Positions 1-64,000 of a stretch of 64,000 nucleotides of DNA are shown one piece after another; positions within the stretch are counted from its first letter, which is position 1, and the number at the start of each line of letters is the position of its first letter. A model generated the notes under the pieces. That model saw only the letters and a program-made list of their open reading frames with translations. It did not search any database and had not been told where the DNA came from. Both the position numbers and the translations under genes were made by a program. This stretch comes from an uncultured Nitrososphaerota archaeon (lineage in GTDB: Archaea; Thermoproteota; Nitrososphaeria; Nitrososphaerales; Gagatemarchaeaceae): positions 224,001-288,000 of the forward strand of contig CAVRAG010000004.1 of the NCBI GenBank assembly GCA_963718895.1. Direction: 5' to 3'.

Positions 1-402
1 CGTACACGCTGATCTGCTTCTCTGTGGTCACGGCTGTGCTGGTGGGGCTCGCGCTGAGGCTGGACGTCAGCGACTACAACAGCCTAGGGCTGGCGTCTAC
101 GACATTCCTCATCGCTCTGACACTGGTCATGCTGACCGCTTTGGGAGTCGGACTCAGCATCGCGATGCCGAACACCGTCATGTCGATCGTCGTTCTCCTT
201 GTCCTCTGGTACTCGATGGCGTTCTTCTTTCCGGTCGTCGGCCTTGGCGTCGCTCTCTCCTGGGAGCCTGCTGGGCAAGCTGCCGGACATCGCCAGGGGC
301 GCGTGGAGCCTGGGGGACTGGGAGACGGTCGCGGGCTTCATAGCGATTTCGGGGGCCGCCACAGCGCTCTCGTCAGCTTACTTCTACATGAAGGACATCT
401 GA
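1..402 (+). CDS. ABC-2 type permease, C-terminal part (truncated by window start; frameshift near 230-260)
   Basis: Hydrophobic helices in ORF 24..557 continue in the frame of ORF 199..402, which ends ...YFYMKDI, a typical ABC-2 permease C-terminus. Confidence 0.55.
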
Positions 403-921
403 AGGGGCCGGTAGATAGCGGAGGTGAGGGACATCGGGGAACGAGATGTCGACCGTCGCGTACCAAGACATTTGGAGCGAACGGCGAATCAGAGGCACGG
501 TCCTACATCAGGGCCAGATTCACTAATGATTTGGGAGAGTTCTCGGAATTCCGGTAAATACATCGCTGCCCTACCCTGATTCATGCGAAAGAACCGTTCC
601 AGCGACTACTTCCGAAGCTACCTAGCCCCGGCAGCGGTGAGTGAGCCAAGGGATTCCGGCGGGCCATCGAGGGAGAGCCGTCCTTCGTCTGGGGCGTCTG
701 AAGAGGAGCCGTGACCGCGCCACGGCTGTGCATGCATCTTTCCCGGAGAACACGAGCCGTCCGCTCTGTCGAGAGAGGAGGTTCGCACAGGTGACGGCGT
801 GCCTAGAGAACGTGATCTGCGAGAGCTGCCTCCTGATGCTCGACGGAAGGGGAGGCCCCGATGCCTCGCCGGCCGCCATGAATCTTGAAGCCCGCATGAC
901 CCCAGGGAGTGCCGCGAAGCA

Positions 922-1365
922 ATGAAAAGGGTCGACGCGGCAGACGAGACGCTGAGACCAGTCGCGAAGCCAGCTTCGAAGGGGATGAGGCCGCTAAGGG
1001 CGGGACGCGAACCGGGGGAGTCCCACACGCCAATCCCTCATGCTCCGTCGCCCCGTCTGTCCTCCCCCACCAGGGAGGCTGTGTCGTCAGCCGAGCGCCC
1101 CAGGAGCGCCCTCAAAATACGCCTCGATATCCTTGAGTCCGTGAGGGACGATGGTCCGAGCAGTTCCTCAAAGATCATCTGCATGGCGAACCTCTCGGTG
1201 AAGAGGTCGGCGAAGTACCTCGGGGAGCTCGTCATGGGGGGACTGCTGAGGGAGGATCGGGACGGCGCCGCAAAGACGTACACCCTCACCGTGGAGGGCC
1301 TCGACTTCGTGAATCAGGTGAAGGAGGCGGAGGCCTTCGCGGCCGACCTCGGGCTCGCGTTATAG
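922..1365 (+). CDS. Winged helix-turn-helix (HTH_45-like) regulator
   Basis: RSALKIRLDILE...ANLS...KYLGEL...GLL...YTLTVEG pattern; paralogs at 18369, 37532 and 58512. Confidence 0.75.
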   Translation: MKRVDAADETLRPVAKPASKGMRPLRAGREPGESHTPIPHAPSPRLSSPTREAVSSAERPRSALKIRLDILESVRDDGPSSSSKIICMANLSVKRSAKYLGELVMGGLLREDRDGAAKTYTLTVEGLDFVNQVKEAEAFAADLGLAL

Positions 1366-1466
1366 GCCGCTCGCGGAGAACCGCGTCTCACGCTCACTGG
1401 CAAGTCGGAACTGGGTCGTCCCGAAGCGAAGTGGCTCCAAGTGAGAGTACGAGAACAAATCGGGGC

Positions 1467-1487
1467 GTTCGGACAAACTATTAATCA
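1467..1487 (+). promoter_or_regulatory. Conserved GTTCGGACAAA-CTATTAATCA promoter motif (first of about 15 copies)
   Basis: TATA-like TATTAA about 30 nt upstream of the gene; same motif at 8721, 19017, 21323, 51751 (+) and 22741, 40934, 42248, 49803, 50439, 50995, 54277, 55769, 56503, 57436 (-). Confidence 0.75.
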
Positions 1488-1517
1488 GAAATCGCCCTTC
1501 TCGAGCAATGACGTAAG

Positions 1518-2663
1518 CTGGAACGTCGACGAAGCGCAATCGGAACGACAGTCATCGCCATGGTCGTAGCCATCATCGTCTCTGTCGCGGCATTAGGATT
1601 CGGTCTCTACACCGACGTCACGACCAACGATGAGGTTTCTTCGTTGAATGCGAGTCTGAGTTCGAGCGCGCAGATCAGCAGTCTCCAATCGAGTATCGGT
1701 TCGCTGCAGAGTGTCCTGACAGCAGCACAGCTCGCCGTCGCAGGACTCCAGACGGGCATGGCCGCCGAGCAGGGTACCGTCGCTGGGCTGCAGTCCACCG
1801 TGACTTCTCTCCAGGTCGAGGTCATTCCCCTAGGTGACAGGCTGAATTCGTCACCAACGGGCGACGCCATCGCGATCCAACAGCTCGCGGCCGAAGTCCA
1901 GAACCTCGAGACCACCGTGCAGATCCTGTCGAACGAACTAGCCGCTCTGACGGCTCCCTCGACGGTCCCTGCTCTCATAGAGCAGTCCGAATCGACCTGT
2001 TCGTACGTCTGCGGCGGCATGAGCACGTTTACGGGCACGGTTACCATCACTTCGACAAGCGTCTCGACCACACCCGTCTCAACCGTTATCACGACCGGTA
2101 CCTTCCCATCGAACGGCTCCAGCGGACAGACCGTGACGGCCTTCCCCTCCGATGTCAGGGCCGGCGACATGCTCGTGGTCACTGTGCAGGAGGACGACCT
2201 CCCACTGCTGACTGTCTCGGATTCTCTCGGGACTGCGCTTCAGCTAGCGGTGAGGCTGACCACCTCCACCTGTGGCTCGCCTTCCGGTTACTGCCAAGAC
2301 GACATCTACTGGGGCGTGCTCTCCTCTGCAGGAGCGGACTCCGTGACGGTCATGGAGCCCGGTTTGGACGCGGCCATCAGGGTTGAGATAAGGGAGTTCA
2401 GCGGCGTGGACGGTGTAGGGAATACGGCGTCCTGCACACCGATGTGTGCGTCCGCACCATACCCAGCGTCCTCGATCCTTCTGGCTTCGGCGAAGGATGG
2501 TACCGGACCGGGCGCGGGGTTCTACGGCTACCTCTACGCCGCGTCAAAGGGTCCCATAAGCGAGTATCAGGTGGAAACGAGTTCAGGGACGACGACTTTC
2601 CCGTTCGCCACGAGCGTGACCCAGATCGAGGTCGGGGTAGTTCTCTTCCGGACGCCTAGCTAG
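1518..2663 (+). CDS. Membrane-anchored surface protein: coiled-coil stalk, Thr-rich linker, beta-rich C-terminal domain
   Basis: ORF 1560..2663 extends in frame to CTG 1518, giving (M)ERRRSAIGTTVIAMVVAII, which matches the N-terminus of ORF 39708..40898; heptad-like Q/L repeats follow. Confidence 0.65.
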   Translation: MERRRSAIGTTVIAMVVAIIVSVAALGFGLYTDVTTNDEVSSLNASLSSSAQISSLQSSIGSLQSVLTAAQLAVAGLQTGMAAEQGTVAGLQSTVTSLQVEVIPLGDRLNSSPTGDAIAIQQLAAEVQNLETTVQILSNELAALTAPSTVPALIEQSESTCSYVCGGMSTFTGTVTITSTSVSTTPVSTVITTGTFPSNGSSGQTVTAFPSDVRAGDMLVVTVQEDDLPLLTVSDSLGTALQLAVRLTTSTCGSPSGYCQDDIYWGVLSSAGADSVTVMEPGLDAAIRVEIREFSGVDGVGNTASCTPMCASAPYPASSILLASAKDGTGPGAGFYGYLYAASKGPISEYQVETSSGTTTFPFATSVTQIEVGVVLFRTPS

Positions 2664-2731
2664 TCGCGTCTCGGCAGGTCAAGGCAGGCACCTAGCTGCA
2701 TGCGACGCAGATACGAGATGACCCCGTCATC

Positions 2732-3100
2732 ATGAGGGCCTCGAAGGTCATCGCCAAGGGGCAGGTGCAAGTCCCTCTCGAGGCAAGGGAGAAGCCAGAC
2801 CTGAAGTTTGGGACGAGTGATAACCGCGCCCGGGACGGAGGAGGGTGCGAGCCCTACTGGCCGAGAGAAGACTTGTCCATGTATGGGCATCCATATAGGC
2901 ATCGTATGACCTCCCAAGAACATATCCATAACCCAAGAGGCCTACGAGGCGCTCCGACGGGAGAGGAGGGGGACGAGAGCTTCACCGAGGCGGTTCTCCG
3001 CCTGACGCGGAGTGGTGGCAGGCTCTCGGATTGCTTTGGGACCTGGAGAATGACGGATGAAGAGCAATACGCGTTCCAGGGTGAACTAGCGAAAGGATGA
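2732..3100 (+). pseudogene. Antitoxin remnants: AbrB-like fragment followed by a DUF217/VapB-like antitoxin with two compensating indels
   Basis: MRASKVIAKGQVQVP (AbrB-like); from ATG 2906 a +1 frame reads KNISITQEAYEALRRE, then returns to GDESFTEAVLRL; no toxin follows. Confidence 0.55.
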
Positions 3101-3182
3101 CGTCGCTCGGAGAGGTGTAAACCAAGGTGGTTGACTGACCGTCGATTGGGCTCGCTTACGTCGTGCTCGTCTGTCCGGAGGG

Positions 3183-4719
3183 TTATGTCCGGACAGTGAA
3201 GATGGTCAGGGGTCCGAAATCCATCCGCGGGTTGGCGGAAAGCTGCTGCAGAAGAGAGGTATCTATCCCTGAAAGGTTGTCCACGACGACGTAGTTGAGG
3301 TTCGCGGAGGAAGAGGGCGTCTTGTTGTACAGGCTCAGCAGGTAGTCGTACTCGGTGCCAATCTGCCCGGGCGTCAGGTTTGACGATATCGTGAAGCTGC
3401 TGCCGTTCGAGTCGTGCGCGATGTACGAGGCCACGTCCATCTTGTACTGGACTCCCACCCCGTAGTCCCCGGCAGTGCCTCCCTGGGAGTTCAGGAAGGC
3501 GAGGAAGCCGAGCCCGAATGTGACCTGCACCAGGAGGGTCGAGACGAGGACCACTGCGGAAAGAATCCTTGCGATCTTCGGCCAGTCCGGATGCCACCTT
3601 CCAGACGGACCTGCCTTCTTCCTTCGGGTCATGGCGTAGTCGAAGAGCACCGCCACCATCAGGAAGTTGGCCGGGAAGAACATCACGAGCTCATGCGTGT
3701 AAAGACCATCCGTCGGGTTGAAGAAGAGGAGGATGAGCGTGGGGACTGCAATCCAAGCGAACAGCATCGAGTACTTCACGCTCTCGCCGAACGGGCTGCG
3801 AGCCGCGCGGATCAGGACGACGGCGAAGCCGAGGTAGAGGCAGACGTTCTCGACCACGAAGAAGTTGTTCATGTTGAAGATCGAGGAGAAGAACGAGGGC
3901 GCGCTGGACCCGAGGATGTAGTCGAAGCCGGTGCCGCTGGTGTCCGCGAAGATGAGGCCGACCACGCTCGGGTTCACGTTGTCAAGCGAGAAGTCCTTGA
4001 GCGTCGCCGCGAAGCTGCCGCCTTCGCCGAAGCTGCTGGTGGCTTGGCCGTAGATGAACGGGGCGAAGATGAGCGCGAAGAGGCCTATGCCGATGAGGAG
4101 GTACCTCGGCCTGATCCCGGAACGGGACTTCCAGAGGAAGAACAGGATCACGGGGGCGAGGAACAGGGTTATTGGATGGATCTGGAGTATCACCGCGTAG
4201 AGGACGAAGACCGGGACGAGGTACCTCGGCTTGCCCTTGATGACGAAGGTGTAGAGGCAGTAGAGGAGGATTACTGTGAAGGGGAAGATCAGGTCGGGGT
4301 TCCAGATCTTCCGCGAGAAGAGGATGGCGAACGGCGATACCGCTTCGAGGGCGGTCGCGATCGAGCGCGATCCTCTCGTTGAAGAATTCCCTCGCGAACT
4401 TGAAGGTGAAGGCGACCCCTACGATATTGAGGCAGGCGACGAATGCCGAGGCCACCATCGGGTTGGTCGAGACCAGGAACGGGATTGCGAGGATGTAGTA
4501 GTAGATCGGGCCGGCGCTGCCGCCCGTGCTTAGAGCTGGCCCAAGGAATGGAATCGTCCCATGCTCCACGAGTGCCCTGAGGACGACGGAAGTCCCGGCC
4601 TCGTCGCCCTTGAACTCCGCCAAGTTCAGCGAGGCCAGCCTGAAGTAGGCCGCGACGAGGACGATGAGCAAGAAGGATATCCAGAGTAGTTCAGATTGCC
4701 GGTTCCTGGACCCCGCCAA
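3183..4719 (-). CDS. ArnT/PMT (GT39/GT83-like) membrane glycosyltransferase, frameshifted near 4362
   Basis: FRLASL..EFKGDEA, GPIYYY and SPFAILFSRKIWNPD motifs split over ORFs 3982..4719 and 3183..4193. Confidence 0.75.
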
Positions 4720-4731
4720 AGGTCAGCCCAC

Positions 4732-6210
4732 TCACCGGGTCGAGTTCGTCACGCCGACTATCTGGAAGTAGATGTCGCCGTCTACCAGAGGATAGGGTAT
4801 CCCGGGGATGGAGGGAGAGCTCGAGGCACTCTCTGACGCACAGGGGCAGGCCGCGGGCGCGGTGGGGCAGAGACAGGTCGTGGTGGAATGCGCAGTGGTA
4901 TAGGCCATGGTTATGCAGTGCGTTATCTGCGCGTAGTTCGGCAGTCCGTCTCCGGCCACGAGCCCGGCGTAGTAGCCGCACTGTTCCGGCTCTTGGGCAC
5001 CGAGCATCCACGTGTTCAAGCCGCTTGAAGGCAGGAAGCCGAGCTGGTATGTGCCGCTGGCGCCCGCCTTGGCCGTCAGGTTGTAGATCACGACCGTCCC
5101 CTCGTTCTCATTCGTGGGTCCCCCGATGACAAGCTGGGACTGGCTCACGCTCACCGTGAAGTTCGGTCCGCCGCTGAACGACCTCGGGGTGCCGATGCTG
5201 CCGTTGTAGATGTACTGGAGCGCTTGGATCGATAACGCGCTGGTGAGGTTGAGCGTCAGCGGGGTGGCCGAGTAGTAGTAGAGCTGAAAGCAGAGCACGG
5301 CGGGCGAGCTTGTCCCGGTAACTATCTCTCCCAAGCCGGAGGCAGAACTCGGGGTTCCGCGGCATTCGGCAGGTGCGGTGCTGTTCCCGGTCGATGTGGA
5401 GCTGCTGGTAGTAACCGAGAAGTGGAGCAGGAGGACGTTGCCCCACTCATCGGCGCCGAGCACGGTGTACGATCCTGCGAACGCATTGAAGGTGGCCGGG
5501 CTGGGCGTGTCAGCGCCCCCCGTCCAGTAGCCACTCGTCGACAGAGTGATGGAGGCGGTGGTGTTGACCTCGAACTGGTGGTCGTTGTAGACCGAGACAT
5601 TGTCGCTCTTGGGCGAGAACAGGTACACGTCCGGGAAGTAGTTCACCGTGCAGCTGAACATGATGGTAGTGTTGTACAAAGGCAGCGCTTTTCCCGAGGT
5701 GTAGTTGTTCATGCCGTAGTATCCTCTGAAGATCGCGAATCCGACGGGGCTGTCTCCCGGGGCGCAGTTGTTGAACGGGTCCAGCAGGCTGGCACCGTAC
5801 TTCCACTGGTTGGCCTCCGTGACGTTGTTCACCGAGCTCAGGAGGTTGAACTCCTCGGCGGTCACCGTGAAGTTAGGGCCTCCGTCGGGCTTGACCTGGA
5901 GCCTGAACTGGAGACCCTGGGACGAGTTGGAAGTGGAGGCGGACGCGGAATCCAAGGAAGTGCCGGATGAGGACGATGGGGAGGCGGTGGGGCTTGCAGA
6001 CGTGCTCGATTGCGACGTGAGCGTCACGAACGCTATCGTAGCTGCTATCAGGATGATGACAACCGCAGCGACAATCACGGTCGCCCCGGCTCCCTTGCGC
6101 CCGGGCATCAAGCCACTTCTTCGGCCGCGCGCGTGCTCTGTGACTGGTACTCTTGTCCGTACAGGTTTCCGTGAAGTCTCTTTCGCAGCTTTTGGATTCC
6201 GTTTCGCCAA
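4732..6210 (-). CDS. Membrane-anchored Ser/Thr-rich surface protein (DEWG-domain family)
   Basis: N-terminal TM helix, S/T linker, domain ending YTVLGADEWGNVLLLHFSV shared with 39708..40898 and 53141..53988. Confidence 0.65.
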   Translation of the reverse strand: MAKRNPKAAKETSRKPVRTRVPVTEHARGRRSGLMPGRKGAGATVIVAAVVIILIAATIAFVTLTSQSSTSASPTASPSSSSGTSLDSASASTSNSSQGLQFRLQVKPDGGPNFTVTAEEFNLLSSVNNVTEANQWKYGASLLDPFNNCAPGDSPVGFAIFRGYYGMNNYTSGKALPLYNTTIMFSCTVNYFPDVYLFSPKSDNVSVYNDHQFEVNTTASITLSTSGYWTGGADTPSPATFNAFAGSYTVLGADEWGNVLLLHFSVTTSSSTSTGNSTAPAECRGTPSSASGLGEIVTGTSSPAVLCFQLYYYSATPLTLNLTSALSIQALQYIYNGSIGTPRSFSGGPNFTVSVSQSQLVIGGPTNENEGTVVIYNLTAKAGASGTYQLGFLPSSGLNTWMLGAQEPEQCGYYAGLVAGDGLPNYAQITHCITMAYTTAHSTTTCLCPTAPAACPCASESASSSPSIPGIPYPLVDGDIYFQIVGVTNSTR

Positions 6211-6223
6211 GGGTTCTCACACA

Positions 6224-6688
6224 TCAAGGGTGATAGGTGCAGATCGTCACAGTCCACCCGTCCGAAGGTCGGTCGTTCAGGTCGTCGGAGGTGGCGGTTA
6301 CCACCAGAGTGGTCGTGCCGTTTACGAAGGTGGAGGCCGAGTAAGTGCTCGTGCCTATAGTGGAGTTATGGTACACGGTGGTGTAGGTCACGCTGTAGGA
6401 GGTGACGCTTCCCGACGTTGTGGTCATGGTGGAGGGTGCCACCTCGACCGTGTCAGGAACGAAGTAGCTTGCTGCGGTACATTCTCCTATCAACTCGACG
6501 TTCTCGTAGACCGAGAGCGCAGTCGTGTGATTGACTATGGTCGTGACTGTGATCGTCGATGTCGTGGTGCTCGTGAACCGCTCCGTGCTCGTAGTCGTAC
6601 GCAAGCCCGACTCATACGAGCCGATGGCTGCCGCACCCACGACCAGCGCCATGGCCAGCACAGCGGCTCCGACTCGTCCTCGCCTCAT
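6224..6688 (-). CDS. Membrane-anchored Thr-rich protein
   Basis: MRRGRVG plus hydrophobic helix, poly-Thr tracts, two Cys. Confidence 0.6.
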   Translation of the reverse strand: MRRGRVGAAVLAMALVVGAAAIGSYESGLRTTTSTERFTSTTTSTITVTTIVNHTTALSVYENVELIGECTAASYFVPDTVEVAPSTMTTTSGSVTSYSVTYTTVYHNSTIGTSTYSASTFVNGTTTLVVTATSDDLNDRPSDGWTVTICTYHP

Positions 6689-7186
6689 CTATCCGTCGGA
6701 CTCCCGAAGCAATCGAAGCAGTGATTCTCCCAGGCTCGTGAGCTGGAACATCCTCACTCGTCCGGAGGCGGAGTCCTCGTGCACCAGACCGCACTTGTTG
6801 AGCAGAACGACATGATAGTCAACGGCGTTCCAGTCGAGGCCGAGCTCCTGGGCGAGCTGGAGCCTGTCCTTCGGGCTCGACAGCGCGTACAGGAGGTTCG
6901 ACCTCGTCCTTGCCCCCTTCATCCGCACGAACAGGTCAAACATTCCCGAATCGAACCCCAAGCTCTGCCAGCGTGACCTCAACGTGCCCCGCCAAATCTG
7001 GATGTTGGGAGACGCGAGCCGTCCACAGGATTCGAGCTCTGGATTCCCCGAAATCATGGGAGAAGGCCCCTGGGCGTGGTTGTGCAGTAGAGAGTTGCTC
7101 CGCTCGGCGATACAGTGACATCGATAGTGGTTGCATCTGCAATAACAGCCGGGTCCCTGTTTTGGGGGTCGCTCGTCAAATCCCAC
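6689..7186 (-). CDS. ArsR-like wHTH regulator (start uncertain)
   Basis: KGARTRSNLL...QLAQELGLDWNAVDYHV..L...GLV...FQLTSLG in the C-terminal 85 aa. Confidence 0.7.
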   Translation of the reverse strand: MGFDERPPKQGPGCYCRCNHYRCHCIAERSNSLLHNHAQGPSPMISGNPELESCGRLASPNIQIWRGTLRSRWQSLGFDSGMFDLFVRMKGARTRSNLLYALSSPKDRLQLAQELGLDWNAVDYHVVLLNKCGLVHEDSASGRVRMFQLTSLGESLLRLLRESDG

Positions 7187-7365
7187 GACCTCCGGCGATG
7201 GAGAAGACTGCTCGCGGTGTCATGAGACAGTCTTCGCGAGGGAGTCGGATAGTCCTACGCTTTAGGCAAGGACCTGTCAGCCGTCCTAAAGTTTAGGACG
7301 GGGCCGGCATCGAATAAATGGATGTTCGCGGAGCCTATGGTCCATTTCTTCGGAGCGACCTCAGG

Positions 7366-7848
7366 TCAGGCGCCCCTCGTGGCGACATATGTCTTGGCGG
7401 CCTCGTAGGTGGTGACGATAACTGCTCCCGAGTTCACCAGCAGAGCGAAGAAGTAGAGTGACGTGACCGATGCGGGTCGGAATACGGTCAGCAGAATCGC
7501 CAGCGTGCTCAGGAAGAAGGCCATGTAGGCGGTCTGAAGCGGTATGAGCATCCTCCGTATCCGGATCACGTTCTCGAAGATGACCCTGTCGACCACGAAG
7601 CCGCCTTCCCTCTCCTGGACGAGCCCTGCTCGGACGAGCTTCTTGATGTGATACTCGGCCACCGAGGGCGAGCTGAGCTCGAGCCCCCTCTGGATGTCGC
7701 GGATGCTCATCGCAGTCCCGGCCCTGTACATGTAGCGATAGACCCGGAGCGTGGTGCCGGTGACGTAGTCCTTGAAATCCTCGCTCATGGCATCCCGCGT
7801 CCACACTGTGCTGCCGGATTGCGGACTTATCCTTATGGAACGGGCCAT
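7366..7848 (-). CDS. wHTH regulator with two C-terminal TM helices
   Basis: GTTLRVYRY...DIQRGLELSSPSVAEYHIKKL plus TM hairpin; close paralog of 20760..21197. Confidence 0.7.
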   Translation of the reverse strand: MARSIRISPQSGSTVWTRDAMSEDFKDYVTGTTLRVYRYMYRAGTAMSIRDIQRGLELSSPSVAEYHIKKLVRAGLVQEREGGFVVDRVIFENVIRIRRMLIPLQTAYMAFFLSTLAILLTVFRPASVTSLYFFALLVNSGAVIVTTYEAAKTYVATRGA

Positions 7849-7892
7849 CCTAAAACGTAGGACTATATCGAGCGCTCTCGAGGTGTCTCAGG

Positions 7893-8627
7893 ATGTCTCA
7901 GTTCGGGAAGGTCGGCGCCAGTGCGGGGGCTGCGGTCATTGTGGCAGTCCTGCTCGGGCTGGTGGCGAGCGCCAGCTTCCCGTCAGGGGCGCCATCGATG
8001 ACCTCGACGACTACCTCCCCGGCGTCAGCGTCTTCGTCCACCGCTATCACAACCTCCACGGTCACGACCGCTACCGGCGTCTCGTCCAGCGTTTCCAGTG
8101 CAAGCGAACAGAGTTCGACCTCGACAACGCCAGCCACATCCGCCTCCACCTCCAGCTCCATGACGGTGAGTTCCACGAGCATGACAACGAGTTCCACGAG
8201 TACGGCAACGGTCACTACCTCGACCACGACGAACACGGTATCCGCGACAACAACTGCAGCTTGCACAGGGACGAACGCGGCCGATTGCGGCGGTGTTCAG
8301 GTCATCGACGCCTCCCTCGTCGTTGTGAGGTCTCCCAATTCGGCGGTGGGGCCCGGCTCCAATCTCAACGTAACCATCCAGAACACGGGAAATCTGGTCT
8401 CCGTGGCTCTGACCATCACTCTTTCACGCGTTGTAATCCTGAATGCGACGTTCCTTTGGGCGCCGGGGAACCAGATGACGAGCTCGGTGTTCATCCCGTC
8501 GAGCCAACTCGCGGTCACTGCGGGATCCACGTATCAGCTGGAGGCTGATGTCTTCTACGGAACAAACAACCTCCCCAATCACATCTGGGGGGATGCGCTC
8601 GACCTAGTCAATGTAACAGCGACGTAG
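7893..8627 (+). CDS. Membrane-anchored Ser/Thr-rich surface protein
   Basis: N-terminal TM, about 90 aa S/T tract, Ig-like C-terminus (NVTIQNTGN). Confidence 0.65.
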   Translation: MSQFGKVGASAGAAVIVAVLLGLVASASFPSGAPSMTSTTTSPASASSSTAITTSTVTTATGVSSSVSSASEQSSTSTTPATSASTSSSMTVSSTSMTTSSTSTATVTTSTTTNTVSATTTAACTGTNAADCGGVQVIDASLVVVRSPNSAVGPGSNLNVTIQNTGNLVSVALTITLSRVVILNATFLWAPGNQMTSSVFIPSSQLAVTAGSTYQLEADVFYGTNNLPNHIWGDALDLVNVTAT

Positions 8628-8773
8628 CGGAGAAAACCACAGTTCCGCTTGACTTTGGCCCTCTCGCACTCCGAAAGTAAGCCGGCTGGGCAGGATGTTC
8701 CCGACGGCGGTCGCCATCGCGTTCGGACAAAGGCGTATATGAGAACGCCCCTGCGAATCGTATGTGATGCAAG

Positions 8774-9052
8774 TTGAAGCGAGTAGTGCAGGTGGCGATA
8801 GGCCTAGGTGCGACAGCCTTCGTCTTGGGCCTCTTCCTTTTCCCGGTCGTGCCTGTGACGTTCGAGATAGCTTGCACTAACGACATGACGGGCTGTCCCC
8901 ATCTCCAGAATTTGGGTTCCGCCTCGATTACCTACTCGTTCTTCGGCGTCGGCGCGGTCCAAGTGCAAGATTACTACGGAGGCCACGCGTATTGCCTAAT
9001 GCACGGGAGTCCCAGTACCGTGTGCGGCATACCCCTCATTCTTCAGCGATGA
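8774..9052 (+). CDS. Small variable-loop membrane protein, family member 1
   Basis: MKR..TM..PVVP-loop-SASITYSFFGVGAVQV..GHAYCLMHGSPSTVCG; promoter motif at 8721. Confidence 0.7.
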   Translation: MKRVVQVAIGLGATAFVLGLFLFPVVPVTFEIACTNDMTGCPHLQNLGSASITYSFFGVGAVQVQDYYGGHAYCLMHGSPSTVCGIPLILQR

Positions 9053-9067
9053 TGGAGAGCCATGGCC

Positions 9068-9349
9068 ATGAAGCGAACGGCGAAGTTGGCTCTGGGCCTG
9101 GCGGCGGTACTGGTTGTCTTGGGCCTCTTCCTGCTTCCGGTTGTGCCGATTACGGTCTCTTGGGGTTGCGAGGGCACTTTCGCTCCGACTTGTTTCACTT
9201 CTAGTGCTTCGGCCTCGGTGATGTACGCCTACTCTGGTATCGGGGCCGTTCAAGTACCTGTACTGGGTGAGCTAGGCGGACATACGTACTGTCTAATGAA
9301 CGGCAACCCAGGTACGATGTGTGGCTACACTATGCAGCGAATGGGTTAG
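9068..9349 (+). CDS. Small variable-loop membrane protein, family member 2
   Basis: Tandem paralog; SASVMYAYSGIGAVQV..GHTYCLMNGNPGTMCG. Confidence 0.7.
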   Translation: MKRTAKLALGLAAVLVVLGLFLLPVVPITVSWGCEGTFAPTCFTSSASASVMYAYSGIGAVQVPVLGELGGHTYCLMNGNPGTMCGYTMQRMG

Positions 9350-9576
9350 ACTGTCTCTGCCCCGGAAGTGGGTTGTTTGGTTGCCTTTGTCTTAGACCAG
9401 CGCGCTTATCGAGAATTCTTCGAAACTGGCGTGAGAACCATCTTTGCTCAGAGCATAGTAGCAAGCAAGTTGATAGGTCGTGCTAGCGGTCACGTTCGCG
9501 ACCCCTCTCGGCCCGCTCGGTCCGGAAGCAGCGGGACGCGTCGCGAGATAACATGGTCTATAGCCTATTCAAATCT

Positions 9577-10533
9577 TTATTTCGAACCGATTAGCACAAG
9601 GGGAACCTCGGTCGGAATATTAGTTTCTGCTAGTTTCAATGATTGGTCATCAGCCCCCATGATGCCGGAACTGACTGAGGGTGGACTCGGCCCGGTATGG
9701 TCGGTTCCCCCTTCGGATGGCGGACTAGATTCCCACACGTCGAAGAAGAGAATCCTAAACATTGCAACCAGGTTCCTGCTGTTGGTCCATATCGCCGCGG
9801 CATTCTTGGAATGGACCGATATCGATTCTTCTTTTTCAAAACCCAATATCATCTGCGATCCGTCAAAGATGACCATTCTGGCAGGCATCGTTCTCTTTGG
9901 TTGCCGGACTTCCGCATGGAGTCCTTTCAGATGTTTGGCCGTAGAGGGAACAATAGGAAGCAGAAGCTTCACGTCTACCCCTTCGTTCTTCTTATGCTCA
10001 ATACTCTCCAGAAATCCAGAAAGCGACCAGCGTGCTACGGAATGCTCAGTTCCGATAGCCAAAATCTCAGAGCCGGTCCGCTGCATGAGATCGCTATACT
10101 TTGCCAGAATTGCGTGCTCTCCGGTTAGTAGCTGTATTCTGTCACTCTCAATATCCTGCTCGTTGTTCTCCATCCTCAATTGACCGAGGCTAGAGGCAAC
10201 CTTCTCAAGCTGTGAAAGTGCAGCCTTCTGCTTTGTCACATCTTGGTCCAGCTTCTTTCTCTCTGTCTCTAGGAACTTCTCAAACGCCACGGCAGTGAAT
10301 ATCATTGGCCTGGTCATCGTTCCCTCCACCATTTGCCTCGTTTGCAACCTCTTCAGAGCGGCGTAAACATCGAATCTGTGGATCTTTAGGTCTGCAGCCA
10401 GTTGGCTGGCCTTAGAACCTCCGCTGATGAGTAGACTAAGATAGATATCAACGTCATGTCGACTCAGGTGAAATGACCTCAGAAGTCGAGCTGTTTCCTT
10501 GACATTCTTGTCCAGCGGGGCGTGATGGGGCAA
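9577..10533 (-). CDS. TrmB-family transcriptional regulator
   Basis: N-terminal TrmB HTH (LS..DVDIYLSL..ASQLA..IHRFDVYAALKRL..RPMIFTAV), coiled coil, C-terminal effector domain. Confidence 0.8.
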   Translation of the reverse strand: MPHHAPLDKNVKETARLLRSFHLSRHDVDIYLSLLISGGSKASQLAADLKIHRFDVYAALKRLQTRQMVEGTMTRPMIFTAVAFEKFLETERKKLDQDVTKQKAALSQLEKVASSLGQLRMENNEQDIESDRIQLLTGEHAILAKYSDLMQRTGSEILAIGTEHSVARWSLSGFLESIEHKKNEGVDVKLLLPIVPSTAKHLKGLHAEVRQPKRTMPARMVIFDGSQMILGFEKEESISVHSKNAAAIWTNSRNLVAMFRILFFDVWESSPPSEGGTDHTGPSPPSVSSGIMGADDQSLKLAETNIPTEVPLVLIGSK

Positions 10534-10572
10534 TCTATTCCCGACTGACGTATCTCCCAGACATGTAAGTCA

Positions 10573-12477
10573 ATGCGTGAGAATTTTACACATACAATAA
10601 TTCATAAGATAGCTCCATGCAAGTTGCAAGTGACGCTGATTCTGCAAATGAATCGTGAGAGTCCTTCAGATGGCCGTACCGAAGTCCTGACAAATCAGAA
10701 GGAAGCAATTAACAGGGCTCTCGCAATCTTCGCTAGGAGTAGGACCGGGATTGACATCCTGACGGAAGAGTTAACCTCCCCTGAACCAGCTCCGTCGCAA
10801 GAGACAAACAGAGCAGCCGAGGCGTACTTCGACATCAAGAAGAGGGGAGGACGCCTCAGGATCCTGACGAGGATAGACGCGGAGGATGTCGCGTACTGCA
10901 AAGAGCTGATGAAGAGGATAGAGGTTCGTCATCTTGATGATGTAAAGGGGAACTTTGCCGTCAGCGACAGCGAGTACATGTCTTCTCCCGGCAGTGCAGC
11001 CTTCCAGCCCGGAGCCATGGTCATGGTCATCTACAGCAACGCCAAACCCGTGGTCGAGCAGAATAGGGTCGTGTTCGAGTCTCTCTGGAGCAGGGCTGAA
11101 CCGGCGGAAGAGCGAATCAGGGAGATCGAGGAAGGCACCCTTCACCCTAAGATCGAGGTGATACGCGCTCCTCACCAAATCCGAAGGCTGTATCTCGACC
11201 TGATCAAGCAGGCGAAGGCGGAAATCCTGATGATCGTGCCGACCGCCAACGCCTTCCATCGCCAGGCGAGGATAGGGGTGGTCGAGGCTCTGCAGGCAGC
11301 CGCATCTGAACGGGGGGTGAAGGTCAGCATAGTCTCCCCTAACTCTGTTGTTCAGGAGTCACTCGAGACCCTGAGCAAGGCGGTTCAGGCGAAGGTTGGT
11401 GCAAGACTGATCGAACACAGGCGCATTCTGGAAGCCAAGACGCCAATCCCGGTTACCATCCTCATTGTCGACAGGAGAGCCTCTCTCGTCATCGAGCTGA
11501 AGGACGACTCTCAGCGAGACTTTGACAAGGCAAACGATGTTGCCACCTACTCCACCAGGAACTCGACGGTAACGGCGAACGTCAGGTTCTTCGAAAGGAT
11601 GTGGGAGGACGTCGAGCTCAGGGAGAGGGAAGGGGCCGTCCTGGAGAAGGAGAAACGCATCAGGAAGACTGCGGAGCTCCTGCAGGACATACTCTCCCAC
11701 GACATAAGGAACTACAACCAGATATCCAGGACCAGCGCCGAGATGCTTCAGGGCAGCCTCGAAGGGAACGCCAAGGTGCTGAGCGAGGCAACGACGCTCG
11801 TCGACGCAATCATCAAGGAGACGGGTCAGTCGAGCGAGCTCAACCAGAAGGCACAGAGACTGAGAGTGGGCCTGAGCGGTAACCTGAAGGTCCTGAACGA
11901 TGTGAACGGTCTCATAGATGGCATCGTCAAGGCGACCGAAGGCTCGACCAACCTGATCGACAGGGCGAAGAAGCTGGGTCGAGTGATCACGCAGGACGAA
12001 ATCCAACTACGCCCTGTTGACCTCGAAAGCTCGATAAGAAGGTCGATAGCGCTGGTAACAGCATCCCACCCGGACAGGAGGATCAACCCGACCTTCTCGG
12101 TGGAGAAGGGCGCGCAGGTCGTCGCCGATGACATGCTGGAAGAAGTATTCACAAACATACTGTCAAACTCGGTCAACTACACCGAAAAAGACGAGGTGCC
12201 GGTCGAGATCGAGGTGGAGGGAGCGACCCTCGAGGGGAAGCCCGGGACGTACTGGAAGATAATGTTCACCGACCAGGGGAAGGGCATACCGGAGTCGCTA
12301 AAGGAGCAGGTGTTCGCGCGCTACCTGAAGACAGCCAGCGGGACCGGGCTCGGATTGTCCATAGTTTACGCCCTCGCGGTTGAGAGGTATTCCGGTAAAG
12401 TGAAGCTCACGAACAGAGTGGAGGGAGACCACACGAAGGGGACAAGGATAGAACTATGGCTTCCAAGAGTGGCTTGA
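10573..12477 (+). CDS. Cytoplasmic sensor histidine kinase with two TrmB/PLD-like input domains
   Basis: H-box ILSHDIRNYNQ, N-box EVFTNILSNSVNY, G1 DQGKGIP, G2 GTGLGL. Confidence 0.9.
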   Translation: MRENFTHTIIHKIAPCKLQVTLILQMNRESPSDGRTEVLTNQKEAINRALAIFARSRTGIDILTEELTSPEPAPSQETNRAAEAYFDIKKRGGRLRILTRIDAEDVAYCKELMKRIEVRHLDDVKGNFAVSDSEYMSSPGSAAFQPGAMVMVIYSNAKPVVEQNRVVFESLWSRAEPAEERIREIEEGTLHPKIEVIRAPHQIRRLYLDLIKQAKAEILMIVPTANAFHRQARIGVVEALQAAASERGVKVSIVSPNSVVQESLETLSKAVQAKVGARLIEHRRILEAKTPIPVTILIVDRRASLVIELKDDSQRDFDKANDVATYSTRNSTVTANVRFFERMWEDVELREREGAVLEKEKRIRKTAELLQDILSHDIRNYNQISRTSAEMLQGSLEGNAKVLSEATTLVDAIIKETGQSSELNQKAQRLRVGLSGNLKVLNDVNGLIDGIVKATEGSTNLIDRAKKLGRVITQDEIQLRPVDLESSIRRSIALVTASHPDRRINPTFSVEKGAQVVADDMLEEVFTNILSNSVNYTEKDEVPVEIEVEGATLEGKPGTYWKIMFTDQGKGIPESLKEQVFARYLKTASGTGLGLSIVYALAVERYSGKVKLTNRVEGDHTKGTRIELWLPRVA

Positions 12478-12965
12478 CCGTCCCGGAGGCCATCCTTCGG
12501 ACTGGCTCAGGCCTCGCTAGGGCATCGGACGAGCATCCCGATCAATCGGATTCAATCGGACAGCACGTGCAGTCTGGAGAAGCAGCCCAAGGAAAGGGAA
12601 AACTGGTCGCCAGAGGAATCGCGATTGCAGAGGATGAATCAAACCTGTCTTCGCTGTTCTCGATGCTGATAAGGAGCCTTGGATATCGCGTGGAGTTCGT
12701 CGCCGATGATGGGAATCAGATGGTCCACGCCGTACTGGAGGAGGGCATCCATCCAGACCTCATACTCATGGACTACCGAATGCCCGTTATGAATGGCCTG
12801 GAGGCAGCAGCGAAGATAAAGGAGGCGAGGCCCTTAATCAAGATAATCATAGTGACCGCCGACGACTCGGTCAGGGGAGAGGTTACCGCCGCAGGGCTGC
12901 TCTTCATACAGAAGCCCTTCTCGATACAGGCGCTCGCCAAGATTCTCGAGGACGTTCTTCACTAA
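12456..12965 (+). CDS. Stand-alone response regulator receiver (true start probably near 12567)
   Basis: IAIAEDE, PDLILMDYRMPVMNG, VTA, FIQKPF. Confidence 0.9.
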   Translation: MASKSGLTVPEAILRTGSGLARASDEHPDQSDSIGQHVQSGEAAQGKGKLVARGIAIAEDESNLSSLFSMLIRSLGYRVEFVADDGNQMVHAVLEEGIHPDLILMDYRMPVMNGLEAAAKIKEARPLIKIIIVTADDSVRGEVTAAGLLFIQKPFSIQALAKILEDVLH

Positions 12966-13160
12966 TCCGAGGCGCCCGCTGGGGGAAGGCGAACTCGCAT
13001 AGGACCACCGTAGTTCATCACTTGAGCCGTCGAGTCATCTTGCCCAGGCCGCGTCACAGGTTCTCAATGAGGCGTTCAACCTCAGCGACGGAGAGGAGAA
13101 GTTCATCATTGACGCCAAGATGGGTCAAGGGGTATCGAACGAAGACCCTTTGCGGCTAGC

Positions 13161-13502
13161 TTGATATCCCCGGGTTCACCCGTGGGGGTGGCTAGCAAGT
13201 TGGTGTTGGACCCACTGGAGGCATTGATCATCGCCGTCCCTGTGGGAGCCGTGGTCATCGTCGCTTTCTTCGACTGGCTCTACCCGAAGCTGCAGCAAAG
13301 GAGGTACTGGAGGTTCATTGAAGCGTGGACGGCCTTCTGGCTGGCCGCGGGAGTCGTGGGTCTGGTCCTCGGCTCGGTCACGATTGGCATCGGCCTGGTC
13401 ACTGCTCTCGAGTACTTCCTCGTGGCGCAGGTCGCTTCTCTGGCTTTGGCCACCGTTGTCTTCAGGTTGCAGACCCGCCGTCCGTCCCCGAAATCTCCTT
13501 AG
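13161..13502 (+). CDS. Small integral membrane protein
   Basis: Three hydrophobic segments. Confidence 0.5.
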   Translation: MISPGSPVGVASKLVLDPLEALIIAVPVGAVVIVAFFDWLYPKLQQRRYWRFIEAWTAFWLAAGVVGLVLGSVTIGIGLVTALEYFLVAQVASLALATVVFRLQTRRPSPKSP

Positions 13503-13774
13503 TTGGGGCTTCTGCTCCTGCGCTGAAGCAGGAAAGCCCAGAGTCGGACTCTGGGCTGGGAGGGATCCCGACCAAGTCGTGCTGGTCCTGCGTCCATGAA
13601 GTAACCCTCTCCGTCGCCCCCTATCAATTCAGAAAGGTAGTGAGCTGACGAAACATCGCAATCCAGACTTCCAATCTGAGTACGGTGGCCGGACATCACA
13701 CTTTAAGTTCAAATCCCGTGAGTGCAGGGGACGCGTGGAAGCATTCCGCGATGGGGTGCAAGGGCCTGGGGGCT

Positions 13775-13993
13775 CTATGAGCGAGCCTTGCAACTTCTCC
13801 TCGCGAGCACCAGGACAGCTAGGGTCAAAGGCACGAGGACGCCGAATGCGAGAATCTCCGTCCATTCTAAGAGATTGGTCGAGCCTGCCAGGAAGGCCCA
13901 GATGTCAAGCAAAATCAGGGCCACGCCTAAACCCAAAGCGGGCCCACGTAGTCTTTCAGCTCGCCTTTTCCTCCGGATTAGATTAGATACCAT
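13775..13993 (-). CDS. Small two-TM protein
   Basis: Basic N-terminus and two hydrophobic helices; co-oriented with the PadR genes. Confidence 0.4.
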   Translation of the reverse strand: MVSNLIRRKRRAERLRGPALGLGVALILLDIWAFLAGSTNLLEWTEILAFGVLVPLTLAVLVLARRSCKARS

Positions 13994-14005
13994 CTTCCCG
14001 CTGAC

Positions 14006-14338
14006 CTAGCGCCCATAATCCTGATAGCGCGCTCTTGGTGATTCGAAGTACTTCTGCTGAAGATTTTCTAGCCTAGAAAGCAGTTCGAGCCCACGATCGT
14101 TCACAGACATCCGGAGCTCGGCTCCATCGCTAAGGACCTGCACGAAGCCCCTTCCGATGAGAGATTGAGTCATCCGTTCAAGCTCACCCTCTTCGGGCAT
14201 CAAGCCTAGTCCGCCGTAGATTTCATCCATCAGCTCCCACTTGCTCATGGGTTGACTTCGCAGGGCCGACAGGATAATCAGTTGCAGGTTGGCTTTCAAC
14301 AGCTTCGAGCGTATCCTGAACTGCATCCAGTTGATCAT
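14006..14338 (-). CDS. PadR-like wHTH protein
   Basis: LQLIILSALRSQPMSKWELMDEI pattern. Confidence 0.65.
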   Translation of the reverse strand: MINWMQFRIRSKLLKANLQLIILSALRSQPMSKWELMDEIYGGLGLMPEEGELERMTQSLIGRGFVQVLSDGAELRMSVNDRGLELLSRLENLQQKYFESPRARYQDYGR

Positions 14339-14366
14339 GCTACCACCATCGGATGCCTTCTCTGAA

Positions 14367-14732
14367 TCATCGGACGCGCGCTGTGGGAGAGTGTACCACG
14401 CTGAGGCGTAGCTGCATGAGGCCGAGTTCGTCTCTCCACGCCTTGAGCAAGATACGGCCGAGAGGGGTCAATCGTAGGGAGGTTCTTCGTCCGTTCTTCT
14501 CCTTCGTGATTACGCCGCTTTCTTCCATAGCATCGATAACGGGATATACCTGTCCAGGGCTGAGCAGGACCTCAAAGTCGACACAGAGCGTCGCGATGAT
14601 GTCGTAGCCACACACGTCCCGTCTCTCGACGTTGTCCAGTATCAGGTACTCCAGCATGGAATTGACCAGGCCCCGCCTGTACCGCCTCACCATCGATTCC
14701 ACGCCATCGTTCCTTATCGATTCAGTGAGCAT
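14367..14732 (-). CDS. PadR-family regulator
   Basis: LEYLIL...CGYDII...LSPGQVYPVIDAMEESGVI...LTPLG. Confidence 0.8.
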   Translation of the reverse strand: MLTESIRNDGVESMVRRYRRGLVNSMLEYLILDNVERRDVCGYDIIATLCVDFEVLLSPGQVYPVIDAMEESGVITKEKNGRRTSLRLTPLGRILLKAWRDELGLMQLRLSVVHSPTARVR

Positions 14733-14826
14733 TTGTGATTTCTATGATGGAAACGATAACTGCCGGGTAATAAACATTTCACGAAAATAGGAGCGATTAT
14801 TAGGGTATTCGTTAACGGCATCTCCG

Positions 14827-15919
14827 TTGAGCGCGAGAATTGCTGACTTGATTCAGGCAGTCGACCGCATCGGAGTCAAGAACGTCGCTGCCCTGTCACG
14901 CATGACTGGTATGCCCAAGGAGACCATAAGATACACGCTCAAGAGGAGATTTCCCCAGCTTGACCTGAGGGTCGACACAGTGTTCAACGTTGGCGAGCTG
15001 GGACTGCAGAGATACTCTGCAACCGTCAGGTTCGCCCCTAGCGCGCTGCCACACGCCAACTCAATCCTCGACAAGCTCGCGAGCGTAGCGTTCCTGACCT
15101 ATCGCTCTGGGACGCTCCTCGAACCGTTGCACGTCGCGTTGTTCGCTGTGCCAGTGCTCGTAGAAGACCAGTTCCAGTCATTTATGAGAGACCTCGTGGA
15201 CCAAGGAGTCCTGAGCGCCGTGGAGCTCAAGAGGATGGAATGGGCCAGGAACCCAGAGTTGAAGTGCGGCTACTACGACTTCGATTCCGGGCGCTGGAAT
15301 ATCGACTGGAGGGAGGTCGGGACAAATCTCGAGGCCCCTCCTTCTCCGGCCGTCGTGGACCAGCCGCGCCCGAGACCCGTCATCGACCAGACCGATCTAC
15401 TTCTAATCAAGGAACTCGAGGCAGGCTCGCTGAGGCACCTTACGGAAGATCTCCAAGAAACTCAAGATTAACCCGGTGACGCTCAGGTGGCACTACAGGA
15501 AGCACATCCCCCCGTTCATCTCCCATTACAGGGTGCATTGGATCCCGGCGCGCGGCGGGAACACGGCCAAGGTCGCAGAGGTCTCCTTCGGCTTCAGCCA
15601 ACTGACCAGGTCACAACTCGGGAAGATCAGACTCCTCTTCAACAACTTTCCCTTTGCTTGGTACGAGGCCGGTTCGCACGACGGAAGCTACAGAGCGGAC
15701 CTTGCGATTCCAACAGAGGAACTGATTCTTTCGCTAGAGTTCCTGAACGCCAGATTGGGGGAGATATCTCTCCCGCCGTGGAAGAGTTACCTCCTCGATC
15801 TCCCAACAGGCATGCACTATACCGTGCCCTTTGAGAACTTCAGCGACGAAAGGGGGTGGACGTTCGACCCGGAGACGGCCATGAGCTCGATTCTCTCAGT
15901 CGCGAAAGCGGGAGGGTGA
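14827..15919 (+). CDS. Archaeal duplicated-HTH Lrp/AsnC-like regulator, frameshifted near 15450
   Basis: N-terminal HTH (NVAALSRMTGMPKETIRY); second HTH IDQTDLLLIKELE..ISKKLKINPVTLRWHYRKH spans ORFs 14827..15471 and 15476..15919. Confidence 0.6.
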
Positions 15920-16526
15920 GGCCTTCAGACTATCAGGTCGGCCCGCCCGGCCCTATCGGATCTCCGCTGAGGACGCCGATGTGGGGTGCCTGCATCCCGT
16001 GAGTCGCGAGCACGATCGCGACCACTCCGAACAGGACGGGAACCCACAGGTAGAGGTTGTTCCGTAGCGATATTCTCATGACCGCGGGGTGCGGCGAGGA
16101 ATATTAGCACACTATTCAGAACAAAGTTACTGAATTCGTAAGGTCTGAGCGGTCGGATTGTGGCTGTCCTAGAGGAATGCGGTGGTCGAAACTCTATGGT
16201 GCTGGTTCAGTTGGTTGAACTTCTCGATACAAACATCCAAGCACAGCTGGTTGGGAATACACCAATTCGGAACCTAAGCTCATCTCCTTTGCAGCCAAGT
16301 CAGTTGTAAGTTCGAAGTCCGAAAGCATGCCTTCACGCGTTCGTAATCTGCAGGCTGCCCTGAGCATCATTGGAGTAGAATCTAAGTCCCGTTCCGCTCA
16401 CACCATTTGAAGAAAGCAACCTCTGAGCTTCTTGAACGAGGCGCGAAGGAACGTACAGGTAGAACGGTACTTTCAGCCCAGCGTAGCTCCTCCATTGCTG
16501 GACGTGGTCCTGGGCGCTTTAGGTAA

Positions 16527-17543
16527 TCAGTTGTCGCTTCGCTGTCTTGTAGGTAGCAGAGCTAACCTGCCCAGATGGTGTGAGCCTACCGCATGGTAGG
16601 CGTCGACTGCCTGACCAAGCGTGAAGGTCTTGCCAACATACACCTCGAACGCGCCGGCTTCGATCAGTTTGTTGAGTTTGATTACCAAAGCTCGATCCAT
16701 GCCCCCCATGTAGCCATGCAGACGAACGTTTGAGGGGGCTCTCGGGGGTGGCCTAATACTGTCTGTCCAGGGATATGCCACACGCCCACCTTCGCGCATG
16801 GTGGTGAGAGCGCTTTCAGCTGCCTCGACCGCCCCTTCAGCCTGCCCTCGAACTGTTATCAGGGCCGCATCGAAACCATCCGGGGCGAACTCTCGAGCCG
16901 GAGCGCCTATGTCTCCGCCATGTCCATCCACGGCAGCCTCAGCTCCCAACCTTCGAGCAAGAGCTACGCCGTCCTCCCCCGAGGCTATGGCAAACACCCT
17001 GGCCCCGAGTCGCTTGCCAAGTTGGATGGCCAGGTGCCCCAAACCGCCGCTCGCGCCGAAGACCATCAGTTTTTCGCCCTTCTTCAGATTCAGAGTGTCG
17101 TCCAGCCCTCGCAGGGCGGTACCTCCATCGACGAGCAGGGCCCCCGCCTGTTCGACCGTTATTGTCGAGGGAATCGGCCACGCCTGGTCCGCGTTTAGGG
17201 CCGTATATTCAGCGTAGAATCCTGCCTTTGGATTTGTCCCCCACACATGGCCGTAAACCAGGTCTCCCTTCCTAAACCCGGTGACCTTCTCTCCGACCGC
17301 TACGATCTTGCCCGCACCTTCCGAGCCAAGCACCCATGGGAACTTGGGCTGGATACCGAGCCTCGCCACAAGCATTCCCTCTCGTTCTGCAACATCCCAT
17401 ACACCTATTCCTGCGGACTCGACCTGGACAAGGATTTGATTTGGCCCGACTTCCGGCACAGGGACATTTCTAACCGAAAGAGCCTCAGGACCGCCGAAAC
17501 TGTCTATTGTTACCGCGCGCATCTCGTCTTTGGGCATGGCCAA
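16527..17543 (-). CDS. NADP-dependent oxidoreductase (MDR/quinone reductase family)
   Basis: MRAV.IDSFGGPE, PWVLGSEGAG, GFYAEY, GASGGLG nucleotide-binding motif. Confidence 0.9.
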   Translation of the reverse strand: MAMPKDEMRAVTIDSFGGPEALSVRNVPVPEVGPNQILVQVESAGIGVWDVAEREGMLVARLGIQPKFPWVLGSEGAGKIVAVGEKVTGFRKGDLVYGHVWGTNPKAGFYAEYTALNADQAWPIPSTITVEQAGALLVDGGTALRGLDDTLNLKKGEKLMVFGASGGLGHLAIQLGKRLGARVFAIASGEDGVALARRLGAEAAVDGHGGDIGAPAREFAPDGFDAALITVRGQAEGAVEAAESALTTMREGGRVAYPWTDSIRPPPRAPSNVRLHGYMGGMDRALVIKLNKLIEAGAFEVYVGKTFTLGQAVDAYHAVGSHHLGRLALLPTRQRSDN

Positions 17544-17569
17544 TCGTTAATATCTAAACTATTTAAGTC

Positions 17570-18109
17570 TTGATTATCAGTCGTCATACGGTATACGTCT
17601 TAACCAGCGATAGCCTAACTATTTATATCGTAAACAACCACTTGCGCCCTGTGCCCGCGCGAGGGGAAACGGCCGACATATATCAGGCAGCCTACAACGC
17701 CATCATTGCGACGTCCAAAGCGATGAGGCACGCTACCCTGAGACTCTTCGTCGATGAGGGAATGACGGACTCTCAGTTCCTGGCGCTCGGGCTGCTCGTG
17801 AGCAACGGGTCCATGCTGATGAGGAAGATGAGTGACGAGATGCTCGTTACTCCCGCCAATGTTACGGGTATAGTCGACCGGCTGGAGGAAAGGAGATTGG
17901 CTAGGAGAGCGCCCGTCAAGGGAGACAGAAGAGCGACCGCAATTGAAATTACCGCCGACGGAAAGGCTCTGTACGAGAGGGTTGCTGTAAAGAAAGCAGC
18001 CATGGTTCAGAAAGCCCTTGCGACGTTCACAAAGGACGAACTGATGACCCTGCATGGCCTCCTCGAAAAATTCCAAAGGGAAATGTCCCGCTCAATCGGC
18101 GAGCGCTAG
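17570..18109 (+). CDS. MarR-family regulator
   Basis: GMTDSQF, TPANVTGIVDRLEE, GDRRA..IEITADG; divergent from the oxidoreductase. Confidence 0.9.
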   Translation: MIISRHTVYVLTSDSLTIYIVNNHLRPVPARGETADIYQAAYNAIIATSKAMRHATLRLFVDEGMTDSQFLALGLLVSNGSMLMRKMSDEMLVTPANVTGIVDRLEERRLARRAPVKGDRRATAIEITADGKALYERVAVKKAAMVQKALATFTKDELMTLHGLLEKFQREMSRSIGER

Positions 18110-18197
18110 GATTATTCCTGACGGTTGGTTCAAAATCCATCGAGCGAAAGTATCCTAGTCGAAGCTCACCGGCCCCAACCGATTTCTCGATTCCCTT

Positions 18198-18291
18198 TAG
18201 GTCCGAGATCATGGTCCGGTACGCTTCCATCAAAGGAAGACTGACGCCCATGTATTCGACGGTGCTCTTGTCTGCTTCCTCATCGACGCCC
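18198..18291 (-). pseudogene. Diverged fragment of the 3' end of the Cas1-fusion gene
   Basis: Translates GVDEEADKSTVEYMGVSLPLMEAYRTMISDL versus GVGEEADKSMVEYKGVKLPLMEAYRTTVSDL at about 33140-33234. Confidence 0.85.
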
Positions 18292-18368
18292 GAAACAGGA
18301 TATCCGATACCGAAGAGAGAGACGACCGCAGTAGCAAGCCGGCATACGCCGCCGATGCGCAGGTGAAG

Positions 18369-18665
18369 CTACCATTGGCGCTGTGCGACGACTTCTGCTT
18401 TCTCGGACGAGTTGTTATCGTCGAGAGAAATCACGTCGTTTATCTCTTCCAGCGTGCCCATGAACTGAAGGCCCTTGGCGGTCAACCTGTAGATGCCCGT
18501 CCCTTCTTCGTACGTGAGAAGCTCCTTTGACTGTAAGAAAGAGAGGTATTCCTTGACCTGGGAGTAGGAGATGTATGCGCCGTACATGATCCTGGTCTTG
18601 GTCGCGCCGTTGTTCGCGCACTGCAGTATCAGGCCTATGATCTCGGACCTGCTGCGATACTTCAC
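18369..18665 (-). CDS. wHTH (HTH_45-like) protein
   Basis: MKYRSRSEII..IL..GATKTRIMYGAYISYSQVKEYL..YRLTAKG. Confidence 0.85.
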   Translation of the reverse strand: MKYRSRSEIIGLILQCANNGATKTRIMYGAYISYSQVKEYLSFLQSKELLTYEEGTGIYRLTAKGLQFMGTLEEINDVISLDDNNSSEKAEVVAQRQW

Positions 18666-19057
18666 GGCATTTAGAGAGGTATTCTCCTATTTAGCGCTTC
18701 ATAACATTGTTCTAGTCTCGGTCTTGTTGCGTCGGTTTGGATGATGCTGCTTGGCAGCAAGTTGACGCCTCGCAGGCAAAGGAGCCTGCGATGGGGAGGT
18801 GCAGATTAGATGGGAATGATGGATGACGCCTACGACTGGTAGGAGCGGCCACAATCGTGGTAATCGGCCTCTTCATCATCGCGGAGCTGGTTGTCAGTCT
18901 TGTTGCGCAAAAACGGCCTGTTTGGAGACCTGTTGATCGGTGGAGGCGAACTGGCAGCTATAGTCGCGGCGGCAAAGGAAATCTTCAATCGGTAACTTAC
19001 GACAGTCGACAGAACCGTTCGGACAAAGGCGTATATCACGTGGCCCGGCAATAGATT

Positions 19058-19387
19058 GTGAGCTCGTTGAAGCGAAGGGCGAAGCTGGTCTTGAGCCTGG
19101 CCGGGGCGCTCGTCATCCTAGGTCTCTTCCTGCTCCCGGTGGTACCCATCTCGGTCGCCTCTGTCGTCACACTGGACTGCGGCACTCCCTCTGGGCCGAT
19201 CAGCTGTACGTCGTACTATCCCCTTCAGGGAGGATCCGTCTCAGCTTCGGTGATGTACGCATACTTCGGTGTGGGCGCGGTCCAGATCCCGAGCGCGAGC
19301 GGACACACGTACTGCCTGATGTACGACAGCCCTGGTACCATGTGCGGCTTCGCCATGGAGCAGATGAGCTACGAGCCCCATGGCTGA
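19058..19387 (+). CDS. Small variable-loop membrane protein, family member 3
   Basis: SASVMYAYFGVGAVQI..GHTYCLMYDSPGTMCG; promoter motif at 19017. Confidence 0.7.
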   Translation: MSSLKRRAKLVLSLAGALVILGLFLLPVVPISVASVVTLDCGTPSGPISCTSYYPLQGGSVSASVMYAYFGVGAVQIPSASGHTYCLMYDSPGTMCGFAMEQMSYEPHG

Positions 19388-19931
19388 CGCTCCCGACCTC
19401 AAGAGGAGGCGCAGAAGGATCGTCCTCGCTTCCGCGCTTGTCCTCGTCATCGCTGCAGCGGGCCTAGGAATCTACGTGTTTGAGCAAGCGACATGTTCGT
19501 GGGCCTGTGGAGGCATCCCGAGCCCGGTGATCCAGAGCGCCCAGGCGAGCACTTCGCTGGCAGAGAGCAGCTGCCAGTTCGGGAGAGCGACCGACATCTC
19601 GTGGAACGTGGTGTGCGCCGTCTATGCCAATGGGGGAGACTCTGGTATGGTCACCCTGACCGTGGCCGATCACGGACCGGGAGACGCAGGTTCTGACATC
19701 GACTTTCTCGTGTATTCCTCCGAGCCGCAGTACATCAACTTCACTGCGATTCCCGCCTGCGCCCACACGACAGCTCCCCCTTTGAATGACGAAGCCCCCT
19801 GCCCTGTCTCCGGCAGCTCGCCCCAGGCCTTCCAGTTCGCCTTCGCCACGGCCCAGAGCTATGGCGCCTCTTCTCTCAGGGAACTGGTCAGCGTCACCAT
19901 TGTGATGTACCAGACTTGCTGCTTTCCCTAG
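19380..19931 (+). CDS. Membrane-anchored Cys-rich extracellular protein
   Basis: KRRRRR plus TM helix, 8 Cys; overlaps the upstream gene. Confidence 0.6.
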   Translation: MADAPDLKRRRRRIVLASALVLVIAAAGLGIYVFEQATCSWACGGIPSPVIQSAQASTSLAESSCQFGRATDISWNVVCAVYANGGDSGMVTLTVADHGPGDAGSDIDFLVYSSEPQYINFTAIPACAHTTAPPLNDEAPCPVSGSSPQAFQFAFATAQSYGASSLRELVSVTIVMYQTCCFP

Positions 19932-20125
19932 GCTAGCGGAACTCTCTGCGATATGAGAAGTATGATGCTTTCAGCAGGACAGACCCGAACAAGGTAGCAA
20001 GCATCCCGGCGACGAAGGCTGACAAGCCGCTTGCAGCCCTGTGGGCGGTGGGCAGGCCCAGAAGAGGAAAGGCTCCAAAGATGCCTAATCATCAAGTATG
20101 TACTAGGCAGTTCTCGTTTCAGTAA

Positions 20126-20632
20126 TCATGGCACCGTGACCGTCGTTGTGGTGGTGGTTATGGTCGTCTGGCAACCTGTCACGGTCACCGTGGAGCCGTA
20201 GTTTGTTGCTGTTGAAGTTGCAGTCGTCGTTACGGTGACTGTGCCTTGCGTTGTCTCCGCCACCGTCTGGAAGATAGTTTCGGTAGTCGTAGTGCTGCAT
20301 TCTGTCGTCGTGGTGGTTCCTGCAGGATAGTTGACTGTAGACGTTACAATAACGGTTTCAGTCTCCACTCCCTGTTGAGTACTCGAAACAACCGACGGTG
20401 TCGTGGAGCCTGGAGTTGTAATGGTGTAGGTGATGGTGGGGGCGGGCCCCGTCGTTACGGTGATGGAAGGTCCAGTTGTAGTAGTTATTGACCCAGTTAT
20501 TGACGATGTGCTGTTCGTAGTCTTGGGATTCGTCGAACTCGGGAAGGCAGAGATTGCGAGAATCCCCACCATTGCTGCAAGAAGCACTCCCACAACGACC
20601 ATCCTTCCGATCTCCTTCTTGTACTCAGACAA
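20126..20632 (-). CDS. Membrane-anchored Thr-rich protein
   Basis: N-terminal TM followed by mostly Thr/Val, two Cys. Confidence 0.6.
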   Translation of the reverse strand: MSEYKKEIGRMVVVGVLLAAMVGILAISAFPSSTNPKTTNSTSSITGSITTTTGPSITVTTGPAPTITYTITTPGSTTPSVVSSTQQGVETETVIVTSTVNYPAGTTTTTECSTTTTETIFQTVAETTQGTVTVTTTATSTATNYGSTVTVTGCQTTITTTTTTVTVP

Positions 20633-20759
20633 ATCGAGTCACATCAGCCTATGTATGGGCAGGCTGACTATACATTGCTACGTCTTAGGAGGGTACTTCT
20701 CATCCTTACTAACGTGTAGTAATATATCCTCGAAACACGAATGAATACCGACGCGATTC

Positions 20760-21197
20760 ATGGCGGAGATAGCCCCTAGCGATGCAAGTAGGGACTCTGA
20801 CGCATACCTGAAAGGTACGACCTACAGAGTTTACCGCTACTTGCTCAAGCAGGCGGGGCCGGTGGGAATCTCCGACGTGCAGAGGGGGATGAATCTCAGT
20901 TCTCCCTCAGTCGCTCAGTACCACATCAGGAAACTCCTGCGGCTCGGCCTCATCCGAGAGGAGCAGGAAGGGTACGTCATAGACAAGATGGTGTTAGAGA
21001 ATGTCATTAGGATAAGGAGGATCTCAATCCCCACGCAGACGGCATACCTAGCCTTCTTTGGCGTCACATTCTTCGTTCTGTTGGTCTTTCTCAGACCCGC
21101 GACGATAAACTCGCTCTATTTCTTTGCGGTTGTCGTAAATGTCGCCGCACTTGCAGTGTCGTTGTATGAAGTGGGCAAGACATTGAAGCGGCTGTAG
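20760..21197 (+). CDS. wHTH regulator with two C-terminal TM helices
   Basis: Paralog of 7366..7848 (GTTYRVYRY..LSSPSVAQYHIRKL..ENVIRIRR..QTAY). Confidence 0.75.
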   Translation: MAEIAPSDASRDSDAYLKGTTYRVYRYLLKQAGPVGISDVQRGMNLSSPSVAQYHIRKLLRLGLIREEQEGYVIDKMVLENVIRIRRISIPTQTAYLAFFGVTFFVLLVFLRPATINSLYFFAVVVNVAALAVSLYEVGKTLKRL

Positions 21198-21368
21198 AAG
21201 AACACCTAGGAAGAGATGTCCAGTGGGCTATCGGTTGCCTTTTGCCACATTTGGTATGACGGCCAGCGAATGTATTCTACCCTCCTAGGCTTGCTTGCAT
21301 GTCCAACTGGCATACAGTGGGTGTTCGGACAAAGGTGTATTACAATGGGGACGGCTAATGCGACTGAC

Positions 21369-21686
21369 ATGAAGCGAGCATCGAAGTTGGCTCTGGGACT
21401 GGCGGCCTTAGTGGTTGTCTTGGCTCTCTTCCTGCTTCCGATTATACCTATTCAGGTATCACCTACGGATACACCCTCGTGTGCGACTAAACCTCCCGTT
21501 GATGTGTATCCCTGCACCGTGTTCTTCGAGGGTTCGGCCCGAGCCTCAGTGATGTACGCTTATCTTGGTATGGGGACAGTCCAGATAGCAAACTCCAGCA
21601 GCTATGCATACTGTCTCGTGTACGGCAATCCCGGCACGATGTGTGGTCAGCCAGTGCAGAGAATGAATCAGATGACGGCTCCATGA
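21369..21686 (+). CDS. Small variable-loop membrane protein, family member 4
   Basis: MKRASKLALGL..PIIP-loop-ASVMYAYLGMG..YCLVYGNPGTMCG; motif at 21323 supports ATG 21369. Confidence 0.7.
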   Translation: MKRASKLALGLAALVVVLALFLLPIIPIQVSPTDTPSCATKPPVDVYPCTVFFEGSARASVMYAYLGMGTVQIANSSSYAYCLVYGNPGTMCGQPVQRMNQMTAP

Positions 21687-21910
21687 AACGAAAATCGGCA
21701 GTGGTGCTGACGATCGGGTTCACACTGATCTTCGTCACTCTTGTTCCCGCTGTCTACAACTCGAGCTATCAGCACGGCGTCATCGGCATAGGAATCGGCG
21801 GGAGTGTCTGCTTTGGCTCACCAGACCAGTTTCGTTCGATATCTCTAGTGGTCTTCGGTGGTGGCGCGGCCGTCCGCTGGGGGACCTACGTTCCTTTCAC
21901 TTTCTGTTAG
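21683..21910 (+). CDS. Small membrane protein, distant variable-loop family member
   Basis: MKR+TM+P, loop, SISLVVFGGG; ATGA overlap with the upstream gene. Confidence 0.55.
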   Translation: MKRKSAVVLTIGFTLIFVTLVPAVYNSSYQHGVIGIGIGGSVCFGSPDQFRSISLVVFGGGAAVRWGTYVPFTFC

Positions 21911-21955
21911 CCTTTATTCAGGACCGCATATCCGGGGCAATCTACGCGACCACGG

Positions 21956-22123
21956 TTAGCACGAGTTAGGCAGTTTCTTCTGGTATCGGGCCAGCGTTCC
22001 CAAGAGAACCTCTTCAACGTCGACGTCCATCTCGTTTGCCATGGACATTGACGAAAAGATGGCGTCTCCCAGCTCTGCCACGGTCTTGTCGCTCACGTTT
22101 TCGATTCCGCATTTTCCATAGTC
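21956..22123 (-). pseudogene. MazG-like NTP pyrophosphohydrolase 3' fragment, copy 1
   Basis: DYGK...ELGDAIFSSMSMANEMDVDVEEVLLGTLARYQKK. Confidence 0.6.
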
Positions 22124-22218
22124 AAACTGCGTTCACCTTCGGGAGTCCTGACCTTGCGGTCGGGGACGCCCGGCCCTACCTACTGTAGTGTAGAGTGGCC
22201 GTCTCGTTGTCTCCGAAC

Positions 22219-22710
22219 TTAAGGTGCAACACCGAGACAGGCTGTCGCGCTGCCATATGGCGCACTAGCGCTGTTCGATTGGGTTGCGGCTCCATAACTC
22301 ACCGAGACGGTCAACGTACCGTCGCTGGAGTCGAATTTGTTCGCCCAAGCGCATAGGTATGACTCTCCAGTTGGATTCCAGCTCGGAATGACGAATGTAG
22401 CGTTTCCACTAATACTAGGTATGCACTGATTCACTGTGAGAGTGCCAAGACCCTCCTTTAATGAGGAGAAGCCCTGTATCTTTGAACTCGACTGTCCAGC
22501 GTAATTGACTTGGACATAGAAGTTGCTCGCGCTTTGGTTTTGGGGCCCTGCGGATGCGGATGTTCCAAGTGTACAGGTTCCAATAGCAATGATTGTACCC
22601 GTAGTTGTACGAGATGTAAGTGCGATGACGGTTATTGCGCCGACTACAATGACTGTGAGCGCAATTGTGGCAATAACGACTTTTCCAATTGCCCGTCTTT
22701 GCGTTATCAC
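22219..22710 (-). CDS. Pilin-like secreted protein (class III-like signal peptide)
   Basis: MITQRRAIG plus hydrophobic helix; four Cys; promoter motif at 22741. Confidence 0.6.
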   Translation of the reverse strand: MITQRRAIGKVVIATIALTVIVVGAITVIALTSRTTTGTIIAIGTCTLGTSASAGPQNQSASNFYVQVNYAGQSSSKIQGFSSLKEGLGTLTVNQCIPSISGNATFVIPSWNPTGESYLCAWANKFDSSDGTLTVSVSYGAATQSNSASAPYGSATACLGVAP

Positions 22711-22898
22711 GTCAGAACGGTATTCAGAGTGGGCATTTCGTCATTAATACGTTTGTCCGAATGACGCTGATTGTACTGGGGTGCTTATGATGGCTGAAGG
22801 TAGATAGTCCTGTTGTTTAGGACGGCCATCTTGATGTGTGTTTGAGCTATGTGAGCATGACTCGATATGTCTCACTACAGTCCTTCAGGCATTGCTTC

Positions 22899-25149
22899 TT
22901 ACCTGTAGAATGGCACTCCTGCTCTCTCCATCGGGTTGCTCTCCCTGGAGGACCTCACCTTCTTCGCTGCCTCCTGGAAGTGCTCGTAGGTCACGATCGG
23001 TTCACTCAGGTGCTTCTTCGCGTCTTCGGGCTTCGGATACTTGGCGATGTATGCTTGAAGAACGATGGAGAGCGCCGTGTTCACAAGCGCGGCCAGAGTC
23101 TGCCCCATTGAAGCCCTCGGTCATCTCAACGAGACGGTCAACCCCCACGTCCTTTGAGATTGGCTTCCCCTTCAGCTGTATCTGCAATATGCCCTTCCTC
23201 GCCTCCTTGTCGGGCAGCGGGACGTTGACGATCTTGTCGAATCTGCCCGGCCTGAGTAGGGCCGGGTCTACCATGTCAATCCTGTTCGTGGCTGCGAGCA
23301 CCACAACACCCTGTAGCGCCTGGATACCGTCCAGTTCCGTGAGCAGCTGACTGACCACCCTCTCGGTCACATTGCTGTCTCCCCCCATTCCCCTCACTGG
23401 AGCGAGAGCGTCTATCTCGTCGAAGAAGATTATGCATGGAGACGCTTGTCTTGCTCGTTTGAAGACCTCTCGCACACCCCTTTCCGATTCACCCACCCAC
23501 TTGCTGAGCAGCTCGGGTCCCCTGACGCTGATGAAGTTCGCCTCACTCTCGGTCGCAACCGCCTTGGCCAAGAGCGTCTTTCCAGTCCCGGATGGACCGA
23601 ATAGAAGGACCCCCTTCGGCATGCTGTAGCCTATCGCCTTGTACAGGTCAGAGAACTTGAGCGGCCACTCCACAGCCTCCTGAAGTTCCCTCTTTACGTC
23701 CTCCAACCCTCCAATCTCGGACCACTTCACGTCGGGCGTTTCGAGATACACCTCTCTCATTGCCGATGGCACGATTTCTTTCAGCGCGTTCTCGAAGTCG
23801 CCCCCCGTGACAATCAGTTTGTCGAGCAACTCAGGGCTCAGCCGTTCTTCCTGGAGGTTCAGCTCTGGCAGCATCCTCCTGAGGGTCTTCATGGCGGCCT
23901 CTTTGCAGAGATACTCGAGGTCGGCCCCGACGAACCCGTGCGACACTGAGGCGAGCCTCTCCAGGTCGACGTCCTGCAGCAGTGGCATGTGACGAGTGTG
24001 GATCTGCAGTATCTCGTACCTCCCCTTCTTGTCTGGGACCTTGATCTCGATCTCTCGGTCAAACCTGCCTGGTCTTCGGAGGGCTGGGTCCAGCGCGTTG
24101 GGCCGATTGGTGGCTGCTATCACTATGACCTTGCCCCTGGCCTCGAGGCCGTCCATCAAGGAGAGCAACTGGCTGACGACCCTCCTCTCGACTTCACCGG
24201 TCACCTCCTCCCGCTTCGGAGCTATCGAGTCGATCTCGTCGATGAAGACGATGGTAGGCGCCTTCTCCTTTGCCTCCTTGAATATCTCCCTGAGCCTCGC
24301 CTCCGACTCGCCGTAGAACTTGCTCATGATCTCCGGGCCACCTATCGGGATGAAGTGAGCGTTGCTCTCAGTGGATACAGCCTTCGCCAGGAGCGTCTTG
24401 CCGGTTCCCGGAGGGCCGTAGAGGAGGACTCCCTTCGGTGCTTCGACGCCCAACTTCTCGAAAATCTCCGGATGTCTGAGAGGGAGCTCGATCATCTCCC
24501 TTACTTTCTGAATCTCGTCTTTTATGCCACCGATATCTTCGTAGGTTACCTCCGGTACTCCCCTTAGAACCGCGCCCTTCTCAGAAATGACGAAGACCGT
24601 CCTCTGGGTTATCAGCGCCGCTTCTGCTGCGGGACTTATCTCAGTAACCTGAAAAGTGAGCCTACCTCCGAAGTACGGTATCATGACGTTATCCCCCTTC
24701 GTCACCGGAATCCCGTCGAGGGCATCCGCCAGGTATCTTTCGTCGATGGGCGGTGTAGCCACGAGCGGAGCGACCACGACCTTCTCAGCCGGCAGGGCCT
24801 TGACCTTCTTTACGACAACCGTGTCACCGATGGCGACGCCAGCGTTGTTCCTGATGATACCGTCGGTCCTCATTATTCCTCTGCCCTCGTCTGAGGGGTA
24901 GAGGGGGAGGCACCTCGCGACCGTCCGTCTCTTTCCGTTGACCTCGATCACGTCTCCCGTGGACGCGTCCAAACCATCCATCGCGTGATAGTCCAGCCTG
25001 GCCACACCTCGACCCACATCGCGAGTGTATGCCTCCAGAACCTTAAGCTGGACTGGCTGCTGGCTCACTCGTTTGTCACTGGTGGACAATCTTGACGTTC
25101 CTTTGCTATCAATGAGTCTTCCCATGAGATAGGTGTTGCTATCATGCAC
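22899..25149 (-). CDS. cdc48: CDC48/VCP-family AAA ATPase (frameshift near 23097; start probably near 25067)
   Basis: N-domain RDVGRG, two Walker A motifs ([16 protein letters not shown]), Walker [21 protein letters not shown]; C-terminus continues in ORF 22899..23108. Confidence 0.95.
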
Positions 25150-25445
25150 TTAGGAATACAAGTTTAGATGGCATCTTTCGTGAGTGCTAACTTGAAGAGC
25201 TCTCTAACTCAGTACTAAGCTTTCGGCTGATGCTTGAACGTCTTTAGATATTCGGCCGGGTCAACGGATTCTGGGTTGACTCCAGCATGCCCTACTCTTC
25301 AGCCAAGTTCAGCTCGATTTGCTGACTCATGTCGCTTCTTCCAGCTAACAAAAGCAGGAGGCGGATCATGCTCTCAACCCCAGGATGTCGTTGCGCTCGC
25401 TGAGGAGCGCGTAAAGCGGTTGCAGGTTGAGTAGCCGGGGCCGCC

Positions 25446-25502
25446 TTATTTGGTTGCTTTTTTCTTGACAGCCTTCTTCTTGACCGTCTTCGACTTTGCC
25501 AT
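25446..25502 (-). CDS. Candidate 18-aa lysine-rich microprotein MAKSKTVKKKAVKKKATK
   Basis: ATG..TAA ORF with 9 Lys; TATA-like AATTTAAG about 25 nt upstream. Confidence 0.4.
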   Translation of the reverse strand: MAKSKTVKKKAVKKKATK

Positions 25503-25631
25503 CTAGCTGAAGGTCCGTGGCGTTGCTTAAATTGTTTGCAGCCCGCACGCGCGGGCCAGAGCCTCCGGCCTGCCCTTCCCGCGTTTGAGTCGCCGCGAGA
25601 AGGCGAGCGAATGCGTTCTCTATCTTATCCC

Positions 25632-28133
25632 CTAGGACGTGACTATCACGAAGGTGTCGCCACTGGAGCTCGGTGCCGGACTGAAGCCCGCTGTTGTGGC
25701 CGTGGTAGCTGTGTTGGCGGTGATGAGTTGTGCCTCACCTGCTGCAGGACCTGAAGTGTATAGCAGGTAATAGCCGATCCACTCGTTTGTGGTCCAGGAG
25801 GCGCTCGTGTCATTGAGCAGCACGTTCGTGGTCCCAGCCGTGGTGGTCCCGAAGAAGGTGCTGGCGTGTTCGACACAGAAGGTCAAGGGTATGTTTTCGT
25901 AGTCCCGGTCGTCGAGCCCGGTCGTGAGTCCGGGTCTCGTCGAGAGCGTCACCATGTAGGAGCAGGAGTACCATGTGGTCGTGTCCTCAGTGATTGTTCC
26001 GAAACCGCCCCGAGGGGTGGCCCATGGGGCTATTCCCGTGCCCGCGATAGTCCCCGGTGCGGATGTGCTGCAACTGGTGATTGCCAGACTCCAATTCCCG
26101 GCGGCCATCAGTTCATGGTCGACGGTGAATTCTACGCCGAGGGAATCGTCGATTGGGGTGCAACAACCGCTTGAGAACTCGACGAGGTTTAGCTGGTTGA
26201 CCTCGTTCCAGTTGTTCAAGTGGAGTTGGGTGGGGGCCTGGGAGGTATCCGCAGTGGTGCCTGGTGGGAATGTCGTTACCCGGGTGGCTTCGAACGTTAT
26301 CAACGCGTCTATCCCATCTTTCTGCTGGGCCGCAGGTACGGGGTTCCCGGCCCCAGGCAGGGGAGGGGTGCCTCCGATGATAACCTGGGTTGTGTCGAAG
26401 CCAAGGAGATTCGTAAATGAGGAACCAGACAGGAAACTCGGGTCAAAGGTGACCCAGCCGTCGGCGTCCGGCACCAGGTAGTGCGTATTCGGCCAGTACC
26501 ACGGATTACCCACCGTTGGTGGAGGCACATCCGCCACAAGCGTCGGCCCGATGGCCACGGTTTGGGGGGTAGAAGCAGAGCCGGCGGTCGTTATCCAGGC
26601 CGCGTCGTGGGTGGGCCAGGCGATCTCTCGGGTATCCTCTATCTGCCAAAGCAGCGTGCTGGTGATTGGCGCAAGGGTGGAGAGCGCGGCTCCTGCAGCT
26701 GCCGTTCGTGCCACCGTGCCGTTCACGCCGCGGGTCACCGTCAACGTGGTTCCCGCGTAGTTGGTCACAGTCATGATCTCGCCTGTGCTGATGACCACCA
26801 CATTGAACGGAGTGCCCGGAAGGCCGGCGACCGGAAGACCTGCGACGCTCGCCAGGGTGATAGAGGTCGCAAGGGAGGAGATGGCAGCGGTCAGGGTTGT
26901 TTCAGTGGTGAGCGAGGTCGATGTGGAGGCGCCAAAGAGGAAGCGATACTTCATCAGCGTGCCCGGGGTGACCGGGGAGTATGCCGGACAGAGCCCGCTC
27001 AGTTGCAGTTGTCCGGTGAACGCAAAGTTCGGGCCGCCCCCGTAGGACAGACCAGGGAAGGCGGTACACGTAGTCAGACCCGTTGCGGGAGTGCCAGAGT
27101 TGGGCTGGCTATTGACGTCCGTGAAGATGCTGAGGAAGCCCACCTGGGTGAACCACGGGACGAGGGCGCTGGGGGTGGGATGGCAGATGACTATGCACCA
27201 GCGCGAGCATATCTCGTAGCAGAACCAGTGACAGAGCTGGAGACAGTACCTCTCCGCCTTGTATTCCGTCACCAAGGCTGCGAAGGACTTTGAGTCTCCG
27301 GATTGTAGGGCCGACAGAAGGCGGGGGAATGCATCCTTATTCTCAGCGAGCTGCGCTGAGAACAGCGCGAACTCGCGCATCTCCTCGATTGGATCCTTTA
27401 TCTCAGGAATGGGGAAGGACTGACAGAGGGGAAGGCAGATCCACACGCAGCGCCAGCTGCAGAACCATTCGCAGATCAGATAACAGTCAACGAAGCCGCC
27501 GACGATGTCACTTAGTGAGTCGACGTCAGACGCTACGGCCGCCGCAATCGCGCTCCGAAGTGTCACGCTCTTCTTGGCCAGCTGCCCGACGGCCGCCCCC
27601 ACGCGAGCTAGTTCGGCAACGACCTGGTCCGTCTGCACGTCCTCTTCACCGCAAACAACTTCGCAAATGAGCCGGTAGCGAATTGCGGAGACCCAGTGGC
27701 AGAGCAGGTGACAGTATTGTTCAGCCCCGAGTTCGGCCACGACCGTCTTGAACGCCACCGAATCTCTGTCCTGCACAGCGTCGACCAAGCGCCTGATCAG
27801 AAACTCGTCCTGGCTGAGATTTGACACGACGTCTGCAAAGCCGACGACCTGTTCGACCGTCACGGGTTGTCGGGGTGGCGGTCCGCAGACAAGCAAGCAT
27901 TCAAGCACGCTCTCCTTGCTCCGCAACCACGAGCAGATCACATCACAGTCATCGTCGACCCTTAGGTCTGCCAACAGGTGCTGGAACAGCTTGCTGTCCC
28001 CGGCCTCGAAGGCATCAACGACGGAACGAAATACGACGGGGTTTCTCGCGACTATGCCGATGACTTTGCTCGCACGGGAAAAACGGTCAGGAACTCGAGT
28101 TTCAGCAGTAGGAGTCTTGCTTGGAGAGGACAC
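25632..28133 (-). CDS. 833-aa hypothetical protein with four Cys/Trp-rich helical repeats and a Thr-rich beta C-terminus
   Basis: CxxxCxW-x8-9-CxxxC motif repeated four times at about 70-aa spacing. Confidence 0.75.
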   Translation of the reverse strand: MSSPSKTPTAETRVPDRFSRASKVIGIVARNPVVFRSVVDAFEAGDSKLFQHLLADLRVDDDCDVICSWLRSKESVLECLLVCGPPPRQPVTVEQVVGFADVVSNLSQDEFLIRRLVDAVQDRDSVAFKTVVAELGAEQYCHLLCHWVSAIRYRLICEVVCGEEDVQTDQVVAELARVGAAVGQLAKKSVTLRSAIAAAVASDVDSLSDIVGGFVDCYLICEWFCSWRCVWICLPLCQSFPIPEIKDPIEEMREFALFSAQLAENKDAFPRLLSALQSGDSKSFAALVTEYKAERYCLQLCHWFCYEICSRWCIVICHPTPSALVPWFTQVGFLSIFTDVNSQPNSGTPATGLTTCTAFPGLSYGGGPNFAFTGQLQLSGLCPAYSPVTPGTLMKYRFLFGASTSTSLTTETTLTAAISSLATSITLASVAGLPVAGLPGTPFNVVVISTGEIMTVTNYAGTTLTVTRGVNGTVARTAAAGAALSTLAPITSTLLWQIEDTREIAWPTHDAAWITTAGSASTPQTVAIGPTLVADVPPPTVGNPWYWPNTHYLVPDADGWVTFDPSFLSGSSFTNLLGFDTTQVIIGGTPPLPGAGNPVPAAQQKDGIDALITFEATRVTTFPPGTTADTSQAPTQLHLNNWNEVNQLNLVEFSSGCCTPIDDSLGVEFTVDHELMAAGNWSLAITSCSTSAPGTIAGTGIAPWATPRGGFGTITEDTTTWYSCSYMVTLSTRPGLTTGLDDRDYENIPLTFCVEHASTFFGTTTAGTTNVLLNDTSASWTTNEWIGYYLLYTSGPAAGEAQLITANTATTATTAGFSPAPSSSGDTFVIVTS

Positions 28134-28294
28134 AAAATATCAATTTTTAGAAGACGAATGAAGTATAAAGGTCTTTAATAATGTAAAATATTACATTTCG
28201 ATTACTTTTCCCGAGGATTCGACTCATTATGAAGTTCGGGGGAGGAGATCCCATCCACTTTCCAGCGTATCCGAGGCAGTCAAAGTGAGCGCGG

Positions 28295-28602
28295 TTAGCG
28301 CGAGGCAGGCAGCTTCTTCCGGTATCGGACCAGTGTTGCCAAGAGAACCTCCTCAACGTCGACATCCATCTCGTTCGCCATTGACAACAACGAAAAGACG
28401 GCATCTCCAAGTTCTGGCGAATGTATTCCCGTATCGCCTTCTTGCCGGCCATGGCGGGCTGATCTGGCGGCAGGACGACTGCGTCATCCGCCCAGAAGGA
28501 TACGATCAGGTCTACGTCCCCGGTGGCGGTGGCCCACGCCCAGTCTCGGCTCACTTGCATGAGGGATGCGCGCTCGGCTTCGGAGGAATCCTTGATGTCC
28601 AC
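28295..28602 (-). pseudogene. Truncated SnoaL/DUF4440-like gene joined to MazG-like 3' fragment copy 2
   Basis: GDVDLIVSFWADDAVVLPPDQP..GKKAIR breaks at about 28415; another frame gives ELGDAVFSLLSMANEMDVDVEEVLLATLVRYRKK. Confidence 0.65.
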
Positions 28603-28759
28603 GCGGGACTCTAGAAAGCCAACCAGCTTAAAGACATGCAGAACCCTACTAATCGGAGCGAGGGAGCTACGCTACTTTCACTGACTGTTAGCTTTCATTC
28701 AGGACCGCATGTCCGGAGCAGTCGACGCGACCCGCGGGCCAATTCCAAGCGCCGTGCGG

Positions 28760-29275
28760 TCACATCTGGCGACTCTGCGGGAGAGACCTCCTTCTCAATG
28801 GGAACTCTTCAGTCGGCCAAATGTCCGGCGGTCTGAAGCAACCGCGATGATAGCCCCTGGGACTGAAGAAGTCCAACGCCCTTTCAGCCTCCCTTAGTTT
28901 CTCGCCCATGAGGAAGGGATGCACTTCTTGCACGATTCTTAGGGCTCTCAGACCAACAGCTCTCTTGACCCACACCGGCTGGAAGACGTGGTCGTCTTTC
29001 GGTCTAGAGGGTCTCGACATCCCGACAAGGGCGCAGAACTTGAAGATTGGGTCGGGATCGGTCATTCCGAATGCGAGCTGAATGGCCGTACTGTCCATGG
29101 ACTTCACGTAGTGGCTTTCTATGCAGCCTTCTCCCTGAATCAACCCTCCCACCCAGGATCTTCCCTCGGCTGATGTGATGACGACTCCGGGGACGATTCG
29201 CTGACGCGGTGATACTATGTCCACTCGCAATGACCTCCCTGATGTCCCCTTCATCGCAATTCTGTCCATCTTCAC
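28760..29275 (-). CDS. Single-motif LAGLIDADG endonuclease-like protein B
   Basis: SWVGGLIQGEGCI motif, MTDPDPI, VHPFLMGEK; paralog of the upstream gene. Confidence 0.7.
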   Translation of the reverse strand: MKMDRIAMKGTSGRSLRVDIVSPRQRIVPGVVITSAEGRSWVGGLIQGEGCIESHYVKSMDSTAIQLAFGMTDPDPIFKFCALVGMSRPSRPKDDHVFQPVWVKRAVGLRALRIVQEVHPFLMGEKLREAERALDFFSPRGYHRGCFRPPDIWPTEEFPLRRRSLPQSRQM

Positions 29276-29856
29276 ACCCCCCGTTTCGACCCGCGATGTT
29301 TCGTTCTTTGCGGGAAATCTTTCGGGGTCCAGATGTCACCGTTCCTGAAACATCCGCGATGGGAACCCTCGGGCTCAAAGAAACTCAGCGCTCTTTCAGC
29401 TTCCCTCCGCTTCGTGCCGACGAGAAATGGTAGGATCTCGTGCAGGACACGAAGGGCTCTCAGGACAGCGATGTTCTTGTGCCATAACGGCTTCCACTGG
29501 TGATTCTTGACTGGCTTCGTGGGTGGCTCAAGTCCAACATACTCTGACAGTCGGAAGATAGGGGCGGAATCCACCATTGACACGTGAAGAGCCAGGTAAG
29601 TTGTATTACTCTTCTTGAGGTAACCGCTCTGAATACAACCTTCTCCCTGGATTATTGAGGCGACCCAGGATCTTCTCTCCTCCGTAGGGATGACAACATC
29701 AGGAATGTCCTTTCGCATAACTACAGCCAAGTTCGGTCGCCGGTGCCATTCCTCAGGCGCCTTGATTCCCAGCTTTCGCATGTGACACCACACAGTCGTC
29801 GCTTGGCTGTATCCCATCCTCTTGGCTGCTTCAGTCCGGGTCTTGCTAGTCTTCAC
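29272..29856 (-). CDS. HTH plus single-motif LAGLIDADG endonuclease-like protein A
   Basis: N-terminal TRTEAAKRMGYS..TVWCHMRKLGI HTH; SWVASIIQGEGCI; ILPFLVGTK. Confidence 0.7.
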   Translation of the reverse strand: MKTSKTRTEAAKRMGYSQATTVWCHMRKLGIKAPEEWHRRPNLAVVMRKDIPDVVIPTEERRSWVASIIQGEGCIQSGYLKKSNTTYLALHVSMVDSAPIFRLSEYVGLEPPTKPVKNHQWKPLWHKNIAVLRALRVLHEILPFLVGTKRREAERALSFFEPEGSHRGCFRNGDIWTPKDFPQRTKHRGSKRGV

Positions 29857-30018
29857 TACCTCCTCGAAATACGCCGGAAACTCTGGACTTTCGAAGGGCG
29901 GTCTTGTTCCATAGGGAAACTTGTCCCAATTCTTACCTGCTTGCTGATCTGTGAGTCCGTGCTCGTTCTATCATTAACTTCCTCCGTCCTCTTATCCACC
30001 ACTGCATCATCGGTCATC

Positions 30019-30450
30019 TCAGACGCCTCCCAGCTCCCTGACCACGGACCCGAACTCCTCCATCGAGTAGGCCATGAAATCGGCGTCCTCCATGACCGCC
30101 CCGACGACGCTCCGGAGGGACTCCATGTCCACCTGCGGGAACTCGGCCAGCCCTAGGCACCTCACCCCCGGACGTACCGCCTTCAGCCTCCTGAACTTCA
30201 GGTTGACGTAGAGCGCGTTCCTCTCCGCCCAGCCCAAGGCAACCCCCCTCCGGCTCTCGCTCCTCCAGCACTCGATTACCGCGTCGAGCTTGGGTAGGAA
30301 GAAGTCAGGGACCATCAGCCGGGCGCCGACCTGGAATGTCACGTGCACCGAATACTCAAGGCGGAGGCCTTGGAGAAGGTCCCTCACTTCCTCTTCCTGC
30401 ATAGTCATCGGCGCACGGGCGTGCACCTTGCTCATCCATTTTGCAGACAT
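30019..30450 (-). CDS. PD-(D/E)xK (Vsr/DUF559-like) nuclease
   Basis: QEEEVRDLL..LEY..F..VPDFFLPKLDAVIECW. Confidence 0.65.
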   Translation of the reverse strand: MSAKWMSKVHARAPMTMQEEEVRDLLQGLRLEYSVHVTFQVGARLMVPDFFLPKLDAVIECWRSESRRGVALGWAERNALYVNLKFRRLKAVRPGVRCLGLAEFPQVDMESLRSVVGAVMEDADFMAYSMEEFGSVVRELGGV

Positions 30451-30481
30451 CTCTATCGCAAATAGATGGTAATGGGCTTAT

Positions 30482-30568
30482 TAAACACCACAAGGGATTT
30501 ATCTTGCGATTCTAAAGTAATAGAGTCTATTTTGGGCTAATCAGTCCCCATATCCGGCGTGGTGTTTA
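30482..30568. promoter_or_regulatory. Divergent promoters sharing an identical GTGGTGTTTA element (10-bp inverted repeat)
   Basis: TAAACACCAC 30482-30491 and GTGGTGTTTA 30559-30568, each about 30 nt upstream of a start codon. Confidence 0.7.
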
Positions 30569-30596
30569 TTGCCGAATCCGGCCTGTACACCCTGAG

Positions 30597-33287
30597 TTGG
30601 AGCGTCTCACCCGACCTTCCAAGCTCGTGCTGCTTGCGGCCGGTACCGACAAGGGGAGCCCGGTCCGCGTAGCCGACGCCATCTACGACTCCTTCAGGAG
30701 CTACCGGAACGACCGCTGCGCCGTCTTCACGCGGGACGACGAGATCGAACGGTTCCTGCAAGACTCGGGCATCGACGCGGAGCGCCTCGAGCCGGGAGAG
30801 AACCTCCACTGGCAGGGTGTGCAAACGAGCCTGAAGAGGAAGTGGAAACGCATTATCATCGGAGACTACGTCGACTGGTTCAGCTGGTGCATGCAGTGGC
30901 AGAGGTTCAACGCGTTCCACACCGTGATTCTCTTCAGGCCCCTCAGCCGGATGGCCGATGACGAGGGCAGAGGGTACATCGACGGCTTCCTGACGAGGCT
31001 GTTGAACAAGCCCAGCCTGCACAGGGTCATCGTAATCGAGGAGACTGGCCTCCTGCCTGTGGTCGAGCAATGGATGGGAGATGGCCCTTCAATCTCTCAC
31101 CCGGGACTCTCGGGTCGCTTCGGCACAGACGAGGTCCGCGAAGCAATCCTCGCTACACTCTTCGGGACCAGACTCTCACATACGGACCTGAACCGTGCGG
31201 TAGGCAGGACGCTGTCGGCCAAGCTGAACCCGGACTGGCCCTCCATCTTGCAGAAGACGGAATCATCTCCGAGGATTCTGAGGCGCAACAACTTCCGCTT
31301 GCTCACAGATGAAGCGATGGAGAGGGTTCAGAGTCTTAGCAAGATTTCAACTAAGACTGCCGAACAGGGGCCCGGACATGAGGAGCTCTTCCGGCTCTCC
31401 CGGAAGCGGGAGCATCTGCGGGCCGACGACCAGTGGATCGAGGAGCGGATTCTCACCCTGGTGGAGGAGCGCGGCTGGTTCACCACTCCTGTGCTGTACG
31501 ACTATGCAAGAAGCCAGCTCGAGGAAGTCCTGCGGAGCAGCACGCCGCCTCCCTGGGCTATCCTGGACCAGTTCGAGAGGGCCCCGAACGACCCGCCAAT
31601 GGTGAACCTCCCGAGCAGGGCTACGCTGAGGCGGGTCGCAGAGCGCATGATCACGGAGGGGCGGCTGGCCAGGTCGACCTGGTTCAGGGAGGTAGGGCGG
31701 CCGAGCACCGTGTACCACAAGCCCGGGTCAGGTGAGTTCGCCCAAGACAATCGATGTGGCCAGTGCGCGTTCTACGTCCCGCTGAGAAGACGCTGCCGGC
31801 TCTGGTGGCTCCTCGACAAGGCCTTCGGCACCCACGACCCGCGCTGGAGCAAGGAGGGGGCGCACCCCCTCTCCGAGTTCGAACTCTACAAGATGAGGAA
31901 CTCGTGGCGGATAAGCCCGCACTCCTCGGCCTGCGCCCGTTTCACCGACAAGAAGAAGGACCATTCGCGGAAGGAGGTCCCTGAGAGCTGCGAGATCTGC
32001 AGCGAACCCCTACCAGAATCCAAGTCCAGCCTAGTTATCTGCAGAAAATGCAGGACAAGGTACGCCACGGTCAAACGCCACGTCAGGGTGTTGACCGCGT
32101 ACGAGCACGAGTTCGAGAGGAACTACCGGGACCTCGCGGGCAGGGATTCTACGTCCGATGTCACGAGGCTGGAAGAGGAGAGACAAGGTTCCACTTCTAG
32201 AATCCTGGAACGCATCTACTATGATGAGCACCGTCCAGCGTCCGACGACAAAGACGAGCGCAGGACGCTGACGATCTATCCCGGGGACAGGATGCTGGTA
32301 AAGGAAGGTAAGCTCTACATCTTCAAGAGACGGAATGTCGAGGCTGTCCCACTGACAGGCACGACGCTCGTCGACAACGGCGTGATAGGTGAGGAACAGC
32401 TCAAGGCGCTCGAAGATGCGGGGGCGACCGTCCGGAAGGCAACAAGCTCCAATGCACCTCCCATGGAAGCGAAAGAACCAAGGTTTGACATCAGTCCACT
32501 CGTAGAAAGGGCCGTCCTCGAGCGCCCCGAACTCGCCCGCGGATTCGCCTTGGCCATGGCCAAGAGCGCAATCGACGCCACCGAGAGAATAGCCGCCCTC
32601 CCGCAGACGCAGGAGGCGGAGGCCATACCTTTGAAGAGGGAAGAGCTCCGGCTTTTCGGGCGTCTGGAGAGATCCGGCCCGAACGGGTTCCTGACCTTCG
32701 AGGCGCGGATCATGATTCAATACTGGAAGTGCTTCAACCTGCCGCTCCGACGCGTCTTCGAAAGGTTCGGGCCCCGCAAGCGCTCACGTTTCGTGAGAGA
32801 GAGCGTGACGGCTGCGTCGGGCAGGGCCAGGGGGTACTCCGCGGTGGACGCGGCGATAAACTACCTGCACCAGAGGCGGCTCTTCAAGTGCAGACAGGTC
32901 AACATCCAGCTGGGGCTCGAATACAACCCGGGGGAGGGCTTTTTGCACAGGAGGAGGTGGAACTCGGATGGCCTAGGCCTGCTTCTCGACCTCATCGACC
33001 CCTTCAAGTTCGCTGACAGGGAGAAGCTCCTGAGCGCGATACTGGATTCAAGAGTCAACTGGAGGGACTTCTACAGCTCGACGGACAGGCACGGAGTCCG
33101 GTTCTACTATCCGAAACCGGAGGCGATAGGCACGCTCGAGGGCGTGGGCGAGGAAGCAGACAAGAGCATGGTGGAGTACAAAGGCGTCAAGCTCCCGCTT
33201 ATGGAAGCTTACCGGACCACGGTCTCCGATCTGATTGAGAACCTTCAGAAGGACGGGAAACCGTCTTTCACACCTTTCGCATACTGA
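30597..33287 (+). CDS. cas1: Multidomain Cas1 fusion: degenerate Hel308/Ski2-like region, wHTH, Cys clusters, C-terminal Cas1 domain
   Basis: Cas1 beta domain TLTIYPGDRMLVKEGKLYI..VPL (from about aa 555); catalytic-type motifs FE702ARIMIQYW, DAAINYLH, GLEYNPGEGFLH784, LLD798LIDPFKFAD. Confidence 0.8.
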   Translation: MERLTRPSKLVLLAAGTDKGSPVRVADAIYDSFRSYRNDRCAVFTRDDEIERFLQDSGIDAERLEPGENLHWQGVQTSLKRKWKRIIIGDYVDWFSWCMQWQRFNAFHTVILFRPLSRMADDEGRGYIDGFLTRLLNKPSLHRVIVIEETGLLPVVEQWMGDGPSISHPGLSGRFGTDEVREAILATLFGTRLSHTDLNRAVGRTLSAKLNPDWPSILQKTESSPRILRRNNFRLLTDEAMERVQSLSKISTKTAEQGPGHEELFRLSRKREHLRADDQWIEERILTLVEERGWFTTPVLYDYARSQLEEVLRSSTPPPWAILDQFERAPNDPPMVNLPSRATLRRVAERMITEGRLARSTWFREVGRPSTVYHKPGSGEFAQDNRCGQCAFYVPLRRRCRLWWLLDKAFGTHDPRWSKEGAHPLSEFELYKMRNSWRISPHSSACARFTDKKKDHSRKEVPESCEICSEPLPESKSSLVICRKCRTRYATVKRHVRVLTAYEHEFERNYRDLAGRDSTSDVTRLEEERQGSTSRILERIYYDEHRPASDDKDERRTLTIYPGDRMLVKEGKLYIFKRRNVEAVPLTGTTLVDNGVIGEEQLKALEDAGATVRKATSSNAPPMEAKEPRFDISPLVERAVLERPELARGFALAMAKSAIDATERIAALPQTQEAEAIPLKREELRLFGRLERSGPNGFLTFEARIMIQYWKCFNLPLRRVFERFGPRKRSRFVRESVTAASGRARGYSAVDAAINYLHQRRLFKCRQVNIQLGLEYNPGEGFLHRRRWNSDGLGLLLDLIDPFKFADREKLLSAILDSRVNWRDFYSSTDRHGVRFYYPKPEAIGTLEGVGEEADKSMVEYKGVKLPLMEAYRTTVSDLIENLQKDGKPSFTPFAY

Positions 33288-33696
33288 GCAGACAGCCCTT
33301 CGCCCAAACGGCCTCGAGTTTAGGGTCTGTCACCGTCCTCCAGAAATCGAAATGCTTCAGCGTCTCCTCTCTCGTCATGAACTGCACCGGCCTCGTCACG
33401 CTAACCATCTTTTCGTGGAACAGCTCATGCACAGGAATGGGCCGGGCGAGGGCATGGTTCACTTCGACGCCGACGCCAGAGGTGATCCTGTTCAGGAGCC
33501 TGCTGAAGACCAGCCCGTCGCAGCAGTCTATCAGTCCAAACCAGTACGCCATCCCATCCTTCTTACCCTGATCGTTCTGAAGAGTTCCTGGATTCACTAT
33601 CTCGCAACCGGGCAAGTGGGTAGCTATCGCAAGCATCTCGGCTTTCTCGAGCGCGGTCCCGTAGAGGCACATGGCATGGGCGTAGTAGACCCGCAC
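33268..33696 (-). CDS. Nucleoside 2-deoxyribosyltransferase-like protein
   Basis: VYYAH, IVNP, IDCCDGLVF, TSGVGVEVNHA..IPV. Confidence 0.6.
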   Translation of the reverse strand: MRVYYAHAMCLYGTALEKAEMLAIATHLPGCEIVNPGTLQNDQGKKDGMAYWFGLIDCCDGLVFSRLLNRITSGVGVEVNHALARPIPVHELFHEKMVSVTRPVQFMTREETLKHFDFWRTVTDPKLEAVWAKGCLLSMRKV

Positions 33697-33864
33697 ACAT
33701 CATCCTAGTACAAAGAAACTCGGGCCTATAATCGCCATGGTGCATCTGCGAATGCGACCAGAAGGTGCACCAAACAATCAAAGTATATTTAACCAACCAG
33801 ATTTGGTCGTGGCCACCCGAGGTTAGAGAAAATCAAAGGACGCAATTACCGCGAAGTTAAGTCA

Positions 33865-34347
33865 ATGGCTTACACCAGCAAGTACTACGCACCCGGCGCA
33901 CCCAACTCCAAGGTCGCCAGGTTCACCACAGGAAAGGCGAACCCCGACTACAACTACTGCATCAACCTGGTCTCCAGGGGAAGGGTCCAGATCAGGCACA
34001 ACGCCCTCGAGGCGGCCCGTGTGGCTGCGAACAAGAAATTGGTCAGCCTTGGAGAAGAGGGGTACCTTCTCACCGTGAAGACATACCCTCATATAATTTT
34101 GAGAGAGAACAAGATGATCGCCACCGCAGGCGCAGACAGGCTCCAGGAGGGTATGAGGAAGGCCTTCGGCAAGCCGATAGGTCTGGCCGCCCGCGTGGAC
34201 ATAGGCAGCACGATACTCGAGCTCCAGGTCAAGACGGCCGACCTCCAGCTGGGCAAGAACGCGCTCCACGCGGCGAAGGCGAAGCTGGGCGTGCTCACGG
34301 ACGTCGTAGCCGTAGAGATCCCGAAGGCCCCCACGCCCGCTGCCTAG
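33865..34347 (+). CDS. rpl10e: 50S ribosomal protein uL16 (L10e)
   Basis: [49 protein letters not shown]. Confidence 0.97.
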   Translation: MAYTSKYYAPGAPNSKVARFTTGKANPDYNYCINLVSRGRVQIRHNALEAARVAANKKLVSLGEEGYLLTVKTYPHIILRENKMIATAGADRLQEGMRKAFGKPIGLAARVDIGSTILELQVKTADLQLGKNALHAAKAKLGVLTDVVAVEIPKAPTPAA

Positions 34348-34538
34348 CCGCTGACCAGTCGGCATAGTCAAGGCGTTAATCGACAGAGGATTTCAAGCAG
34401 GTAGATGCTGCGCACAGGATTCATCACTCATCCGGGGACTCATCCAGGTACGTCGGTTGTGATAGGATGTCAAGGCGGGAATTCCAGTTGCTCTCCGGGC
34501 TTTTACGTGCGAACCGCGTCGGACCCCGAGGCCCTCTC
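34304..34538 (+). repeat. rpl10e 3' end plus first array repeat (copy A)
   Basis: Directly repeated at 38386..38618; ends CTTTTACGTGCGAACCGCGTCGGACCCCGAGGCC. Confidence 0.85.
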
Positions 34539-34675
34539 TCGTCCCACCTCCGTCCCGCGCGACGCTACCAAGAGGCGACTCTGGAACTTCGGCAAGGCAG
34601 AGAGTGTTCCTCTATTCCTACATGAGTTGCCCCGAATAATCTTGGGTTGACGGCTGCCTTCGGAGGTTAGTCTAT

Positions 34676-36289
34676 CTAATCTCTCCTTATCGCCATGTAC
34701 AGGAAACAGGCGAGGGGAACGAGTATCCATAAGACCGCCGCTGCAACGATGGTGGGGATAGTTATCCCGTAAGCTTGGGGCACTATGGAAAAGCTCTGTC
34801 CGGCTAGAACCGGAAGCCCAACGGAAGATATTGTTCCAGTGAGGTATGTGCCTACGAGGCTCACGAATGCAGCGGGATTCACAAACTCCAAACTCACAGA
34901 GAGCTGGTAGAACCCCACAGAGCCGCTCTGAATCCCCAGTACTGACGTAACTAGAGTGGCAATCACGCCTTGGAAGAAGTCGATTACCAGGAACAGTCCC
35001 ACGCCTATTCCAATCAGCGAACCCGAAGACCTCACGAGATGCGAGAGAAGCATCATTGTCCCGATGAAGGCAGCTAGCTCCACCAGAAGACCCGCGGTTG
35101 ACGATATCAGAATCGAAGCATCGATGAACAACCCAGAGAAATGTTGGGCGATTAGGTCCAGCGCGGCCACCGAGGCGAGCGTGGCCACGGATATCCCGGC
35201 GAAGCTCGAGACGTACCTGGAAAGAGACAGTCCCCTTCGCGTGACGGGTTGGGCGAGCACGGACTCGAGGACTCCTGAAACGCGGTCCTTGCCGTATACG
35301 CTGTACACCGTGACTATCGTCAAGAGAGGGATGAAGAGACCGAAGAAGGTCTCGAAGAACGAGACGGCGACCTGATTGTTCAGCGCCCTCGTGAGCGCCG
35401 AATCAGGATACACCTGTCCAAGCGGCAAGTTAGAGGTTGACGTGGCGACGCTCGTGCCGTTCGGATACGCTAGACCTATTGCAACTATGTCGCCGGAAGC
35501 AGCAATAGTTGCTGGAGCTTCAGAGAGATTCCCAGTCAGTTGAGGAGAGGGGAGGACCTGGACGTAGGACCTCATCGTGCCGAGAAGCTGGGCGTTCGAC
35601 TGGTTCAGCTCGGCTGGAATAAGGGTCTCGGCTTGTACGCCTCCGCAGTCCTGCACGAACGCCCCGTTCTGGCACGGGGTCCCGCTGAGGAATCGGTAAT
35701 AGACGAGGTACCCGCTTGGTGAAGAGCCATTGAAACCGGCCCAGGACACCAGAATGTCCCTGGATGATGTATTCGTGAGGCCCGTGACGGTCGCGGGCGT
35801 GGCAGGCGATTGGTAACGGGTCGTGTGGAACACCGAGACGGTCTGACCGGGAGGGGTACTGCTTGAGAATGGCGCGTAATCACCACTAACTATGACGGAA
35901 GAACCGGAGGCCGTCACGACCACGCCGACTGAGTAGCTATTGCTCTCTGGAACGGCTATCGTGAACTGGGTCGAGCCGCTCGAGTTGGTGACCGCTGACC
36001 CAGATACTGTACGGGGCGGAACGGCTGGGATGGTCACGTTCAAGTCGAACTTCACCCCCGCCGCGGGTTGGCCGAACTCGGTCCACGCGAGTGCGATGAA
36101 GTGATATCCGCTCGAGTTATAGTAGACAAAGATCTGGCTGGTGTTGTTGTTGTTCGGGGGGATGGCGTTCGCGGAGAAGCTCCCAAAGGCTGCGAGGCTC
36201 AGGAGCACCATCGCAGCCATCGCAATCAGGACGGACTTGCTGGTCAGAGTCCTTCTAGTGTCGTAGAGGAACGGGCCCAGCATGCTCAC
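34676..36289 (-). CDS. ABC-2 permease with large extracellular domain
   Basis: N-terminal TM; YGKDRVSGVLESVLAQPVTRR; ends RRD. Confidence 0.85.
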   Translation of the reverse strand: MSMLGPFLYDTRRTLTSKSVLIAMAAMVLLSLAAFGSFSANAIPPNNNNTSQIFVYYNSSGYHFIALAWTEFGQPAAGVKFDLNVTIPAVPPRTVSGSAVTNSSGSTQFTIAVPESNSYSVGVVVTASGSSVIVSGDYAPFSSSTPPGQTVSVFHTTRYQSPATPATVTGLTNTSSRDILVSWAGFNGSSPSGYLVYYRFLSGTPCQNGAFVQDCGGVQAETLIPAELNQSNAQLLGTMRSYVQVLPSPQLTGNLSEAPATIAASGDIVAIGLAYPNGTSVATSTSNLPLGQVYPDSALTRALNNQVAVSFFETFFGLFIPLLTIVTVYSVYGKDRVSGVLESVLAQPVTRRGLSLSRYVSSFAGISVATLASVAALDLIAQHFSGLFIDASILISSTAGLLVELAAFIGTMMLLSHLVRSSGSLIGIGVGLFLVIDFFQGVIATLVTSVLGIQSGSVGFYQLSVSLEFVNPAAFVSLVGTYLTGTISSVGLPVLAGQSFSIVPQAYGITIPTIVAAAVLWILVPLACFLYMAIRRD

Positions 36290-37227
36290 TTCGCCTGCTC
36301 CGGACCACTCGACGCGCCGACCAGCCTGAAGAAGTACTCCTCAAGGTCGGATTTCTGGACCGAGAACTCCCGGAGGAGGTACCCCTTCTTCATCAGCTCA
36401 GCGCTCACTTCCGAGGGATCGGCCTCAAACCCGGAGAGAACGATGCTGGACTCGCTCTCGACGCTGACCGTACCGAGAGTGCGAAGGTAGTCCAAGCCGC
36501 TCTCGTTTAGGTTCGGAATCGTCATTCGCAGGACGCCGTTGCCGCGCTCTATGGCGGCCAGCTCGCCTCTCGTGAGAGTCTTGATTACCTTCCCCCTGTG
36601 GATGAAGATGATTCTGTCGGAGACGGCTTCGATCTCGGAGAGTATGTGAGAGGAGAGGAGGACGGACTTGCTCTGCTTCCTCAGGTCCGTCAGGAGGGCA
36701 CGGACAGACCTTATGCCCTGTGGATCCAGCCCGTTCAGCAACTCATCGAAAAGAAGGTCCTTCGGTTCAGGAAGCAGAGCTAGCGCGAGGGAGAAACGCT
36801 TCTTCATCCCCTGTGAGTAGTCTCGGAGACGTTCCCTTTCGTGTCCCGAAAGCTCGAGGAGCTGGAAGAGCTCTTTGGCTCTTCTTTCGGCGGCGTCTCT
36901 TTCGATCCGGCGGAAACCCGCAAAGTAGAGTAGCAGACTCTCAGCCTTGGCGTTCTGCTCATAGTTCGGAAACTCCGGTACCCAGCCAATCTGCTCGGAG
37001 GCTTTGCGCTTGTCCGCGACTATGTCGTGGCCGTCAATCGTGACCGCTCCCGACGTGGGGAGAGACACGCCGCTCGCGACTCTGATGGTCGTCGTCTTGC
37101 CTGCCCCGTTCAGTCCGACGAAACCCACCACCTCGCCATCTTCCACCGAGAACGATACGTCGTCCAACGCGGAGACTTTCGTCTCCCCCCTCCCGTAGTG
37201 CTTTGTCAGATTCGCGACCCTTATCAT
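36286..37227 (-). CDS. ABC transporter ATP-binding protein
   Basis: GLNGAGKTT, YSQGMKKR, LLFDE, SSH. Confidence 0.95.
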   Translation of the reverse strand: MIRVANLTKHYGRGETKVSALDDVSFSVEDGEVVGFVGLNGAGKTTTIRVASGVSLPTSGAVTIDGHDIVADKRKASEQIGWVPEFPNYEQNAKAESLLLYFAGFRRIERDAAERRAKELFQLLELSGHERERLRDYSQGMKKRFSLALALLPEPKDLLFDELLNGLDPQGIRSVRALLTDLRKQSKSVLLSSHILSEIEAVSDRIIFIHRGKVIKTLTRGELAAIERGNGVLRMTIPNLNESGLDYLRTLGTVSVESESSIVLSGFEADPSEVSAELMKKGYLLREFSVQKSDLEEYFFRLVGASSGPEQAK

Positions 37228-37531
37228 AGGAAAGAGATCGCCTGGTCGAACCGGTGATTTCCTCCGGGTGGCCTAGAAAGCGAGAATTTCGCTAGGATAG
37301 GATCGAGAGTTACAGCCACCGAATGAAGTCCTGTCGGTGAGGTCTGGTCAAGCCCGAGGTGGATTCTCGATCGATGGCGGCGCGGGCAGGGCATGGAAGA
37401 GAGGAAGCCCATTCAAGCGATAATATACTCTGTTTAACGTAAGGACGTACTTTCGATACACCAGATTCATAACAGAGGTCTCGGGCATGAGGATGGCCTC
37501 GCGGTCTGAATAACGCTATTATAGTCGCTGG

Positions 37532-38179
37532 GTGGAGTTTTCGAGTGTGCCAGAACAACGAGCCGGAATAGCTTACCAGACGCGATTGGCCGTCGTTCTA
37601 TCAGCCTTCTTGCTCATTTCTTCTGGCTTCGTGCCCGCGATTTCAGCGAGCAGCGAGTCCGTCCTGACCGGCGTTCAACCAGGGAGCTTCCTGCTCATCT
37701 TGTTCAGCTTGCTCGATCCTTTCATGACAGTGACCTCCACGCACCCTGCTCCGGGGGTTGAGGGGGTCGCGGTTCAGCAGGAACCGACCTCGAGCGAGGT
37801 CCAGTCGGAAAGCCCGGCTGCCTCGACTCCAACTTACTCTTCTCCCTCCTCCACAACGTTGCCGTTGGCAGTGGTCCCACGCCTTTGGACCGACTCCGCA
37901 AGAAAGCGGTCGAGATTCCAGATATACATCGAGATACTCGAGTTGCTGAGGCGCGGCCCTCTGACTCCATTCGAAGTAGCATTCTATGCGAGACTGAATC
38001 ACAAGAAGGCAAAGGAATACCTCAAGTTCCTAGAAGAGAAGGGATACATCGAATTGGTCGACGAAGATGGCAGAAGGATGTGGGTTCTTTCAACGAGCGG
38101 GGGAAGCATCGTTGAGAAGGTGAGGGCCATCTACGGGTTGTTCGAGAGCGATTTCCCGACCAGAAGAGCCTACACGTAG
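37532..38179 (+). CDS. Membrane-tethered wHTH (HTH_45-like) protein
   Basis: Two N-terminal hydrophobic segments, S/P/T linker, KRSRFQIYIEIL..ARLNHKKAKEYL. Confidence 0.7.
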   Translation: MEFSSVPEQRAGIAYQTRLAVVLSAFLLISSGFVPAISASSESVLTGVQPGSFLLILFSLLDPFMTVTSTHPAPGVEGVAVQQEPTSSEVQSESPAASTPTYSSPSSTTLPLAVVPRLWTDSARKRSRFQIYIEILELLRRGPLTPFEVAFYARLNHKKAKEYLKFLEEKGYIELVDEDGRRMWVLSTSGGSIVEKVRAIYGLFESDFPTRRAYT

Positions 38180-38385
38180 GTCGAGCAGATTATTCATTAT
38201 ATCAGATTCTTTTCGGATGGGACGGTGTGATAGATATTAGGGCTAATGCTTCGCAAATCGCCTTGACCGCATCGGAGGATTCCATCGTCTCATTGGTGAC
38301 CTCAATCCAGCGGATGTTGCGCCTGTAACAAGAAATTTCACCCTTGATTGGTCGTGAATAGAGCTTTCCCACCTGATATATCTAC

Positions 38386-38618
38386 TCGTGGCCGTAGAGA
38401 TCCCGAAGGCCCCCACACCCGCTGCTTAGCCCCTGCCCGGTCGCCCCAACATCTCAGCCGCTCATCGGCAGGGGATTTCAAGTAGGTGGATTGCTGCGCA
38501 CAGGGCTCATCGCGCATCCGGTGACTCATTCCGATACGTCGGTGGTGATAGAATGTCAAGGTAGGTATTCCGATTGCTTTCCGGCTTTTACGTGCGAACC
38601 GAGCCAGGCCCCGAGGCC
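38386..38618 (+). repeat. Duplicated rpl10e 3' end plus array repeat (copy B)
   Basis: GCCGTAGAGATCCCGAAGGCCCCCACACCCGCTGCTTAG followed by a diverged copy of the rpl10e downstream region. Confidence 0.85.
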
Positions 38619-38707
38619 GAAGCTATTGTGAATCGAGTCTGACGCTCGCTAGCCCGCTCATGAAGAAGGATAGTTCCGTGTAGCCAACGACGCGGAAGCG
38701 CTCGATT

Positions 38708-39115
38708 CTAGCCCACCATCAGAAAGTCGTTCGCTGTCAATATTCTGGTTCCGTCGACCTTCCCAAGAGAGAGCAGGTGTTCATCGCCAGAAACTATGAA
38801 GTCTGCTTTTGCAGCCACAGCGCTCTCCAGAATCACGTTGTCTGCTGGATCTTCCTTGACAACATCCAGTCTTGCGGGAGTATCGACGAAAATCGCGATG
38901 GCTGACACAAGAGCCTTGAATCTCGATTTCTGTTCTTCCTCGAATTCGAACTTTGGATAGTCGAGCACTCTCGAGAGCTCATCGAACTGAGCCTGGGAGA
39001 TGAAGAGCTCAATATCCCCGCTGACTATCTGCGCCAGTATCTTGTGCGGCTTCCCGTTCCACCCTAGGGCAGAGATGAGTATGTTTGTGTCGAGGACTAC
39101 TTTGCTCTTGCCCAC
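38708..39115 (-). CDS. vapC: PIN-domain toxin
   Basis: VVLDTNILISAL, DPADNVILESA, IVSGDEHLL. Confidence 0.9.
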   Translation of the reverse strand: MGKSKVVLDTNILISALGWNGKPHKILAQIVSGDIELFISQAQFDELSRVLDYPKFEFEEEQKSRFKALVSAIAIFVDTPARLDVVKEDPADNVILESAVAAKADFIVSGDEHLLSLGKVDGTRILTANDFLMVG

Positions 39116-39357
39116 TTGACGGCCTCGTCGATGTCATCCTGCTTAACCTTGCGTTTCTTCATGTGAGACTGGATGTCTCTGGAGAGAGACTCGAACTCGA
39201 TCTTGACCTTTGGTATGTCTACTCGCTTGAACAGCACACCATCCTTTACCTCTATGGCCACGAATCTGTCGCTGCTGGTGAAGCCTTCGTTCTCTCTTAT
39301 TCGACGAGGGACCACTAATTGCCCCTTGCCTGACATCTTGACCAGTGGCTCCTCCAC
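39097..39357 (-). CDS. vapB: AbrB/MazE-type antitoxin
   Basis: KMSGKGQLVVPRRIRE; overlaps the toxin; GTTGAAC direct repeats in its promoter. Confidence 0.85.
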   Translation of the reverse strand: MEEPLVKMSGKGQLVVPRRIRENEGFTSSDRFVAIEVKDGVLFKRVDIPKVKIEFESLSRDIQSHMKKRKVKQDDIDEAVKWARAK

Positions 39358-39464
39358 CTTGACCGACTCCCATTGAGTCGTTGAACAGTTGAACTATTTA
39401 ACCGTTCGACCCAATCGGGCGCTACTCTTTCCTGCTCCTGCGAGCCGACGCATCGTCCGGTGAA

Positions 39465-39690
39465 CTCCCGGCTTCCTACGTGCGAACCGCGCCAGGGCCT
39501 CGAGGCCCTCTCCCCCGTCCGAGCTACGTCTTGTCTTAGATGCGGAATGGGCCTGAAGCCGTGCAAAGGGTTCATTGAGCCTCCGCCGGTCCACTTTATC
39601 CAGGTTCGTCAGCTATTGTAAGTGAGCCGGGGTGGGTATTCCAATTGCTCTCCGGGCTTCTACTTGCGAACCGCGCCGGGCCCCGAGGCC
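39465..39690 (+). repeat. Array repeat copy C: full unit of about 185 bp bounded by two cores
   Basis: GCGAACCGCGCC cores at about 39482 and 39666. Confidence 0.9.
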
Positions 39691-39707
39691 GCTCGAATCG
39701 ACCGCTT

Positions 39708-40898
39708 TCACGGACTTAGGGCGAACGAGGTGGCGTTTACCATGAAGCAGTAGGCGTACGGAGACGCCGTGTCGTCGGGCACGTTGAACATGCAGTTGGC
39801 GCTCGCCGGCTCTCCTTGCTGGCCGACGTATGGGTACCTCACAGTTATGGTGTAGCTCGTAGCGCTCCACGGCCCTGAGGAGGGGACTTGGGCGGTGCAG
39901 CCAGAGGCCGTGGCGGCTTGAGCGGCGCAGTTGAAGATGAACGCCTGGGAGAACCCGGAGGTCACGCACGGAACGGGATTGTTGTTCTCGGCACACCCTC
40001 CACCGTTGTCCAGGAAGCTCCCCACCGTCGGCAGGTTGCCGGACCGGACGACCGAGAAGTGCAGCAGGGTCACCTGGCCCAATTCGTCGCCGGCGACCAG
40101 AGTGTAGCTCGCGGGCAGGGCTGAGTGGAGCGAGTTGTAGAAGCCGGTGCCGTTCGCGGCGTAGATGGAGTCCTGGAAGGAAATCCGCGTTGTGAAGGTC
40201 CCCTTGGCGAGGGTCTCCGGGGTCTGGGTGTACGTGCACACCCCCGAGTTGCACACGGGCGGCGGAGGGGTGCCTGGGACGTCGTAGTAGCCGGCGTAGG
40301 TCCCGTTGTCGCTGCCCGGGAGCAGCGAGTAGCTTGTGATGTTGTGCAGGCCGTAGGATTGGTTGCCGATGAACACGAGATCGACCAGGCATTCGACCGT
40401 GGCCCACACAAACAGCGGCTTGCCCGCCGCGGAGATGTTGTTCAGCCCATAGGTCCCCGTAAAGACGCCTACGCCGACTGGATAGTACAGCTTGTTGGTG
40501 GCGTCGCCCAGGTCGCATGGTCCTGCGGACAGACCATCGATCGCCCAGGCGCTTGAGGCGGTCAGATTGTTCGCCGTCGGCAATGTGTTCAGGATTGAGG
40601 CGGTGATATCGATGGCGTCCTGGCTCGGTATCGTCGTCGCGTTGACCGACAGCGTCAGTTTCAGGCCCAACGACGAATTTGCCGTTTCCGCGCTGGCCGT
40701 GACCATCTCGGCGCCTTGGGAGGATGAGGCGGTGGTAGCCCCCGAAGAAGATGTGGAGCTCGAAGCGCTCGTATCGCTCGAGGTCGCGGACTGAGAGGAG
40801 AGTACAGCATATGTGATTCCGGCCAAGGCAGCCATTGCGACGATGACCACGGTCGCGAGGGTGGCTGTCGTCCCGATGGCGCTTCGCCGACTCACCAA
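39708..40898 (-). CDS. Pilin-signal-like surface protein (DEWG-domain family)
   Basis: MVSRRSAIG plus TM, S/T linker, YTLVAGDELGQVTLLHFSV, Cys-rich C-terminus; motif at 40934. Confidence 0.65.
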   Translation of the reverse strand: MVSRRSAIGTTATLATVVIVAMAALAGITYAVLSSQSATSSDTSASSSTSSSGATTASSSQGAEMVTASAETANSSLGLKLTLSVNATTIPSQDAIDITASILNTLPTANNLTASSAWAIDGLSAGPCDLGDATNKLYYPVGVGVFTGTYGLNNISAAGKPLFVWATVECLVDLVFIGNQSYGLHNITSYSLLPGSDNGTYAGYYDVPGTPPPPVCNSGVCTYTQTPETLAKGTFTTRISFQDSIYAANGTGFYNSLHSALPASYTLVAGDELGQVTLLHFSVVRSGNLPTVGSFLDNGGGCAENNNPVPCVTSGFSQAFIFNCAAQAATASGCTAQVPSSGPWSATSYTITVRYPYVGQQGEPASANCMFNVPDDTASPYAYCFMVNATSFALSP

Positions 40899-41004
40899 AC
40901 ATAGGTCACGCGATTCGCGAAGAGGCTCCCCTCGTGATTAATAGTTTTGTCCGAGTACACCCGAAGTCCCGGTCTTGGGCGGCTACTCATCGATGTTTAA
41001 ATAG

Positions 41005-41020
41005 GTATTACGCGTAATAC
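41005..41020. promoter_or_regulatory. Perfect 16-bp palindrome, probable antitoxin operator
   Basis: GTATTACGCGTAATAC between the TATA box (TTTAAATA) and ATG 41027. Confidence 0.7.
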
Positions 41021-41026
41021 TTTTCG

Positions 41027-41263
41027 ATGAAACGGGAGGAGACTACGGTTACCCGGAAATTCCAGACCACGATCCCAAAAGCGATAAGGAAGAACCTGGA
41101 AGTCAAGGCCGGTCAGAAGGTGACCTGGCATATCGTGAAGAGCCTCGTAGTCGTTGATACGCACAAGAGGGTGAAGGACCCGGTGGCGTTCCTCACATCT
41201 CAGACGAAACTCAACCTGGACGCCACAGCACTCGTCAGGGAGACCAGAGAAGAACTCACTTGA
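41027..41263 (+). CDS. vapB: AbrB/MazE-type antitoxin
   Basis: TVTRKFQTTIPKAIRKNLEVKAG. Confidence 0.85.
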   Translation: MKREETTVTRKFQTTIPKAIRKNLEVKAGQKVTWHIVKSLVVVDTHKRVKDPVAFLTSQTKLNLDATALVRETREELT

Positions 41264-41688
41264 AGTACCTGGACACCAACGTCATAGTCTACGCGATAGA
41301 GAACCATCCAAAGTACGGAGAGAGGTGCAAGAGAATCCTCGAAGACGTTGAGAGCGGGAAGCTGAAAGTCTCTTGTTCGATGTTGGTCCTGGTGGAACTG
41401 ATAAACGTCCTGAAGAAGCTGAACCGAGTTCTCTCGAAGCAAAAGAGGAAGGAGCTCGAACTTGAGGACAATGTTGATGCGGTGTTGTCGTTGGGAATTA
41501 CCTGGATTGACTTGGACTTTCTCATAGTAGAGAGAGCGTCCACTTACTCTTTCGATATCAACGGCGTGGACTACATCCACGCCGCGTCCATGGAGGTCAA
41601 CTCGATAACTGAAGTTCTCTCGGCGGATGCAGATTTTGACAAGGTTCCGATGGTCAAACGCCTGGATCCGTTGGGCTATGAAGGCTAG
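41260..41688 (+). CDS. vapC: PIN-domain toxin
   Basis: YLDTNVIVY, DYIHAAS, SADADFD. Confidence 0.9.
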   Translation: MKYLDTNVIVYAIENHPKYGERCKRILEDVESGKLKVSCSMLVLVELINVLKKLNRVLSKQKRKELELEDNVDAVLSLGITWIDLDFLIVERASTYSFDINGVDYIHAASMEVNSITEVLSADADFDKVPMVKRLDPLGYEG

Positions 41689-41786
41689 CCAAGAAAGTCA
41701 CATCTGGGTTCGTTGCGCCTCGCTTGTAGCTGCTCTTTACCCCAAAGGGTCGCTACCGCGTGATGGGTCAGGCGTCGCTGACAAGG

Positions 41787-42212
41787 CTAGCAGGAGATGC
41801 TCTCGAACTGGGTCCGGTTGGAGAAGGTCGCCGTGTTGTTGGTCACCGTGGTGAAGGAGGTCACGGTGCCGCTGACGTTGGCGGGATAGATGTACGTTAT
41901 CGTGGTCGTCTGGCCTCCGACCGGGCTCACGTAGGTCGTGCTCGTCTGTCCGGAAATCGTGACGCACTCGGGTATGTAGACGTAGACGACCACGACCTTC
42001 TGCGTCACCGTCTCCACGCCCGACTGGCCAAGGGAAGTCACGGTTATCGTGGTCGGCACGGTCTGGATTACGGTTGTGGGTAGCGTCCGGGTCTCGATAA
42101 GCGTGGTCGTCCGGGTCGTTATGGGGGAGGCGCTGTACCCAATTGATACGCCTAGGCCCAGGGCTACGAAGACGAGCGCGACCGAGACTAGGAAGGTTCT
42201 TCCGAATCGCAA
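41787..42212 (-). CDS. Membrane-anchored Thr-rich protein
   Basis: N-terminal TM, Thr/Val-rich, two Cys; motif at 42248. Confidence 0.6.
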   Translation of the reverse strand: MRFGRTFLVSVALVFVALGLGVSIGYSASPITTRTTTLIETRTLPTTVIQTVPTTITVTSLGQSGVETVTQKVVVVYVYIPECVTISGQTSTTYVSPVGGQTTTITYIYPANVSGTVTSFTTVTNNTATFSNRTQFESISC

Positions 42213-42299
42213 GGCACCAAAGGACCTGACTGCGAAGTTACTGAATCGTGATTAATAGTTATGTCCGAACACCGAGGGAAAGGAAAATCTGTTCTTTCG

Positions 42300-42436
42300 T
42301 CGGCTTTTACGTGCGAACCGCACCAGGTCCCGAGGCCGGAGCCAAGGCGCACTTCTTTCACAGCCCAACGTGTGGATGAAATGGCCCGGCGGAGGCGCGA
42401 TGAACCCTAGACGTGGCACGCCTTGGGCATTCTCGA
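42300..42436. repeat. Array repeat core (copy D, +) followed by an inverted internal fragment (about 42372-42436, -)
   Basis: CGGCTTTTACGTGCGAACCGCACCAGGTCCCGAGGCC; GGATGAAATGGCCCGGCGGAGGCGCGATGAACCCT is the reverse complement of the unit's middle. Confidence 0.8.
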
Positions 42437-42670
42437 GCATGAATCGGCCGAGCCGCTCAAGATTCCCTCACTGACTCGACAATCATTAGTTCCAATCTGG
42501 CGCCGGAGTAGCATCATCTAGTTTCTCAACCAACACTTTGGAGGTCAGGTGCAGGACCGGCCTAGCTCGCAATCTCAGAGCTTTCGAACCCATATACGCC
42601 TGAATTCGCCCAAATAAGAGAAAATACTGGGAGCAGTGGAGATGGATGCTCCACTGCATGCAATCGCCTC

Positions 42671-43468
42671 TCACAGGATGAATATCAGAGACAGCAGTCC
42701 AACGACATCAGCTGTGTAGTGTGTCACCCATGTCACGGCGAGGTTGTGGGTCTTGGCATAGATCAGCCCGAAGAAGGCACCATCTATGGCGACTCCAAGG
42801 ACGTCAATCAGTGTCACCTGCAAGCTCCCTGCGACGCCGACCGCGTGGACCAGAGCGAACATGCATGTGGTTACCAGAATTGCGGCTCGCGTCCCAATGA
42901 ACCAGCTCAGCCTCTCCTGTATCGTGACTCGGAAGACCAACTCCTCCATCAGGGTTAGCACAGCCATCAGGACCAGCATGCCCCCAAACACAGAAACCCC
43001 TCCAACGGAGGCGAAATCTGAGGCGAGCCTGCCGGAAATTTGCTGGAGCTCTTGACCGTAGTATCCGAATACGTATGCGACTCCCAGGGTCGGCGGCAGA
43101 ATCTGGAAGAGCAGGCCGTCGATTCCGAAATAGTACCAGACTCGCCGGAAGTCCTTACGGAAGCCGCGCTTGATCCCCAGGTCGCTCCAAGGGCGGTTGC
43201 GCCGAAGCGGCCCATCAACAGCATAGACAACGGCCATGATGTACCCGAAAATGTAGAGTTGACCATATCGCTGCCCGTCGTACAGGCCGACAGTAGTGGT
43301 GAAGATGAGGATCGCCATCACCCCTGCCAGTTGATAGAGAGCCTTTCTGTCATGGAGAGCGGGCATCCTTCGGGTGTGGTTTACTGCTGGACTCGAAGGA
43401 AGTTCTGCCGAGGAACTAGAAGCTCTCGCAGAATGCAGGTTGCCGTTCTCTGCTGGTTTCTTCTTCAT
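42671..43468 (-). CDS. CPBP (CAAX/Abi) intramembrane metalloprotease
   Basis: EELVFR, FALVH, H-x3-D motifs. Confidence 0.9.
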   Translation of the reverse strand: MKKKPAENGNLHSARASSSSAELPSSPAVNHTRRMPALHDRKALYQLAGVMAILIFTTTVGLYDGQRYGQLYIFGYIMAVVYAVDGPLRRNRPWSDLGIKRGFRKDFRRVWYYFGIDGLLFQILPPTLGVAYVFGYYGQELQQISGRLASDFASVGGVSVFGGMLVLMAVLTLMEELVFRVTIQERLSWFIGTRAAILVTTCMFALVHAVGVAGSLQVTLIDVLGVAIDGAFFGLIYAKTHNLAVTWVTHYTADVVGLLSLIFIL

Positions 43469-43476
43469 TTCGTTTT

Positions 43477-43722
43477 TCAGCTCCCCTTGGATTTCTCCAG
43501 GTCATCCCTTGCAAGGTCAATCCTCAGAACGCCGCTGGTCCCGGTCACTTCCAGGACCGCATCCTCCACAAATTCTGCGTGTTTCAAGACCCCAATGGTC
43601 CCCTCCACGAGTACGCGCCGAGTTTCGTCCGGGACGCTCACTCTCCTCAAGTCAATTCCCGAATCGAGTTCTATTGTAAAGATGCGTTCCGTCCCAGGTT
43701 GTCTTACGTCCAGCTTCCCCAT
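43477..43722 (-). CDS. Small hypothetical protein
   Basis: Coherent ORF (VLVEGTIG..VLEVTGTSGVLRIDL) co-oriented with the protease. Confidence 0.55.
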   Translation of the reverse strand: MGKLDVRQPGTERIFTIELDSGIDLRRVSVPDETRRVLVEGTIGVLKHAEFVEDAVLEVTGTSGVLRIDLARDDLEKSKGS

Positions 43723-43798
43723 TTTTCCACGACTTGTGGAAAGGTGGGAAAATGAGATAACCCTTGTTTGACGAAGAGGCTTAAGAACACACAAAACT

Positions 43799-44575
43799 GT
43801 GTCAGGCTTACAAATGGAGAAAAGGACGCAGCCTGAAGACAGGGCGGCAGAACTCCACCTTCAACTGGCCAGTGTAGATAGAAGGCGCATAATGTCAGAG
43901 TTGGAGAAAGAGAACCTGAACCTCAGCGAGCTAGCTCGGCGGGTCGGCGTGAGCGCGACGGAGGCCTTCAGACAGGTTCAGAGGATGACAGAGGCCAGAG
44001 TCCTCGAGAGGATGTCCGACGGGAAGTACAGACTAACGCCATACGCGAAACTCGCACTCGAGATGTCATCGCCCTTGGACTTCGTCTCCAAGTATAGAGA
44101 CGGCTTTATGCAGAATGATGCCTTCCTCCTCCCTAAAGAGTATCGAGCAAGGCTCGGGGAGCTGCTCGGCGGCGAGCGGGTAACGGACGACACCGAAGTA
44201 TACAACAGGGCCGCAGAGATGCAAAAAGGCGCGGAGGGGAGCATATACGCGACTGTGATGGGCAACCAGCTCCTCCTCGACATAACCATGCAACGCCTCC
44301 GGCAGGGAGTGAAGGTCAGGTGGCTCATGCATGAGAGCTTCCTCGACAAGGCCAGGTCAATCCTCCGCTCCGCCGAGCAGCGTCCCGAGACGAGATCGGC
44401 ATCGAGTTTCCCTGTTCACATGGTCGTGACAGAAAAGATGGCCGGCGTCGTTTTCCTTCCAAACAGGAGTGGCGCGTCCAGCTGGGCTTTGTTCGGCAGT
44501 GACTCTTCCTTCCTCAAATGGGCGGGCGACCTGTTCATGCATGAGTGGCAGAAGGCAAAGATTTGGTATCCCTGA
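43799..44575 (+). CDS. ArsR-wHTH plus DUF1724/FilR1-like regulator
   Basis: LASVDRRRI..YRLTPY..LPKEY..RLGEL..FLKWAGDLFMHEW; paralog of 47300..48049. Confidence 0.8.
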   Translation: MSGLQMEKRTQPEDRAAELHLQLASVDRRRIMSELEKENLNLSELARRVGVSATEAFRQVQRMTEARVLERMSDGKYRLTPYAKLALEMSSPLDFVSKYRDGFMQNDAFLLPKEYRARLGELLGGERVTDDTEVYNRAAEMQKGAEGSIYATVMGNQLLLDITMQRLRQGVKVRWLMHESFLDKARSILRSAEQRPETRSASSFPVHMVVTEKMAGVVFLPNRSGASSWALFGSDSSFLKWAGDLFMHEWQKAKIWYP

Positions 44576-44660
44576 ACGCGAGAGTACATGTGTCGCGTAT
44601 ACGCTCTCCATCACGGTAAGACATCCCGAGGTCAGGCGTAATGAACCCCAACACGGGAAC

Positions 44661-44826
44661 TTATATCCTCCGCGAGAACAAGATGATCGCCACCGCAGGC
44701 GCAGACAGGCTCCAGGAGGGGATGAGGAAGGCCTTCGGCAAGCCTATAGGTCTGGCCGCCCGTGTGGACATCGGCTCCACGATACTCGAGCTCCAGGTCA
44801 AGACGGCGGACCTCCAGCTGGGCAAT
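44661..44826 (+). pseudogene. Internal fragment of a second rpl10e allele
   Basis: [53 protein letters not shown] is identical in protein to about 34095-34255, with synonymous DNA differences. Confidence 0.9.
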
Positions 44827-44865
44827 GAACGCTCTCACACTGCTTCGAAGAGACGATGAACGAGC

Positions 44866-45513
44866 TTGGTCGCCTCGATTTTGCTCACAAGATGTATATG
44901 TCTGGGACACCCAGACACTACCATGTCATCGATGCGTGACTCGCAGTTTCGCAGGCCTGACATCGGCACGATTGGGGCAAGCCTGCTCGTCATGGTGGGC
45001 TTCGCCGTCTACCTTGCCGGACGCTACTTGGGGTCACTGCCTGGGTACCAGTACAACGGGCCGATACCCCCTGATATCGCCTACTCCATCATGGGCTTCT
45101 ATTCCGCCATCGTCGGCATCGTAATCTTGACTGCCAGGTTCCTCTGGCAGGTGTTCGCGCTCCCGGCCCGGGGGAGGATTGCGCTGCTGGCAGGATGGTC
45201 GCTTGTGATAGCAGGGCTGGTCGCCATGCCCACTGGCGCTCTTCAGGAGACCACCTGCTCCAACTGCTACTTCAACCTGAACGGCTCGTTTGTAATCTTC
45301 TGGGCCGGGGCCGTCGCCCTTCCTGCCGGCCTGACCGTAGTGGCATCCGTCCTCCTCGCGTCGCAGTCGCGGCCTCCCGGCCACAAGCAGCTTGTCCGTA
45401 TCGCGCTCGCCGCGGTGGTGATCATCCTGGCGGGTGTCACTCTCTGGACTGCCTTCGAAGCCTATTCCGCATATCTGAGCTACACCAGCTTACGTTTCAA
45501 CCTAGCGCTCTAG
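44866..45513 (+). CDS. Integral membrane protein
   Basis: Five hydrophobic helices, CxxC loop. Confidence 0.6.
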   Translation: MVASILLTRCICLGHPDTTMSSMRDSQFRRPDIGTIGASLLVMVGFAVYLAGRYLGSLPGYQYNGPIPPDIAYSIMGFYSAIVGIVILTARFLWQVFALPARGRIALLAGWSLVIAGLVAMPTGALQETTCSNCYFNLNGSFVIFWAGAVALPAGLTVVASVLLASQSRPPGHKQLVRIALAAVVIILAGVTLWTAFEAYSAYLSYTSLRFNLAL

Positions 45514-45550
45514 ACCGGACGACCCGAAGACGGCACCCAAGTACAGAGGT

Positions 45551-47155
45551 TCATTGCGTCTCCGCCGTGATCAGAACGTTGACTGGGTCTTCCCGGGTTC
45601 GTTTAGCACTCGATGGGTCAGTCAGCTCGCGAGATGGGAGAACGCGACCTACCAGATCATTGAGCAGGTTCGTGTCTCTGAGTATGATCTGCGCCGTCTG
45701 GATTCCTGAGACGAGGACGCCGTACACGCCGCCCCCTGGCTGGGTCCAGTGGCCAGAAAGGTAGAGACCACGTATCGGTGTCTCGTGGGGCATCCTGCCC
45801 AGTCCCACTTGAGCGGGGGTAGGCTCCCAGCCATAGATTGCACCTGACAGGTTCAGGGTGTACCGTTCCATGGTCCTCGGCGAAGCACCCTCGGCGAAGA
45901 GTGTGTGTTCGTGCAGTCCTGGGAAGAGCGTCTCCAGCTCTTTCACTATCAGCGCTGAATATCGTGCTTTCTTCTCTCTCCAGGAGCCCTCAATCTCGTA
46001 GGGGATCAGCGAGGTGGCTATGATGATGTGCTCGCCGGGGGGAGCCAGAGATGGGTCGATGAGGGTCGGAATGTCCACTCCCAGCATTGCGGGAGTCCCG
46101 TCCTGAATCATCCTGTACGTCTCATCGTGGTCCCACGTCTTGTAGAGAAACGTCTCGTGCGACGCTCCGAGCTTCCTCAGGTCGAGGTCGGTCGCAAGGA
46201 AGAGCACGAAAGCGGAGACGGATGGCGTCATGCTGTGAATCTTGCTAACGAAGCGTGTTGGGAGTTCATTTACGCCGACGAGTTCTTCGAACGTCTGCAC
46301 GGGGTCTGCGTTCGAGATCACCAGTTCGGCCTCTATCCGCTGGCCGTTCTCCAGGACGATCCCATTTACGGCTCCCTCGTGAACGATTATCCTCCTCACG
46401 CTGCTCAACAACATCACCTCGCCCTTGCACCTCCTGATGGCCTCCACCAAGGCGTTCGCGAGGTTCTGGAAGGTCCCCCGGCAGTAGAACGCGCCCCCGT
46501 CCATGAAGCTCATGAACATGGCGGACCAGTACAGGAACGAGATCTTCGAGGGAGGGAGGCCGAGGTAGGGCCACAGAGTCGCGAAGAGCGCCTTGGCCTT
46601 CGGGTCGGCCAGGTGCTCGTCCATCACCTGCTGCAGCGTCGCGTTGCGATACTTGTACAGGACCGGCAAGTTGCTCGGCGTCCGGAGCAGGTCGAAGATG
46701 GATGGCTTGGAGGGGAACCTCCGGACCTCCTCGTCAATCTGGGCGCAGAGCTCGAGGAGCTTCAAGAAACCTCCCTCCTCTTCGGGGAACTGGACCGCAA
46801 GGGCCCGGACGAACTCCTCCTCTCCCGTCGGGACGTCGACCCTGACCCCTGGGAAGATGGCGGTGTAGAACGGAGAAGCCCGGAGGAACTCGCAGAGTTC
46901 CCTGACCCCGAGCGTGCTGAGAAGGTTGTCGACAAGACCGCCCTCGCATCCGCCCGTGAGATGTACCGCCGCATCGAAGTGGTACCTCTTCAGCTGGAAT
47001 GACTGGGCATACCCTCCGGCACGGTCGTGCCTCTCTATCACGAGGACCTTCTTTCCGTTCTTGGCGAGCAGGGCCGCAGCCGTGAGCCCGCCGATTCCGC
47101 TGCCAATGACGATGACGTCGTATCTCTGCTCGCGCGATTCCCTTAGTATGGTCAT
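45551..47155 (-). CDS. Phytoene desaturase-like FAD-dependent oxidoreductase
   Basis: YDVIVIGSGIGGL..E..GGY, SPRTMERYT..GAIYG, GLYLSGHWTQPGGGV. Confidence 0.9.
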   Translation of the reverse strand: MTILRESREQRYDVIVIGSGIGGLTAAALLAKNGKKVLVIERHDRAGGYAQSFQLKRYHFDAAVHLTGGCEGGLVDNLLSTLGVRELCEFLRASPFYTAIFPGVRVDVPTGEEEFVRALAVQFPEEEGGFLKLLELCAQIDEEVRRFPSKPSIFDLLRTPSNLPVLYKYRNATLQQVMDEHLADPKAKALFATLWPYLGLPPSKISFLYWSAMFMSFMDGGAFYCRGTFQNLANALVEAIRRCKGEVMLLSSVRRIIVHEGAVNGIVLENGQRIEAELVISNADPVQTFEELVGVNELPTRFVSKIHSMTPSVSAFVLFLATDLDLRKLGASHETFLYKTWDHDETYRMIQDGTPAMLGVDIPTLIDPSLAPPGEHIIIATSLIPYEIEGSWREKKARYSALIVKELETLFPGLHEHTLFAEGASPRTMERYTLNLSGAIYGWEPTPAQVGLGRMPHETPIRGLYLSGHWTQPGGGVYGVLVSGIQTAQIILRDTNLLNDLVGRVLPSRELTDPSSAKRTREDPVNVLITAETQ

Positions 47156-47299
47156 ATCGGACGATGGATGCAGCGAAGGGCACCCTACATCTTGGTTGCT
47201 CAACACGGACGATGTGACCTCAACACCCGTGTTGACGCTGGGAGGCTCTGTGCCGACCAAGGTTTAAGATTCGCGCCATCATGGACGGGGTGACAGCGC

Positions 47300-48049
47300 A
47301 TGCAAGAGACCGGCGAACTGATGTTTCTTTTGTCGAGCGCGGACAGGTTGAGGCTGCTCGAGGTGCTCCGAGAGGAGAAACTCAGAACGAGCAGGTTGTC
47401 GTCGAAGCTCTCCATGACGGTCCAGGAGACGTCCAGGCAGCTCTCTCGCCTGGAGGCGGCGAGCCTGGTCGAGAGGGACTCGCAGGGCCTCTACAGCCTC
47501 ACCGGCTACGGGACGGTCGTGCTGAAGCTCATACCATCGTTCGACTTTCTAGTCCACCGCAAAGAGTACCTCCTCTCCCACGACCTCTCGTTCATCCCCC
47601 CGGAGTTCGTAGAGAGGATAGGCGAGCTGGCGAAGAACGAATACAGGGCGACGGTGGGGTCGGTCCTCGACCACTTCGAGCAGGTGATGAGCGAGGCCCG
47701 CGAGTACGTCTGGCTGATGGCCGACCAGACTCTGATGGTGGACTCGATCGCCATGAAGCTGCTCGACGACGGTCCGGTGACGTGGAGGATAATCATCCCT
47801 GCTGCCGTCACCAAGGAGGAGGACTACCGGCTTCCGCCCAGCGATTTGAGGGGAAAGGTCGAGCTGGGCCTGGTCGAAGACGTCAGGATGGGGATGTCGC
47901 TCAACGAGACGCTGGCGGGCGTCACCCTCCCCGACAAGGGCGGGAAAGTGGATTTCGACAGAGGACTTCGCAGCAGCGATCCAGACTTCCACAGGTGGTC
48001 CAGAGACCTCTTTCTTTTCAACTGGAGCAAGTCGAAGAAGCTCCTCTGA
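47300..48049 (+). CDS. ArsR-wHTH plus DUF1724/FilR1-like regulator
   Basis: LSSADRLRLL..QETSRQLSRL..LSHDLSFIPPEFVERIGEL..FHRWSRDLF. Confidence 0.85.
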   Translation: MQETGELMFLLSSADRLRLLEVLREEKLRTSRLSSKLSMTVQETSRQLSRLEAASLVERDSQGLYSLTGYGTVVLKLIPSFDFLVHRKEYLLSHDLSFIPPEFVERIGELAKNEYRATVGSVLDHFEQVMSEAREYVWLMADQTLMVDSIAMKLLDDGPVTWRIIIPAAVTKEEDYRLPPSDLRGKVELGLVEDVRMGMSLNETLAGVTLPDKGGKVDFDRGLRSSDPDFHRWSRDLFLFNWSKSKKLL

Positions 48050-48099
48050 CCTCCTTGTCTGGCAAGCCTAGTACCAGCGCGAGACCAAAAGATAATCCC

Positions 48100-48222
48100 G
48101 GGTTCATTGAGCCTCCGCCGGTCCACCCTATCCAGGTTCGTCAGCTATTGTAGGTGAGCTGAGGTGGGTATTCCATCTGCTCTCCGCGCTTCTACGTGCG
48201 AACCGCGCCGGGCCCCGAGGCC
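48100..48222 (+). repeat. Array repeat copy E
   Basis: Near-identical to 39568-39690. Confidence 0.9.
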
Positions 48223-48321
48223 GAAACCTCGACCTTGGCAGTGCGCTACCTCCTTTCTCCCAGTTCACACTCCGTCCCGACCGTGGAAGTATGCGATTTG
48301 AATGCCGCTCAATCCAAACAC

Positions 48322-48753
48322 CTAGTCTGCGATCTTCGGACTAAACTTCCGAGGATCCACCCTCGTGAGTCCTGGCACCCTGTCGTATACTTCGTCTGTG
48401 GACAGGATCGTCCTGTCCGAATCCTGATTCAGCGCAGTCGCCGCGTAAATCGCATCGAAGAGGCCTGTGACCTTGAACGACTTCATGATGGATTGTGCCG
48501 CCAGCAGGACCTCTGCCGTAACCGGAAGGATGGAGAGACCATCGATCCCCGCGATTTCGGCCTGCTTGCCAAGCACCGCCGCCTTATCGAATCCGAAATC
48601 CTCCAAGACATAATAGAGTTCGATGAGCACGGCCGCTGAGGTGTTCAGCTTCAGCTTGTTCCGTCGCAGCGATTCGAAGATGGGGTCGGCGTACTGCTTC
48701 AACCAGTCGGTCTTCTTCGAGTACGCCACGAAGAGGTCCGATTCGATGATCAT
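48322..48753 (-). CDS. vapC: PIN-domain toxin
   Basis: IIESDLFVAY, FDAIYAATAL, STDEVYD. Confidence 0.85.
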   Translation of the reverse strand: MIIESDLFVAYSKKTDWLKQYADPIFESLRRNKLKLNTSAAVLIELYYVLEDFGFDKAAVLGKQAEIAGIDGLSILPVTAEVLLAAQSIMKSFKVTGLFDAIYAATALNQDSDRTILSTDEVYDRVPGLTRVDPRKFSPKIAD

Positions 48754-48983
48754 CTCTGTCGTCGCCTCGTTGCGCGCGCTCTGACCTCTTCGGCAAGCTT
48801 TCTCTCCGCCCGCTCCTTGGCCGACTTTCCTGTCACCTTCGTGTCCGACTCAACCGGCGCTCTCGCTATCGGAATCACCATGTACGAGTCGCCCATGTGG
48901 ATTACCAGCGCCCTGTCTGCCTCTATCCGCATCTCCTTCGGGATGGTGACCCGTCCACGTGCGTCAATCTCGACTACCGACAT
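48750..48983 (-). CDS. vapB: AbrB-type antitoxin
   Basis: MSVVEIDARGRVTIPKEMR; ATGA overlap with the toxin. Confidence 0.85.
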   Translation of the reverse strand: MSVVEIDARGRVTIPKEMRIEADRALVIHMGDSYMVIPIARAPVESDTKVTGKSAKERAERKLAEEVRARATRRRQR

Positions 48984-49152
48984 TAGCCCAAAAACGGGGA
49001 CTGCGCCCATATTTATCATTTGTGGGTAGAAATGAACTATTGCCCACGGAGCGATTTTTGGACCGGGGATCTCCGCCTGACCAGCCACGGCCAGCATGAA
49101 AGTTAGCCCATCCAGCAATCCCAACTCGGTCTGAGGGCTCTTGTTCAATGAG

Positions 49153-49275
49153 CTCCGGGCTTTTGCGTGCGAACCGCGTTAGGCCCCGAGGCCTCTCCAT
49201 CCGTCCGAGCTGCGTCTTGTCCTGGATGCGGAAGAGGCCTGAAGCCATGAATAGGGTTCATTGCGCCTCAGCCGG
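49153..49275 (+). repeat. Array repeat copy F
   Basis: Matches 39465-39590. Confidence 0.9.
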
Positions 49276-49283
49276 AGCATGCC

Positions 49284-49765
49284 TCAAGCCGTGGAGGCCG
49301 TGGAAGAACCTGACGCCATGGTTAATGGGCCAGATTCAGACTGGATGTAGTTCGACAGAGACGCAAGACACCCAGTCGCCTGCAAGGTGGGCTCCGGTAC
49401 CACGACCCAGACTGTTCCATTGGTCACGTACATGACAACCCAGTCAGGATACGTCTGACCGTTCATGTAATCGAGGACGGTCTCTGAGTAGTTCTGAACG
49501 GCTTGGGCAGACGCTCTATCGAAGACTTGTAGGCCGCCCTGGCTTGAATTTCTGAGAAGCTGGCTCGCGGAGGGCAGGTTCGGGCATGAGGAACTCACCA
49601 CACTGGAGGGCAAAAAATTATCGTGCCTGGTGAGGAGGCTGAGCGAGTCACGGTCGTCGCAGCACCGAAGTAGGACGCGGCAAAGACGCCAGCACCGATT
49701 ACCACCCCGGCTATGATAACGGCCACGGCCAGGCGAGTGCAACTTCGAGTTGGTGGGGCGTTCAT
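49284..49765 (-). CDS. Membrane-anchored protein, frameshifted
   Basis: ATG 49765 gives MNAPPTRSCTRLAVAVIIAGVVIGAGVF; the extracellular part continues in ORF 49284..49742, with the shift at or before the homopolymer near 49615; motif at 49803. Confidence 0.5.
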
Positions 49766-49835
49766 TCAGTAAGGACTTCGAAAGCCTTCGAGGGGCTCAT
49801 TGTTATCGATAGTTATTTCCGAATACCGCATCTCG

Positions 49836-50436
49836 CTACTTTCTGAATAGCCGGAACCGAACGAGCGCGTAGACGTAGACGGGTAGCGTGAACGCGACCG
49901 CGCTGACCCCGATGGCTCGAAAGGCGGCGAAGTAGAAGCCGGCGGCGTCCAAGAGGGGCGCTATGCCGACGACCCACATTGAAAGGGGCAATGAGGCCTT
50001 TGGCATAGAAGAAGACGCCGAACAGCGCCCCTGTGGCAAGGAGCACGGTCGCGCAGGCGACCAGCGAGTACAGGGTCCTCTTCCGCACCGCGAGAGCAGA
50101 CGCGATGAACTTCATGATCTGGTACGAGATTATCGGAGAGGAAATCAGCAGGGCCAGCATCACCGAGGCCGTCACGTAAATCTCGGTCGGCACCCCCGGG
50201 CTCCCAGCGATAAGGGTCCAACCGGCCGGCAGGACCTCGCTCTTTATGCCCGAGACGAATAGTGAGACGAGTGGGGAATAGGAGCCGCCTGAAGTCAGCA
50301 TCAGCACAGGGTTGGGTATCAAGAGGAGCGCCGCGAGGATCGCCGAGAATGCAAGGAAGGGCGCCCTGAATGTACTGAACGAGCCGATCTGTTCAGCGAC
50401 CCAAGGTCGCGAGTTCATGTGTCTTGGAGCCACCAT
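49836..50436 (-). CDS. Truncated TatC-like membrane protein (frameshift near 49980)
   Basis: LIAGSPGVPTEIYVTAS..SSPIISYQIMKFI..GALFG resembles the TatC TM1-3 region; C-terminus in ORF 49836..50039. Confidence 0.55.
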
Positions 50437-50480
50437 CTGTGATTGATAGTTATGTCCGAATCAGATGGGTTCGTCGTCGG

Positions 50481-50921
50481 TCATGCCCCCATAGGTTGGA
50501 AGGGTGGCGAGCACCCGAACGTCACCATGAACTCGACCGAGGGAGGAAGCGCGATGTTGTACTCAGTCCCCCAGCACCAGAGGTATTCCGTGACCGATTG
50601 TAGCTGAGTGACGCCGGAGCAGCCGGCGCCACTGCCGTTGCAGATGGAGCCACTGTCCTGACCGTTCGGGAGCGTTCCCGTTCGCACGTCGGGGCCGAAG
50701 AACACCAGGAAAATCCCGATGATTATGCAGGCCGCGATGATCTTGCTTCTCCTCCATGGCTTCATCTTCCTGGTGACGAAGTCAAGACTGAACATGAGAC
50801 CGCTCAGAAGAAAGAGCATTACAGAGGTGAACCCGGTATTGAAGTAGCCGAAAACTGCGGAGACAAAGAGAATCGAGGCAGCAACGAACAGTGCCGAGCC
50901 GACCTTCACAGCTAGGCCCAT
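50481..50921 (-). CDS. Three-TM protein with C-terminal Cys loop (distant variable-loop family)
   Basis: TM-P-loop(CNGSGAGC)-SVTEYLWCWG; motif at 50995. Confidence 0.55.
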   Translation of the reverse strand: MGLAVKVGSALFVAASILFVSAVFGYFNTGFTSVMLFLLSGLMFSLDFVTRKMKPWRRSKIIAACIIIGIFLVFFGPDVRTGTLPNGQDSGSICNGSGAGCSGVTQLQSVTEYLWCWGTEYNIALPPSVEFMVTFGCSPPFQPMGA

Positions 50922-51063
50922 GAATCCCGCCCAACGACGGTCTTGGAGCTCTGGGGCATGTCAGACCAATTCGCAGCCCGCGACAGCAATTCCCGATTAA
51001 TAGTTATGTCCGAACGACGTTCGATACCGCTTGTTTTTATCTCGGGGACTATCCTAACCGTTC

Positions 51064-51651
51064 ATGGGGGCTCCGCTTCCCGCTACGGCCCACAGGGTCA
51101 AGGTCGCGCTCACCAGTCTGTCCGCCCCGTTCCTCGTCCTGTTCCTCGTACCCGTCAACCTCCAATCGGTCCTCTTCGGTGGGGCGAGCGATGTGCCTCT
51201 GGCCTCGCTCTTCACGACGTGGGTCTGGAGTCAGTTGCTGCCACCGGGATGGGTTCTGACTAGTCCGGGCGGGCTCGGCGAACCTGCCGTGATCTTCGCT
51301 GAGGCTTCCCTGGCGCTCACTCTAATCATAGGGTACCCCCTCATCGCCTTCCTGCTCTTCGAGAGAATCGTCCGGTACGGAGGCGGTCGACGCCGGAGGA
51401 CGGTTTACACGCTGACATCGCTAGCCTCGGCCGCGTTCTTTGTCGGCGTGCTGTTCGGCGCCTTCTTCATGGCAAAGTTCTACATCGCCTCGCTCCCTCC
51501 GTACTTTGGGGCTGCTGCGGTGTTCGACTCTGGGGGCTTCTACCTGGCCGGGCTGGGCGTCGTATGCATCCTCGCTCTCGTCTCGACCCTACCGTTCGTC
51601 CTGTTGGGGGTCGCGCGGTTCCGGAGTTCCACGCTGTTGCGAATCCCCTGA
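51064..51651 (+). CDS. Truncated TatC-like membrane protein, paralog of 49836..50436
   Basis: LLPPGWVL..EP..IFAEASLAL..YPLI..RRTVY..FDSGGFY shared with the paralog. Confidence 0.55.
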   Translation: MGAPLPATAHRVKVALTSLSAPFLVLFLVPVNLQSVLFGGASDVPLASLFTTWVWSQLLPPGWVLTSPGGLGEPAVIFAEASLALTLIIGYPLIAFLLFERIVRYGGGRRRRTVYTLTSLASAAFFVGVLFGAFFMAKFYIASLPPYFGAAAVFDSGGFYLAGLGVVCILALVSTLPFVLLGVARFRSSTLLRIP

Positions 51652-51806
51652 TTTGTTAGATTCGTGCCGCTACCGCCGTCATGATAATTTTCTCTAGGTG
51701 AAGGATCAAGGGCGGCGCTTGGTGACCGGCCCGCCGTAGTCCTCCAGCCCGTTCGGACAAAGGTGTATTACAAAGTGCATCCGGCTGCAGACGAAAGGCG
51801 ATCGGC

Positions 51807-52100
51807 TTGAAGCGATGGGTGATTCTTAGTCTAGGCCTGGTGGCTGTGTTGCTCGTCGTGGTCCTCTTCCTGCTTCCGGTTGTGTCGATCGGTGTGGAAG
51901 CAGCCACAGGTACACCAAACTCTTCCGTCGAACGCGTGACCTCAGCTTCGGCCTCGATGATGTACGCCTACTTCGGCGTGGGAGTAGTGCAGGTACCGCA
52001 CCCGTATGACAGTGGTCATACATACTGCTTCATGTACGGGAACCCCGGTACGATGTGCGGCTTCGCCATGCAGCGGATGAACCAGATGATGGCTCCGTGA
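51807..52100 (+). CDS. Small variable-loop membrane protein, family member 5
   Basis: SASMMYAYFGVGVVQV..GHTYCFMYGNPGTMCG; motif at 51751. Confidence 0.7.
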   Translation: MKRWVILSLGLVAVLLVVVLFLLPVVSIGVEAATGTPNSSVERVTSASASMMYAYFGVGVVQVPHPYDSGHTYCFMYGNPGTMCGFAMQRMNQMMAP

Positions 52101-53272
52101 GTTCTCCGGAAGCCGAGAACATTCCTGACTCTGACGGGTGGACCTATTCGGCTCTGATCCTCCTCCTCACGATTCCCCTTTCGGCGGTTGTGTCGAATGC
52201 GTTTCCTCTGAGCGGTGTCATCGCATCGGTGACCGGAGCCAACAGCTATGACCTCGGTCCGTACTTCGTCCTCTGGCAGCTGGCCTTCACCGTCGTGATG
52301 CTCTACGTCTTCTACAAAGTCGGTGAGAGGGTGGACTTCCCCGGGACATACCGCCGCCTTGCGTTTATGGCGTTCGTTGGGGCGCTCATCGGGAACCTCC
52401 CGGGCTTGTACGTCTACAACTTCAACGTCTACAACAACGGCCCCTTCATTGGATTCGGTCAGGAGTGGGGCTACGGCTTCGGCTATGTCACGAGCTTCGG
52501 TATCGCGGAGCCGAGCTCCCTGATCGACCTCCTCACCGCTGCTGTCGCCTCGTTCATGATCCCGCTGGCAGGCCTGGCGCTCGCCCACTTCAGGTTGCAG
52601 TTCCTCTCTCCGGCCGGCGATGTGAGCCCCGGCGAAGGCCCGAAGAAGACCCGGGGTCCTCTCTCGCCTTTCGTCGTAACCTTCCTTGTGGTCGTGGCTT
52701 TCCTGCCGGTCACTCGAATTGCATCCAGCCTCTTCGCGACCGCACCGCCCCCTACTTTCCCCTATCGGTTCACCATCCAGCAGCTCATCCCCGGGTACGC
52801 AGGCTTCCTGGTCTATCCCTTCCTTCTGCTAGTAGCTTTCTACGCGATGGGGGCCACGCTGGACATGGGCCTGTGGGGCGCCCGGAGCTTCAGGAGGTTC
52901 GCGCTCTCCGTGTTTGAGGGTGCGGTGGCGGGGCTGTTCGTCATCGATGTGATTGATGGGTGGATCGAGAGTTCTTCGTTGGCTGTTGTTCTGAGCCCAT
53001 ACAATCTGGCAAGGTTGGGCGCGTTTCTCCTCTCCGGCGGCGTCATGGTGGTCATCCTGGCTTTCGCCGCCCTATCCCTCGGGTACGTTGCGAGGAACAG
53101 ACCCCATCTTACTGCTGCTGAGGGACTTCCAAACTCTTGCCTAGACCGTGAAGTAGGCGAACGCAGAGTGCCCCCATTCGTCCTCCGCCAGCACCGTGTA
53201 CGTCCCCTTCGGGAGGGTCGTGAAGGCCCCTCCCTGGCTCCAATACCCGGTGACCGCCCCCCACGAAGATGA
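52097..53272 (+). CDS. Polytopic membrane protein with internal duplication (3' end uncertain)
   Basis: About 8 TM helices; VFYKVG and AFYAMG halves. Confidence 0.6.
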   Translation: MSSPEAENIPDSDGWTYSALILLLTIPLSAVVSNAFPLSGVIASVTGANSYDLGPYFVLWQLAFTVVMLYVFYKVGERVDFPGTYRRLAFMAFVGALIGNLPGLYVYNFNVYNNGPFIGFGQEWGYGFGYVTSFGIAEPSSLIDLLTAAVASFMIPLAGLALAHFRLQFLSPAGDVSPGEGPKKTRGPLSPFVVTFLVVVAFLPVTRIASSLFATAPPPTFPYRFTIQQLIPGYAGFLVYPFLLLVAFYAMGATLDMGLWGARSFRRFALSVFEGAVAGLFVIDVIDGWIESSSLAVVLSPYNLARLGAFLLSGGVMVVILAFAALSLGYVARNRPHLTAAEGLPNSCLDREVGERRVPPFVLRQHRVRPLREGREGPSLAPIPGDRPPRR

Positions 53273-53988
53273 TGTCCGTCCGGTCGACGCGCTCCCCGAC
53301 ATGCACGTCTGCTGGTTGCAGCCGTACGAGTCAGCCATGTGGCTCAGGGGCTGGAAGGCGAACCCTGTCGGGTTTCCGTACCCCAGATACAGCGGGCAGC
53401 TATAGGTGACTCCCGGGTTGACAAGATCCAGGAACTTGGCCGCGGTGACGTTCGAAGAGGTGTAGTGCCCCTCGGCTATTGCGAAGCCGACTGTGAAGTC
53501 ATTCACCCAGCAGGGGGCGCCGTCCAGGTAACTGAGCGCAACGGGCCAGTCGTTCGCGGCCGTGACGTTGTTCGTTGAAGCGAGTGTGTTGTAGACGTCG
53601 GCCATGATGCTCACGGCAGCGCCGCTCGCGTTGACGGCCAGCTGCAGCTTGAGGGCATTCGCGGAGCCGCTCAGGCTGGTTGTGGTCGCAGTCTGCGTGC
53701 TCGTCGCAGTGGTGCAGGATACAACTGGACCGCCGACTCGGGCTGGATGACCGCGCTGAGTAGGAGGCCACCCGCGACCGGGGAGTAGAACACGTTGGAA
53801 GGGGAAATCGTAGTCGTGGTTACGTCGGTCACAGTTGTGGTGGACGTCGTCGTTGCGGTTGCGGTCGTACTAATGGTAGTGGTCTTAGCTCCTCCGATTG
53901 CCACGAAGAGGCTCGCAGATATCAGCACCCCCGCTATCACTATCGCCGCAGCGATCACCACGTAGCTCGGGTTGGCCTGGCCGCTCAT
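53141..53988 (-). CDS. Surface protein (DEWG-domain family), frameshifted near 53720
   Basis: TM and Thr tract in ORF 53671..54006; domain ending YTVLAEDEWGHSAFAYFTV in ORF 53141..53614. Confidence 0.6.
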
Positions 53989-54002
53989 GGGAGCCGGACC
54001 GC

Positions 54003-54248
54003 TCAAACGAACCTCACCAGCGGCCCGTTCGGCTCGGAGACGACGACGACTCCGTGATGGACCAGCGCGTAGGAAATCGAGCCGTGCAGGGGATACAGAA
54101 GTTCAAACGGGCAGAAGCACTGAGGACAGGAGACTCCGCAGGGGGTGGACTGGCCCATCGGGAATATCGGGACGAGGAGTACAAAGAGAAAGACTGCGAC
54201 GGCGGCTATGGTGATTGCAATCGGACCGACCGCTCTCCGATGATGCAC
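54003..54248 (-). CDS. Small membrane protein with Cys-rich loop (distant variable-loop family)
   Basis: HRRAVG plus TM plus PIFP-CGVSCPQCFC-SISYALVHHG; motif at 54277. Confidence 0.55.
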   Translation of the reverse strand: MHHRRAVGPIAITIAAVAVFLFVLLVPIFPMGQSTPCGVSCPQCFCPFELLYPLHGSISYALVHHGVVVVSEPNGPLVRFV

Positions 54249-54317
54249 GGCAACTCGGCTGGTTAGAGTGCGATTGGTGATTAATAGTTTTGTCCGAACG
54301 CCGAAGAGGAAAGATTG

Positions 54318-54459
54318 ATTGTTTCCCCAGCTTTTGGGGGCGAACCACGCCGGGGCGCCGGGGCCCTCTCCCTCCGTCCGAGCTGGGTCTTGTTCTAGAT
54401 GCGGAAGAGACCTGAAGCCATGCAAAGGGGTCATTGCGCCTCCGCCGGTGCACTTCATC
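54318..54459 (+). repeat. Array repeat copy G
   Basis: Matches 39465-39600. Confidence 0.85.
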
Positions 54460-54497
54460 AGCGCGTTGTTCTACGCTCAGCGGCGGCCAATCAGCCT

Positions 54498-54722
54498 CTA
54501 GAGCAAATCGATGAATTGTTCCGTGGTGAGTCCTGAATCCTTGATGATTGCTCTGAGCGTACCCTTTGCGATTTCTTTGTGGTTTGGGATGGTTAGACGG
54601 CGATGAGGCGCTTCCTTGTGCCTCAGAATCATGTGGCTCCCGGTCTGATGGTCGAGTGAATATCCGGCCTTCGAGAGGGCCTTCACGACTTCCCTTCCTG
54701 AGACTACGGGAAGCTTAGGCAC
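54498..54722 (-). CDS. hicA: HicA toxin
   Basis: SGREVVKAL..GSHMIL..IPNHKEIAKGTLRAII. Confidence 0.92.
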   Translation of the reverse strand: MPKLPVVSGREVVKALSKAGYSLDHQTGSHMILRHKEAPHRRLTIPNHKEIAKGTLRAIIKDSGLTTEQFIDLL

Positions 54723-54927
54723 TGACCTCTACCACTTCCTCGTCTATTGAGGGTGGTATGGGCTCGCGGTGCTTCTTCAGACTTGCGAGATAACCGTTGA
54801 TGGCGTCCTTGATGTTCGCCAGCGCGTCGGCCCTCGTCGCTCCCTGAGAAACGCACCCCGGTAACGACGGACACCTGGCTACGAAGACTCCGTCCTCGTC
54901 CTGTTCGATGGTTACCCGGTACTTCAT
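54715..54927 (-). CDS. hicB: HicB antitoxin
   Basis: IEQDEDGVFVARCPSLPGCVSQGAT..ALANIKDAI. Confidence 0.92.
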   Translation of the reverse strand: MKYRVTIEQDEDGVFVARCPSLPGCVSQGATRADALANIKDAINGYLASLKKHREPIPPSIDEEVVEVSA

Positions 54928-55004
54928 GTTCTAGAATTCCAGACTGGCGGGTTAAAATCCTTTGGTCTGCTGGTGCACTTCTCACTGTGATGCGCGTGAG
55001 AGCA

Positions 55005-55123
55005 GTTCATCCTGACTTCGTCGGGCACTTCATCCAGGTAAATCAGCTATGGCAGGAGGGCCGAGGTGGGTACTCCAATTGCTCTCCGGCTTTTACGTGC
55101 GAACCCCGCCGCGCCCCGATGCC
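55005..55123 (+). repeat. Array repeat copy H
   Basis: CATCCAGG..GGTGGGTACTCCAATTGCTCTCCGGCTTTTACGTGCGAACC. Confidence 0.85.
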
Positions 55124-55134
55124 GATGTACATTA

Positions 55135-55395
55135 TCACCGCAAAAGCTGGCTCAGGTCGAGGATCTCGACTGCCACCGCTTGATCGCCGTGGTCTTCGTA
55201 GAAGAAGACTGCCAATCCGTCCTTTGATGGCTCCCCGACCGGCTTCTCCACGTGTCTGAACCTGAGGTACAGGTCGTCGTGTTCGCCGTAATCCACGGCC
55301 AGAACGGTCCTGGGGAGCTTCACCTTGTATCTCTGCTCCAGCTTCGACAGTATCTTCCTCAGGTCCAAGTCCAAGATTGTCGTTCTGCTCGTCAT
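55135..55395 (-). CDS. DUF2283-like putative antitoxin
   Basis: DYGEHDDLYLRF...AVEILD. Confidence 0.65.
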   Translation of the reverse strand: MTSRTTILDLDLRKILSKLEQRYKVKLPRTVLAVDYGEHDDLYLRFRHVEKPVGEPSKDGLAVFFYEDHGDQAVAVEILDLSQLLR

Positions 55396-55700
55396 TGTGC
55401 CCAGTACCTCCTGTTCTTCCTCTTCTCGTTGATTATGAATGCCGTCTTAATTAAGCCTCTATCTGCTTCTGCGACTCTGTAGATCACGACGAGGAAATGG
55501 CTCTTGTCGATGCGCTTCAAAGCGTGGCACCCGCCGCGCTCGTCTTTGTGCAGCTCATCAGGGTCGGATACCGCCTGCATCAATACGCTCGGGTCGGTCC
55601 CCACCTCCGGGTGCCTGAATCGCACGTGGAGCCAGTCGTCTCTCGTCAGAGTGATCTTCTTCCCGTCTGGGGTTGTTGCGACCGCGGGAAGGCCTTCCAA
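55392..55700 (-). CDS. RelE/ParE-superfamily (BECR-like) putative RNase toxin
   Basis: ITLTRDDWLHVRFRHPE..SDPD..LVVIY..LIKTAF; ATGA overlap with the downstream gene. Confidence 0.65.
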   Translation of the reverse strand: MEGLPAVATTPDGKKITLTRDDWLHVRFRHPEVGTDPSVLMQAVSDPDELHKDERGGCHALKRIDKSHFLVVIYRVAEADRGLIKTAFIINEKRKNRRYWAQ

Positions 55701-55768
55701 GTCTGGTCTTCTGCGATTCCAATGCCGGGTGCGGCTATAAGCGCCTTGTGTCTTCCGGGGTTACTTTC

Positions 55769-55812
55769 TGATTGAGAGTTTTTTCCGAACCGCGTCAGGT
55801 CCCGAGGCCCTC
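55769..55812. repeat. Chimeric site: promoter motif joined to the array repeat tail at CGAAC (copy I)
   Basis: TGATTGAGAGTTTTTTCCGAAC (19/22 match to 54278-54299) followed by CGCGTCAGGTCCCGAGGCCCTC. Confidence 0.75.
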
Positions 55813-55900
55813 TTCAGCGGTAGCAAGCGCGACAAGCATGGGATCGAAAGGGTTGCGAGGACCATGGTCCAAGTGCGGCTTCTCCAGCGAAGGGGCCCCG

Positions 55901-56479
55901 CTAGGAGATCGTGGCACTCCCAGACCAGCCGCCGCCACAAGCAGTGATTACCTGGATTCCGTTGATGGCATCATTCACGCTTCCCCCAAAACCGGGAGCG
56001 ATGCCGGAGCGGGACCCGTTCACCGCGCCTGAAGGAAGGTTCAGCTCGACCGTAGCCGTACCGCCTCCGCAGATGGGGCCACTGAACTGATAGATGTGTC
56101 CCTCGTACGGGACGTTGAACGTGAAGGACCACCCGGCGAGGTCAGAAGATGGCACCGAGACGTAGCCGGTCGAGTTCGTCACGAAATCCCAGTTGCCGAG
56201 TATGGTACTCGTGGGTTTGGACGGTGTATTCTCCGAGGTACCTATCGGACAGAGCTCGTACAGCCAGCCCTTGACGCCCAGACCGCTCACCGGGTAGGCG
56301 GGCGTTGTCGTTACGATGTGGACGTACAGATTATCCCCCGGAGTGAACACACATTCGATGCTCGGTCTGGAGTAGGTCGAGTAGATGGAATAGCTCGCGC
56401 CCGCTACGACCAGAACCAGGACAAGGACGAGGGCGAGCATGACCCGTCGAGAAGGCCGTTTCTTCTGTGGCGCTTCCAT
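55901..56479 (-). CDS. Membrane-anchored extracellular protein
   Basis: Basic N-terminus, TM helix, four Cys; motif at 56503. Confidence 0.6.
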   Translation of the reverse strand: MEAPQKKRPSRRVMLALVLVLVLVVAGASYSIYSTYSRPSIECVFTPGDNLYVHIVTTTPAYPVSGLGVKGWLYELCPIGTSENTPSKPTSTILGNWDFVTNSTGYVSVPSSDLAGWSFTFNVPYEGHIYQFSGPICGGGTATVELNLPSGAVNGSRSGIAPGFGGSVNDAINGIQVITACGGGWSGSATIS

Positions 56480-56609
56480 GTCTCGCGCGCCCACTGATGA
56501 GAAGATTTACGCTTTTGTCCGAACGGTTCTACTAAGTCTTCGTCATTCGAGGCCTGACTTTAGGGCCGTTAACTGTGGTCAGTTATCGGGTCGTTACTCG
56601 AATCATCAA

Positions 56610-57053
56610 TCAGGGAGGGACTATTATTGTGATTGGGGTATTGGGATAGGACACTGCGGCGTTGGATATGGTTACGGCTGCGAACGTGACCGAATACACC
56701 CCCGGCGGGATTGACTGTAGGTCCATCAGGAACACAGGTAAGGTCTGATTGAACCCCATCGTCGTCGTACCGTCGGCCACATAGATCGCGGTGTCTCCCT
56801 TGAAGGTAGCAAAGACCACGACGGTCAAGGGAGGCTCAGGCTCCTCGCTCGTGACGTTGACTCTGATTCCTGAATAATACCCCAGAGTGACATATTGGGC
56901 GCTATTCGAGTTGAAGCAGACTCCACAGAGAGTTATGATGTGCTGAGTGCTACCGGATACTGCAGGACCACTTGCCAAGGCGGGAATCAGCGCCGCTGCT
57001 ATCACAATCGCTGCCGCGATGACGCGATAGCTTCGAACCGGCCGAGAGCTCAA
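56610..57053 (-). CDS. Secreted or membrane-anchored protein
   Basis: Signal-like helix, Ig-like PPGVYSVTF. Confidence 0.55.
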   Translation of the reverse strand: MSSRPVRSYRVIAAAIVIAAALIPALASGPAVSGSTQHIITLCGVCFNSNSAQYVTLGYYSGIRVNVTSEEPEPPLTVVVFATFKGDTAIYVADGTTTMGFNQTLPVFLMDLQSIPPGVYSVTFAAVTISNAAVSYPNTPITIIVPP

Positions 57054-57157
57054 ACCGAAGCGCCTTGAGACGTCGCGCCCGACTTCGTGATTAATAGCTA
57101 TGCCTCAGTGATTGGAATCCAGAACATTCGTGGCGGCTTCTGGCAAAGGGAGGAGCG

Positions 57158-57409
57158 TCAATCGGTCACTGGTATTGGCGGGTTACATGTCATGTAGATG
57201 GACCCCTTCCAGAGGGAATCACCGAATCCAAGAGTAGCGCAACTGACCGAACTATAGATAGCATTTGAGGCACCGTTGCCCTTTGTGCTTGTAATGCAAC
57301 TACCGCCGCACGATTGACCAGTTTTCACCACTGGAGCGAGGGAGAAGACAAGTAGGGATACACCCACAATCCCGACGACCAAAACAACGGCTTTTGACTG
57401 GCGCTTCAT
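57158..57409 (-). CDS. Small membrane protein, distant variable-loop family member
   Basis: MKR+TM+PVV-CGGSC loop-SVSCATLGFG; motif at 57436. Confidence 0.55.
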   Translation of the reverse strand: MKRQSKAVVLVVGIVGVSLLVFSLAPVVKTGQSCGGSCITSTKGNGASNAIYSSVSCATLGFGDSLWKGSIYMTCNPPIPVTD

Positions 57410-57501
57410 GCCAAGAACCTCAGCCACCGGATTCTTGACTAATAGTCTTGTCCGAACTGGATTGGGTTTGAAGCATCTGGAGCTCATTGGGCCTAAACGC
57501 G

Positions 57502-58359
57502 TCAATTGACGCTAACGTAGAAGGTGATGAAGTCCGAGCCAGCATTCCATTCGATGCCGGCAGAAGGATCGGTCTGCTCTGTGAACCACACGCCCTTCGG
57601 CGGTTGGGTGTAAGCGATGTAGGCGAACCCGGTGAAATTCGTGTCCAGTGTCACCGTAAAGGGATTCCAGTATTCAACAGCCCGCGTCCCAGACGTGACG
57701 GCGATCTCGGGGAGCCCTATCAAGAATTGGTGCGTGTCATTTGAGTTCGGCAGTGGATAATGGGTCACGTTGGTTACGTTGTATTCCGTTATCGTTCCTG
57801 AATAATTCTGTCCCAGATTTGGGGATATCGCAGTGAAATTGACCCCTTCGAATACGATGGATCTGGCGTCGAACACGCTCTGCAGAGGCACGCTCAGGTG
57901 TCTGTATTCTACACCCTTGATGGTGACCGTATCAGACGAGATTTCGTGGGTTAGAGCCCCAATCTGCTCCTGCTGGTAGACGGCCACAGAACCGAGCACG
58001 ATCAGGACCACTAGCAGGCCGGCAAGCATGGCCTTCTGGTGCGACAGGTGGAGGGCGGGCCTCGCACTCGGGTGCCCCTCGTCCTGCTTTCTGCCTGCAT
58101 CGATTATCCGGAGAGCCTCCTTCCCTTCGTCAGTGACCGTGTACAGACCCTGGCCATTCAGCTTGACCAGCCCCGACAGCCTGCCCAGGTGGAACGAGAG
58201 GAGCCCGTTGCTCTCGAGCCCTACCGCGTGCTTGAGCTCCGAGAAGGGGAGCGGCCTTTCGCTTACAGCCTGAAGTATCCTGATTCTTGTGGGATGCCCG
58301 AGGGCCTCGAACACCTCAGCCCTCGATGAGTTGAACGATTCGTCGCCATTCCCTGACAC
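57502..58359 (-). CDS. ArsR-wHTH with TM helix and extracellular domain (membrane-tethered one-component regulator)
   Basis: EVFEALGHPTRIRIL..FSELK..LSFHL..YTVTDEG, single TM, beta-rich outer domain. Confidence 0.8.
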   Translation of the reverse strand: MSGNGDESFNSSRAEVFEALGHPTRIRILQAVSERPLPFSELKHAVGLESNGLLSFHLGRLSGLVKLNGQGLYTVTDEGKEALRIIDAGRKQDEGHPSARPALHLSHQKAMLAGLLVVLIVLGSVAVYQQEQIGALTHEISSDTVTIKGVEYRHLSVPLQSVFDARSIVFEGVNFTAISPNLGQNYSGTITEYNVTNVTHYPLPNSNDTHQFLIGLPEIAVTSGTRAVEYWNPFTVTLDTNFTGFAYIAYTQPPKGVWFTEQTDPSAGIEWNAGSDFITFYVSVN

Positions 58360-58511
58360 TTTGGCATGCGCTCCCGTAGCAGCAATGGGTGTGTCGTGAT
58401 TTAATGCCTCGTTCGTTGACCTGCCGAATCTTCCGATTATTGCAGGACAACGTTTCTTGACCCTCGTCTGGACTGGATGTTCTGTTGTGGTCGACTCTCC
58501 GGTTCGCCCAG

Positions 58512-58811
58512 TCAAGACCCCGACCGCAGCCGAGACAGCTTCAGGCTTCCCACGTGGTCGACAATCCATCGGACGATTCCGTCGTAGGCCTCTGAACCCG
58601 ACCGGGTGAGCTGCACCTGGCCGTCCGCGTCGAGTCTGACGAACCCCTTCTCCGTCATCCAGTCCATGTACCTGACGAGGCGGTCGTACGAGAGCCCCGT
58701 CGCCGCCGCGAGCGCTGTCCTGTTCATCGCTCCCTTCTCTTTCAGGGTCTTGACGATGCGAGCGAAGACGTACAGGTCAGGCCTTGTTGAACTCGGCCCT
58801 CTTGAACTCAG
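58512..58811 (-). CDS. wHTH (HTH_45-like) protein
   Basis: RPDLYVFARIV..NRTALAAATGLSYDRLVRYMDWM; open frame extends to CTG 58811. Confidence 0.7.
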   Translation of the reverse strand: MSSRGPSSTRPDLYVFARIVKTLKEKGAMNRTALAAATGLSYDRLVRYMDWMTEKGFVRLDADGQVQLTRSGSEAYDGIVRWIVDHVGSLKLSRLRSGS

Positions 58812-59469
58812 AGTAGAATCCCCTCAGGTCCCAGAACAGAAGATCGAGCGAGCGCAACCGGTTGAAGCCCGTCTCGAGGCTCTTCTTGCTGAATATCAGG
58901 ACAATTATGATGGATGCCGGGACGAGAAACTCCAGGACTGCGGGAACCCAGTACATCAGCCCTGCGAATTCGGCGATGACTGAGAGTAAGAAGTAGGTCA
59001 CGAGTGAGTAGCCGGCGACCTTGAGGATAGAGTAGAACAGGTACGCGATTCTCGAGGTGCTGACCATGCCCAGCTGCGACTCCCAGTCCAGCTCGGAGAG
59101 AAGTTTGACGGCTCCCGGGACGCCCTCCTCCATGGTCTTCTTCCATTCGCCCATCTTGGTCCGGCTAACCCTCCGGTCGACCCAGAGTATACCTCCGAGG
59201 AAGCCTCCCAGGACGATGATGCCGACCGCGAGGGAGGCGAAATTGCTCGACGGGATTCCGCTGAACGAGAAGTTCGCGCCGTTGACGGGAAATCCGGAAG
59301 TCACCTCGTACACGCCATCGAAGAATACAATGAGGATCGAGGCGATAATTGTGACCACCAAGATTGCCAGGAAGTCGAGCATCGCATAGGCGAGCTCCCT
59401 GTACTTCCGTACGTCGTCGAGGGCCCGCATGAGGTCGCTGACCTGCTCGACCACCTCCGCTTCGCTCAT
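58777..59469 (-). CDS. Four-TM membrane protein
   Basis: Hydrophobic helices; operonic overlaps with both neighbours. Confidence 0.65.
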   Translation of the reverse strand: MSEAEVVEQVSDLMRALDDVRKYRELAYAMLDFLAILVVTIIASILIVFFDGVYEVTSGFPVNGANFSFSGIPSSNFASLAVGIIVLGGFLGGILWVDRRVSRTKMGEWKKTMEEGVPGAVKLLSELDWESQLGMVSTSRIAYLFYSILKVAGYSLVTYFLLSVIAEFAGLMYWVPAVLEFLVPASIIIVLIFSKKSLETGFNRLRSLDLLFWDLRGFYSEFKRAEFNKA

Positions 59470-59957
59470 AGGGACACGCCCAGCACGCGGACCGAGACCA
59501 TGGCAGCCCCGTTAATCACGAGGTAGAATACGTGAATCCCTTTGATGGGGACCGGAATGGCGTTGAACGTCAGGAAGTCCGTGGCGTTCTGTCCGGTGAG
59601 GACCGACGCGTCGAGCGGATGATTCCCGTAGACGGAGTATCCTTCGCCGCTCGTGCCGACGTCCTCGAACGTATAGTAGATGGTGTTGGGCAGGACGATG
59701 GACTCGCTCCGGGTGACCCCCTGGATGGTCGTGCTCGTCCCGTTCGGGAAGGTCACTGACGCCGACTGGTTCACCCCGTCAGGCTGGATTGTTATCAGGA
59801 CGCGCGCATAGACGTAGTCTTCCTTGGCAATCACGAGGACCGAGGTTCCAGAGTTCCCTGTCTGATAGAAAGAAGGTTGTGGGCTCTGGAACAACGATAG
59901 TGTGGGCGCGACCAACACGAGAATCAGAACCAGGACCAGGAGCCATCTGACTCTCAT
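59466..59957 (-). CDS. Secreted or membrane-anchored protein
   Basis: N-terminal signal helix; first gene of a three-gene operon. Confidence 0.6.
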   Translation of the reverse strand: MRVRWLLVLVLILVLVAPTLSLFQSPQPSFYQTGNSGTSVLVIAKEDYVYARVLITIQPDGVNQSASVTFPNGTSTTIQGVTRSESIVLPNTIYYTFEDVGTSGEGYSVYGNHPLDASVLTGQNATDFLTFNAIPVPIKGIHVFYLVINGAAMVSVRVLGVSL

Positions 59958-60028
59958 AAATCGCAGCGCCTCTCGAGTCTATTTAAGGCGGACTCACTCG
60001 GAGAGAGTCCCCAGGCGCTCGTTGGTCT

Positions 60029-60178
60029 GAGATGCCGAAGAATGGGAGTGCCACGTATTGGGTTCGTTGCGCCTCCGCCGGTCCACCCTATCCAGGTTCG
60101 TCAGCTACTGTGAGTGAGCCGTGGTGGGGGTTCCAATTGCTCTCCGGGTTTCTGCGTGCGAACCGCGCCGGGGCCCTC
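60029..60178 (+). repeat. Array repeat copy J
   Basis: GGGTTCGTTGCGCCTCCGCCGGTCCACCCTATCCAGGTTCGTCAGCTA...GTGCGAACCGCGCCGGGGCC. Confidence 0.9.
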
Positions 60179-60319
60179 TTGCTACCCAGAAGAAGTTGGC
60201 AGATCTCTCTGGGAATGATTGCGAGACCCAGCTCTCCCTTAAATACGTGAAGGTGCTCTCCGACATCGTGGCGCTCATCCGCGAGTTGACTCTTCCTCGT
60301 AAAACGGTGGATTCAGAGC

Positions 60320-60712
60320 TTGGATGATGCCGTGCTCAAGCGGAGACTTGCATCGATGTTGAGGTTCGATCCTGCAATCAGGTATGTCATGTTAATCGGA
60401 GAGGACGACAAGCCTCTGTCTTCCGTCTCTAGAAGAAGCGATAAGTCGGCCCTCGAGCCTCCTGGACAGGGGAACCTAGTGCTCAGGCGGTTCGCGATCG
60501 CTCGGGGCATGGCGTCGACATCTGATTCATTTTACGGCCCAGCGCGCTTCGTCATACTACTGCGAGAGAAACTGATCGAGATAGTCTACCTGTCAGCCGC
60601 GAATATGATTCTAGTGGGGGCTGACCCTGATTTCCCCCTCGAGAAGGTCAAGCGACTTGCCAAGGTCTTGGACAAGGTTCAAATCAGGAGTCGGGCAACT
60701 CCGAAGTCTTGA
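60320..60712 (+). CDS. Roadblock/profilin-like small protein (DUF6659-like)
   Basis: DPAIRYVMLI..FYGPARFVILLREKL. Confidence 0.55.
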   Translation: MDDAVLKRRLASMLRFDPAIRYVMLIGEDDKPLSSVSRRSDKSALEPPGQGNLVLRRFAIARGMASTSDSFYGPARFVILLREKLIEIVYLSAANMILVGADPDFPLEKVKRLAKVLDKVQIRSRATPKS

Positions 60713-60751
60713 CTGGGACGCGTAGTCGCCCCGCTTCGTCTGCCGCGAACA

Positions 60752-60870
60752 GGGTCTATCGCGCCACCGCCAAGCCACCCATCCAGATACATCGGCTTTG
60801 GCAAGAGGATGTTGGAGGGACGGTTCCATCTCTCTCGGGTCTTACGTGTGAACCGCGCCGAGGCCCTCTC
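60752..60870 (+). repeat. Degenerate array repeat copy K (distal)
   Basis: ATCCAGATAC...CTCGGGTCTTACGTGTGAACCGCGCCGAGGCCCTCTC. Confidence 0.7.
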
Positions 60871-61360
60871 GCTCCTTGTCCCTCAGAGGTACGCCATGCG
60901 ACCGAGACGGCTCTAAGGTTAAGGATACGGAGAGACCCGATTCATCAGCAGGCGATTATTGAGGGCGTTGCGCTGTGCTTATCTAGAACGAATGGCCCGA
61001 CGATCAGGGAAACTGGTTTGGACACAACCAGAAGAGGGACCACCACCTGGGTTGCTCTCGCCGCCCTTCGAGTCGCCTCGATACTGATAGGAGGGGTCGT
61101 CGCTTTTGCTCTGGGGACTTCTTCCCGTCTCAAGGGTCGAGCGTCGGCCTCCCAACTACGGTAATCACCGTCGTGCTGTTCGTCTTCTTCGTTGTCCTCC
61201 GGCAAAGAAGGGCGCGAGAAATCGAGTCCGAGTCCGACCAATCTGCCGTGGAAGTGAACGCTCTGAGTCATTCCAGCTCGTGACACAGAGGTTTGGCGCA
61301 CAGCCCGGCTTTAATCATAGCCTACGTTGGAAAGGCTTATGGGCGACTTATCCGGTCGTC

Positions 61361-61651
61361 ATGAATGACTTGACTGAATCACAGGGTCGGGCGATGATGA
61401 TTGGAGTGCCAACATTGGTGCTTCTGACTCTTGCTGGATTCATTGTCAGCGCAGTACTCGAAGGGGCTTCGCGTACCCCTGCCCCCATTCTCGTTCCACT
61501 TGCCTTGAATCTCGGTCTTGGGTATGTGCTACTCAGAGGTGGAAAGCATGCTGGAGCCGGGCGAGTGATCCTCTATGGCGGAATGCTTGCCTCAGCGGCG
61601 CTGTTCTTCGTCTTCATTGTGCTCTTTTCGCCAAATTCGCTGTTTGGTTAG
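61361..61651 (+). CDS. Small three-TM protein
   Basis: Hydrophobic C-terminal part of ORF 61106..61651. Confidence 0.5.
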   Translation: MNDLTESQGRAMMIGVPTLVLLTLAGFIVSAVLEGASRTPAPILVPLALNLGLGYVLLRGGKHAGAGRVILYGGMLASAALFFVFIVLFSPNSLFG

Positions 61652-61878
61652 CTAGGGGTCTGCAGAACTTTCAGTAGTCTTGTTAATCTTGGATAAAGAA
61701 AGAAGGACATGCCACGGATAGGGTCCATTGCGTTTCCCGGAAACTGGTGTAGAACGTGGGGTGGTCCTAGAGCCAGCGACTCGTCCCAACTCAGCCTGCG
61801 TTGTTGGCCATTCGATTAGACACCCGGCGAACTCAACCCAAACAGATGCCGATGAGGGTAGCATTCGGAAGGCTGCTG

Positions 61879-62496
61879 TCACTCCGTCGCATAGCCTTTC
61901 TCGATGAGGAACTTCTTGAAGTCCTCCGACTCGGTTATCATCAGATCGATAGAGCGGAGGAGCATCGCGTAGAAGAACTCCATTGCCTCGTGGCTGCGCT
62001 GGCAGTTCGGACAGATATTGGTCTGCTTGGTGGGGATGAACCTCTGGAGCTCCTTGGTTCGGAACTGCTCAAAAGCGCCCTGCAGGGCCCTCGTCACGGG
62101 CTCGCGCATCTCCCCGGTCATCTTCTCGAGGATGCCGCTCACCCTGAGCGCGGCGTCGAACTCCTGATCGATGCGATACTTCCCCCAGGTGCTCCTTTCG
62201 CAGACGAAGCGCTTCTTCCTCTCCCCCTTCCGCTTCTTCTCCCTCGGGTAGAGGAAGACGTATTCCAGGCGGTATAGCTCCTTGAGGGTCGAATAGACGA
62301 CGCTGGCGGGTATCATCTCCCGCCGCGTGATGTCCTCCACCGTGACCCCCTGGGCGCCTGCCTGGCGTATCTGGTCCATTATTCGCCAGGTCGTCTCCTT
62401 CGAGAGCAGGTCCGCCTCCAGGTACGACTTGACCGGAAGATGGGTCAGGTATGTCTTGATGTTCTTCGCCTTCGCGGTCCGCATCAGCGACCGCAT
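61879..62496 (-). CDS. wHTH protein with C-terminal CxxC-x3-H motif
   Basis: GVTVEDI..IPASVVYSTLKELYR; ICPNCQRSHE. Confidence 0.6.
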   Translation of the reverse strand: MRSLMRTAKAKNIKTYLTHLPVKSYLEADLLSKETTWRIMDQIRQAGAQGVTVEDITRREMIPASVVYSTLKELYRLEYVFLYPREKKRKGERKKRFVCERSTWGKYRIDQEFDAALRVSGILEKMTGEMREPVTRALQGAFEQFRTKELQRFIPTKQTNICPNCQRSHEAMEFFYAMLLRSIDLMITESEDFKKFLIEKGYATE

Positions 62497-62734
62497 CGTC
62501 GTGGCGGCCTTAAGACTTTCGAGATTTCTCTATTTCCCGAAATTAGCGCGATTCCAATCTTTCGGGTCAAAATATCTAATAGCTGAACCGGGTCGCGGGC
62601 CGCTCCTAGAATTGCCAGACCCGACCATGCAGAGCCTTCCGACCTCGAGCTTCGAGGAGACCGGGGAGACTGCTGCCAGTTGACAGCTATACGATTGTCA
62701 GAGTAGGACAGAGAAGAGAGAACCCGAGACTCAG

Positions 62735-64000
62735 TTGAACGTCAGCTACGCCGTCCCAGCCCTGTTTCTAGCGATCGTCGCGCTCTTCGTCGTTGGCGCG
62801 CTGCTGCCGCTCTTGCTCAGGGATGCGAGGCGTGCGACCATCGCCGCGTTCGTGCCGGCGGCCGTCGCCTCCGCGCTGACGGTGGCGCTCTCGGTCCTGG
62901 TATTGTCCTCGGGAGCCGTGGTCCTGTTCTCATCTCCTCTCGCCGCGCCCGCACCCTCAATCGGGATCACGTTCTACATCGACGGCGTCGCCGCCTTCTT
63001 CATGCTGATTATCGGGCTCGTCGCGGCAGCCGTATCCGTCTACTCGCTGGGCTACAGCGGCGCGTCTGGCGGAGGGCACAGCGGCAAGTCCCTCGGGCTG
63101 CTGCTCAACGTCTTCGTCCTGTCGATGATCCTGGTGACAGCCACGGACAACGTGTTCTCTTTCCTGTTGTTCTGGGAGCTCATGTCGCTTACCTCGTTCC
63201 TTCTGGTCATCCACGACGACGAGAAGCCGGCCAACCTCAAGTCGGGGATCACTTACCTTGTCATGACGCATGTCGGCACCGCGCTCATCACGGCCGCATT
63301 TCTCGTCCTCTACTTCCAGACCGGGAGCCTCTCGTTCGACGTGTTCAGGAACTCCGCCGGTCAGCTCGCCCCCCTCACCAAGGACGCCGTCTTCGTCCTG
63401 GCGCTGGCTCGGCTTCGGCACCAAGGCTGGGCTGGTCCCTATGCACATCTGGCTCCCCAAGGCGCATCCCTCCGCCCCGAGCAACGTCTCCGCCCTCATG
63501 TCGGGGGTGATGCTGAAGGTGGCCATCTACGGGCTGGTCAGGGTAACGCTGGACTTCGTCGTCCCGAGCTCCCCAGGAGACGCCTGGCTCGGCCTGCTCA
63601 TGGTGGGAGCCGGGGCCACCTCCGCGCTGGTCGGGGTCCTCTACGCTGCCGTAGAGCACGACATCAAGCGCGCCCTTGCGTACCACAGCGTAGAGAACAT
63701 CGGGATCATCGTCCTGGGTCTCGGGCTCACGGTGGTCTTCATGTCGTATGGGCTCGCAACTCTGGCAGCCCTCGCGCTGCTCGCCAGCATGTACCACTCG
63801 CTCAACCACGCGGTCTTCAAGGGGCTCCTGTTCATGGGGGCCGGGTCGGTCGTGGCCAGGACCGGTAACGCCGACATGAATCTGATGGGCGGACTGGCGA
63901 AGAGGATGCCGTGGACCGCCGCGTTCTTCCTCGTCGGGTCCATAGCCATCGCAGGTCTCCCTCCGCTCAACGGATTCGTCAGCGAGTGGCTCACGATGCA
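62735..64000 (+). CDS. hyfB: Group 4 hydrogenase/formate hydrogenlyase membrane subunit (HyfB/HycC-like); frameshift near 63407; truncated by window end
   Basis: FLLFWELMS, YLVMTHVGT, then shifted frame GFGTKAGLVPMHIWLPKAHPSAPSNVSALMSG, DIKRALAYHSVENIG, LPPLNGFVSEW. Confidence 0.85.

Follow-up and report, generated by a model that had tools for sequence, protein, structure and literature searches.

The window analysed here, i.e. the whole stretch of 64,000 nt, comes from a Gagatemarchaeum-like, non-ammonia-oxidising archaeon of the Nitrososphaerales and contains five paralogous genes, all on the forward strand, for small membrane proteins that share a constant scaffold and differ in one segment, here called the finger or loop. 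Two of the genes stand in tandem, at 8774..9052 (92 aa; finger EIACTNDMTGCPHLQNLGS, encoded at 8864-8920) and 9068..9349 (93 aa; finger SWGCEGTFAPTCFTSSAS, 9158-9211), while the others are located at 19067..19387 (106 aa; the long finger ASVVTLDCGTPSGPISCTSYYPLQGGSVS, 19157-19243), 21369..21686 (105 aa; finger SPTDTPSCATKPPVDVYPCTVFFEGSAR, 21459-21542) and 51807..52100 (97 aa; the Cys-less finger EAATGTPNSSVERVTSAS, 51897-51950, containing an N-x-S/T sequon). The best start codons are found at a conserved (A/T)TG AAG CGA, being ATG for 9068 and 21369 and TTG for 8774, 19067 and 51807. The five ORFs, their translations and their loop strings are as quoted in a preliminary description of this DNA. 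An HMM of the five paralogs, run against the 43,803 six-frame ORFs (at least 40 aa) of the host genome (G000, 80.5% complete), retrieved them at E-values from 4e-46 to 4e-42 (4e-42, 2e-44, 1e-43, 4e-42 and 4e-46 in the order above), the sixth-best match having an E-value of 2e-7.

When the five proteins were aligned (alignment A1) the other four were 48–62% identical to the 9068 protein and 20 columns were invariant (K2, R3, L11, L20, F21, L22, P24, A49, S50, Y53, G57, G59, V61, Q62, Y74, C75, P81, T83, C85 and G86). The constant scaffold with an unalignable segment could be confirmed, MKR, a transmembrane (TM) region, LFLLPVVP and ASxxYxxxGxGxVQ...YC...C-G being present in all five. Among 68 sequences of the family S50, Y53 and G59 are invariant, and F21, L22, P24, V61, Y74, C75, C85 and G86 are conserved to at least 90%. 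The proposed family definition consists of a K/R n-region, a TM region, LFLLPVVP, the finger, ASxxYAYFGxGAV and YC-x9-CG, and all five window genes carry these elements. The earlier statement that loop cysteines are either paired or absent holds for the family as a whole, with two Cys in 51 of 68 loops, none in 16 and one in a single loop (distinct sequences). A putative copper site, H72/C75/M77/M84, was dropped since its His and Met vary among family members.

Upstream of four of the five genes a motif, GTTCGGACAAA, was identified together with a TATA-like box. It has the form GTTCGGACAAAGGCGTATAT at 8721..8745 (+), in front of the tandem pair, where the core TTCGGACAA begins 52 nt ahead of the TTG start of 8774, and at 19017..19041 (+), and the form GTTCGGACAAAGGTGTATTA at 21323..21347 (+) and 51751..51775 (+), the latter being kept at the syntenic locus in genome G001. 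No separate motif precedes 9068, whose start lies 16 nt past the stop of 8774. The genome contains 30 GTTCGGACAAA sites, and 25 of the 29 ORFs downstream of them encode an N-terminal hydrophobic segment, against a background of 11–16%. In G001, G007 and G010, too, family genes are preceded by the motif at a distance of 45–52 nt.

The gene neighbours of the family are unstable between species. The stop of 19067 is overlapped by the start of a gene (c10, 19380..19931 (+)) for a protein of 183 aa with a TM region, a Cys-rich ectodomain and no Pfam match, an overlap that recurs in G002 (L031) and is absent in G001 (L027). Directly upstream of 51807 lies a gene for a TatC-like membrane protein (51064..51651 (+)), 34–36% identical to the product of a TatC-like paralog at 49813-50436 (-) (PF00902 at E 7e-10 for 49816-50436), and on the other side follows c4 (52160..53272 (+)), a polytopic membrane protein of ~370–400 aa, single-copy in the genome and without a Pfam match. 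A TatC-like homologue is located directly upstream of a family gene in G007 (L037), and in G001 (L026) c4 comes after a family member with a different finger. An apparent c4 in G002 (L033) proved to be the family gene's own alternative frame. Genes for HTH (winged-helix) regulators were found near several family genes, but this is expected by chance since about 11 of the 85 neighbouring ORFs scanned are of HTH type. The window also holds toxin–antitoxin genes, different in kind from the family.

Four further ORFs had been named as more distant members, and these fared differently. For 54003..54260 (-), analysed as a protein of 85 aa with TM-LLVPIFP, a Cys-rich loop and GSISYALVHHGV, the relation was supported, with an HMM E-value of 0.003 and an hhalign probability of 97% (E 1e-10, 68 columns) between the family and the 54003 subfamily. 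The protein lacks the C-terminal YC...CG hairpin; its gene has the promoter motif near 54298 (-). The 83 aa protein at 57158..57409 (-) is suggestive at most (HMM E 2.5, hhalign 68%); its gene comes after that of a DUF7347/HTH_20 membrane regulator and has the motif near 57456 (-). The remaining two, a small TM protein at 21683..21910 (+) (c23; hhalign probability 9%, 15 columns aligned) and a multi-TM protein at 50481..50921 (-) (c24; 6%), have nothing but a general TM-plus-Cys architecture in common with the family, and their homology is not supported. Other small proteins with a TM region and a Cys-containing ectodomain in the same genome, the 54003 subfamily, C7:468405 (275 aa) and C8:1535571 (137 aa), contain the family's K/R-TM-(L/F)xVP(V/I)x-Cys loop-GSxSYxxxxG module, and their genes have promoters of the same class, but, unlike the family, they lack the YC-x9-CG hairpin or have longer C-terminal regions; the homology test (97%) covers the 54003 subfamily among these three.

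Counting of copies per genome, as had been proposed, revealed full-length members in six of 23 genomes of one genus (the host and five of 22 others), with two to six copies each, and at E ≤ 1e-10 the family is found in eight of the 97 genomes of the taxonomic family. Searches of larger collections returned 64 family clusters from 5.8 billion proteins, each of them either without a name or labelled 'hypothetical protein' and two with an organism label, in both cases Nitrososphaerales, and 45 family representatives at E ≤ 1e-3 among 1.84 billion. No match above the cut-off was found in Pfam (best E 0.027, 14.7 bits against a cut-off of 31.7) or NCBIfam (best E 0.008, 16.2 bits against 50), and none at E ≤ 0.1 in PADLOC or PHROGs for any member. 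Gene duplication in Gagatemarchaeum has been described (PMC10640624), and the passages concerned do not mention the family. As far as searched, the family is lineage-specific and restricted to some members of a single Gagatemarchaeum-like genus of Nitrososphaerales from acid soils.

Members of the family are single-pass proteins of 90–107 aa. AlphaFold2 modelling, also proposed earlier, gave for the 9068 protein (pLDDT 85.7, pTM 0.70) the order H3-22, E24-32, loop 33-43, E44-50, H51-56, E58-64, E72-78 and E89-92, i.e. a predicted TM helix that continues directly into a small β-domain, and for the 19067 protein (pLDDT 70) the same strand order, the finger forming a long hairpin (E30-40/E43-52). 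The strand order, and not the coordinates, suggests that the variable β1-β2 hairpin is membrane-distal. According to the domain model the short basic N-terminus (MKR..K) would remain cytoplasmic and the conserved 20-residue TM helix would end in LFLLPVVP, leading into the first strand of an extracytoplasmic β-domain whose C-terminal part would hold the nearly invariant Cys pair (YC-x9-CG). Nearly all differences would then sit in the β1-β2 hairpin, with 14–31 residues and its own closing Cys pair in three quarters of the members, and in the shorter β3-β4 loop. A homodimer prediction (A2, two copies), run twice without controls, scored 0.00 both times and speaks neither for nor against binding.

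Structure searches with Foldseek against the PDB (none at E ≤ 0.001, best E 0.73), with VIA-align against 48,161 chains (none at Z ≥ 5, the best, Z 3.8, being a poxvirus entry-complex subunit) and against viral folds in BFVD (none at E ≤ 0.001) gave no relative, and the best feature scores in the ESM Atlas, 0.87–0.89 to unnamed bacterial clusters, fall short of the useful range. The family is a previously undescribed type of tiny membrane-anchored protein, and since it has neither a Pfam or NCBIfam model nor a detectable fold relative, a definition and a testable domain model are added here. Type IV pilin-like proteins have a conserved N-terminal hydrophobic helix, a small β-domain, a variable loop and a C-terminal disulfide 'D-region', and the family resembles them in its conserved N-terminal hydrophobic helix, small β-sheet domain, variation in one loop and Cys pair near the C-terminus. 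Unlike in pilins, the helix ends in a Pro-rich motif turning into a β-strand, and no pilin occurs among the structure matches listed. The FlaFind class III cleavage pattern is [KRDE][GA][ALIFQMVED][ILMVTAS]x3 ahead of a hydrophobic stretch; a signal motif in this style was found within the first 25 residues of one of 75 sequences, the Tat consensus (S/T)RRxFL in none of the 75 (a plain RR within the first 15 residues of 12), and the window showed no genes for pilus assembly.

To judge the variability of the loop, loop and scaffold identities were compared in 2,775 pairs of 75 sequences; three of the 78 (P0065, P0069 and P0070) lack the anchor pattern and were excluded when pairs and loops were counted. 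For scaffolds less than 70% identical, loop identity is about 18%; its median is 81% at scaffold identities of 80–90%, and above 90% it is at least 84%. Among sequences of the same type the conservation of the loop can even exceed that of the TM region (0.86 vs 0.50). Region-wise dN/dS, a check suggested earlier, was between 0 and 0.54 for the loop in all nine same-type pairs, 0.08–0.32 for the C-domain and 0.14–0.47 for the TM region, values based on 11–56 codons per segment. Nor is the loop a hot spot of variation within the ten clusters of 90% identity, where variable columns amount to 20 of 230 in the loop, 30 of 279 in the TM region and 31 of 472 in the C-domain. Between the five paralogs synonymous sites are mostly saturated, the dS of the C-domain ranging from 1.07 to saturation. 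In a tree made from the scaffold alone, nine of the 13 multi-member loop groups form single clades with 97–100% support and 15 label changes are needed, with a minimum of 12 and a mean of 32 after shuffling; four groups (t0–t3) are not single clades in this tree of only 70 columns. The preliminary description had read the architecture as a CDR-like, hypervariable display for adhesion, virus decoy or self-recognition and had named conservation of the loops between species as a result that would refute it. The constant scaffold and its single variable loop, in most cases closed by a disulfide, are real, while the hypervariable part is not supported: the loops differ between copies yet stay the same between species, which makes this an ordinary family of diverged genes rather than a hypervariable system akin to antibodies. 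For the putative roles in adhesion, as virus decoy or in self-recognition, PADLOC, PHROGs and the viral fold search returned nothing. The main outcome is thus negative, as a constant scaffold with a variable loop is here no sign of a diversity-generating mechanism.

The explanation that we consider probable is that of old paralogs in a lineage-specific single-pass family whose β1-β2 finger is less constrained than the rest. The scaffold and TM region would be under strong purifying selection and the finger under weaker, yet still purifying, selection with indels tolerated; therefore the fingers of the paralog lineages would have drifted past alignability, while each type would have remained stable from one species to another. 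Mosaics would arise in addition where family members occasionally exchange segments, with no programmed hypermutation involved. From the promoter class, which is common to other membrane-anchored extracytoplasmic proteins, the proteins would belong to a cell-envelope programme, and we infer a function as envelope recognition or adaptor module: each protein would be membrane-proximal, its constant TM region and base docking either in the membrane or to a shared partner, and its lineage-specific finger binding a paralog-specific partner or ligand.

A programmed hypervariable target of the DGR type is extremely improbable. With DGR targets (C-type lectin or Ig-like variable proteins) the family has in common the look of a constant scaffold with a localised variable segment but, unlike these, it lacks a DGR-type reverse transcriptase, a template repeat and an adenine-specific pattern, and its fingers are stable between species and within clusters and vary in length from 14 to 31 aa, which is not a product of DGR mutagenesis. 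A search with PF00078 found no DGR-type reverse transcriptase in the host genome; its two RVT_1 genes (C8:1204372-1208734), both with RVT_1, GIIM and HNH and 584 aa, are group II intron maturases, and the DGR enzyme that the preliminary description had suggested looking for was not among them. When the five finger DNAs were run against the genome with blastn-short only self matches appeared, other matches being at most 17 nt (E at least 0.39), with no template repeat. Silent finger cassettes were likewise not found in the genome; since it is 80.5% complete, a DGR or such cassettes could sit in the missing part. Rather unlikely is a set of exchangeable finger cassettes, with the LFLLPVVP and ASVMYAYFG nucleotide blocks as recombination handles by which fingers or TM segments would be shuffled between paralogs or strains, a slow combinatorial diversification of an exposed epitope, e.g. 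under virus pressure. Two loci hint at occasional exchange and challenge simple drift. At the syntenic promoter–gene–c4 locus of G000 and G001 the flanks are 60–93% identical while the finger is unrelated and differs by 15 nt in length, and c4 is single-copy in G000, but the loss of different copies from a tandem pair like 8774/9068 could explain this as well. In 9068 and G001:C90 an identical run of 59 nt covers the finger (permutation p ≤ 0.0005, lost on correction for 197 pairs), with a dS of 0.08 for the loop, 0.94 for the TM region and 0.46 for the C-domain, a TM region ~60% identical and different flanking genes. Mosaic identities are also seen in P0017 and P0051, which have an unusual TM region in common (identity 0.85) and different fingers, and in P0006 and P0016 (C-domain identity 0.88, finger identity 0.07), but several mosaics are metagenome contigs and may be assembly chimeras. 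Identical runs of 26–34 nt between different types fall inside the conserved motifs, where protein constraint is strongest, and most loop types agree with the tree of the scaffold. In Neisseria-type pilE/pilS cassette variation conserved blocks flank a variable segment; the family has such blocks and two mosaic-looking loci but, unlike pilE/pilS, no silent cassettes found in the genome, and any exchange would be rare and on an evolutionary time scale.

Two further readings concern the molecule itself and appear improbable to a similar degree. Cleavage of the N-terminus as a secretion signal would release free, disulfide-stabilised peptides of ~60–75 aa with a signalling or antimicrobial (archaeocin-like) role, the paralog-specific finger being the active or specificity part. 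The small size, the mostly two Cys pairs, the many paralogs and the small residues after PVVPI(T/S)V in several members (e.g. VSWG, VSAG, VASV) would fit, as would toxin–antitoxin genes in the window, though these are unrelated in kind. However, the ~20-residue hydrophobic stretch and LFLLPVVP are among the best-conserved parts, which sets them apart from typical signal peptides, PVVPITV forms domain strand β1 in the models, no -3/-1 cleavage pattern is common to the members, the class III motif and Tat consensus are nearly or wholly missing as given above, and the family has no stable neighbour with a role in processing, export or immunity. Alternatively, the highly conserved TM region could pack against c4, c5/c6 or a TatC-like partner, which would make the proteins small subunits accessory to polytopic membrane proteins or translocases. 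This agrees with the position of 51807 between a TatC-like gene and c4, with the recurrence of these neighbours in G007 and G001, and with the polytopic c5/c6 proteins whose genes lie upstream of a family member in G001, G002 and G010, but each neighbour occurs with just one or two paralog types, the same type has different neighbours in different species, and no such partner is encoded next to 21369 or the 8774/9068 pair.

What is gained is a real protein family in an uncultured, abundant lineage of acid-soil archaea, and the promoter motif and the hints of segment exchange may be of more use than the family itself. In this genus the sharply defined motif is a marker of genes whose products are extracytoplasmic and anchored in the membrane, and it could help to predict an envelope regulon and to seek its transcription factor. 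A combined scenario, quite unlikely in our view, has the fingers as exposed envelope epitopes or receptor sites, reshuffled among scaffolds, paralogs and strains by recombination at the conserved flanking blocks and driven from the GTTCGGACAAA and TATA promoter class; if true, this would be a slow, cassette-style surface variation in a soil archaeon, with a promoter class possibly read by a specialised transcription factor.

A single match, P0134 (335 aa), at first resembled a longer, fused form of the family. It arises from an upstream ORF whose frame runs on across the promoter region, without a fusion, and its 'RSDK' is the motif CGTTCGGACAAA translated in frame.

The five core genes, all on the forward strand, belong to a previously undescribed, genus-restricted family of small envelope proteins anchored in type II fashion, in which the variable loop, a beta1-beta2 hairpin referred to here as the finger, is paralog-specific and species-stable. 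The host is a non-ammonia-oxidising, Group I.1c thaumarchaeon with an assembly of 3.13 Mb in 11 contigs (80.5% complete), and excerpts of PMC10640624 report extensive gene duplication for the genus Gagatemarchaeum. The five ORFs of the preliminary description were all present with the translations quoted there, and since each begins with (A/T)TG AAG CGA their starts were fixed at 8774, 9068, 19067, 21369 and 51807. An alignment of the five paralogs (A1) contains 20 invariant columns, the other four proteins showing 48–62% identity to that of 9068. When an HMM of the five was run against 43,803 six-frame ORFs of the genome (≥40 aa), the core genes were retrieved at E-values of 4e-46 to 4e-42 and no other ORF scored better than 2e-7.

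Four more distant members had been proposed, and profile comparison with hhalign upheld one, at 54003; its subfamily, which is without the C-terminal hairpin, is homologous to the family (probability 97%, E 1e-10) and was linked to a core member by direct search (E 2.5e-4). The gene at 57158 is an uncertain member (probability 68%), while those at 21683 and 50481 had no hhalign support. A second, divergently arranged pair of the latter two genes was seen on another contig (G000:C7:463519-464468), where the copy of the 21683 gene appears to be without an in-frame N-terminal TM, possibly due to a frameshift or a different start, and the pair is also located near a family gene in the relative G010 (locus L038). 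Judging by resemblance, the N-terminal module of the family may also head proteins of 137 aa and 275 aa in the genome.

No family in Pfam, NCBIfam, PADLOC or PHROGs reached cut-off. A profile search of 5.8 billion clustered proteins matched 64 clusters, all unnamed or annotated "hypothetical protein" and two with an organism label, both Nitrososphaerales, and a search of 1.84 billion representatives gave 45 matches at E ≤ 1e-3. The single "longer" match, a candidate fusion protein, was rejected as its gene call reads through the promoter region. At E ≤ 1e-10, eight of the 97 genomes screened in the taxonomic family gave matches: the source genome, five of another 22 from its genus and two of 55 from a second genus, where model positions 2–68 alone were covered. 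No match at this threshold came from the other 19, which represent eight genera. Counting copies per genome, as had been suggested, gave five in the source genome and six, five, three, two and two in the relatives G001, G002, G011, G007 and G010.

The preliminary description had read the finger as CDR-like and hypervariable. The variability itself was confirmed, but the reading as ongoing diversification is rejected on the combined evidence of identities, dN/dS, tree, clusters, reverse transcriptases and copy searches, the outcome that the preliminary description had itself named as refuting it. For this, 75 family sequences were divided into TM, finger and C-domain (3 of 78 were left out, being without the anchor pattern). 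Over 2,775 pairs, finger identity is ~18% (noise level) wherever the scaffold is less than 70% identical and has a median of 81% where it is 80–90% identical; with scaffolds more than 90% identical it never falls below 84%, and no pair combined a near-identical scaffold with a different finger. Single linkage gave at least 35 finger types, and members of one type resemble each other in the finger at least as closely as elsewhere in the protein (in one same-type pair the identities were 0.86 for finger, 0.50 for TM and 0.71 for C-domain). Region-wise dN/dS (Nei-Gojobori), determined for nine same-type pairs from different genomes in segments of 11–56 codons where single values are rough, was 0–0.54 for the finger, below 1 in all nine cases, 0.08–0.32 for the C-domain and 0.14–0.47 for the TM.

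In a scaffold-only tree (68 rows, 70 columns) 9 of the 13 multi-member finger groups formed clades with 97–100% support, and the finger labels required 15 changes compared to a minimum of 12 and a mean of 32 when shuffled. Within ten 90%-identity clusters (55 sequences) the variable columns numbered 30 of 279 in the TM, 20 of 230 in the finger and 31 of 472 in the C-domain. A search of the genome for a second copy of any of the five finger DNAs gave none, and instead of a DGR reverse transcriptase, which the preliminary description had advised looking for, the only two RVT_1 genes in this 80.5%-complete genome encode 584-aa group II intron maturases (RVT_1+GIIM+HNH). The two maturase genes are adjacent and outside the window (G000:C8:1204372-1208734, loci L043 and L044), with a clustered set of genes for small TM-plus-Cys proteins a few kb away (C8:1212-1221 kb).

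C-domain dS among the five paralogs of the source genome ranges from 1.07 to saturated. A finger evolving at a dN/dS of ~0.4 and tolerant of indels would, together with synonymous saturation between paralogs, become unalignable; no special mechanism is required. Two cases do not fit plain drift, and segment exchange on an evolutionary time scale, as a rival or an addition to drift, is a live though rather unlikely explanation. At one locus, the 51807 gene and a gene of G001 each have the promoter motif upstream and the polytopic c4 (52160..53272, forward strand), a single-copy gene, downstream. DNA identity between the two genomes is 60–93% over promoter, TM, C-domain, tail and c4 but 37–50% over the finger, which differs in length by 15 nt and is of the Cys-less type in the source genome and of the Cys-pair type in G001. 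In the other, 9068 and a same-type gene of G001, in differing neighbourhoods, are identical over 59 nt spanning the finger and ~60% identical in the TM part; the permutation result (p ≤ 0.0005) is not robust once 197 pairs are corrected for. A few metagenome sequences also pair a TM and a finger that belong to different types, although these may be assembly chimeras. With the unalignable fingers ascribed to drift, the evolutionary and architectural account of the family as a whole is held with moderate confidence.

An AlphaFold2 model of the 9068 protein, built on a 68-row alignment (pLDDT 85.7, pTM 0.70), consists of a helix (3–22), a strand (24–32, PVVPITVSW), the finger (33–43, block pLDDT 63) and a strand (44–50), followed by a helix (51–56) and strands at 58–64, 72–78 and 89–92. 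The 19067 model has the same order of elements at lower confidence (pLDDT 70, pTM 0.46), its 29-residue finger forming a long hairpin (30–40 and 43–52) with one cysteine on each strand (residues 38 and 47, counted from the sequence). A second variable loop comprises 5–16 residues. In the models the TM passes straight into the first strand, which leads out of the membrane; from this strand order, the finger tip and second variable loop would point outward, with the invariant YC-x9-CG loop close to the membrane. Searches of solved and viral structures gave no match.

Finger cysteines had been described as either paired or absent, which agrees with 51 (two Cys, spaced 2–10 residues) and 16 (none) of 68 distinct sequences but not with the one harbouring a single Cys. 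An N-x-S/T sequon was found in 8 of the 16 Cys-less fingers compared to 6 of the 51 with two Cys. In the protein sequences, a basic n-region followed by a ~20-residue hydrophobic stretch indicates an N-in anchor; the class III (pilin-type) motif occurred in one of 75 sequences and the Tat consensus in none of 75. The TM and LFLLPVVP rank among the best-conserved parts of the proteins, and this conservation makes it less likely that the N-terminus is a disposable, cleaved signal peptide.

When analysing the upstream regions, GTTCGGACAAAGG(C/T)GTAT(A/T) was identified for four of the five core genes with its TTCGGACAA core 40–55 nt before the start codon; the gene without it, 9068, is the second of a tandem pair. 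These sites, GTTCGGACAAA followed by a TATA-like box, are situated on the forward strand at 8721-8745, 19017-19041, 21323-21347 and 51751-51775, and the close variants GTTCGGACAAAACTATTAAT and GTTCGGACAAGACTATTAGT precede the 54003 and 57158 genes at similar distance (reverse strand, near 54298 and 57456). The motif has two sub-variants, AAAACTATTAATCA and AAAGGYGTATWT. Across the genome there are 37 occurrences of GTTCGGACAA compared to about 6 expected, and GTTCGGACAAA, with a consensus running on into the TATA-like box and ATCA, has 30 sites, of which 29 are followed by an ORF of 60 aa or more. A hydrophobic segment opens 25 of these 29 ORFs, the background rates being 11% downstream of random positions and 16% among ORFs of 150 aa or longer. 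Four genomes of the same genus contain 12–16 sites each versus 0–1 for the reversed pattern, while a genome of another genus showed no enrichment (1 versus 2), and in G001, G007 and G010 sites are found 45–52 nt upstream of family genes. The family shares its promoter type with membrane-anchored extracytoplasmic proteins, to which the type is largely restricted, and this is the only positive pointer to the family's biology. The proteins might serve an envelope programme as membrane-proximal recognition or adaptor modules, a binding role being far less probable than the evolutionary and architectural account.

No stable operon partner was found for the family. The end of the 19067 gene runs into the start of c10 (19380..19931, forward strand), which encodes a TM and a Cys-rich ectodomain; this arrangement is seen again in G002, whereas G001 lacks it. 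The 51807 gene has a TatC-like gene on one side and c4 on the other, each link recurring in one other genome, and no partners of either kind were present at other family loci. The two short TatC-like paralogs (195–207 aa; 49813-50436, reverse, and 51064-51651, forward), distinct from a canonical TatC at C7:173837-174523, lie on either side of a multi-TM gene and ahead of the 51807 gene; in G007, too, a homologue precedes a family gene. The window is unusually dense in small winged-helix regulators (HTH_45, HTH_20, PadR, MarR, TrmB, DUF7347; about 11 among 85 ORFs scanned), some membrane-anchored with extracytoplasmic domains (57502-58569, and the c7 and c8 families in relatives), and toxin-antitoxin genes are interspersed at 38708-39115 (PIN_3), 41027-41688 (MazE-like and PIN) and 54498-54722 (HicA). 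Large families of TM-anchored, Ser/Thr-rich extracytoplasmic proteins (c1 and c2) are found on the reverse strand at 53671-54006, 22219-22710 and 4732-6210 and at many loci in relatives. Many c1 members start with ...SQPVRSYLVIAAAI(V/I)IAGVLISASLF, a strikingly conserved N-terminal anchor, and are under the family's promoter class.

Follow-up and report, generated by a model that had tools for sequence, protein, structure and literature searches.

A long array of apparently mobile gene cassettes and the Cas1 fusion gene beside it, both in DNA of a soil archaeon, are very probably independent of each other. The stretch of 64,000 nt that we analysed, hereafter the window, comprises positions 224,001-288,000 of the forward strand of contig CAVRAG010000004.1 (C4) in assembly GCA_963718895.1 (G000, 80.5% complete), from an uncultured Nitrososphaerota archaeon (GTDB lineage Archaea; Thermoproteota; Nitrososphaeria; Nitrososphaerales; Gagatemarchaeaceae). 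On balance, we favour an overall account in which the array belongs to a cassette platform served by a recombinase acting in trans, and the Cas1 gene belongs to a separate module. The position of the Cas1 gene next to so striking an array is misleading, a point that was settled by comparing ~40 relatives. These comparisons covered 22 genomes of the same genus and, for the Cas1 fusion, 22 loci from other genomes. Since most of these genomes are incomplete MAGs (54-96% complete), absences outside G007, a single contig of 2.25 Mb, are soft.

The window carries 12 co-oriented repeat sites downstream of rpl10e, located between 34491 and 60873 (Table 1). A 17-nt core with up to 2 mismatches was found 9 times in the window, compared to 0.02 times expected from shuffles. 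Good copies of this core number 12 genome-wide, all of them on the plus strand at C4:258504-301013 (window 34504-77013), and the array consequently extends beyond the end of the window; its total length is ~48 kb, with an end near window coordinate 82,400. Three modules make up the composite repeat: R1 is a copy of the rpl10e 3' flank, R2 is an AT-rich box whose sequence appears promoter-like, and R3 is a copy of the 23S rRNA gene 3' end plus trailer. G000 contains 49 copies of R2 and 80 of R3, 63 of the latter forming an array on another contig, C8. As in the window, rpl10e of G007 is followed by a single R1 core at a distance of ~180-190 nt. Displaced pieces of the rpl10e 3' end were found within the array, among them 38386-38443, a copy of the gene end at 90% identity. 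The unit at 39464-39691 is ordered as an R1 core with a GGCC..GGCC hairpin, a linker, R3 (39568-39589) and an R1 core, while that at 55770-55813 is a hybrid with R2 on the left and R1 on the right; such hybrid R2/R1 sites have a CGAAC core in common.

Table 1. Features of the Cas1 module, the rpl10e anchor and the adjoining array (window coordinates).
Feature	Position	Strand	Basis or remark
Two paralogous LAGLIDADG-like genes, 171 and 194 aa	28760-29275, 29272-29856	-	Motif
Divergent partner gene, PD-(D/E)xK (restriction-endonuclease-like) fold	30019-30450	-	Model, Foldseek, alignment
Cas1-solo fusion protein, 896 aa	30597-33287	+	Cas1 profile match, model, conserved tetrad
142-aa ORF	33268-33696	-	Overlaps 3' end of Cas1 gene; kept beside the module in L003 and G011
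rpl10e, proximal array anchor	33865-34347	+	Pfam L16/L10e, 3e-23
Native rpl10e 3' flank: first R1 site (34491-34534) and diverged R3-like stretch	34400-34540	+	
Second site: displaced rpl10e 3' end, flank and R1, 234 nt	38386-38620	+	82% identical to 34304-34533
Complete 'empty' repeat unit	39464-39691	+	Cores 184 nt apart
Composite site: R2 (42250-42270), R1 (42308 core), inverted R3 (42386-42407)	42250-42424	+	
Internal rpl10e fragment, 163 nt	44674-44836	+	94% identical to 34105-34266
R3+R1 site (48100-48223), PIN toxin-antitoxin cassette, R1+R3 site (49151-49275)	48100-49275	+	
Site cluster: R2 54279, R1 54322-54365, R3 54427, R1 55081-55124, hybrid 55770-55813	54279-55813	+	
Last two R1 sites of the window: 60140-60183, 60830-60873	60060-60873	+	Each after R3 or an R3-like stretch

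Genes of the array are in mixed orientation. The PIN toxin-antitoxin cassette occupies 48322-49148 on the minus strand, the two-gene cassette flanked by the sites at 54279-55813 is 85% identical to C8:1532041-1532544, and a complex-I/Mrp-like operon follows the last sites of the window. Further cargo includes an ABC transporter, five PIN genes in all, a MazE-like gene, wHTH regulators, a CAAX protease and an amine oxidase. The initial annotation had described about 12 co-oriented cores running from the rpl10e 3' end, with toxin-antitoxin genes and an ABC transporter as cargo. Our site count and the Pfam scans of the window ORFs agree with it on both points. The question that it raised of a genome-wide dispersal of the repeat has a divided answer, as R2 and R3 are dispersed whereas good R1-core copies are confined to the C4 array.

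A gap of 6 nt separates the 63-copy R3 array (C8:1441758-1567973) from the 23S rRNA 3' end as defined by Rfam. R3 overlaps this end, matching the end of the gene together with its trailer, and forms one strand of a predicted 23S processing stem. The junction between 23S rRNA and array is syntenic in G007, which has 32 R3 copies. An R3 21-mer was present in 19 of the 22 same-genus genomes, compared to 0 for a reversed control pattern.

Cassettes range from 0.2 to 10 kb and are separated by composite att-like units. The distance from rpl10e to the shared distal flank is ~5.5 kb in G011 versus ~48 kb in G000, and among the G011 cassettes, none whose best match fell in the rpl10e array of G000 exceeded 73% identity to it. 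Likewise, two array stretches of G007 matched G000 over 33% and 0%, compared to 90% for adjacent core DNA. Cassettes common to genomes were instead 89-94% identical, versus 77-83% for core DNA, and one cassette of the G007 23S array was found in the rpl10e array of G000. In one cassette that we compared base by base, homology began and ended at R3 22-mers. Taken together, these sequence comparisons indicate that the arrays are composed of mobile cassettes that vary between relatives, some of them common to several genomes and to both arrays; the earlier description of a repeat-delimited array resembling an integron stands, and its cargo is not the same in close relatives, on the evidence of G011 and G007 compared to G000.

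The 896-aa ORF is a real Cas1-solo fusion. It comprises an N-terminal alpha/beta domain, a winged-helix region, two Cys4 zinc ribbons and a complete Cas1, the latter with a beta N-domain from about residue 556 and a helical catalytic domain at 633-884. PADLOC Cas1 models matched the protein directly (E 4.7e-6, residues 649-828), while searches of Pfam, NCBIfam and PDB sequences with it gave zero matches and a PF01867 search across G000 found nothing; 17 of 35 aligned family members did match PF01867 (best 8.5e-11). Foldseek with an AlphaFold model (pLDDT 81) retrieved Cas1 4n06 (E 4.2e-9) and casposase 6opm (E 2.8e-8), these matches having target TM-scores of 0.5-0.6 over ~370 columns and including both domains of the Cas1 fold. 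Catalytic residues of E. coli Cas1 are given as E141, H208, D218 and D221 (PMC4046053). Across 35 fusion sequences, E702, H784 and D798 do not vary and D801 is kept in at least 90%; these were paired with the E. coli residues by eye, and the D-x-x-D spacing agrees. No second Cas1 copy was found in G000. PF09827 (Cas2) had no match in G000 at its 80.5% completeness, and no CRISPR short-spacer array was detected by TRF in the window or by a k-mer scan of G000. Searches for inverted repeats flanking 28000-34600 yielded none that was convincing, the best pair (21 nt, 76% complementary) lying within coding sequence. No polymerase was found among the Pfam-scanned window ORFs, and PF03175 (polB) had no match in 5 genomes, as was also true of the control genomes.

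The partner gene lies directly upstream of the fusion, divergently oriented, in 20 of the 22 loci. Its model (pLDDT 91) was matched by Foldseek to the Can2 nuclease domain (E 6.5e-4), then AF1548, Vsr and Hef; these top matches are nucleases of the PD-(D/E)xK fold, just one of them with E <= 1e-3. The family alignment has D49, E60 and K85 in every sequence, E-C-W in place of the canonical ExK motif, and two conserved cysteines, C61 and C98. We view the fusion and its partner as an independent two-gene Cas1-solo module, predicted to be catalytically competent. The 142-aa ORF had a sole profile match, DUF7768, at E 0.07. Both LAGLIDADG-like paralogs carry a 'LIQGEGC' motif, seen by eye, and a Pfam search of the two found no match even at E 10; Atlas neighbours of 29272-29856 (P0080) all belong to LAGLIDADG families, at a score of 0.86 that falls below the 0.9 mark and makes this a lead only. 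The pair is linked to rpl10e genus-wide, including where the Cas1 fusion is absent, and synteny among relatives in this region is restricted to rpl10e and the pair. The Cas1-domain gene near rpl10e and its nuclease-like neighbours, like the absence of cas2 and of a short-spacer array, had been reported in the initial annotation and are confirmed here, the LAGLIDADG-like pair by motif.

We next consider which enzyme may move the cassettes. Four loci in G000 match PF00589 (tyrosine recombinase), none of them in the window, as had been noted for IntI-type recombinases, and none in C4:258000-306000. Three of the four were checked, leaving out the TGA-interrupted C4:99048, and all were Xer-like. 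The distance from the conserved Xer-like gene to the 23S anchor is 36 kb in G007 and ~229 kb in G000. The best TIGR02249 (IntI) score at three loci was 33.8 bits, compared to a cut-off of 265; since no IntI was found in the loci checked, the idea that an IntI encoded elsewhere explains the repeat is likewise unsupported. No recombinase was found among 45 Pfam-scanned ORFs of the rpl10e array (window and L001), nor any integrase or transposase in the cargo examined. When 8 repeat units were folded as single-stranded DNA in a search for attC hairpins, none was stabler than shuffles (z +0.12 to +1.52).

We propose that the array is one instance of a genus-wide mobile-cassette platform, with the rpl10e and 23S rRNA 3' ends as its anchors. 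Conservative recombination inside short cores common to the sites (CGAAC for R1 and R2, a 22-nt sequence for R3) would add, remove and swap cassettes, and successive insertions beside the anchor would push older cassettes and displaced anchor 3' ends outwards. The recombinase would be encoded elsewhere and act in trans, the sole candidates being the Xer-like tyrosine recombinases; we give a site-specific mechanism of this trans-acting type an even chance of being correct. R2 may serve expression; cassettes seem to bring their own promoter-like box. A bolder and rather doubtful version holds that this genus, which lives in soil and peat, has a new kind of gene capture, with arrays that reach 60 or more horizontally exchanged cassettes, sites made of gene ends, no IntI, and an enzyme that is Xer-like, unrecognised or, less likely, of the Cas1 family. 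A Cas1-family integrase would in that version duplicate the 22-nt core, and a cassette between two 22-nt core copies is equally expected from staggered-cut integration of the Cas1 type.

The initial annotation had hypothesized a domesticated integrase in the Cas1 fusion, which would insert DNA of gene size beside rpl10e and duplicate the target repeat, much as happens in CRISPR adaptation or when a casposon inserts. Consistent with this hypothesis, the gene lies ~600 nt from rpl10e and within 10 kb of it in 12 of the 22 loci, its tetrad is conserved and its fold resembles those of Cas1 and casposase, a short core recurs in direct orientation at the borders of cassettes, and casposons are reported to insert into the 3' end of ef-2 (PMC6563490). 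Nevertheless, arrays occur where the gene does not. G007 has neither fusion nor partner; G002 has 17 R1 copies, at least 5 of them downstream of rpl10e, and neither gene in the 13.6 kb beside its LAGLIDADG pair; and G011 retains an rpl10e-anchored array while the DNA equivalent to window 30184-33261, the adjacent Cas1 gene, is deleted. Only 10 of the 22 same-genus genomes have the fusion; all 10 are R3-positive, and nine others have R3 without it. Conversely, 20 of the 22 fusion loci lack any 13-mer in at least 3 copies within ~10 kb, a test that recovers R1 in the window as a control. G009, G017 and L014 do have copies of R3 within a few kb of the module. Moreover, G000 has its largest array beside 23S rRNA on a different contig but no second copy of Cas1; rpl10e separates the module, on its 5' side, from the array, on its 3' side, and relative to rpl10e the module is flipped here compared to 8 other loci; and neighbouring repeats are 61-80% alike, of unequal extent, and carry displaced gene ends. 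Since array and fusion occur independently, and two of the three repeat modules are dispersed, the array is probably built by something other than the Cas1 gene, whose role as the integrase we regard as very unlikely. The module itself is patchy, multi-copy and often decayed (G001, G010, G011, G013, G020 and G022), a pattern that fits a selfish or defence-like integrase/nuclease element in a shared variable neighbourhood.

We likewise questioned whether a dedicated recombinase is needed at all. The repeats may be expression modules that many accessory genes carry, and the arrays may grow and be shuffled by homologous recombination after DNA uptake; R2 would then be a promoter and R3/R1 a terminator or RNA-processing element, in units of 60-230 nt. 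Units of up to ~230 nt that are 80-100% alike were judged long enough for such exchange, the C8 array contains a segmental duplication, many minus-strand ORFs are preceded by R2 and have R3 at their 3' ends, R3 corresponds to a strand of the processing stem, and the searches found no dedicated enzyme. This explanation nonetheless appears unlikely, given that copies within each array are all co-oriented, that two gene ends serve as exact anchors of the arrays, and that in hybrid sites different arms meet at a core of 5 nt, less than homologous recombination requires; it also leaves unexplained how unrelated genes each acquired a unit. A further hypothesis, that the LAGLIDADG-like pair cuts both DNA strands at repeat sites and cassettes with matching repeats are copied in by homing-like break repair, would account for the genus-wide linkage to rpl10e, which no other gene set shows, and for rpl10e fragments in the array, which suggest repeated repair or conversion; the Atlas lead points the same way. 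However, strong homologs were not found in G003, G010, G020 and G021, which have 15-55 R3 copies, the rpl10e array of G002 lacks the pair in the 2.85 kb to the contig end, and the endonuclease assignment consists of a motif and a sub-threshold lead. We consider homing by this pair improbable to much the same degree as array building by Cas1.

The favoured cassette platform resembles several known systems. Chromosomal integrons and CALINs (attC clusters without IntI) are reported in Archaea too (PMC9668308). They share with our arrays great length and co-orientation, small cassettes between recombination-site-like repeats, cargo rich in toxin-antitoxin pairs and genes of no assigned function, cassettes that vary between relatives yet are common to several genomes and, for CALINs, no adjacent integrase. 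Unlike integrons, the present arrays have repeats that do not fold as attC hairpins and are copies of anchor-gene 3' ends, IntI was not found, gene orientation is mixed, and cassettes seem to bring a promoter-like box. Thaumarchaeal iMGEs are described as accreting in tandem at a gene 3' end by re-use of att sites (PMC6563490), and SCC arrays at rlmH in staphylococci offer an analogue (PMC11470126). Direct repeats containing the target gene 3' end, displaced ends inside the island and a conserved neighbour gene are common ground. Our arrays differ in having tens of cassettes of 0.4-2 kb, no integrase in the rpl10e-array cargo examined, a 23S rRNA gene as target, three-module units and cassettes swapped between two differently anchored arrays.

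With Cas1-solo proteins and casposases (PMC4046053), the fusion shares the Cas1 fold with full tetrad, the lack of cas2 and CRISPR, a thaumarchaeal host and a patchy, multi-copy distribution. It differs in its ~550 extra N-terminal residues (alpha/beta domain, wHTH region and two zinc ribbons), in its constant PD-(D/E)xK partner and in having no terminal inverted repeats that we could find; nor does it sit within the 3' end of its neighbouring gene. A Cas1-type integrase beside a PD-(D/E)xK nuclease recalls Cas1 with Cas4. Unlike the CRISPR adaptation module (Cas1-Cas2, Cas4), no Cas2 or short-spacer array was found here, and whereas Cas4 has a four-Cys Fe-S cluster, the partner family has two conserved cysteines only.

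The Cas1 fusion family is predicted to be an active Cas1 for which neither CRISPR nor transposon ends were found. Together with its PD-(D/E)xK partner, it widens the known Cas1-solo architectures, which bear on how Cas1 integrases were recruited. If the cassette platform is site-specific, it would be an integron-like system that works on different sites and with a different enzyme. Modular gene capture would then have been solved independently a second time, by archaea common in acid soils and peat, and the places where cassettes dock would include the end of an rRNA gene.

The Cas1-domain gene that the initial annotation placed upstream of rpl10e proved to encode a genuine member of that family. 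Pfam, NCBIfam and PDB-sequence searches with the 896-aa protein itself returned no match, and a profile search of PDB sequences yielded zinc-ribbon noise only. Direct matches to the protein came from PADLOC Cas1 profiles (E 4.7e-6, covering residues 649-828). We collected 76 homologs, and 17 of the 35 aligned family members matched Pfam Cas_Cas1 (best E 8.5e-11). The AlphaFold model (pLDDT 81) runs from an N-terminal alpha/beta part through a winged-helix region and two Cys4 ribbons, with invariant cysteines C387/C390/C400 and C465/C468/C482/C485, to a complete Cas1 from approximately residue 556. Its top Foldseek matches in the PDB were A. fulgidus Cas1 (4.2e-9) and a casposase integration complex (2.8e-8). 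Residues E702, H784 and D798 are invariant in the 35-sequence alignment and D801 is nearly so; judged by sequence, these positions match the catalytic tetrad E141/H208/D218/D221 reported for Cas1 (PMC4046053). An Atlas search with residues 1-260 gave nothing informative (best 0.76). Homologs of genes in the window, C4:224001-288000 of the source genome, are labelled Thaumarchaeota or Nitrososphaerales in the source databases. Since a Cas2 profile search of the source genome (3.13 Mb, 11 contigs, 80.5% complete) found no match, and no CRISPR-like array was found in that genome or the window, we classed the gene as Cas1-solo, in line with the earlier remark that cas2 and a short-spacer CRISPR array were missing.

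Features of the rpl10e locus and array (positions above 64000 continue the numbering past the window end)
Feature	Coordinates	Strand	Basis
LAGLIDADG-like paralog 1	28760-29275	-	ORF call, motif
LAGLIDADG-like paralog 2	29272-29856	-	ORF call, motif
PD-(D/E)xK-like partner of Cas1 fusion	30019-30450	-	structure model
Cas1 fusion, 896 aa	30597-33287	+	Cas1 profiles, fold
ORF overlapping Cas1-fusion 3' end	33268-33696	-	ORF call
rpl10e	33865-34347	+	Pfam match
Complete 'empty' repeat unit	39464-39691		
Hybrid sites, R2 left arm joined to R1 right arm at common CGAAC	55770 and 73815		
Displaced rpl10e pieces within array	38386-38443, 44674-44836, ~76959-77006		

Three nuclease-like neighbours had also been proposed, and for one of them the predicted structure bears this out. 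At 20 of the 22 loci compared in other genomes, the partner ORF lies directly upstream of, and divergent from, the Cas1 fusion, as expected if homologs keep a PD-(D/E)xK gene. Its model (pLDDT 91) retrieved a Can2 nuclease domain in Foldseek (6.5e-4), followed by AF1548, Vsr and Hef, and the predicted fold resembles PD-(D/E)xK nucleases. A complex prediction for the Cas1 part and this partner scored 0.00, which we counted neither for nor against an association. The other two neighbours share the motif 'LIQGEGC', and Atlas neighbours of paralog 2, the one queried, were LAGLIDADG families at 0.86; as a Pfam search of both found no match, we treat the LAGLIDADG assignment as a lead only. The pair may represent free-standing homing endonucleases riding beside rpl10e.

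The Cas1 module comprises two genes, the fusion and its partner, present in 1-3 divergent copies per genome and often broken. No convincing terminal inverted repeats were found around the Cas1 block. A 34-residue remnant at 18195-18296(-) is 74% identical to the C-terminal residues 847-880 of the fusion; located 12 kb upstream of the complete gene, it resembles a second copy that has decayed. Conserved synteny among relatives (loci L003, L030, L032 and L039) is limited to rpl10e and the LAGLIDADG-like pair, with both flanks variable. Relative to rpl10e, the five-gene block 28760-33696 is flipped compared to 8 other loci; since L003 shows no synteny in the flanks beyond the block, a simple inversion was dropped and only the flipped orientation is claimed. 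A 261-nt stretch bordering the module (28391-28650) is 86% identical to C8:881296-881553, on another contig of the same genome. Farther upstream, 10573-12477(+) encodes a 634-aa protein with DUF7436, a weak PLD-like stretch and a histidine-kinase/GHKL ATPase domain.

Downstream of rpl10e, we found 12 co-oriented sites between 34491 and 60873, in agreement with the approximately 12 repeats first noted. The 17-nt core occurs in the window in 9 copies at ≤2 mismatches, versus 0.02 expected. Genome-wide, all 12 good core copies lie on the + strand of the window's contig (C4:258504-301013), so that the array extends to 77013; comparison with G011, a same-genus relative, puts the far end at ~82,400, the point from which synteny is conserved again. 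Three modules make up the sites: R1, from the rpl10e 3' flank, is the core followed by a GGCC..GGCC hairpin; R3, from the 23S rRNA end, is a 22-nt core plus flanks; and R2 is an AT-rich 21-mer. R2 is present in 49 copies genome-wide, clustered in several variable regions, and on the minus strand it lies upstream of many ORFs; from its sequence, it would be an archaeal BRE/TATA-like promoter. The R2 box GATTAATAGTT(A/T)TGTCCGAAC stands between cassettes at 40936, 42250, 50441, 50995, 54279, 55770 and 57437. Because ARAGORN and Rfam detected nothing in the window, we rejected the idea that the repeat derives from a tRNA or ncRNA.

A Pfam scan of 45 ORFs of this array, in the window and in L001, the DNA past its end, revealed an ABC transporter, five PIN genes, a MazE-like gene, four wHTH regulators, a CAAX protease, an amine oxidase, a TatC-like protein and a complex-I/Mrp-like operon, but no recombinase. 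The ABC transporter and toxin-antitoxin-type cargo described at the outset was recovered. The largest cassette, ~9.9 kb between R1 sites at 60843 and 70712, holds an operon (60900-64000 plus L001:1-6514) for an antiporter-type subunit, NuoH, NuoK, a fused 30-kDa/49-kDa subunit and NuoB.

The R3 module is not confined to the rpl10e array. It has 80 copies in the genome at ≤4 mismatches, 63 of which are co-oriented in a second array of 126 kb (C8:1441758-1567973), spaced 388 to 18,773 nt apart. Its intervals hold one or few ORFs, and in 42 of 62 the longest is a minus-strand ORF. The last R3 copy is separated by 6 nt from the 23S rRNA 3' end as defined by Rfam, and R3 and its flanks match the terminal 23S nucleotides plus trailer. 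This trailer is complementary to the 23S 5' flank, from which we infer that it would form one strand of a processing stem. The same 23S/array junction, with the flank beyond it, is found in syntenic position in the relative G007. Two runs of cassettes ~44 kb apart (C8:1476008-1493860 and C8:1520934-1537321) agree in ORF sizes, have near-identical flanks at the repeats, and are a segmental duplication within the 23S array.

The initial annotation had proposed that a domesticated Cas1 may capture whole genes into the array. Among 22 same-genus genomes, most of them incomplete MAGs and all kin rather than independent samples, an R3 21-mer was present in 19 (0 matches for the reversed control pattern) and the Cas1 fusion in 10, with R3 lacking the fusion in nine. 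In G007, a single contig of 2.25 Mb, the 23S-anchored array contains 32 R3 copies; a lone R1 follows rpl10e at ~180-190 nt and the LAGLIDADG-like pair is present, yet neither the fusion nor its partner was found in this genome. In G002, 17 R1 copies are spread over several arrays, at least 5 of them downstream of rpl10e, with a dense array on contig C10; neither gene was found in the 13.6 kb adjoining the LAGLIDADG pair of that genome. In G011, the closest relative with both flanks available, the array measures 5.5 kb versus 48 kb in the source genome, and the stretch corresponding to 30184-33261, the Cas1 gene, is missing. The Cas1 gene is truncated in G001, and in G010 the partner gene is reduced to a remnant of 30 residues. 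Conversely, a 13-mer in at least three copies within ~10 kb was absent at 20 of 22 Cas1-fusion loci elsewhere (window control positive); the exceptions, L006 and L014, have three R3 copies each. Arrays without the fusion and fusion loci without arrays were both named at the outset as refuting outcomes, and by those criteria the Cas1-array link is refuted.

Cargo differs between close relatives, as had been anticipated. At the same locus, the G011 and G000 (source genome) arrays have nothing in common above 73% identity, and one G011 cassette matches a G000 23S-array cassette from R3 to R3 (88%). In the G007 23S array, a 20-kb stretch is covered to 33% by matches of ≥150 nt in G000 and the 5.8 kb nearest 23S to 0%, versus 90% for adjacent core DNA; common cassettes are 89-94% identical between the two genomes, versus 77-83% for core DNA. 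One G007 23S-array cassette occurs, inverted, in the G000 rpl10e array. For one G007/G000 pair the alignment extends from where one R3 22-mer begins to where the following one stops, with unrelated flanks outside; this is the only clean boundary, those from paralogous cassettes being fuzzy. Eight read runs contain parts of the window sequence (best word share 0.31), and four mapped on it as just low-depth Logan contigs of 230-470 nt, too thin to bear on circular cassettes, empty sites or habitat. Three listed read joints fall at repeat positions, with sides of 20-38 nt, and loose ends at 48188 and 48222 reflect cross-mapping of the copy at 70712.

How, then, might cassettes move? R3 'GTTGGGC'/'GCCCAAC' resembled integron R'/R'' core sites, a reading rejected on folding: 8 repeat units gave no hairpin (z +0.12 to +1.52 versus shuffles). 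No IntI was found in the source genome, as originally noted for the window; of its four tyrosine recombinase loci, the three tested were all Xer-like and far under the integron-integrase cut-off. A conserved Xer-like recombinase is encoded at C8:1338879-1340120. A serine recombinase search of the genome found none. Without hairpin or IntI, the arrays are not integrons in the strict sense. A catalogue of archaeal MAGs with integrons or CALINs exists (PMC9668308). We found no published description of these arrays or of the Cas1 fusion in the literature searched.

The repeats copy anchor-gene ends, vary in extent from copy to copy and form hybrid arms meeting at a short core, all of which fits conservative att-like recombination; such recombination yields tandem arrays at gene 3' ends (PMC6563490). 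Cassettes would recombine conservatively between att-like sites through a site-specific recombinase acting in trans. No enzyme is tied to either array, and a staggered-cut integrase duplicating the 22-nt core would produce the same cassette boundaries; we therefore give the site-specific, trans-acting model roughly an even chance. Behind it we rank homologous recombination between expression modules, with R2 as the promoter-like element, repair driven by the LAGLIDADG-like pair, the one gene set syntenic with rpl10e among relatives, and integration by Cas1, whose predicted fold and tetrad resemble those of Cas1 integrases and whose gene is missing beside the G011 array. In L016, another Nitrososphaerales MAG, the rpl10e 3' part at 4112-4335 is repeated 3.2 kb downstream at 7339-7562 (224 nt, 84% identity), the signature of a single insertion at the same gene end. 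Alongside the site-specific model for the arrays, our reading of the Cas1 module is that of a putative selfish or defence-like integrase/nuclease unit.

What the first reader, a model, noticed from the sequence alone, without database searches (positions are those of the whole stretch)
30597..33287. Unusual Cas1 architecture: dead Hel308-like region, wHTH and two Cys clusters before a solo Cas1
Residues of about 555-896 show the Cas1 beta domain and the E702, H784 and D798/D801 active-site pattern. The first 230 aa resemble a Ski2/Hel308 RecA1 domain (IIIGDY..FHTVIL..MADDEGRGYIDGFLTRL..RVIVIEET..EQWMG) and its winged helix, but Walker A/B are lost. A wHTH (GRPSTVY wing), CGQC..C..C and CEIC..CRKC follow. 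Cas1 fusions I know of are to Cas4, reverse transcriptase, Cas6 or a C-terminal HTH; I do not recognise this one. The extra domains could choose the target or substrate.
Basis: partly seen in the sequence, partly recalled or inferred. Interest (0 to 1): 0.85.

Follow-up and report, generated by a model that had tools for sequence, protein, structure and literature searches.

The report
Solo Cas1 fused to dead helicase
This archaeal gene encodes a Cas1-type DNA integrase with an intact active site, fused to a crippled Hel308-like helicase remnant, DNA-binding domains and zinc modules; it sits outside any CRISPR system, always beside a small nuclease-like partner gene, and belongs to a Cas1 branch I could not find described.

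Summary
ORF 30597-33287(+) is a real 896-aa gene with 76 homologues. AlphaFold models plus structure searches show residues 5-250 matching Hel308/Brr2/PolQ helicases (Z 16.5) without ATPase motifs. Next come a winged helix, two Cys4 modules and, at 556-896, a complete two-domain Cas1 (Z 20.6 to A. fulgidus Cas1) with invariant E702, H784 and D798.

The assembly (80.5% complete) shows no canonical Cas1, Cas2, Cas4 or CRISPR array.

New findings:
- A ~143-aa PD-(D/E)xK-like gene lies divergently upstream in 23 of 29 loci scanned, including distant 544-550-aa relatives, across a conserved promoter region.
- A tandem LAGLIDADG-like gene often joins them.
- In a tree the family forms its own clade, apart from CRISPR Cas1.
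- Two ~2,050-aa relatives keep an active-looking Hel308-type helicase fused to Cas1.
- Distribution is patchy (21 of 97 genomes of the own family), with paralogues and pseudogenes.

Most likely this is a CRISPR-independent DNA cutting/joining module. Its biological role (defence-like, selfish or repair) is inferred, not shown. Seven literature searches found no description. I rate it a new variant of a known kind, of high interest.

The parts
30597..33287 (+). Whole gene (896 aa, TTG start): Hel308-remnant / wHTH / Zn / Cas1 fusion ('Cas1f')
   Evidence: ORF and translation; 76 homologues; start matches the closest homologue P0002.
30609..31121 (+). Residues ~5-175: RecA1-like alpha/beta domain of Hel308/Ski2 type, ATPase motifs lost
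   Evidence: AF2 model pLDDT 87.8. VIA top hits are Hel308 9b15_A Z 16.5 and 2p6u Z 16.4. 0 of 77 family proteins have G.GK[ST]. The loop after strand 1 and the motif-II position are not conserved as ATPase motifs.
31122..31346 (+). Residues ~176-250: winged helix packed on the RecA1-like domain, as Hel308 domain 3
   Evidence: The VIA alignment runs model 5..249/253 against Hel308 chain 35..486/495 with only 223-230 residues aligned, so about 200 chain residues (RecA2) are skipped. Secondary structure is helices then strands 228-230 and 234-236. That Hel308 domain 3 is a WH at ~405-490 is recalled, not from a call.
31428..31721 (+). Residues ~278-375: second winged helix-turn-helix (wing GRPSTVY; R368 invariant)
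   Evidence: Model helices 278-292, 297-313 and 341-353, strands 358-365 and 368-374. The equivalent stretch hits GntR/HTH_11 in relative P0131 and TrmB in P0179.
31749..31946 (+). Residues ~385-450: first Cys4 module (C387, C390, C400, C446)
   Evidence: All four Cys invariant in 34 sequences. Modelled at pLDDT 81-93. Metal binding is inferred.
31974..32096 (+). Residues ~460-500: zinc-ribbon-like CxxC...CxxC (C465, C468, C482, C485)
   Evidence: Invariant Cys. Weak Prok-RING_1 hit in P0001 (E 0.14) and in 8 of 34 members (best 2e-4). Beta hairpins in the model.
32262..32471 (+). Residues ~556-625: Cas1 N-terminal beta domain
   Evidence: VIA aligns model 177.. (= residue 556) to residue 1 of 4n06_A. 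Strands at model 178-235. This stretch is deleted in the short subfamily (split matches).
32493..33284 (+). Residues ~633-896: Cas1 alpha-helical catalytic domain. Codons: E702 32700-32702, H784 32946-32948, D798 32988-32990, D801 32997-32999
   Evidence: PADLOC Cas1 model PDLC01608 E 4.7e-6 on residues 649-828. 18 of 34 members hit PF01867. Profile alignments put E702 on the Cas1 'IEG..YW' glutamate and H784/D798/D801 on 'LH...D..D..K'. Residues invariant.
30019..30450 (-). Divergent partner gene, 143 aa, PD-(D/E)xK-like (D...E-C-W, conserved K and E)
   Evidence: Adjacent and divergent in 21 of 24 loci by clustering and in 23 of 29 loci by HMM, including distant L029 and L030. Alignments A4 and A8. 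Weak leads only for the fold: PADLOC HEAT_CxxC_PDDEXK E 0.021 and PDC-S69 E 0.0043; Atlas PvuRts1I_N and DUF559 clusters 0.90-0.91. No Pfam or PDB match.
30451..30596 (.). 146-nt divergent intergenic region. It holds a conserved A/T-rich core (about 30476-30504) and a GC-N10-GC palindrome-like element (about 30523-30537)
   Evidence: The core GCTwwwTAA..ACC-ACAArGG.TTTATCT is present in 15 of 15 loci aligned, paralogue loci included. Reading it as back-to-back TATA/BRE promoters plus an operator is inference.
29272..29856 (-). HTH + LAGLIDADG-like homing-endonuclease-like domain (first half; fused with the next ORF in some relatives)
   Evidence: Tandem-domain homologues of 382-537 aa in L006, L009, L012 and L019; split as here in L007 and L013. 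phrog_5046 E 1.1e-9, labelled 'HNH endonuclease'. The only PDB profile hit is I-HjeMI, at both LAGLIDADG motifs, E 0.23.
28760..29275 (-). LAGLIDADG-like domain (second half)
   Evidence: phrog_5046 E 3e-10. Atlas LAGLIDADG_1/_3 clusters score 0.92-0.93 with 178-188 shared features. Q70-G-E-G invariant.
18199..18291 (-). Relic of a second Cas1f copy (matches residues 847-879/880), inverted relative to the gene
   Evidence: the genome search fragment 74% identical. Inverted repeat I1: 93 nt, 78% complementary to 33140-33232. Short ORF 18027-18251(-). tblastn 76% over 33 aa.

Best explanation
The gene encodes a catalytically competent member of a distinct, CRISPR-independent branch of the Cas1 superfamily. 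The core of this branch is wHTH + two Zn modules + Cas1. Here it carries in addition an N-terminal remnant of a Hel308/Ski2-type helicase (RecA1 + winged helix; RecA2 and the ATPase motifs lost). It works as a metal-dependent DNA nuclease/integrase: the Cas1 E702/H784/D798(D801) site does the phosphoryl transfer. The dead helicase remnant, the two winged helices and the Zn modules bind and select the DNA (inferred). It acts together with the divergently transcribed ~143-aa PD-(D/E)xK-like partner, co-regulated from a conserved bidirectional promoter/operator (inferred), and often with a neighbouring LAGLIDADG-like protein. Its role is that of an accessory, dispensable DNA-manipulating module. 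My split for the role is defence-like or domesticated selfish element about 45%, accessory fork/DNA repair about 25%, other about 30%. Shown here: fold, conserved residues, gene linkage, phylogenetic separation, absence of CRISPR partners. Inferred: activity, DNA selection, physical partnership, role.
For: Fold. The C-terminal model (pLDDT 82.3) matches Cas1 over both domains: Foldseek 4n06_B E 2.7e-9 with 73 matches at E<=1e-3; VIA 4n06_A Z 20.6 and casposase 6opm_A Z 19.4, all 50 rows Cas1.

Sequence. PADLOC Cas1 E 4.7e-6 on P0001. 18 of 34 members hit PF01867, best 8.5e-11. The Cas1-domain profile A5 finds canonical Cas1 genes in G620 (1.5e-8) and G545 (1.1e-4).

Active site. E702, H784 and D798 are invariant and D801 is conserved in at least 90%. 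They align with the Cas1 motifs that correspond to E. coli E141/H208/D218/D221 (passages of PMC4046053).

N-terminus. Model pLDDT 87.8; Hel308 Z 16.5; 0 of 77 with G.GK[ST].

Solo status. No PF01867, Cas2, Cas4 or array in the own assembly. Of 21 Cas1f-bearing genomes in the own family, 18 have no PF01867 match, 2 match only through Cas1f itself, and 1 has a separate broken fragment.

Partner. Found in 23 of 29 loci scanned, including L029 and L030 from another family. Conserved intergenic core in 15 of 15 loci.

Separate clade. 44 family rows are split from 34 canonical or divergent Cas1 rows by a branch with 100% SH-aLRT support.

Accessory nature. Present in 21 of 97 genomes of the own family and 3 of 26 high-quality ones; paralogues, stop-containing copies and fragments occur. 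Present in 2 of 301 genomes of the class sample.
Against: P0001 alone gives no Pfam, NCBIfam or PDB sequence match to Cas1, and PF01867 does not find it in the genome. No activity, expression or binding data exist. The short subfamily lacks the beta domain that mediates dimerisation in known Cas1 (role of the domain recalled), so the canonical Cas1 dimer may not be needed. The helicase link is structural only: profile-profile comparison with the active-helicase relatives aligns only the Zn-Cas1 part. In relatives the locus lies among housekeeping genes (L10e, rRNA/tRNA methyltransferases, Pus10, SRP54), not in a defence island, and none was found on viral contigs. That fits repair as well as defence. 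The partner's nuclease fold rests on weak leads.
Confidence: 0.6

Rival explanations
1. It is the casposase (transposase) of an unrecognised casposon-like mobile element. The partner and the LAGLIDADG-like genes are cargo or accessory mobility genes.
For: It is a solo Cas1 with an intact site, and casposase 6opm scores nearly as well as CRISPR Cas1 (Z 19.4 vs 20.6). Paralogues, pseudogenes and C-terminal relics occur. The three-gene block is inverted relative to L10e compared with 8 relatives. It has a homing-endonuclease-like neighbour.
Against: No family B polymerase appears among the 10 neighbouring ORFs scanned. No terminal inverted repeats bound the block: the only long inverted repeat is the 93-nt coding relic 14.8 kb away. 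The chromosomal position next to L10e and RNA-modification genes is the same in several MAGs whose proteins are only ~50% identical. There are no viral-contig relatives. The family is separated from all other Cas1 rows in the tree. There is no C-terminal HTH (the Cas1 alignment runs to the last residue).
Confidence: 0.12
2. It is an accessory DNA-repair or replication-fork factor. The Hel308-derived module recognises forks or branched DNA and the Cas1 domain cleaves them. It has no role in conflict with mobile elements.
For: The N-terminus derives from a Hel308-type fold, a fork-repair helicase family (function recalled). Flanks in relatives are housekeeping genes. A paper title and abstract start in the search listing report Cas1 acting in archaeal DNA repair (PMC9051519; listing only).
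Against: Distribution is patchy even within the genus (10 of 22 genomes of the own genus; 21 of 97 of the family). There are paralogue expansion, stop-containing copies and relics. The family was absent from 180 genomes of the sister family sampled. It is linked to a homing-endonuclease-like gene.
Confidence: 0.2
3. It is mainly a DNA-binding regulator or scaffold. The Cas1 domain is structurally retained but not used for catalysis.
For: There are two winged helices and Zn modules. A conserved palindrome-like element lies in its own promoter region. The helicase part is clearly inactivated. The short subfamily has lost the beta domain.
Against: E702, H784 and D798 are invariant across 34 sequences down to 28% identity, and the pattern persists in distant relatives (L029/L030 keep E, H, D..E; P0179 and P0204 keep E/H/D). 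The previously described inactive Cas1-solo group 1 has lost such residues (PMC4046053 passages).
Confidence: 0.06
4. It is an ordinary CRISPR adaptation Cas1 whose array and cas genes are missing from the incomplete assembly.
For: The assembly is 80.5% complete in 11 contigs. JGI and NCBI pipelines name some homologues 'CRISPR-associated endonuclease Cas1'.
Against: The own genome has no Cas2, Cas4, canonical Cas1 or array. 18 of 21 carrier genomes have no PF01867 match at all. The 8-kb flanks of 22 loci share housekeeping genes, not cas genes. It forms a separate clade.
Confidence: 0.02

Closest known systems
CRISPR adaptation integrase Cas1 (PF01867; e.g. A. fulgidus Cas1 4n06, type I-C Cas1 8d3p)
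   Same: Same two-domain fold over the whole Cas1 length (Z 20.6, 295 residues aligned). Same E/H/D(D) motif positions.
   Different: No Cas2, Cas4 or array. About 555 extra N-terminal residues. Separate clade. Below Pfam detection for this sequence. One subfamily lacks the beta domain.
Casposases (Cas1-solo group 2; M. mazei casposase 6opm)
   Same: Cas1 outside CRISPR with the full set of catalytic residues. Structural match Z 19.4.
   Different: No PolB neighbour among the ORFs scanned and no TIRs at the block. No C-terminal HTH; instead there are N-terminal wHTH, Zn and helicase-remnant modules. Stable chromosomal position in relatives.
Cas1-solo group 1 (Methanomicrobiales; Krupovic et al. 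2014, PMC4046053, passages read)
   Same: Cas1 homologues not linked to CRISPR and without signs of mobility.
   Different: [quoted passage not shown] Here the residues are invariant and the hosts are Nitrososphaerales-type archaea.
Hel308 / Ski2-like SF2 helicases (2p6u, 9b15, 2va8; Brr2, PolQ helicase, Eta 7ujb)
   Same: RecA1-like domain plus the adjoining winged helix superpose (Z 14-16.5, 223-245 residues). Two distant relatives of this Cas1 family (P0204, P0208) carry a full DEAD + Helicase_C region with GxGKT and DEAH; P0204, the one tested, is closest to Eta and Hel308.
   Different: No RecA2, no ratchet domain, no motif I or II. No sequence-level similarity detectable.
Known Cas1 fusions (Cas4-Cas1, RT-Cas1, Cas6-RT-Cas1)
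   Same: Cas1 at the C-terminus of a multidomain protein. 7kfu (Cas6-RT-Cas1) is among the best structural matches (Z 19.6).
   Different: Those fusions sit in CRISPR loci and their extra domains make or trim prespacers. Here the partners are a dead helicase, wHTH and Zn modules, outside CRISPR. In the 25 papers listed of 130 holders, the terms 'helicase-Cas1' and 'Cas1-helicase' had 0 occurrences.

Membership tests
Cas1 superfamily | Two-domain fold: N-terminal beta domain + C-terminal alpha-helical domain | tested here: met
   Model residues 556-896 vs 4n06_A 1..343: Z 20.6, rmsd 6.8, 295 aligned. 7kfu_C: Z 19.6, rmsd 2.8, 237 aligned. Foldseek E 2.7e-9.
Cas1 superfamily | Sequence-profile match to Cas1 models | tested here: met
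   P0001: PADLOC Cas1 PDLC01608 E 4.7e-6 and PDLC01248 E 6.8e-5. 18 of 34 family members hit PF01867. P0001 itself has no Pfam or NCBIfam hit.
Cas1 superfamily | Conserved metal-site residues Glu, His, Asp (Asp/Glu) | tested here: met
   E702, H784 and D798 invariant, D801 at least 90%. Aligned to the Cas1 motifs in 4n06 and 8k23.
Cas1 superfamily | The residues superpose in 3D on the Cas1 metal site | not testable with these tools
   Model coordinates and residue-level structural alignments are not returned; only ranges.
Cas1 superfamily | Metal-dependent nuclease/integrase activity | not testable with these tools
   Needs biochemistry.
CRISPR adaptation module Cas1 | Linked cas2 and CRISPR array | tested here: not met
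   No Cas2, no Cas4, no array in a crude k-mer scan. The assembly is 80.5% complete, so absence is not proven.
CRISPR adaptation module Cas1 | Branches within CRISPR Cas1 clades | tested here: not met
   Separated by a 100% SH-aLRT branch from 30 canonical Cas1 of the phylum (quick tree, archaeal sample only).
Casposase / casposon | Adjacent family B DNA polymerase | tested here: not met
   None among 10 neighbouring ORFs (23002-37227) scanned with Pfam. Flanks of relatives hold housekeeping genes.
Casposase / casposon | [quoted passage not shown] | tested here: inconclusive
   Only a 93-nt inverted coding relic 14.8 kb away; no repeat pair at the block's ends. Diverged TIRs could be missed.
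Cas1-solo group 1 (Krupovic 2014) | Incomplete active site; Methanomicrobiales only | tested here: not met
   Active-site residues are complete here. Definition from passages of PMC4046053.
Hel308/Ski2-like helicase | RecA1 fold followed in space by the WH domain | tested here: met
   Z 16.5 / 16.4 / 15.9 to 9b15_A, 2p6u and 2va8_A, model 5..249-263.
Hel308/Ski2-like helicase | Motif I (GxGKT) and motif II (DExH) | tested here: not met
   0 of 77 with G.GK[ST] in the first 260 aa. DExH-like strings occur in 11 of 77 at non-homologous positions. The columns are not conserved.
Hel308/Ski2-like helicase | Second RecA domain (RecA2) and ratchet domain | tested here: not met
   Only about 225 of the ~450 spanned chain residues align, and the region is 250 aa long. 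There is no room for RecA2. Which residues are skipped is inferred from the ranges.
LAGLIDADG homing endonuclease (neighbour 28760-29856) | LAGLIDADG motif helix with acidic residue; family profile match | tested here: inconclusive
   Invariant Q-G-E-G. I-HjeMI is the only PDB hit, at E 0.23. Atlas 0.92-0.93. phrog_5046 E 3e-10 but labelled HNH. No Pfam hit. A distant paralogue on C8 gives LAGLIDADG_1 at E 0.022.
PD-(D/E)xK nuclease (partner 30019-30450) | D...(D/E)xK core on a restriction-endonuclease-like fold | tested here: inconclusive
   Invariant D47 and E58 (A8 numbering) but E-C-W instead of E-x-K. Weak HEAT_CxxC_PDDEXK E 0.021. Atlas leads 0.90-0.91.

The most novel reading that the evidence does not exclude
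This is the reduced form of an ancient, CRISPR-independent 'capture-and-integrate' machine, a third lineage of Cas1 enzymes beside CRISPR Cas1 and casposases. In its full form (P0204-type, ~2,050 aa) it couples a Hel308-type helicase to a site-directed Cas1 integrase. In the thaumarchaeal form, the LAGLIDADG-like enzyme (which by recall leaves 3'-OH overhangs, the substrate type Cas1 joins) and the small nuclease would prepare DNA ends. Cas1f would then insert them at a site read by its wHTH/Zn modules. That would be a repeat-free DNA memory or cut-and-paste system.
Probability: 0.1. Interest if true: 0.95.

Novelty: new variant of a known kind. Interest (0 to 1): 0.78.

Why it matters
According to the passages I read (PMC4046053), Cas1 outside CRISPR is known as casposases and as an inactive group in Methanomicrobiales. 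A further, phylogenetically separate Cas1 lineage would widen what Cas1 enzymes are used for. This lineage has an intact active site, its own conserved partner gene and helicase-fused relatives. It bears on how the CRISPR adaptation module arose: did Cas1 work with helicases and sequence-specific DNA-binding modules before or beside casposons? It would also offer a compact integrase that carries its own DNA-reading domains, which is directly testable in vitro.

Tried and rejected
**Direct searches with the single sequence.** Pfam gave only Prok-RING_1 E 0.14 and FtrD-like E 0.18. NCBIfam and PDB phmmer found nothing. The full-length family profile against PDB gave only chance-level hits (adenylate kinase E 0.053, C1/PHD fingers).

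**Foldseek on the N-terminal model.** By E-value it first listed Orc1/Cdc6 chains, but with TM 0.15-0.18 and rmsd ~20. I rejected these in favour of the helicase matches confirmed by VIA.

**Sequence link between the N-terminus and the active helicases.** Profile comparison with P0204/P0208 aligned only the Zn-Cas1 part. No sequence-level link was found.

**Partner gene.** No Pfam, PDB or PHROG match.

**Complex prediction.** L004 Cas1f (825 aa) plus its partner (142 aa) scored 0.00 in both runs, so there is no verdict. This counts neither for nor against binding.

**Expression.** No RNA holder was listed.

**Collections.** No relative on viral contigs. The metagenome scan for P0204-type relatives gave one weak helicase-only match (23% identity; L075), so the context of the active-helicase forms stays unknown.

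**C-terminal relics as element ends.** I considered whether the relics mark element ends or att-like duplications. In the window the homology stops about 55 nt before the stop codon and is inverted. I did not pursue the relics in G327, G311, G377 and G376.

**Short C-terminal-only clusters.** About 30 of the 150 representative hits are of this kind. They may be contig-end fragments, and I draw no conclusion.

**Supplements and arCOG.** Supplementary files of papers are closed. The Cas1-solo alignments and tables of PMC4046053 could hold members I did not see. An arCOG entry for this family may exist; I could not check.

**Papers.** I read passages only, in find mode, of PMC4046053, PMC6563490, PMC6452270 and PMC10910872. 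All other papers were seen only as search listings.

Full report
**The gene.** The ORF 30597-33287(+) is present as described: 896 codons with a TTG start. It is a real gene. A search of the large protein collection gave 76 homologues at E<=1e-3 among 8,000 scored candidates. Most are from MAGs labelled Thaumarchaeota or Nitrososphaerales. Full-length forms of 880-930 aa are 40-74% identical, and a shorter form has 770-840 aa. The closest homologue starts at the equivalent position, which supports the TTG start.

**The Cas1 part.** On its own the protein matches no Cas1 model in Pfam or NCBIfam and no PDB sequence. PF01867 does not find it in the genome either. Four independent lines nevertheless establish Cas1.
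- PADLOC's Cas1 models hit residues 649-828 directly (E 4.7e-6 and 6.8e-5).
- 18 of 34 aligned family members hit PF01867, best 8.5e-11.
- A profile of the C-terminal domain finds canonical Cas1 genes in two other genomes, at 1.5e-8 and 1.1e-4 per genome (the same places).
- An AlphaFold2 model of residues 380-896 (pLDDT 82.3) matches Cas1 structures. Foldseek gives 4n06_B at E 2.7e-9 and 73 matches at E<=1e-3. VIA gives 4n06_A at Z 20.6 with 295 residues aligned, model 177..517 (= residues 556..896) against chain 1..343. It gives Cas6-RT-Cas1 7kfu_C at Z 19.6 with rmsd 2.8, and casposase 6opm_A at Z 19.4. All 50 listed rows are Cas1 or casposase entries.

**The active site.** E702, H784 and D798 are invariant in 34 sequences, and D801 is conserved in at least 90%. 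The marginal profile-to-PDB alignments place E702 on the Cas1 glutamate motif and H784/D798/D801 on the His...Asp..Asp motif. These correspond to the four residues whose mutation abolishes E. coli Cas1 activity (passages of PMC4046053). I could not superpose side chains, because no coordinates are returned.

**The N-terminal part.** A model of residues 1-400 is confident (pLDDT 87.8, pTM 0.81). Foldseek's E-values are weak, and its first rows (Orc1/Cdc6) have TM below 0.2. The VIA second look is clear. The top 50 rows are all Hel308, Brr2, ASCC3, PolQ-helicase or Eta. The best are 9b15_A (Z 16.5, rmsd 3.5, 223 aligned), 2p6u (Z 16.4) and 2va8_A (Z 15.9), with model 5..249-263 against Hel308 residues 35..486-617.

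About 225 residues align across a span of about 450, and the region is only 250 residues long. The match is therefore RecA1 plus the winged helix, with RecA2 skipped. The Hel308 domain limits are recalled, not from a call.

No family member has a G.GK[ST] motif in its first 260 residues (0 of 77). The loop after strand 1 is variable or deleted. The motif-II position reads a hydrophobic strand followed by an invariant Pro.

**The middle part.** A second winged helix (about 278-374, wing GRPSTVY) follows. The same position hits GntR/HTH_11 in relative P0131 and TrmB in P0179. Then come two Cys4 sets, all eight Cys invariant, modelled with good confidence.

**It is solo.** The assembly has 3.13 Mb in 11 contigs and is 80.5% complete. 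It has no PF01867, Cas2 or Cas4 match and no array in a crude repeat scan. Cas1f is present in 21 of the 97 genomes of its own family. Of these 21, 18 have no PF01867 match, 2 match only through Cas1f itself, and 1 has a separate broken Cas1 fragment. By contrast, 168 of 301 genomes sampled across the phylum carry PF01867.

**The partner gene.** Clustering ORFs of the window and 23 related loci showed a ~143-aa gene immediately upstream on the opposite strand (window 30019-30450) in 21 of 24 loci. This includes the loci of diverged paralogues within one genome. An HMM of it finds it in 23 of 29 loci scanned. Two of these (L029, L030) come from another family of the phylum. There the Cas1 protein has only 544-550 aa and consists of wHTH, two Zn modules and Cas1, without any helicase-like part. 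The pair is thus the conserved unit.

The 146-nt spacer holds a conserved A/T-rich core in 15 of 15 loci aligned, plus a palindrome-like element. I read these as back-to-back promoters plus an operator, which is inference.

The partner has an invariant Asp and an invariant Glu-Cys pair. Evidence for a PD-(D/E)xK fold consists of weak leads only.

**The LAGLIDADG-like neighbour.** Next to the pair lie two ORFs, 29272-29856 and 28760-29275. In some relatives they form one tandem-domain protein of 382-537 aa. The domain has an invariant Q-G-E-G and matches phrog_5046 at 1e-9 to 3e-10; that PHROG is labelled 'HNH endonuclease'. Its only PDB profile hit is the LAGLIDADG enzyme I-HjeMI, at both motifs, at E 0.23. 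It resembles LAGLIDADG clusters in the Atlas (0.92-0.93). I call it LAGLIDADG-like with moderate confidence. It is present in 8 of the 29 loci scanned plus the window.

**The wider family.** A profile search of 1.84 billion representatives gave 150 listed hits, 109 at E<=1e-10 and 65 at E<=1e-30. Among them are proteins of 1,000-2,080 aa that share the wHTH-Zn-Cas1 part. hhalign of A1 against P0179 gives E 9.6e-21 over columns 340-877, and against P0204 gives E 1e-11 over 441-887.
- Of 14 long relatives scanned with Pfam, two (P0204, P0208) have DEAD + Helicase_C + Cas1, with GxGKT and DEAH.
- P0204's helicase part is closest to Eta (7ujb, 6.5e-10) and to S. solfataricus Hel308 (2va8, 5.9e-8 over residues 36-613).
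- The other 13 of 15 long relatives tested lack G.GK[ST].

I built a tree of 78 Cas1 domains. The rows were 44 of the extended family, chosen for coverage out of the hits with fragments left out. To these I added the 30 best canonical Cas1 of the phylum and 4 divergent Nitrosopumilaceae Cas1, which I did not verify as casposases. The family is separated from all the others by a branch with 100% SH-aLRT support. The two DEAH-Cas1 proteins branch near its base. The window's protein lies in a derived clade, and the beta-domain-less subfamily is nested inside the long form (100%). This is a quick tree with long branches and an archaeal outgroup only.

The simplest reading is that a helicase-Cas1 fusion decayed to the present form. 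The N-terminal link is structural and positional only. Profile-profile comparison aligns just the Zn-Cas1 part.

**Distribution and context.** The family is found in 2 of 301 genomes sampled from the class, with 0 of 180 in the largest sister family. It is in 21 of 97 genomes of the own family, in 6 of 10 genera and in 3 of 26 high-quality genomes. The domain profile finds it in 6 of 401 genomes sampled from the phylum.

Several genomes hold two or three paralogues on one contig. Some copies contain stops or are fragments. The window itself has a 93-nt inverted relic of the C-terminus 14.8 kb upstream.

Yet in relatives the block lies at one chromosomal position among housekeeping genes: L10e, a THUMP-type methyltransferase, SpoU, KsgA, Pus10 and SRP54. 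In the window the block is inverted relative to L10e. No relative was found on viral contigs.

**Mechanism.** Shown here:
- a complete Cas1 fold with a conserved metal-site pattern;
- DNA-binding-type modules in front of it;
- an obligate neighbour gene;
- no CRISPR partners.

Inferred:
- the Cas1 domain cuts or joins DNA;
- the dead RecA1-WH, wHTH and Zn modules hold or select the DNA;
- the small partner, and where present the LAGLIDADG-like protein, process DNA ends;
- the pair is co-regulated.

The patchy, paralogue-rich, decaying distribution argues for an accessory, conflict-type or selfish-derived module rather than a core repair factor. The housekeeping surroundings and the Hel308 ancestry keep a repair role alive. 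I put about 0.6 on the statement as a whole. Within it I give about 45% to a defence-like or domesticated-selfish role and about 25% to accessory repair.

**Novelty.** Seven full-text searches and passages of four papers gave no description of this architecture. The two Cas1-solo groups in print are casposases and an inactive Methanomicrobiales group. Pipelines already label some members 'Cas1', so the Cas1 domain itself is not new. What is new:
- the family as a separate lineage;
- its helicase-derived N-terminus;
- the partner gene;
- the beta-less subfamily.

Noticed in passing
window 18199-18291 (-) and 33140-33232 (+): A 93-nt inverted repeat, 78% complementary. The upstream arm is a relic of a second Cas1f C-terminus (residues 847-880) inside a short ORF at 18027-18251(-). 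Homology stops about 55 nt before the gene's stop codon.
   Followed up: partly
G327:C6:89943-90242(+) and 112383-112682(-); G377:C16:35414-35707; G311:C26:33013-33156; G376:C97:3141-3299: Several related genomes hold isolated fragments of only the last ~50-100 residues of Cas1f. In G327 there are two in inverted orientation 22 kb apart. About 30 of the 150 representative clusters are also C-terminal-only. These could be decay, contig ends or something systematic.
   Followed up: no
alignment A1 columns ~645-720; P0043-P0069; G299 (L004): A subfamily of 770-840 aa lacks the whole Cas1 beta domain but keeps the catalytic residues. It is nested inside the long form in the tree, so the loss is secondary.
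   Followed up: partly
window 28760-34347 compared with L006, L007, L009, L012, L013, L016, L019: In relatives L10e lies beside the LAGLIDADG-like gene. In the window it lies beyond the 3' end of Cas1f on the + strand. The three-gene block appears inverted as a unit in this genome.
   Followed up: partly
window 21881-22077 vs 28265-28416 and 28662-28732: Two direct repeats (152 nt at 82%, 71 nt at 85%) link the SnoaL-like gene region just outside the block with an intergenic stretch 6.3-6.8 kb upstream. The pieces are in a different order in the two copies.
   Followed up: no
window 25632-28133 (-): An 833-aa ORF between Cdc48 and the SnoaL-like gene has no Pfam or PADLOC match, apart from a chance-level Ddi2_HDD hit at E 0.004.
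   Followed up: no
G000:C8:1250421-1251331 (L074): A second, distant pair of LAGLIDADG-like ORFs (26-32% identical to the window's) lies elsewhere in the genome. The first has a near-canonical motif and weak Pfam LAGLIDADG_1/_3 hits. The second looks truncated at 80 aa.
   Followed up: partly
P0204 residues ~1290-2082: The 2,082-aa DEAH-Cas1 relative continues for about 840 residues after Cas1. By eye there is a DHH-phosphoesterase-like motif and a RecA/KaiC-like stretch. Pfam reported nothing there at E<=1e-3.
   Followed up: no
window 23002-25149 (-): A Cdc48-type double AAA ATPase (CDC48_N, CDC48_2, two AAA domains) lies 5.4 kb upstream of the block. I found no sign that it is linked to it.
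   Followed up: no
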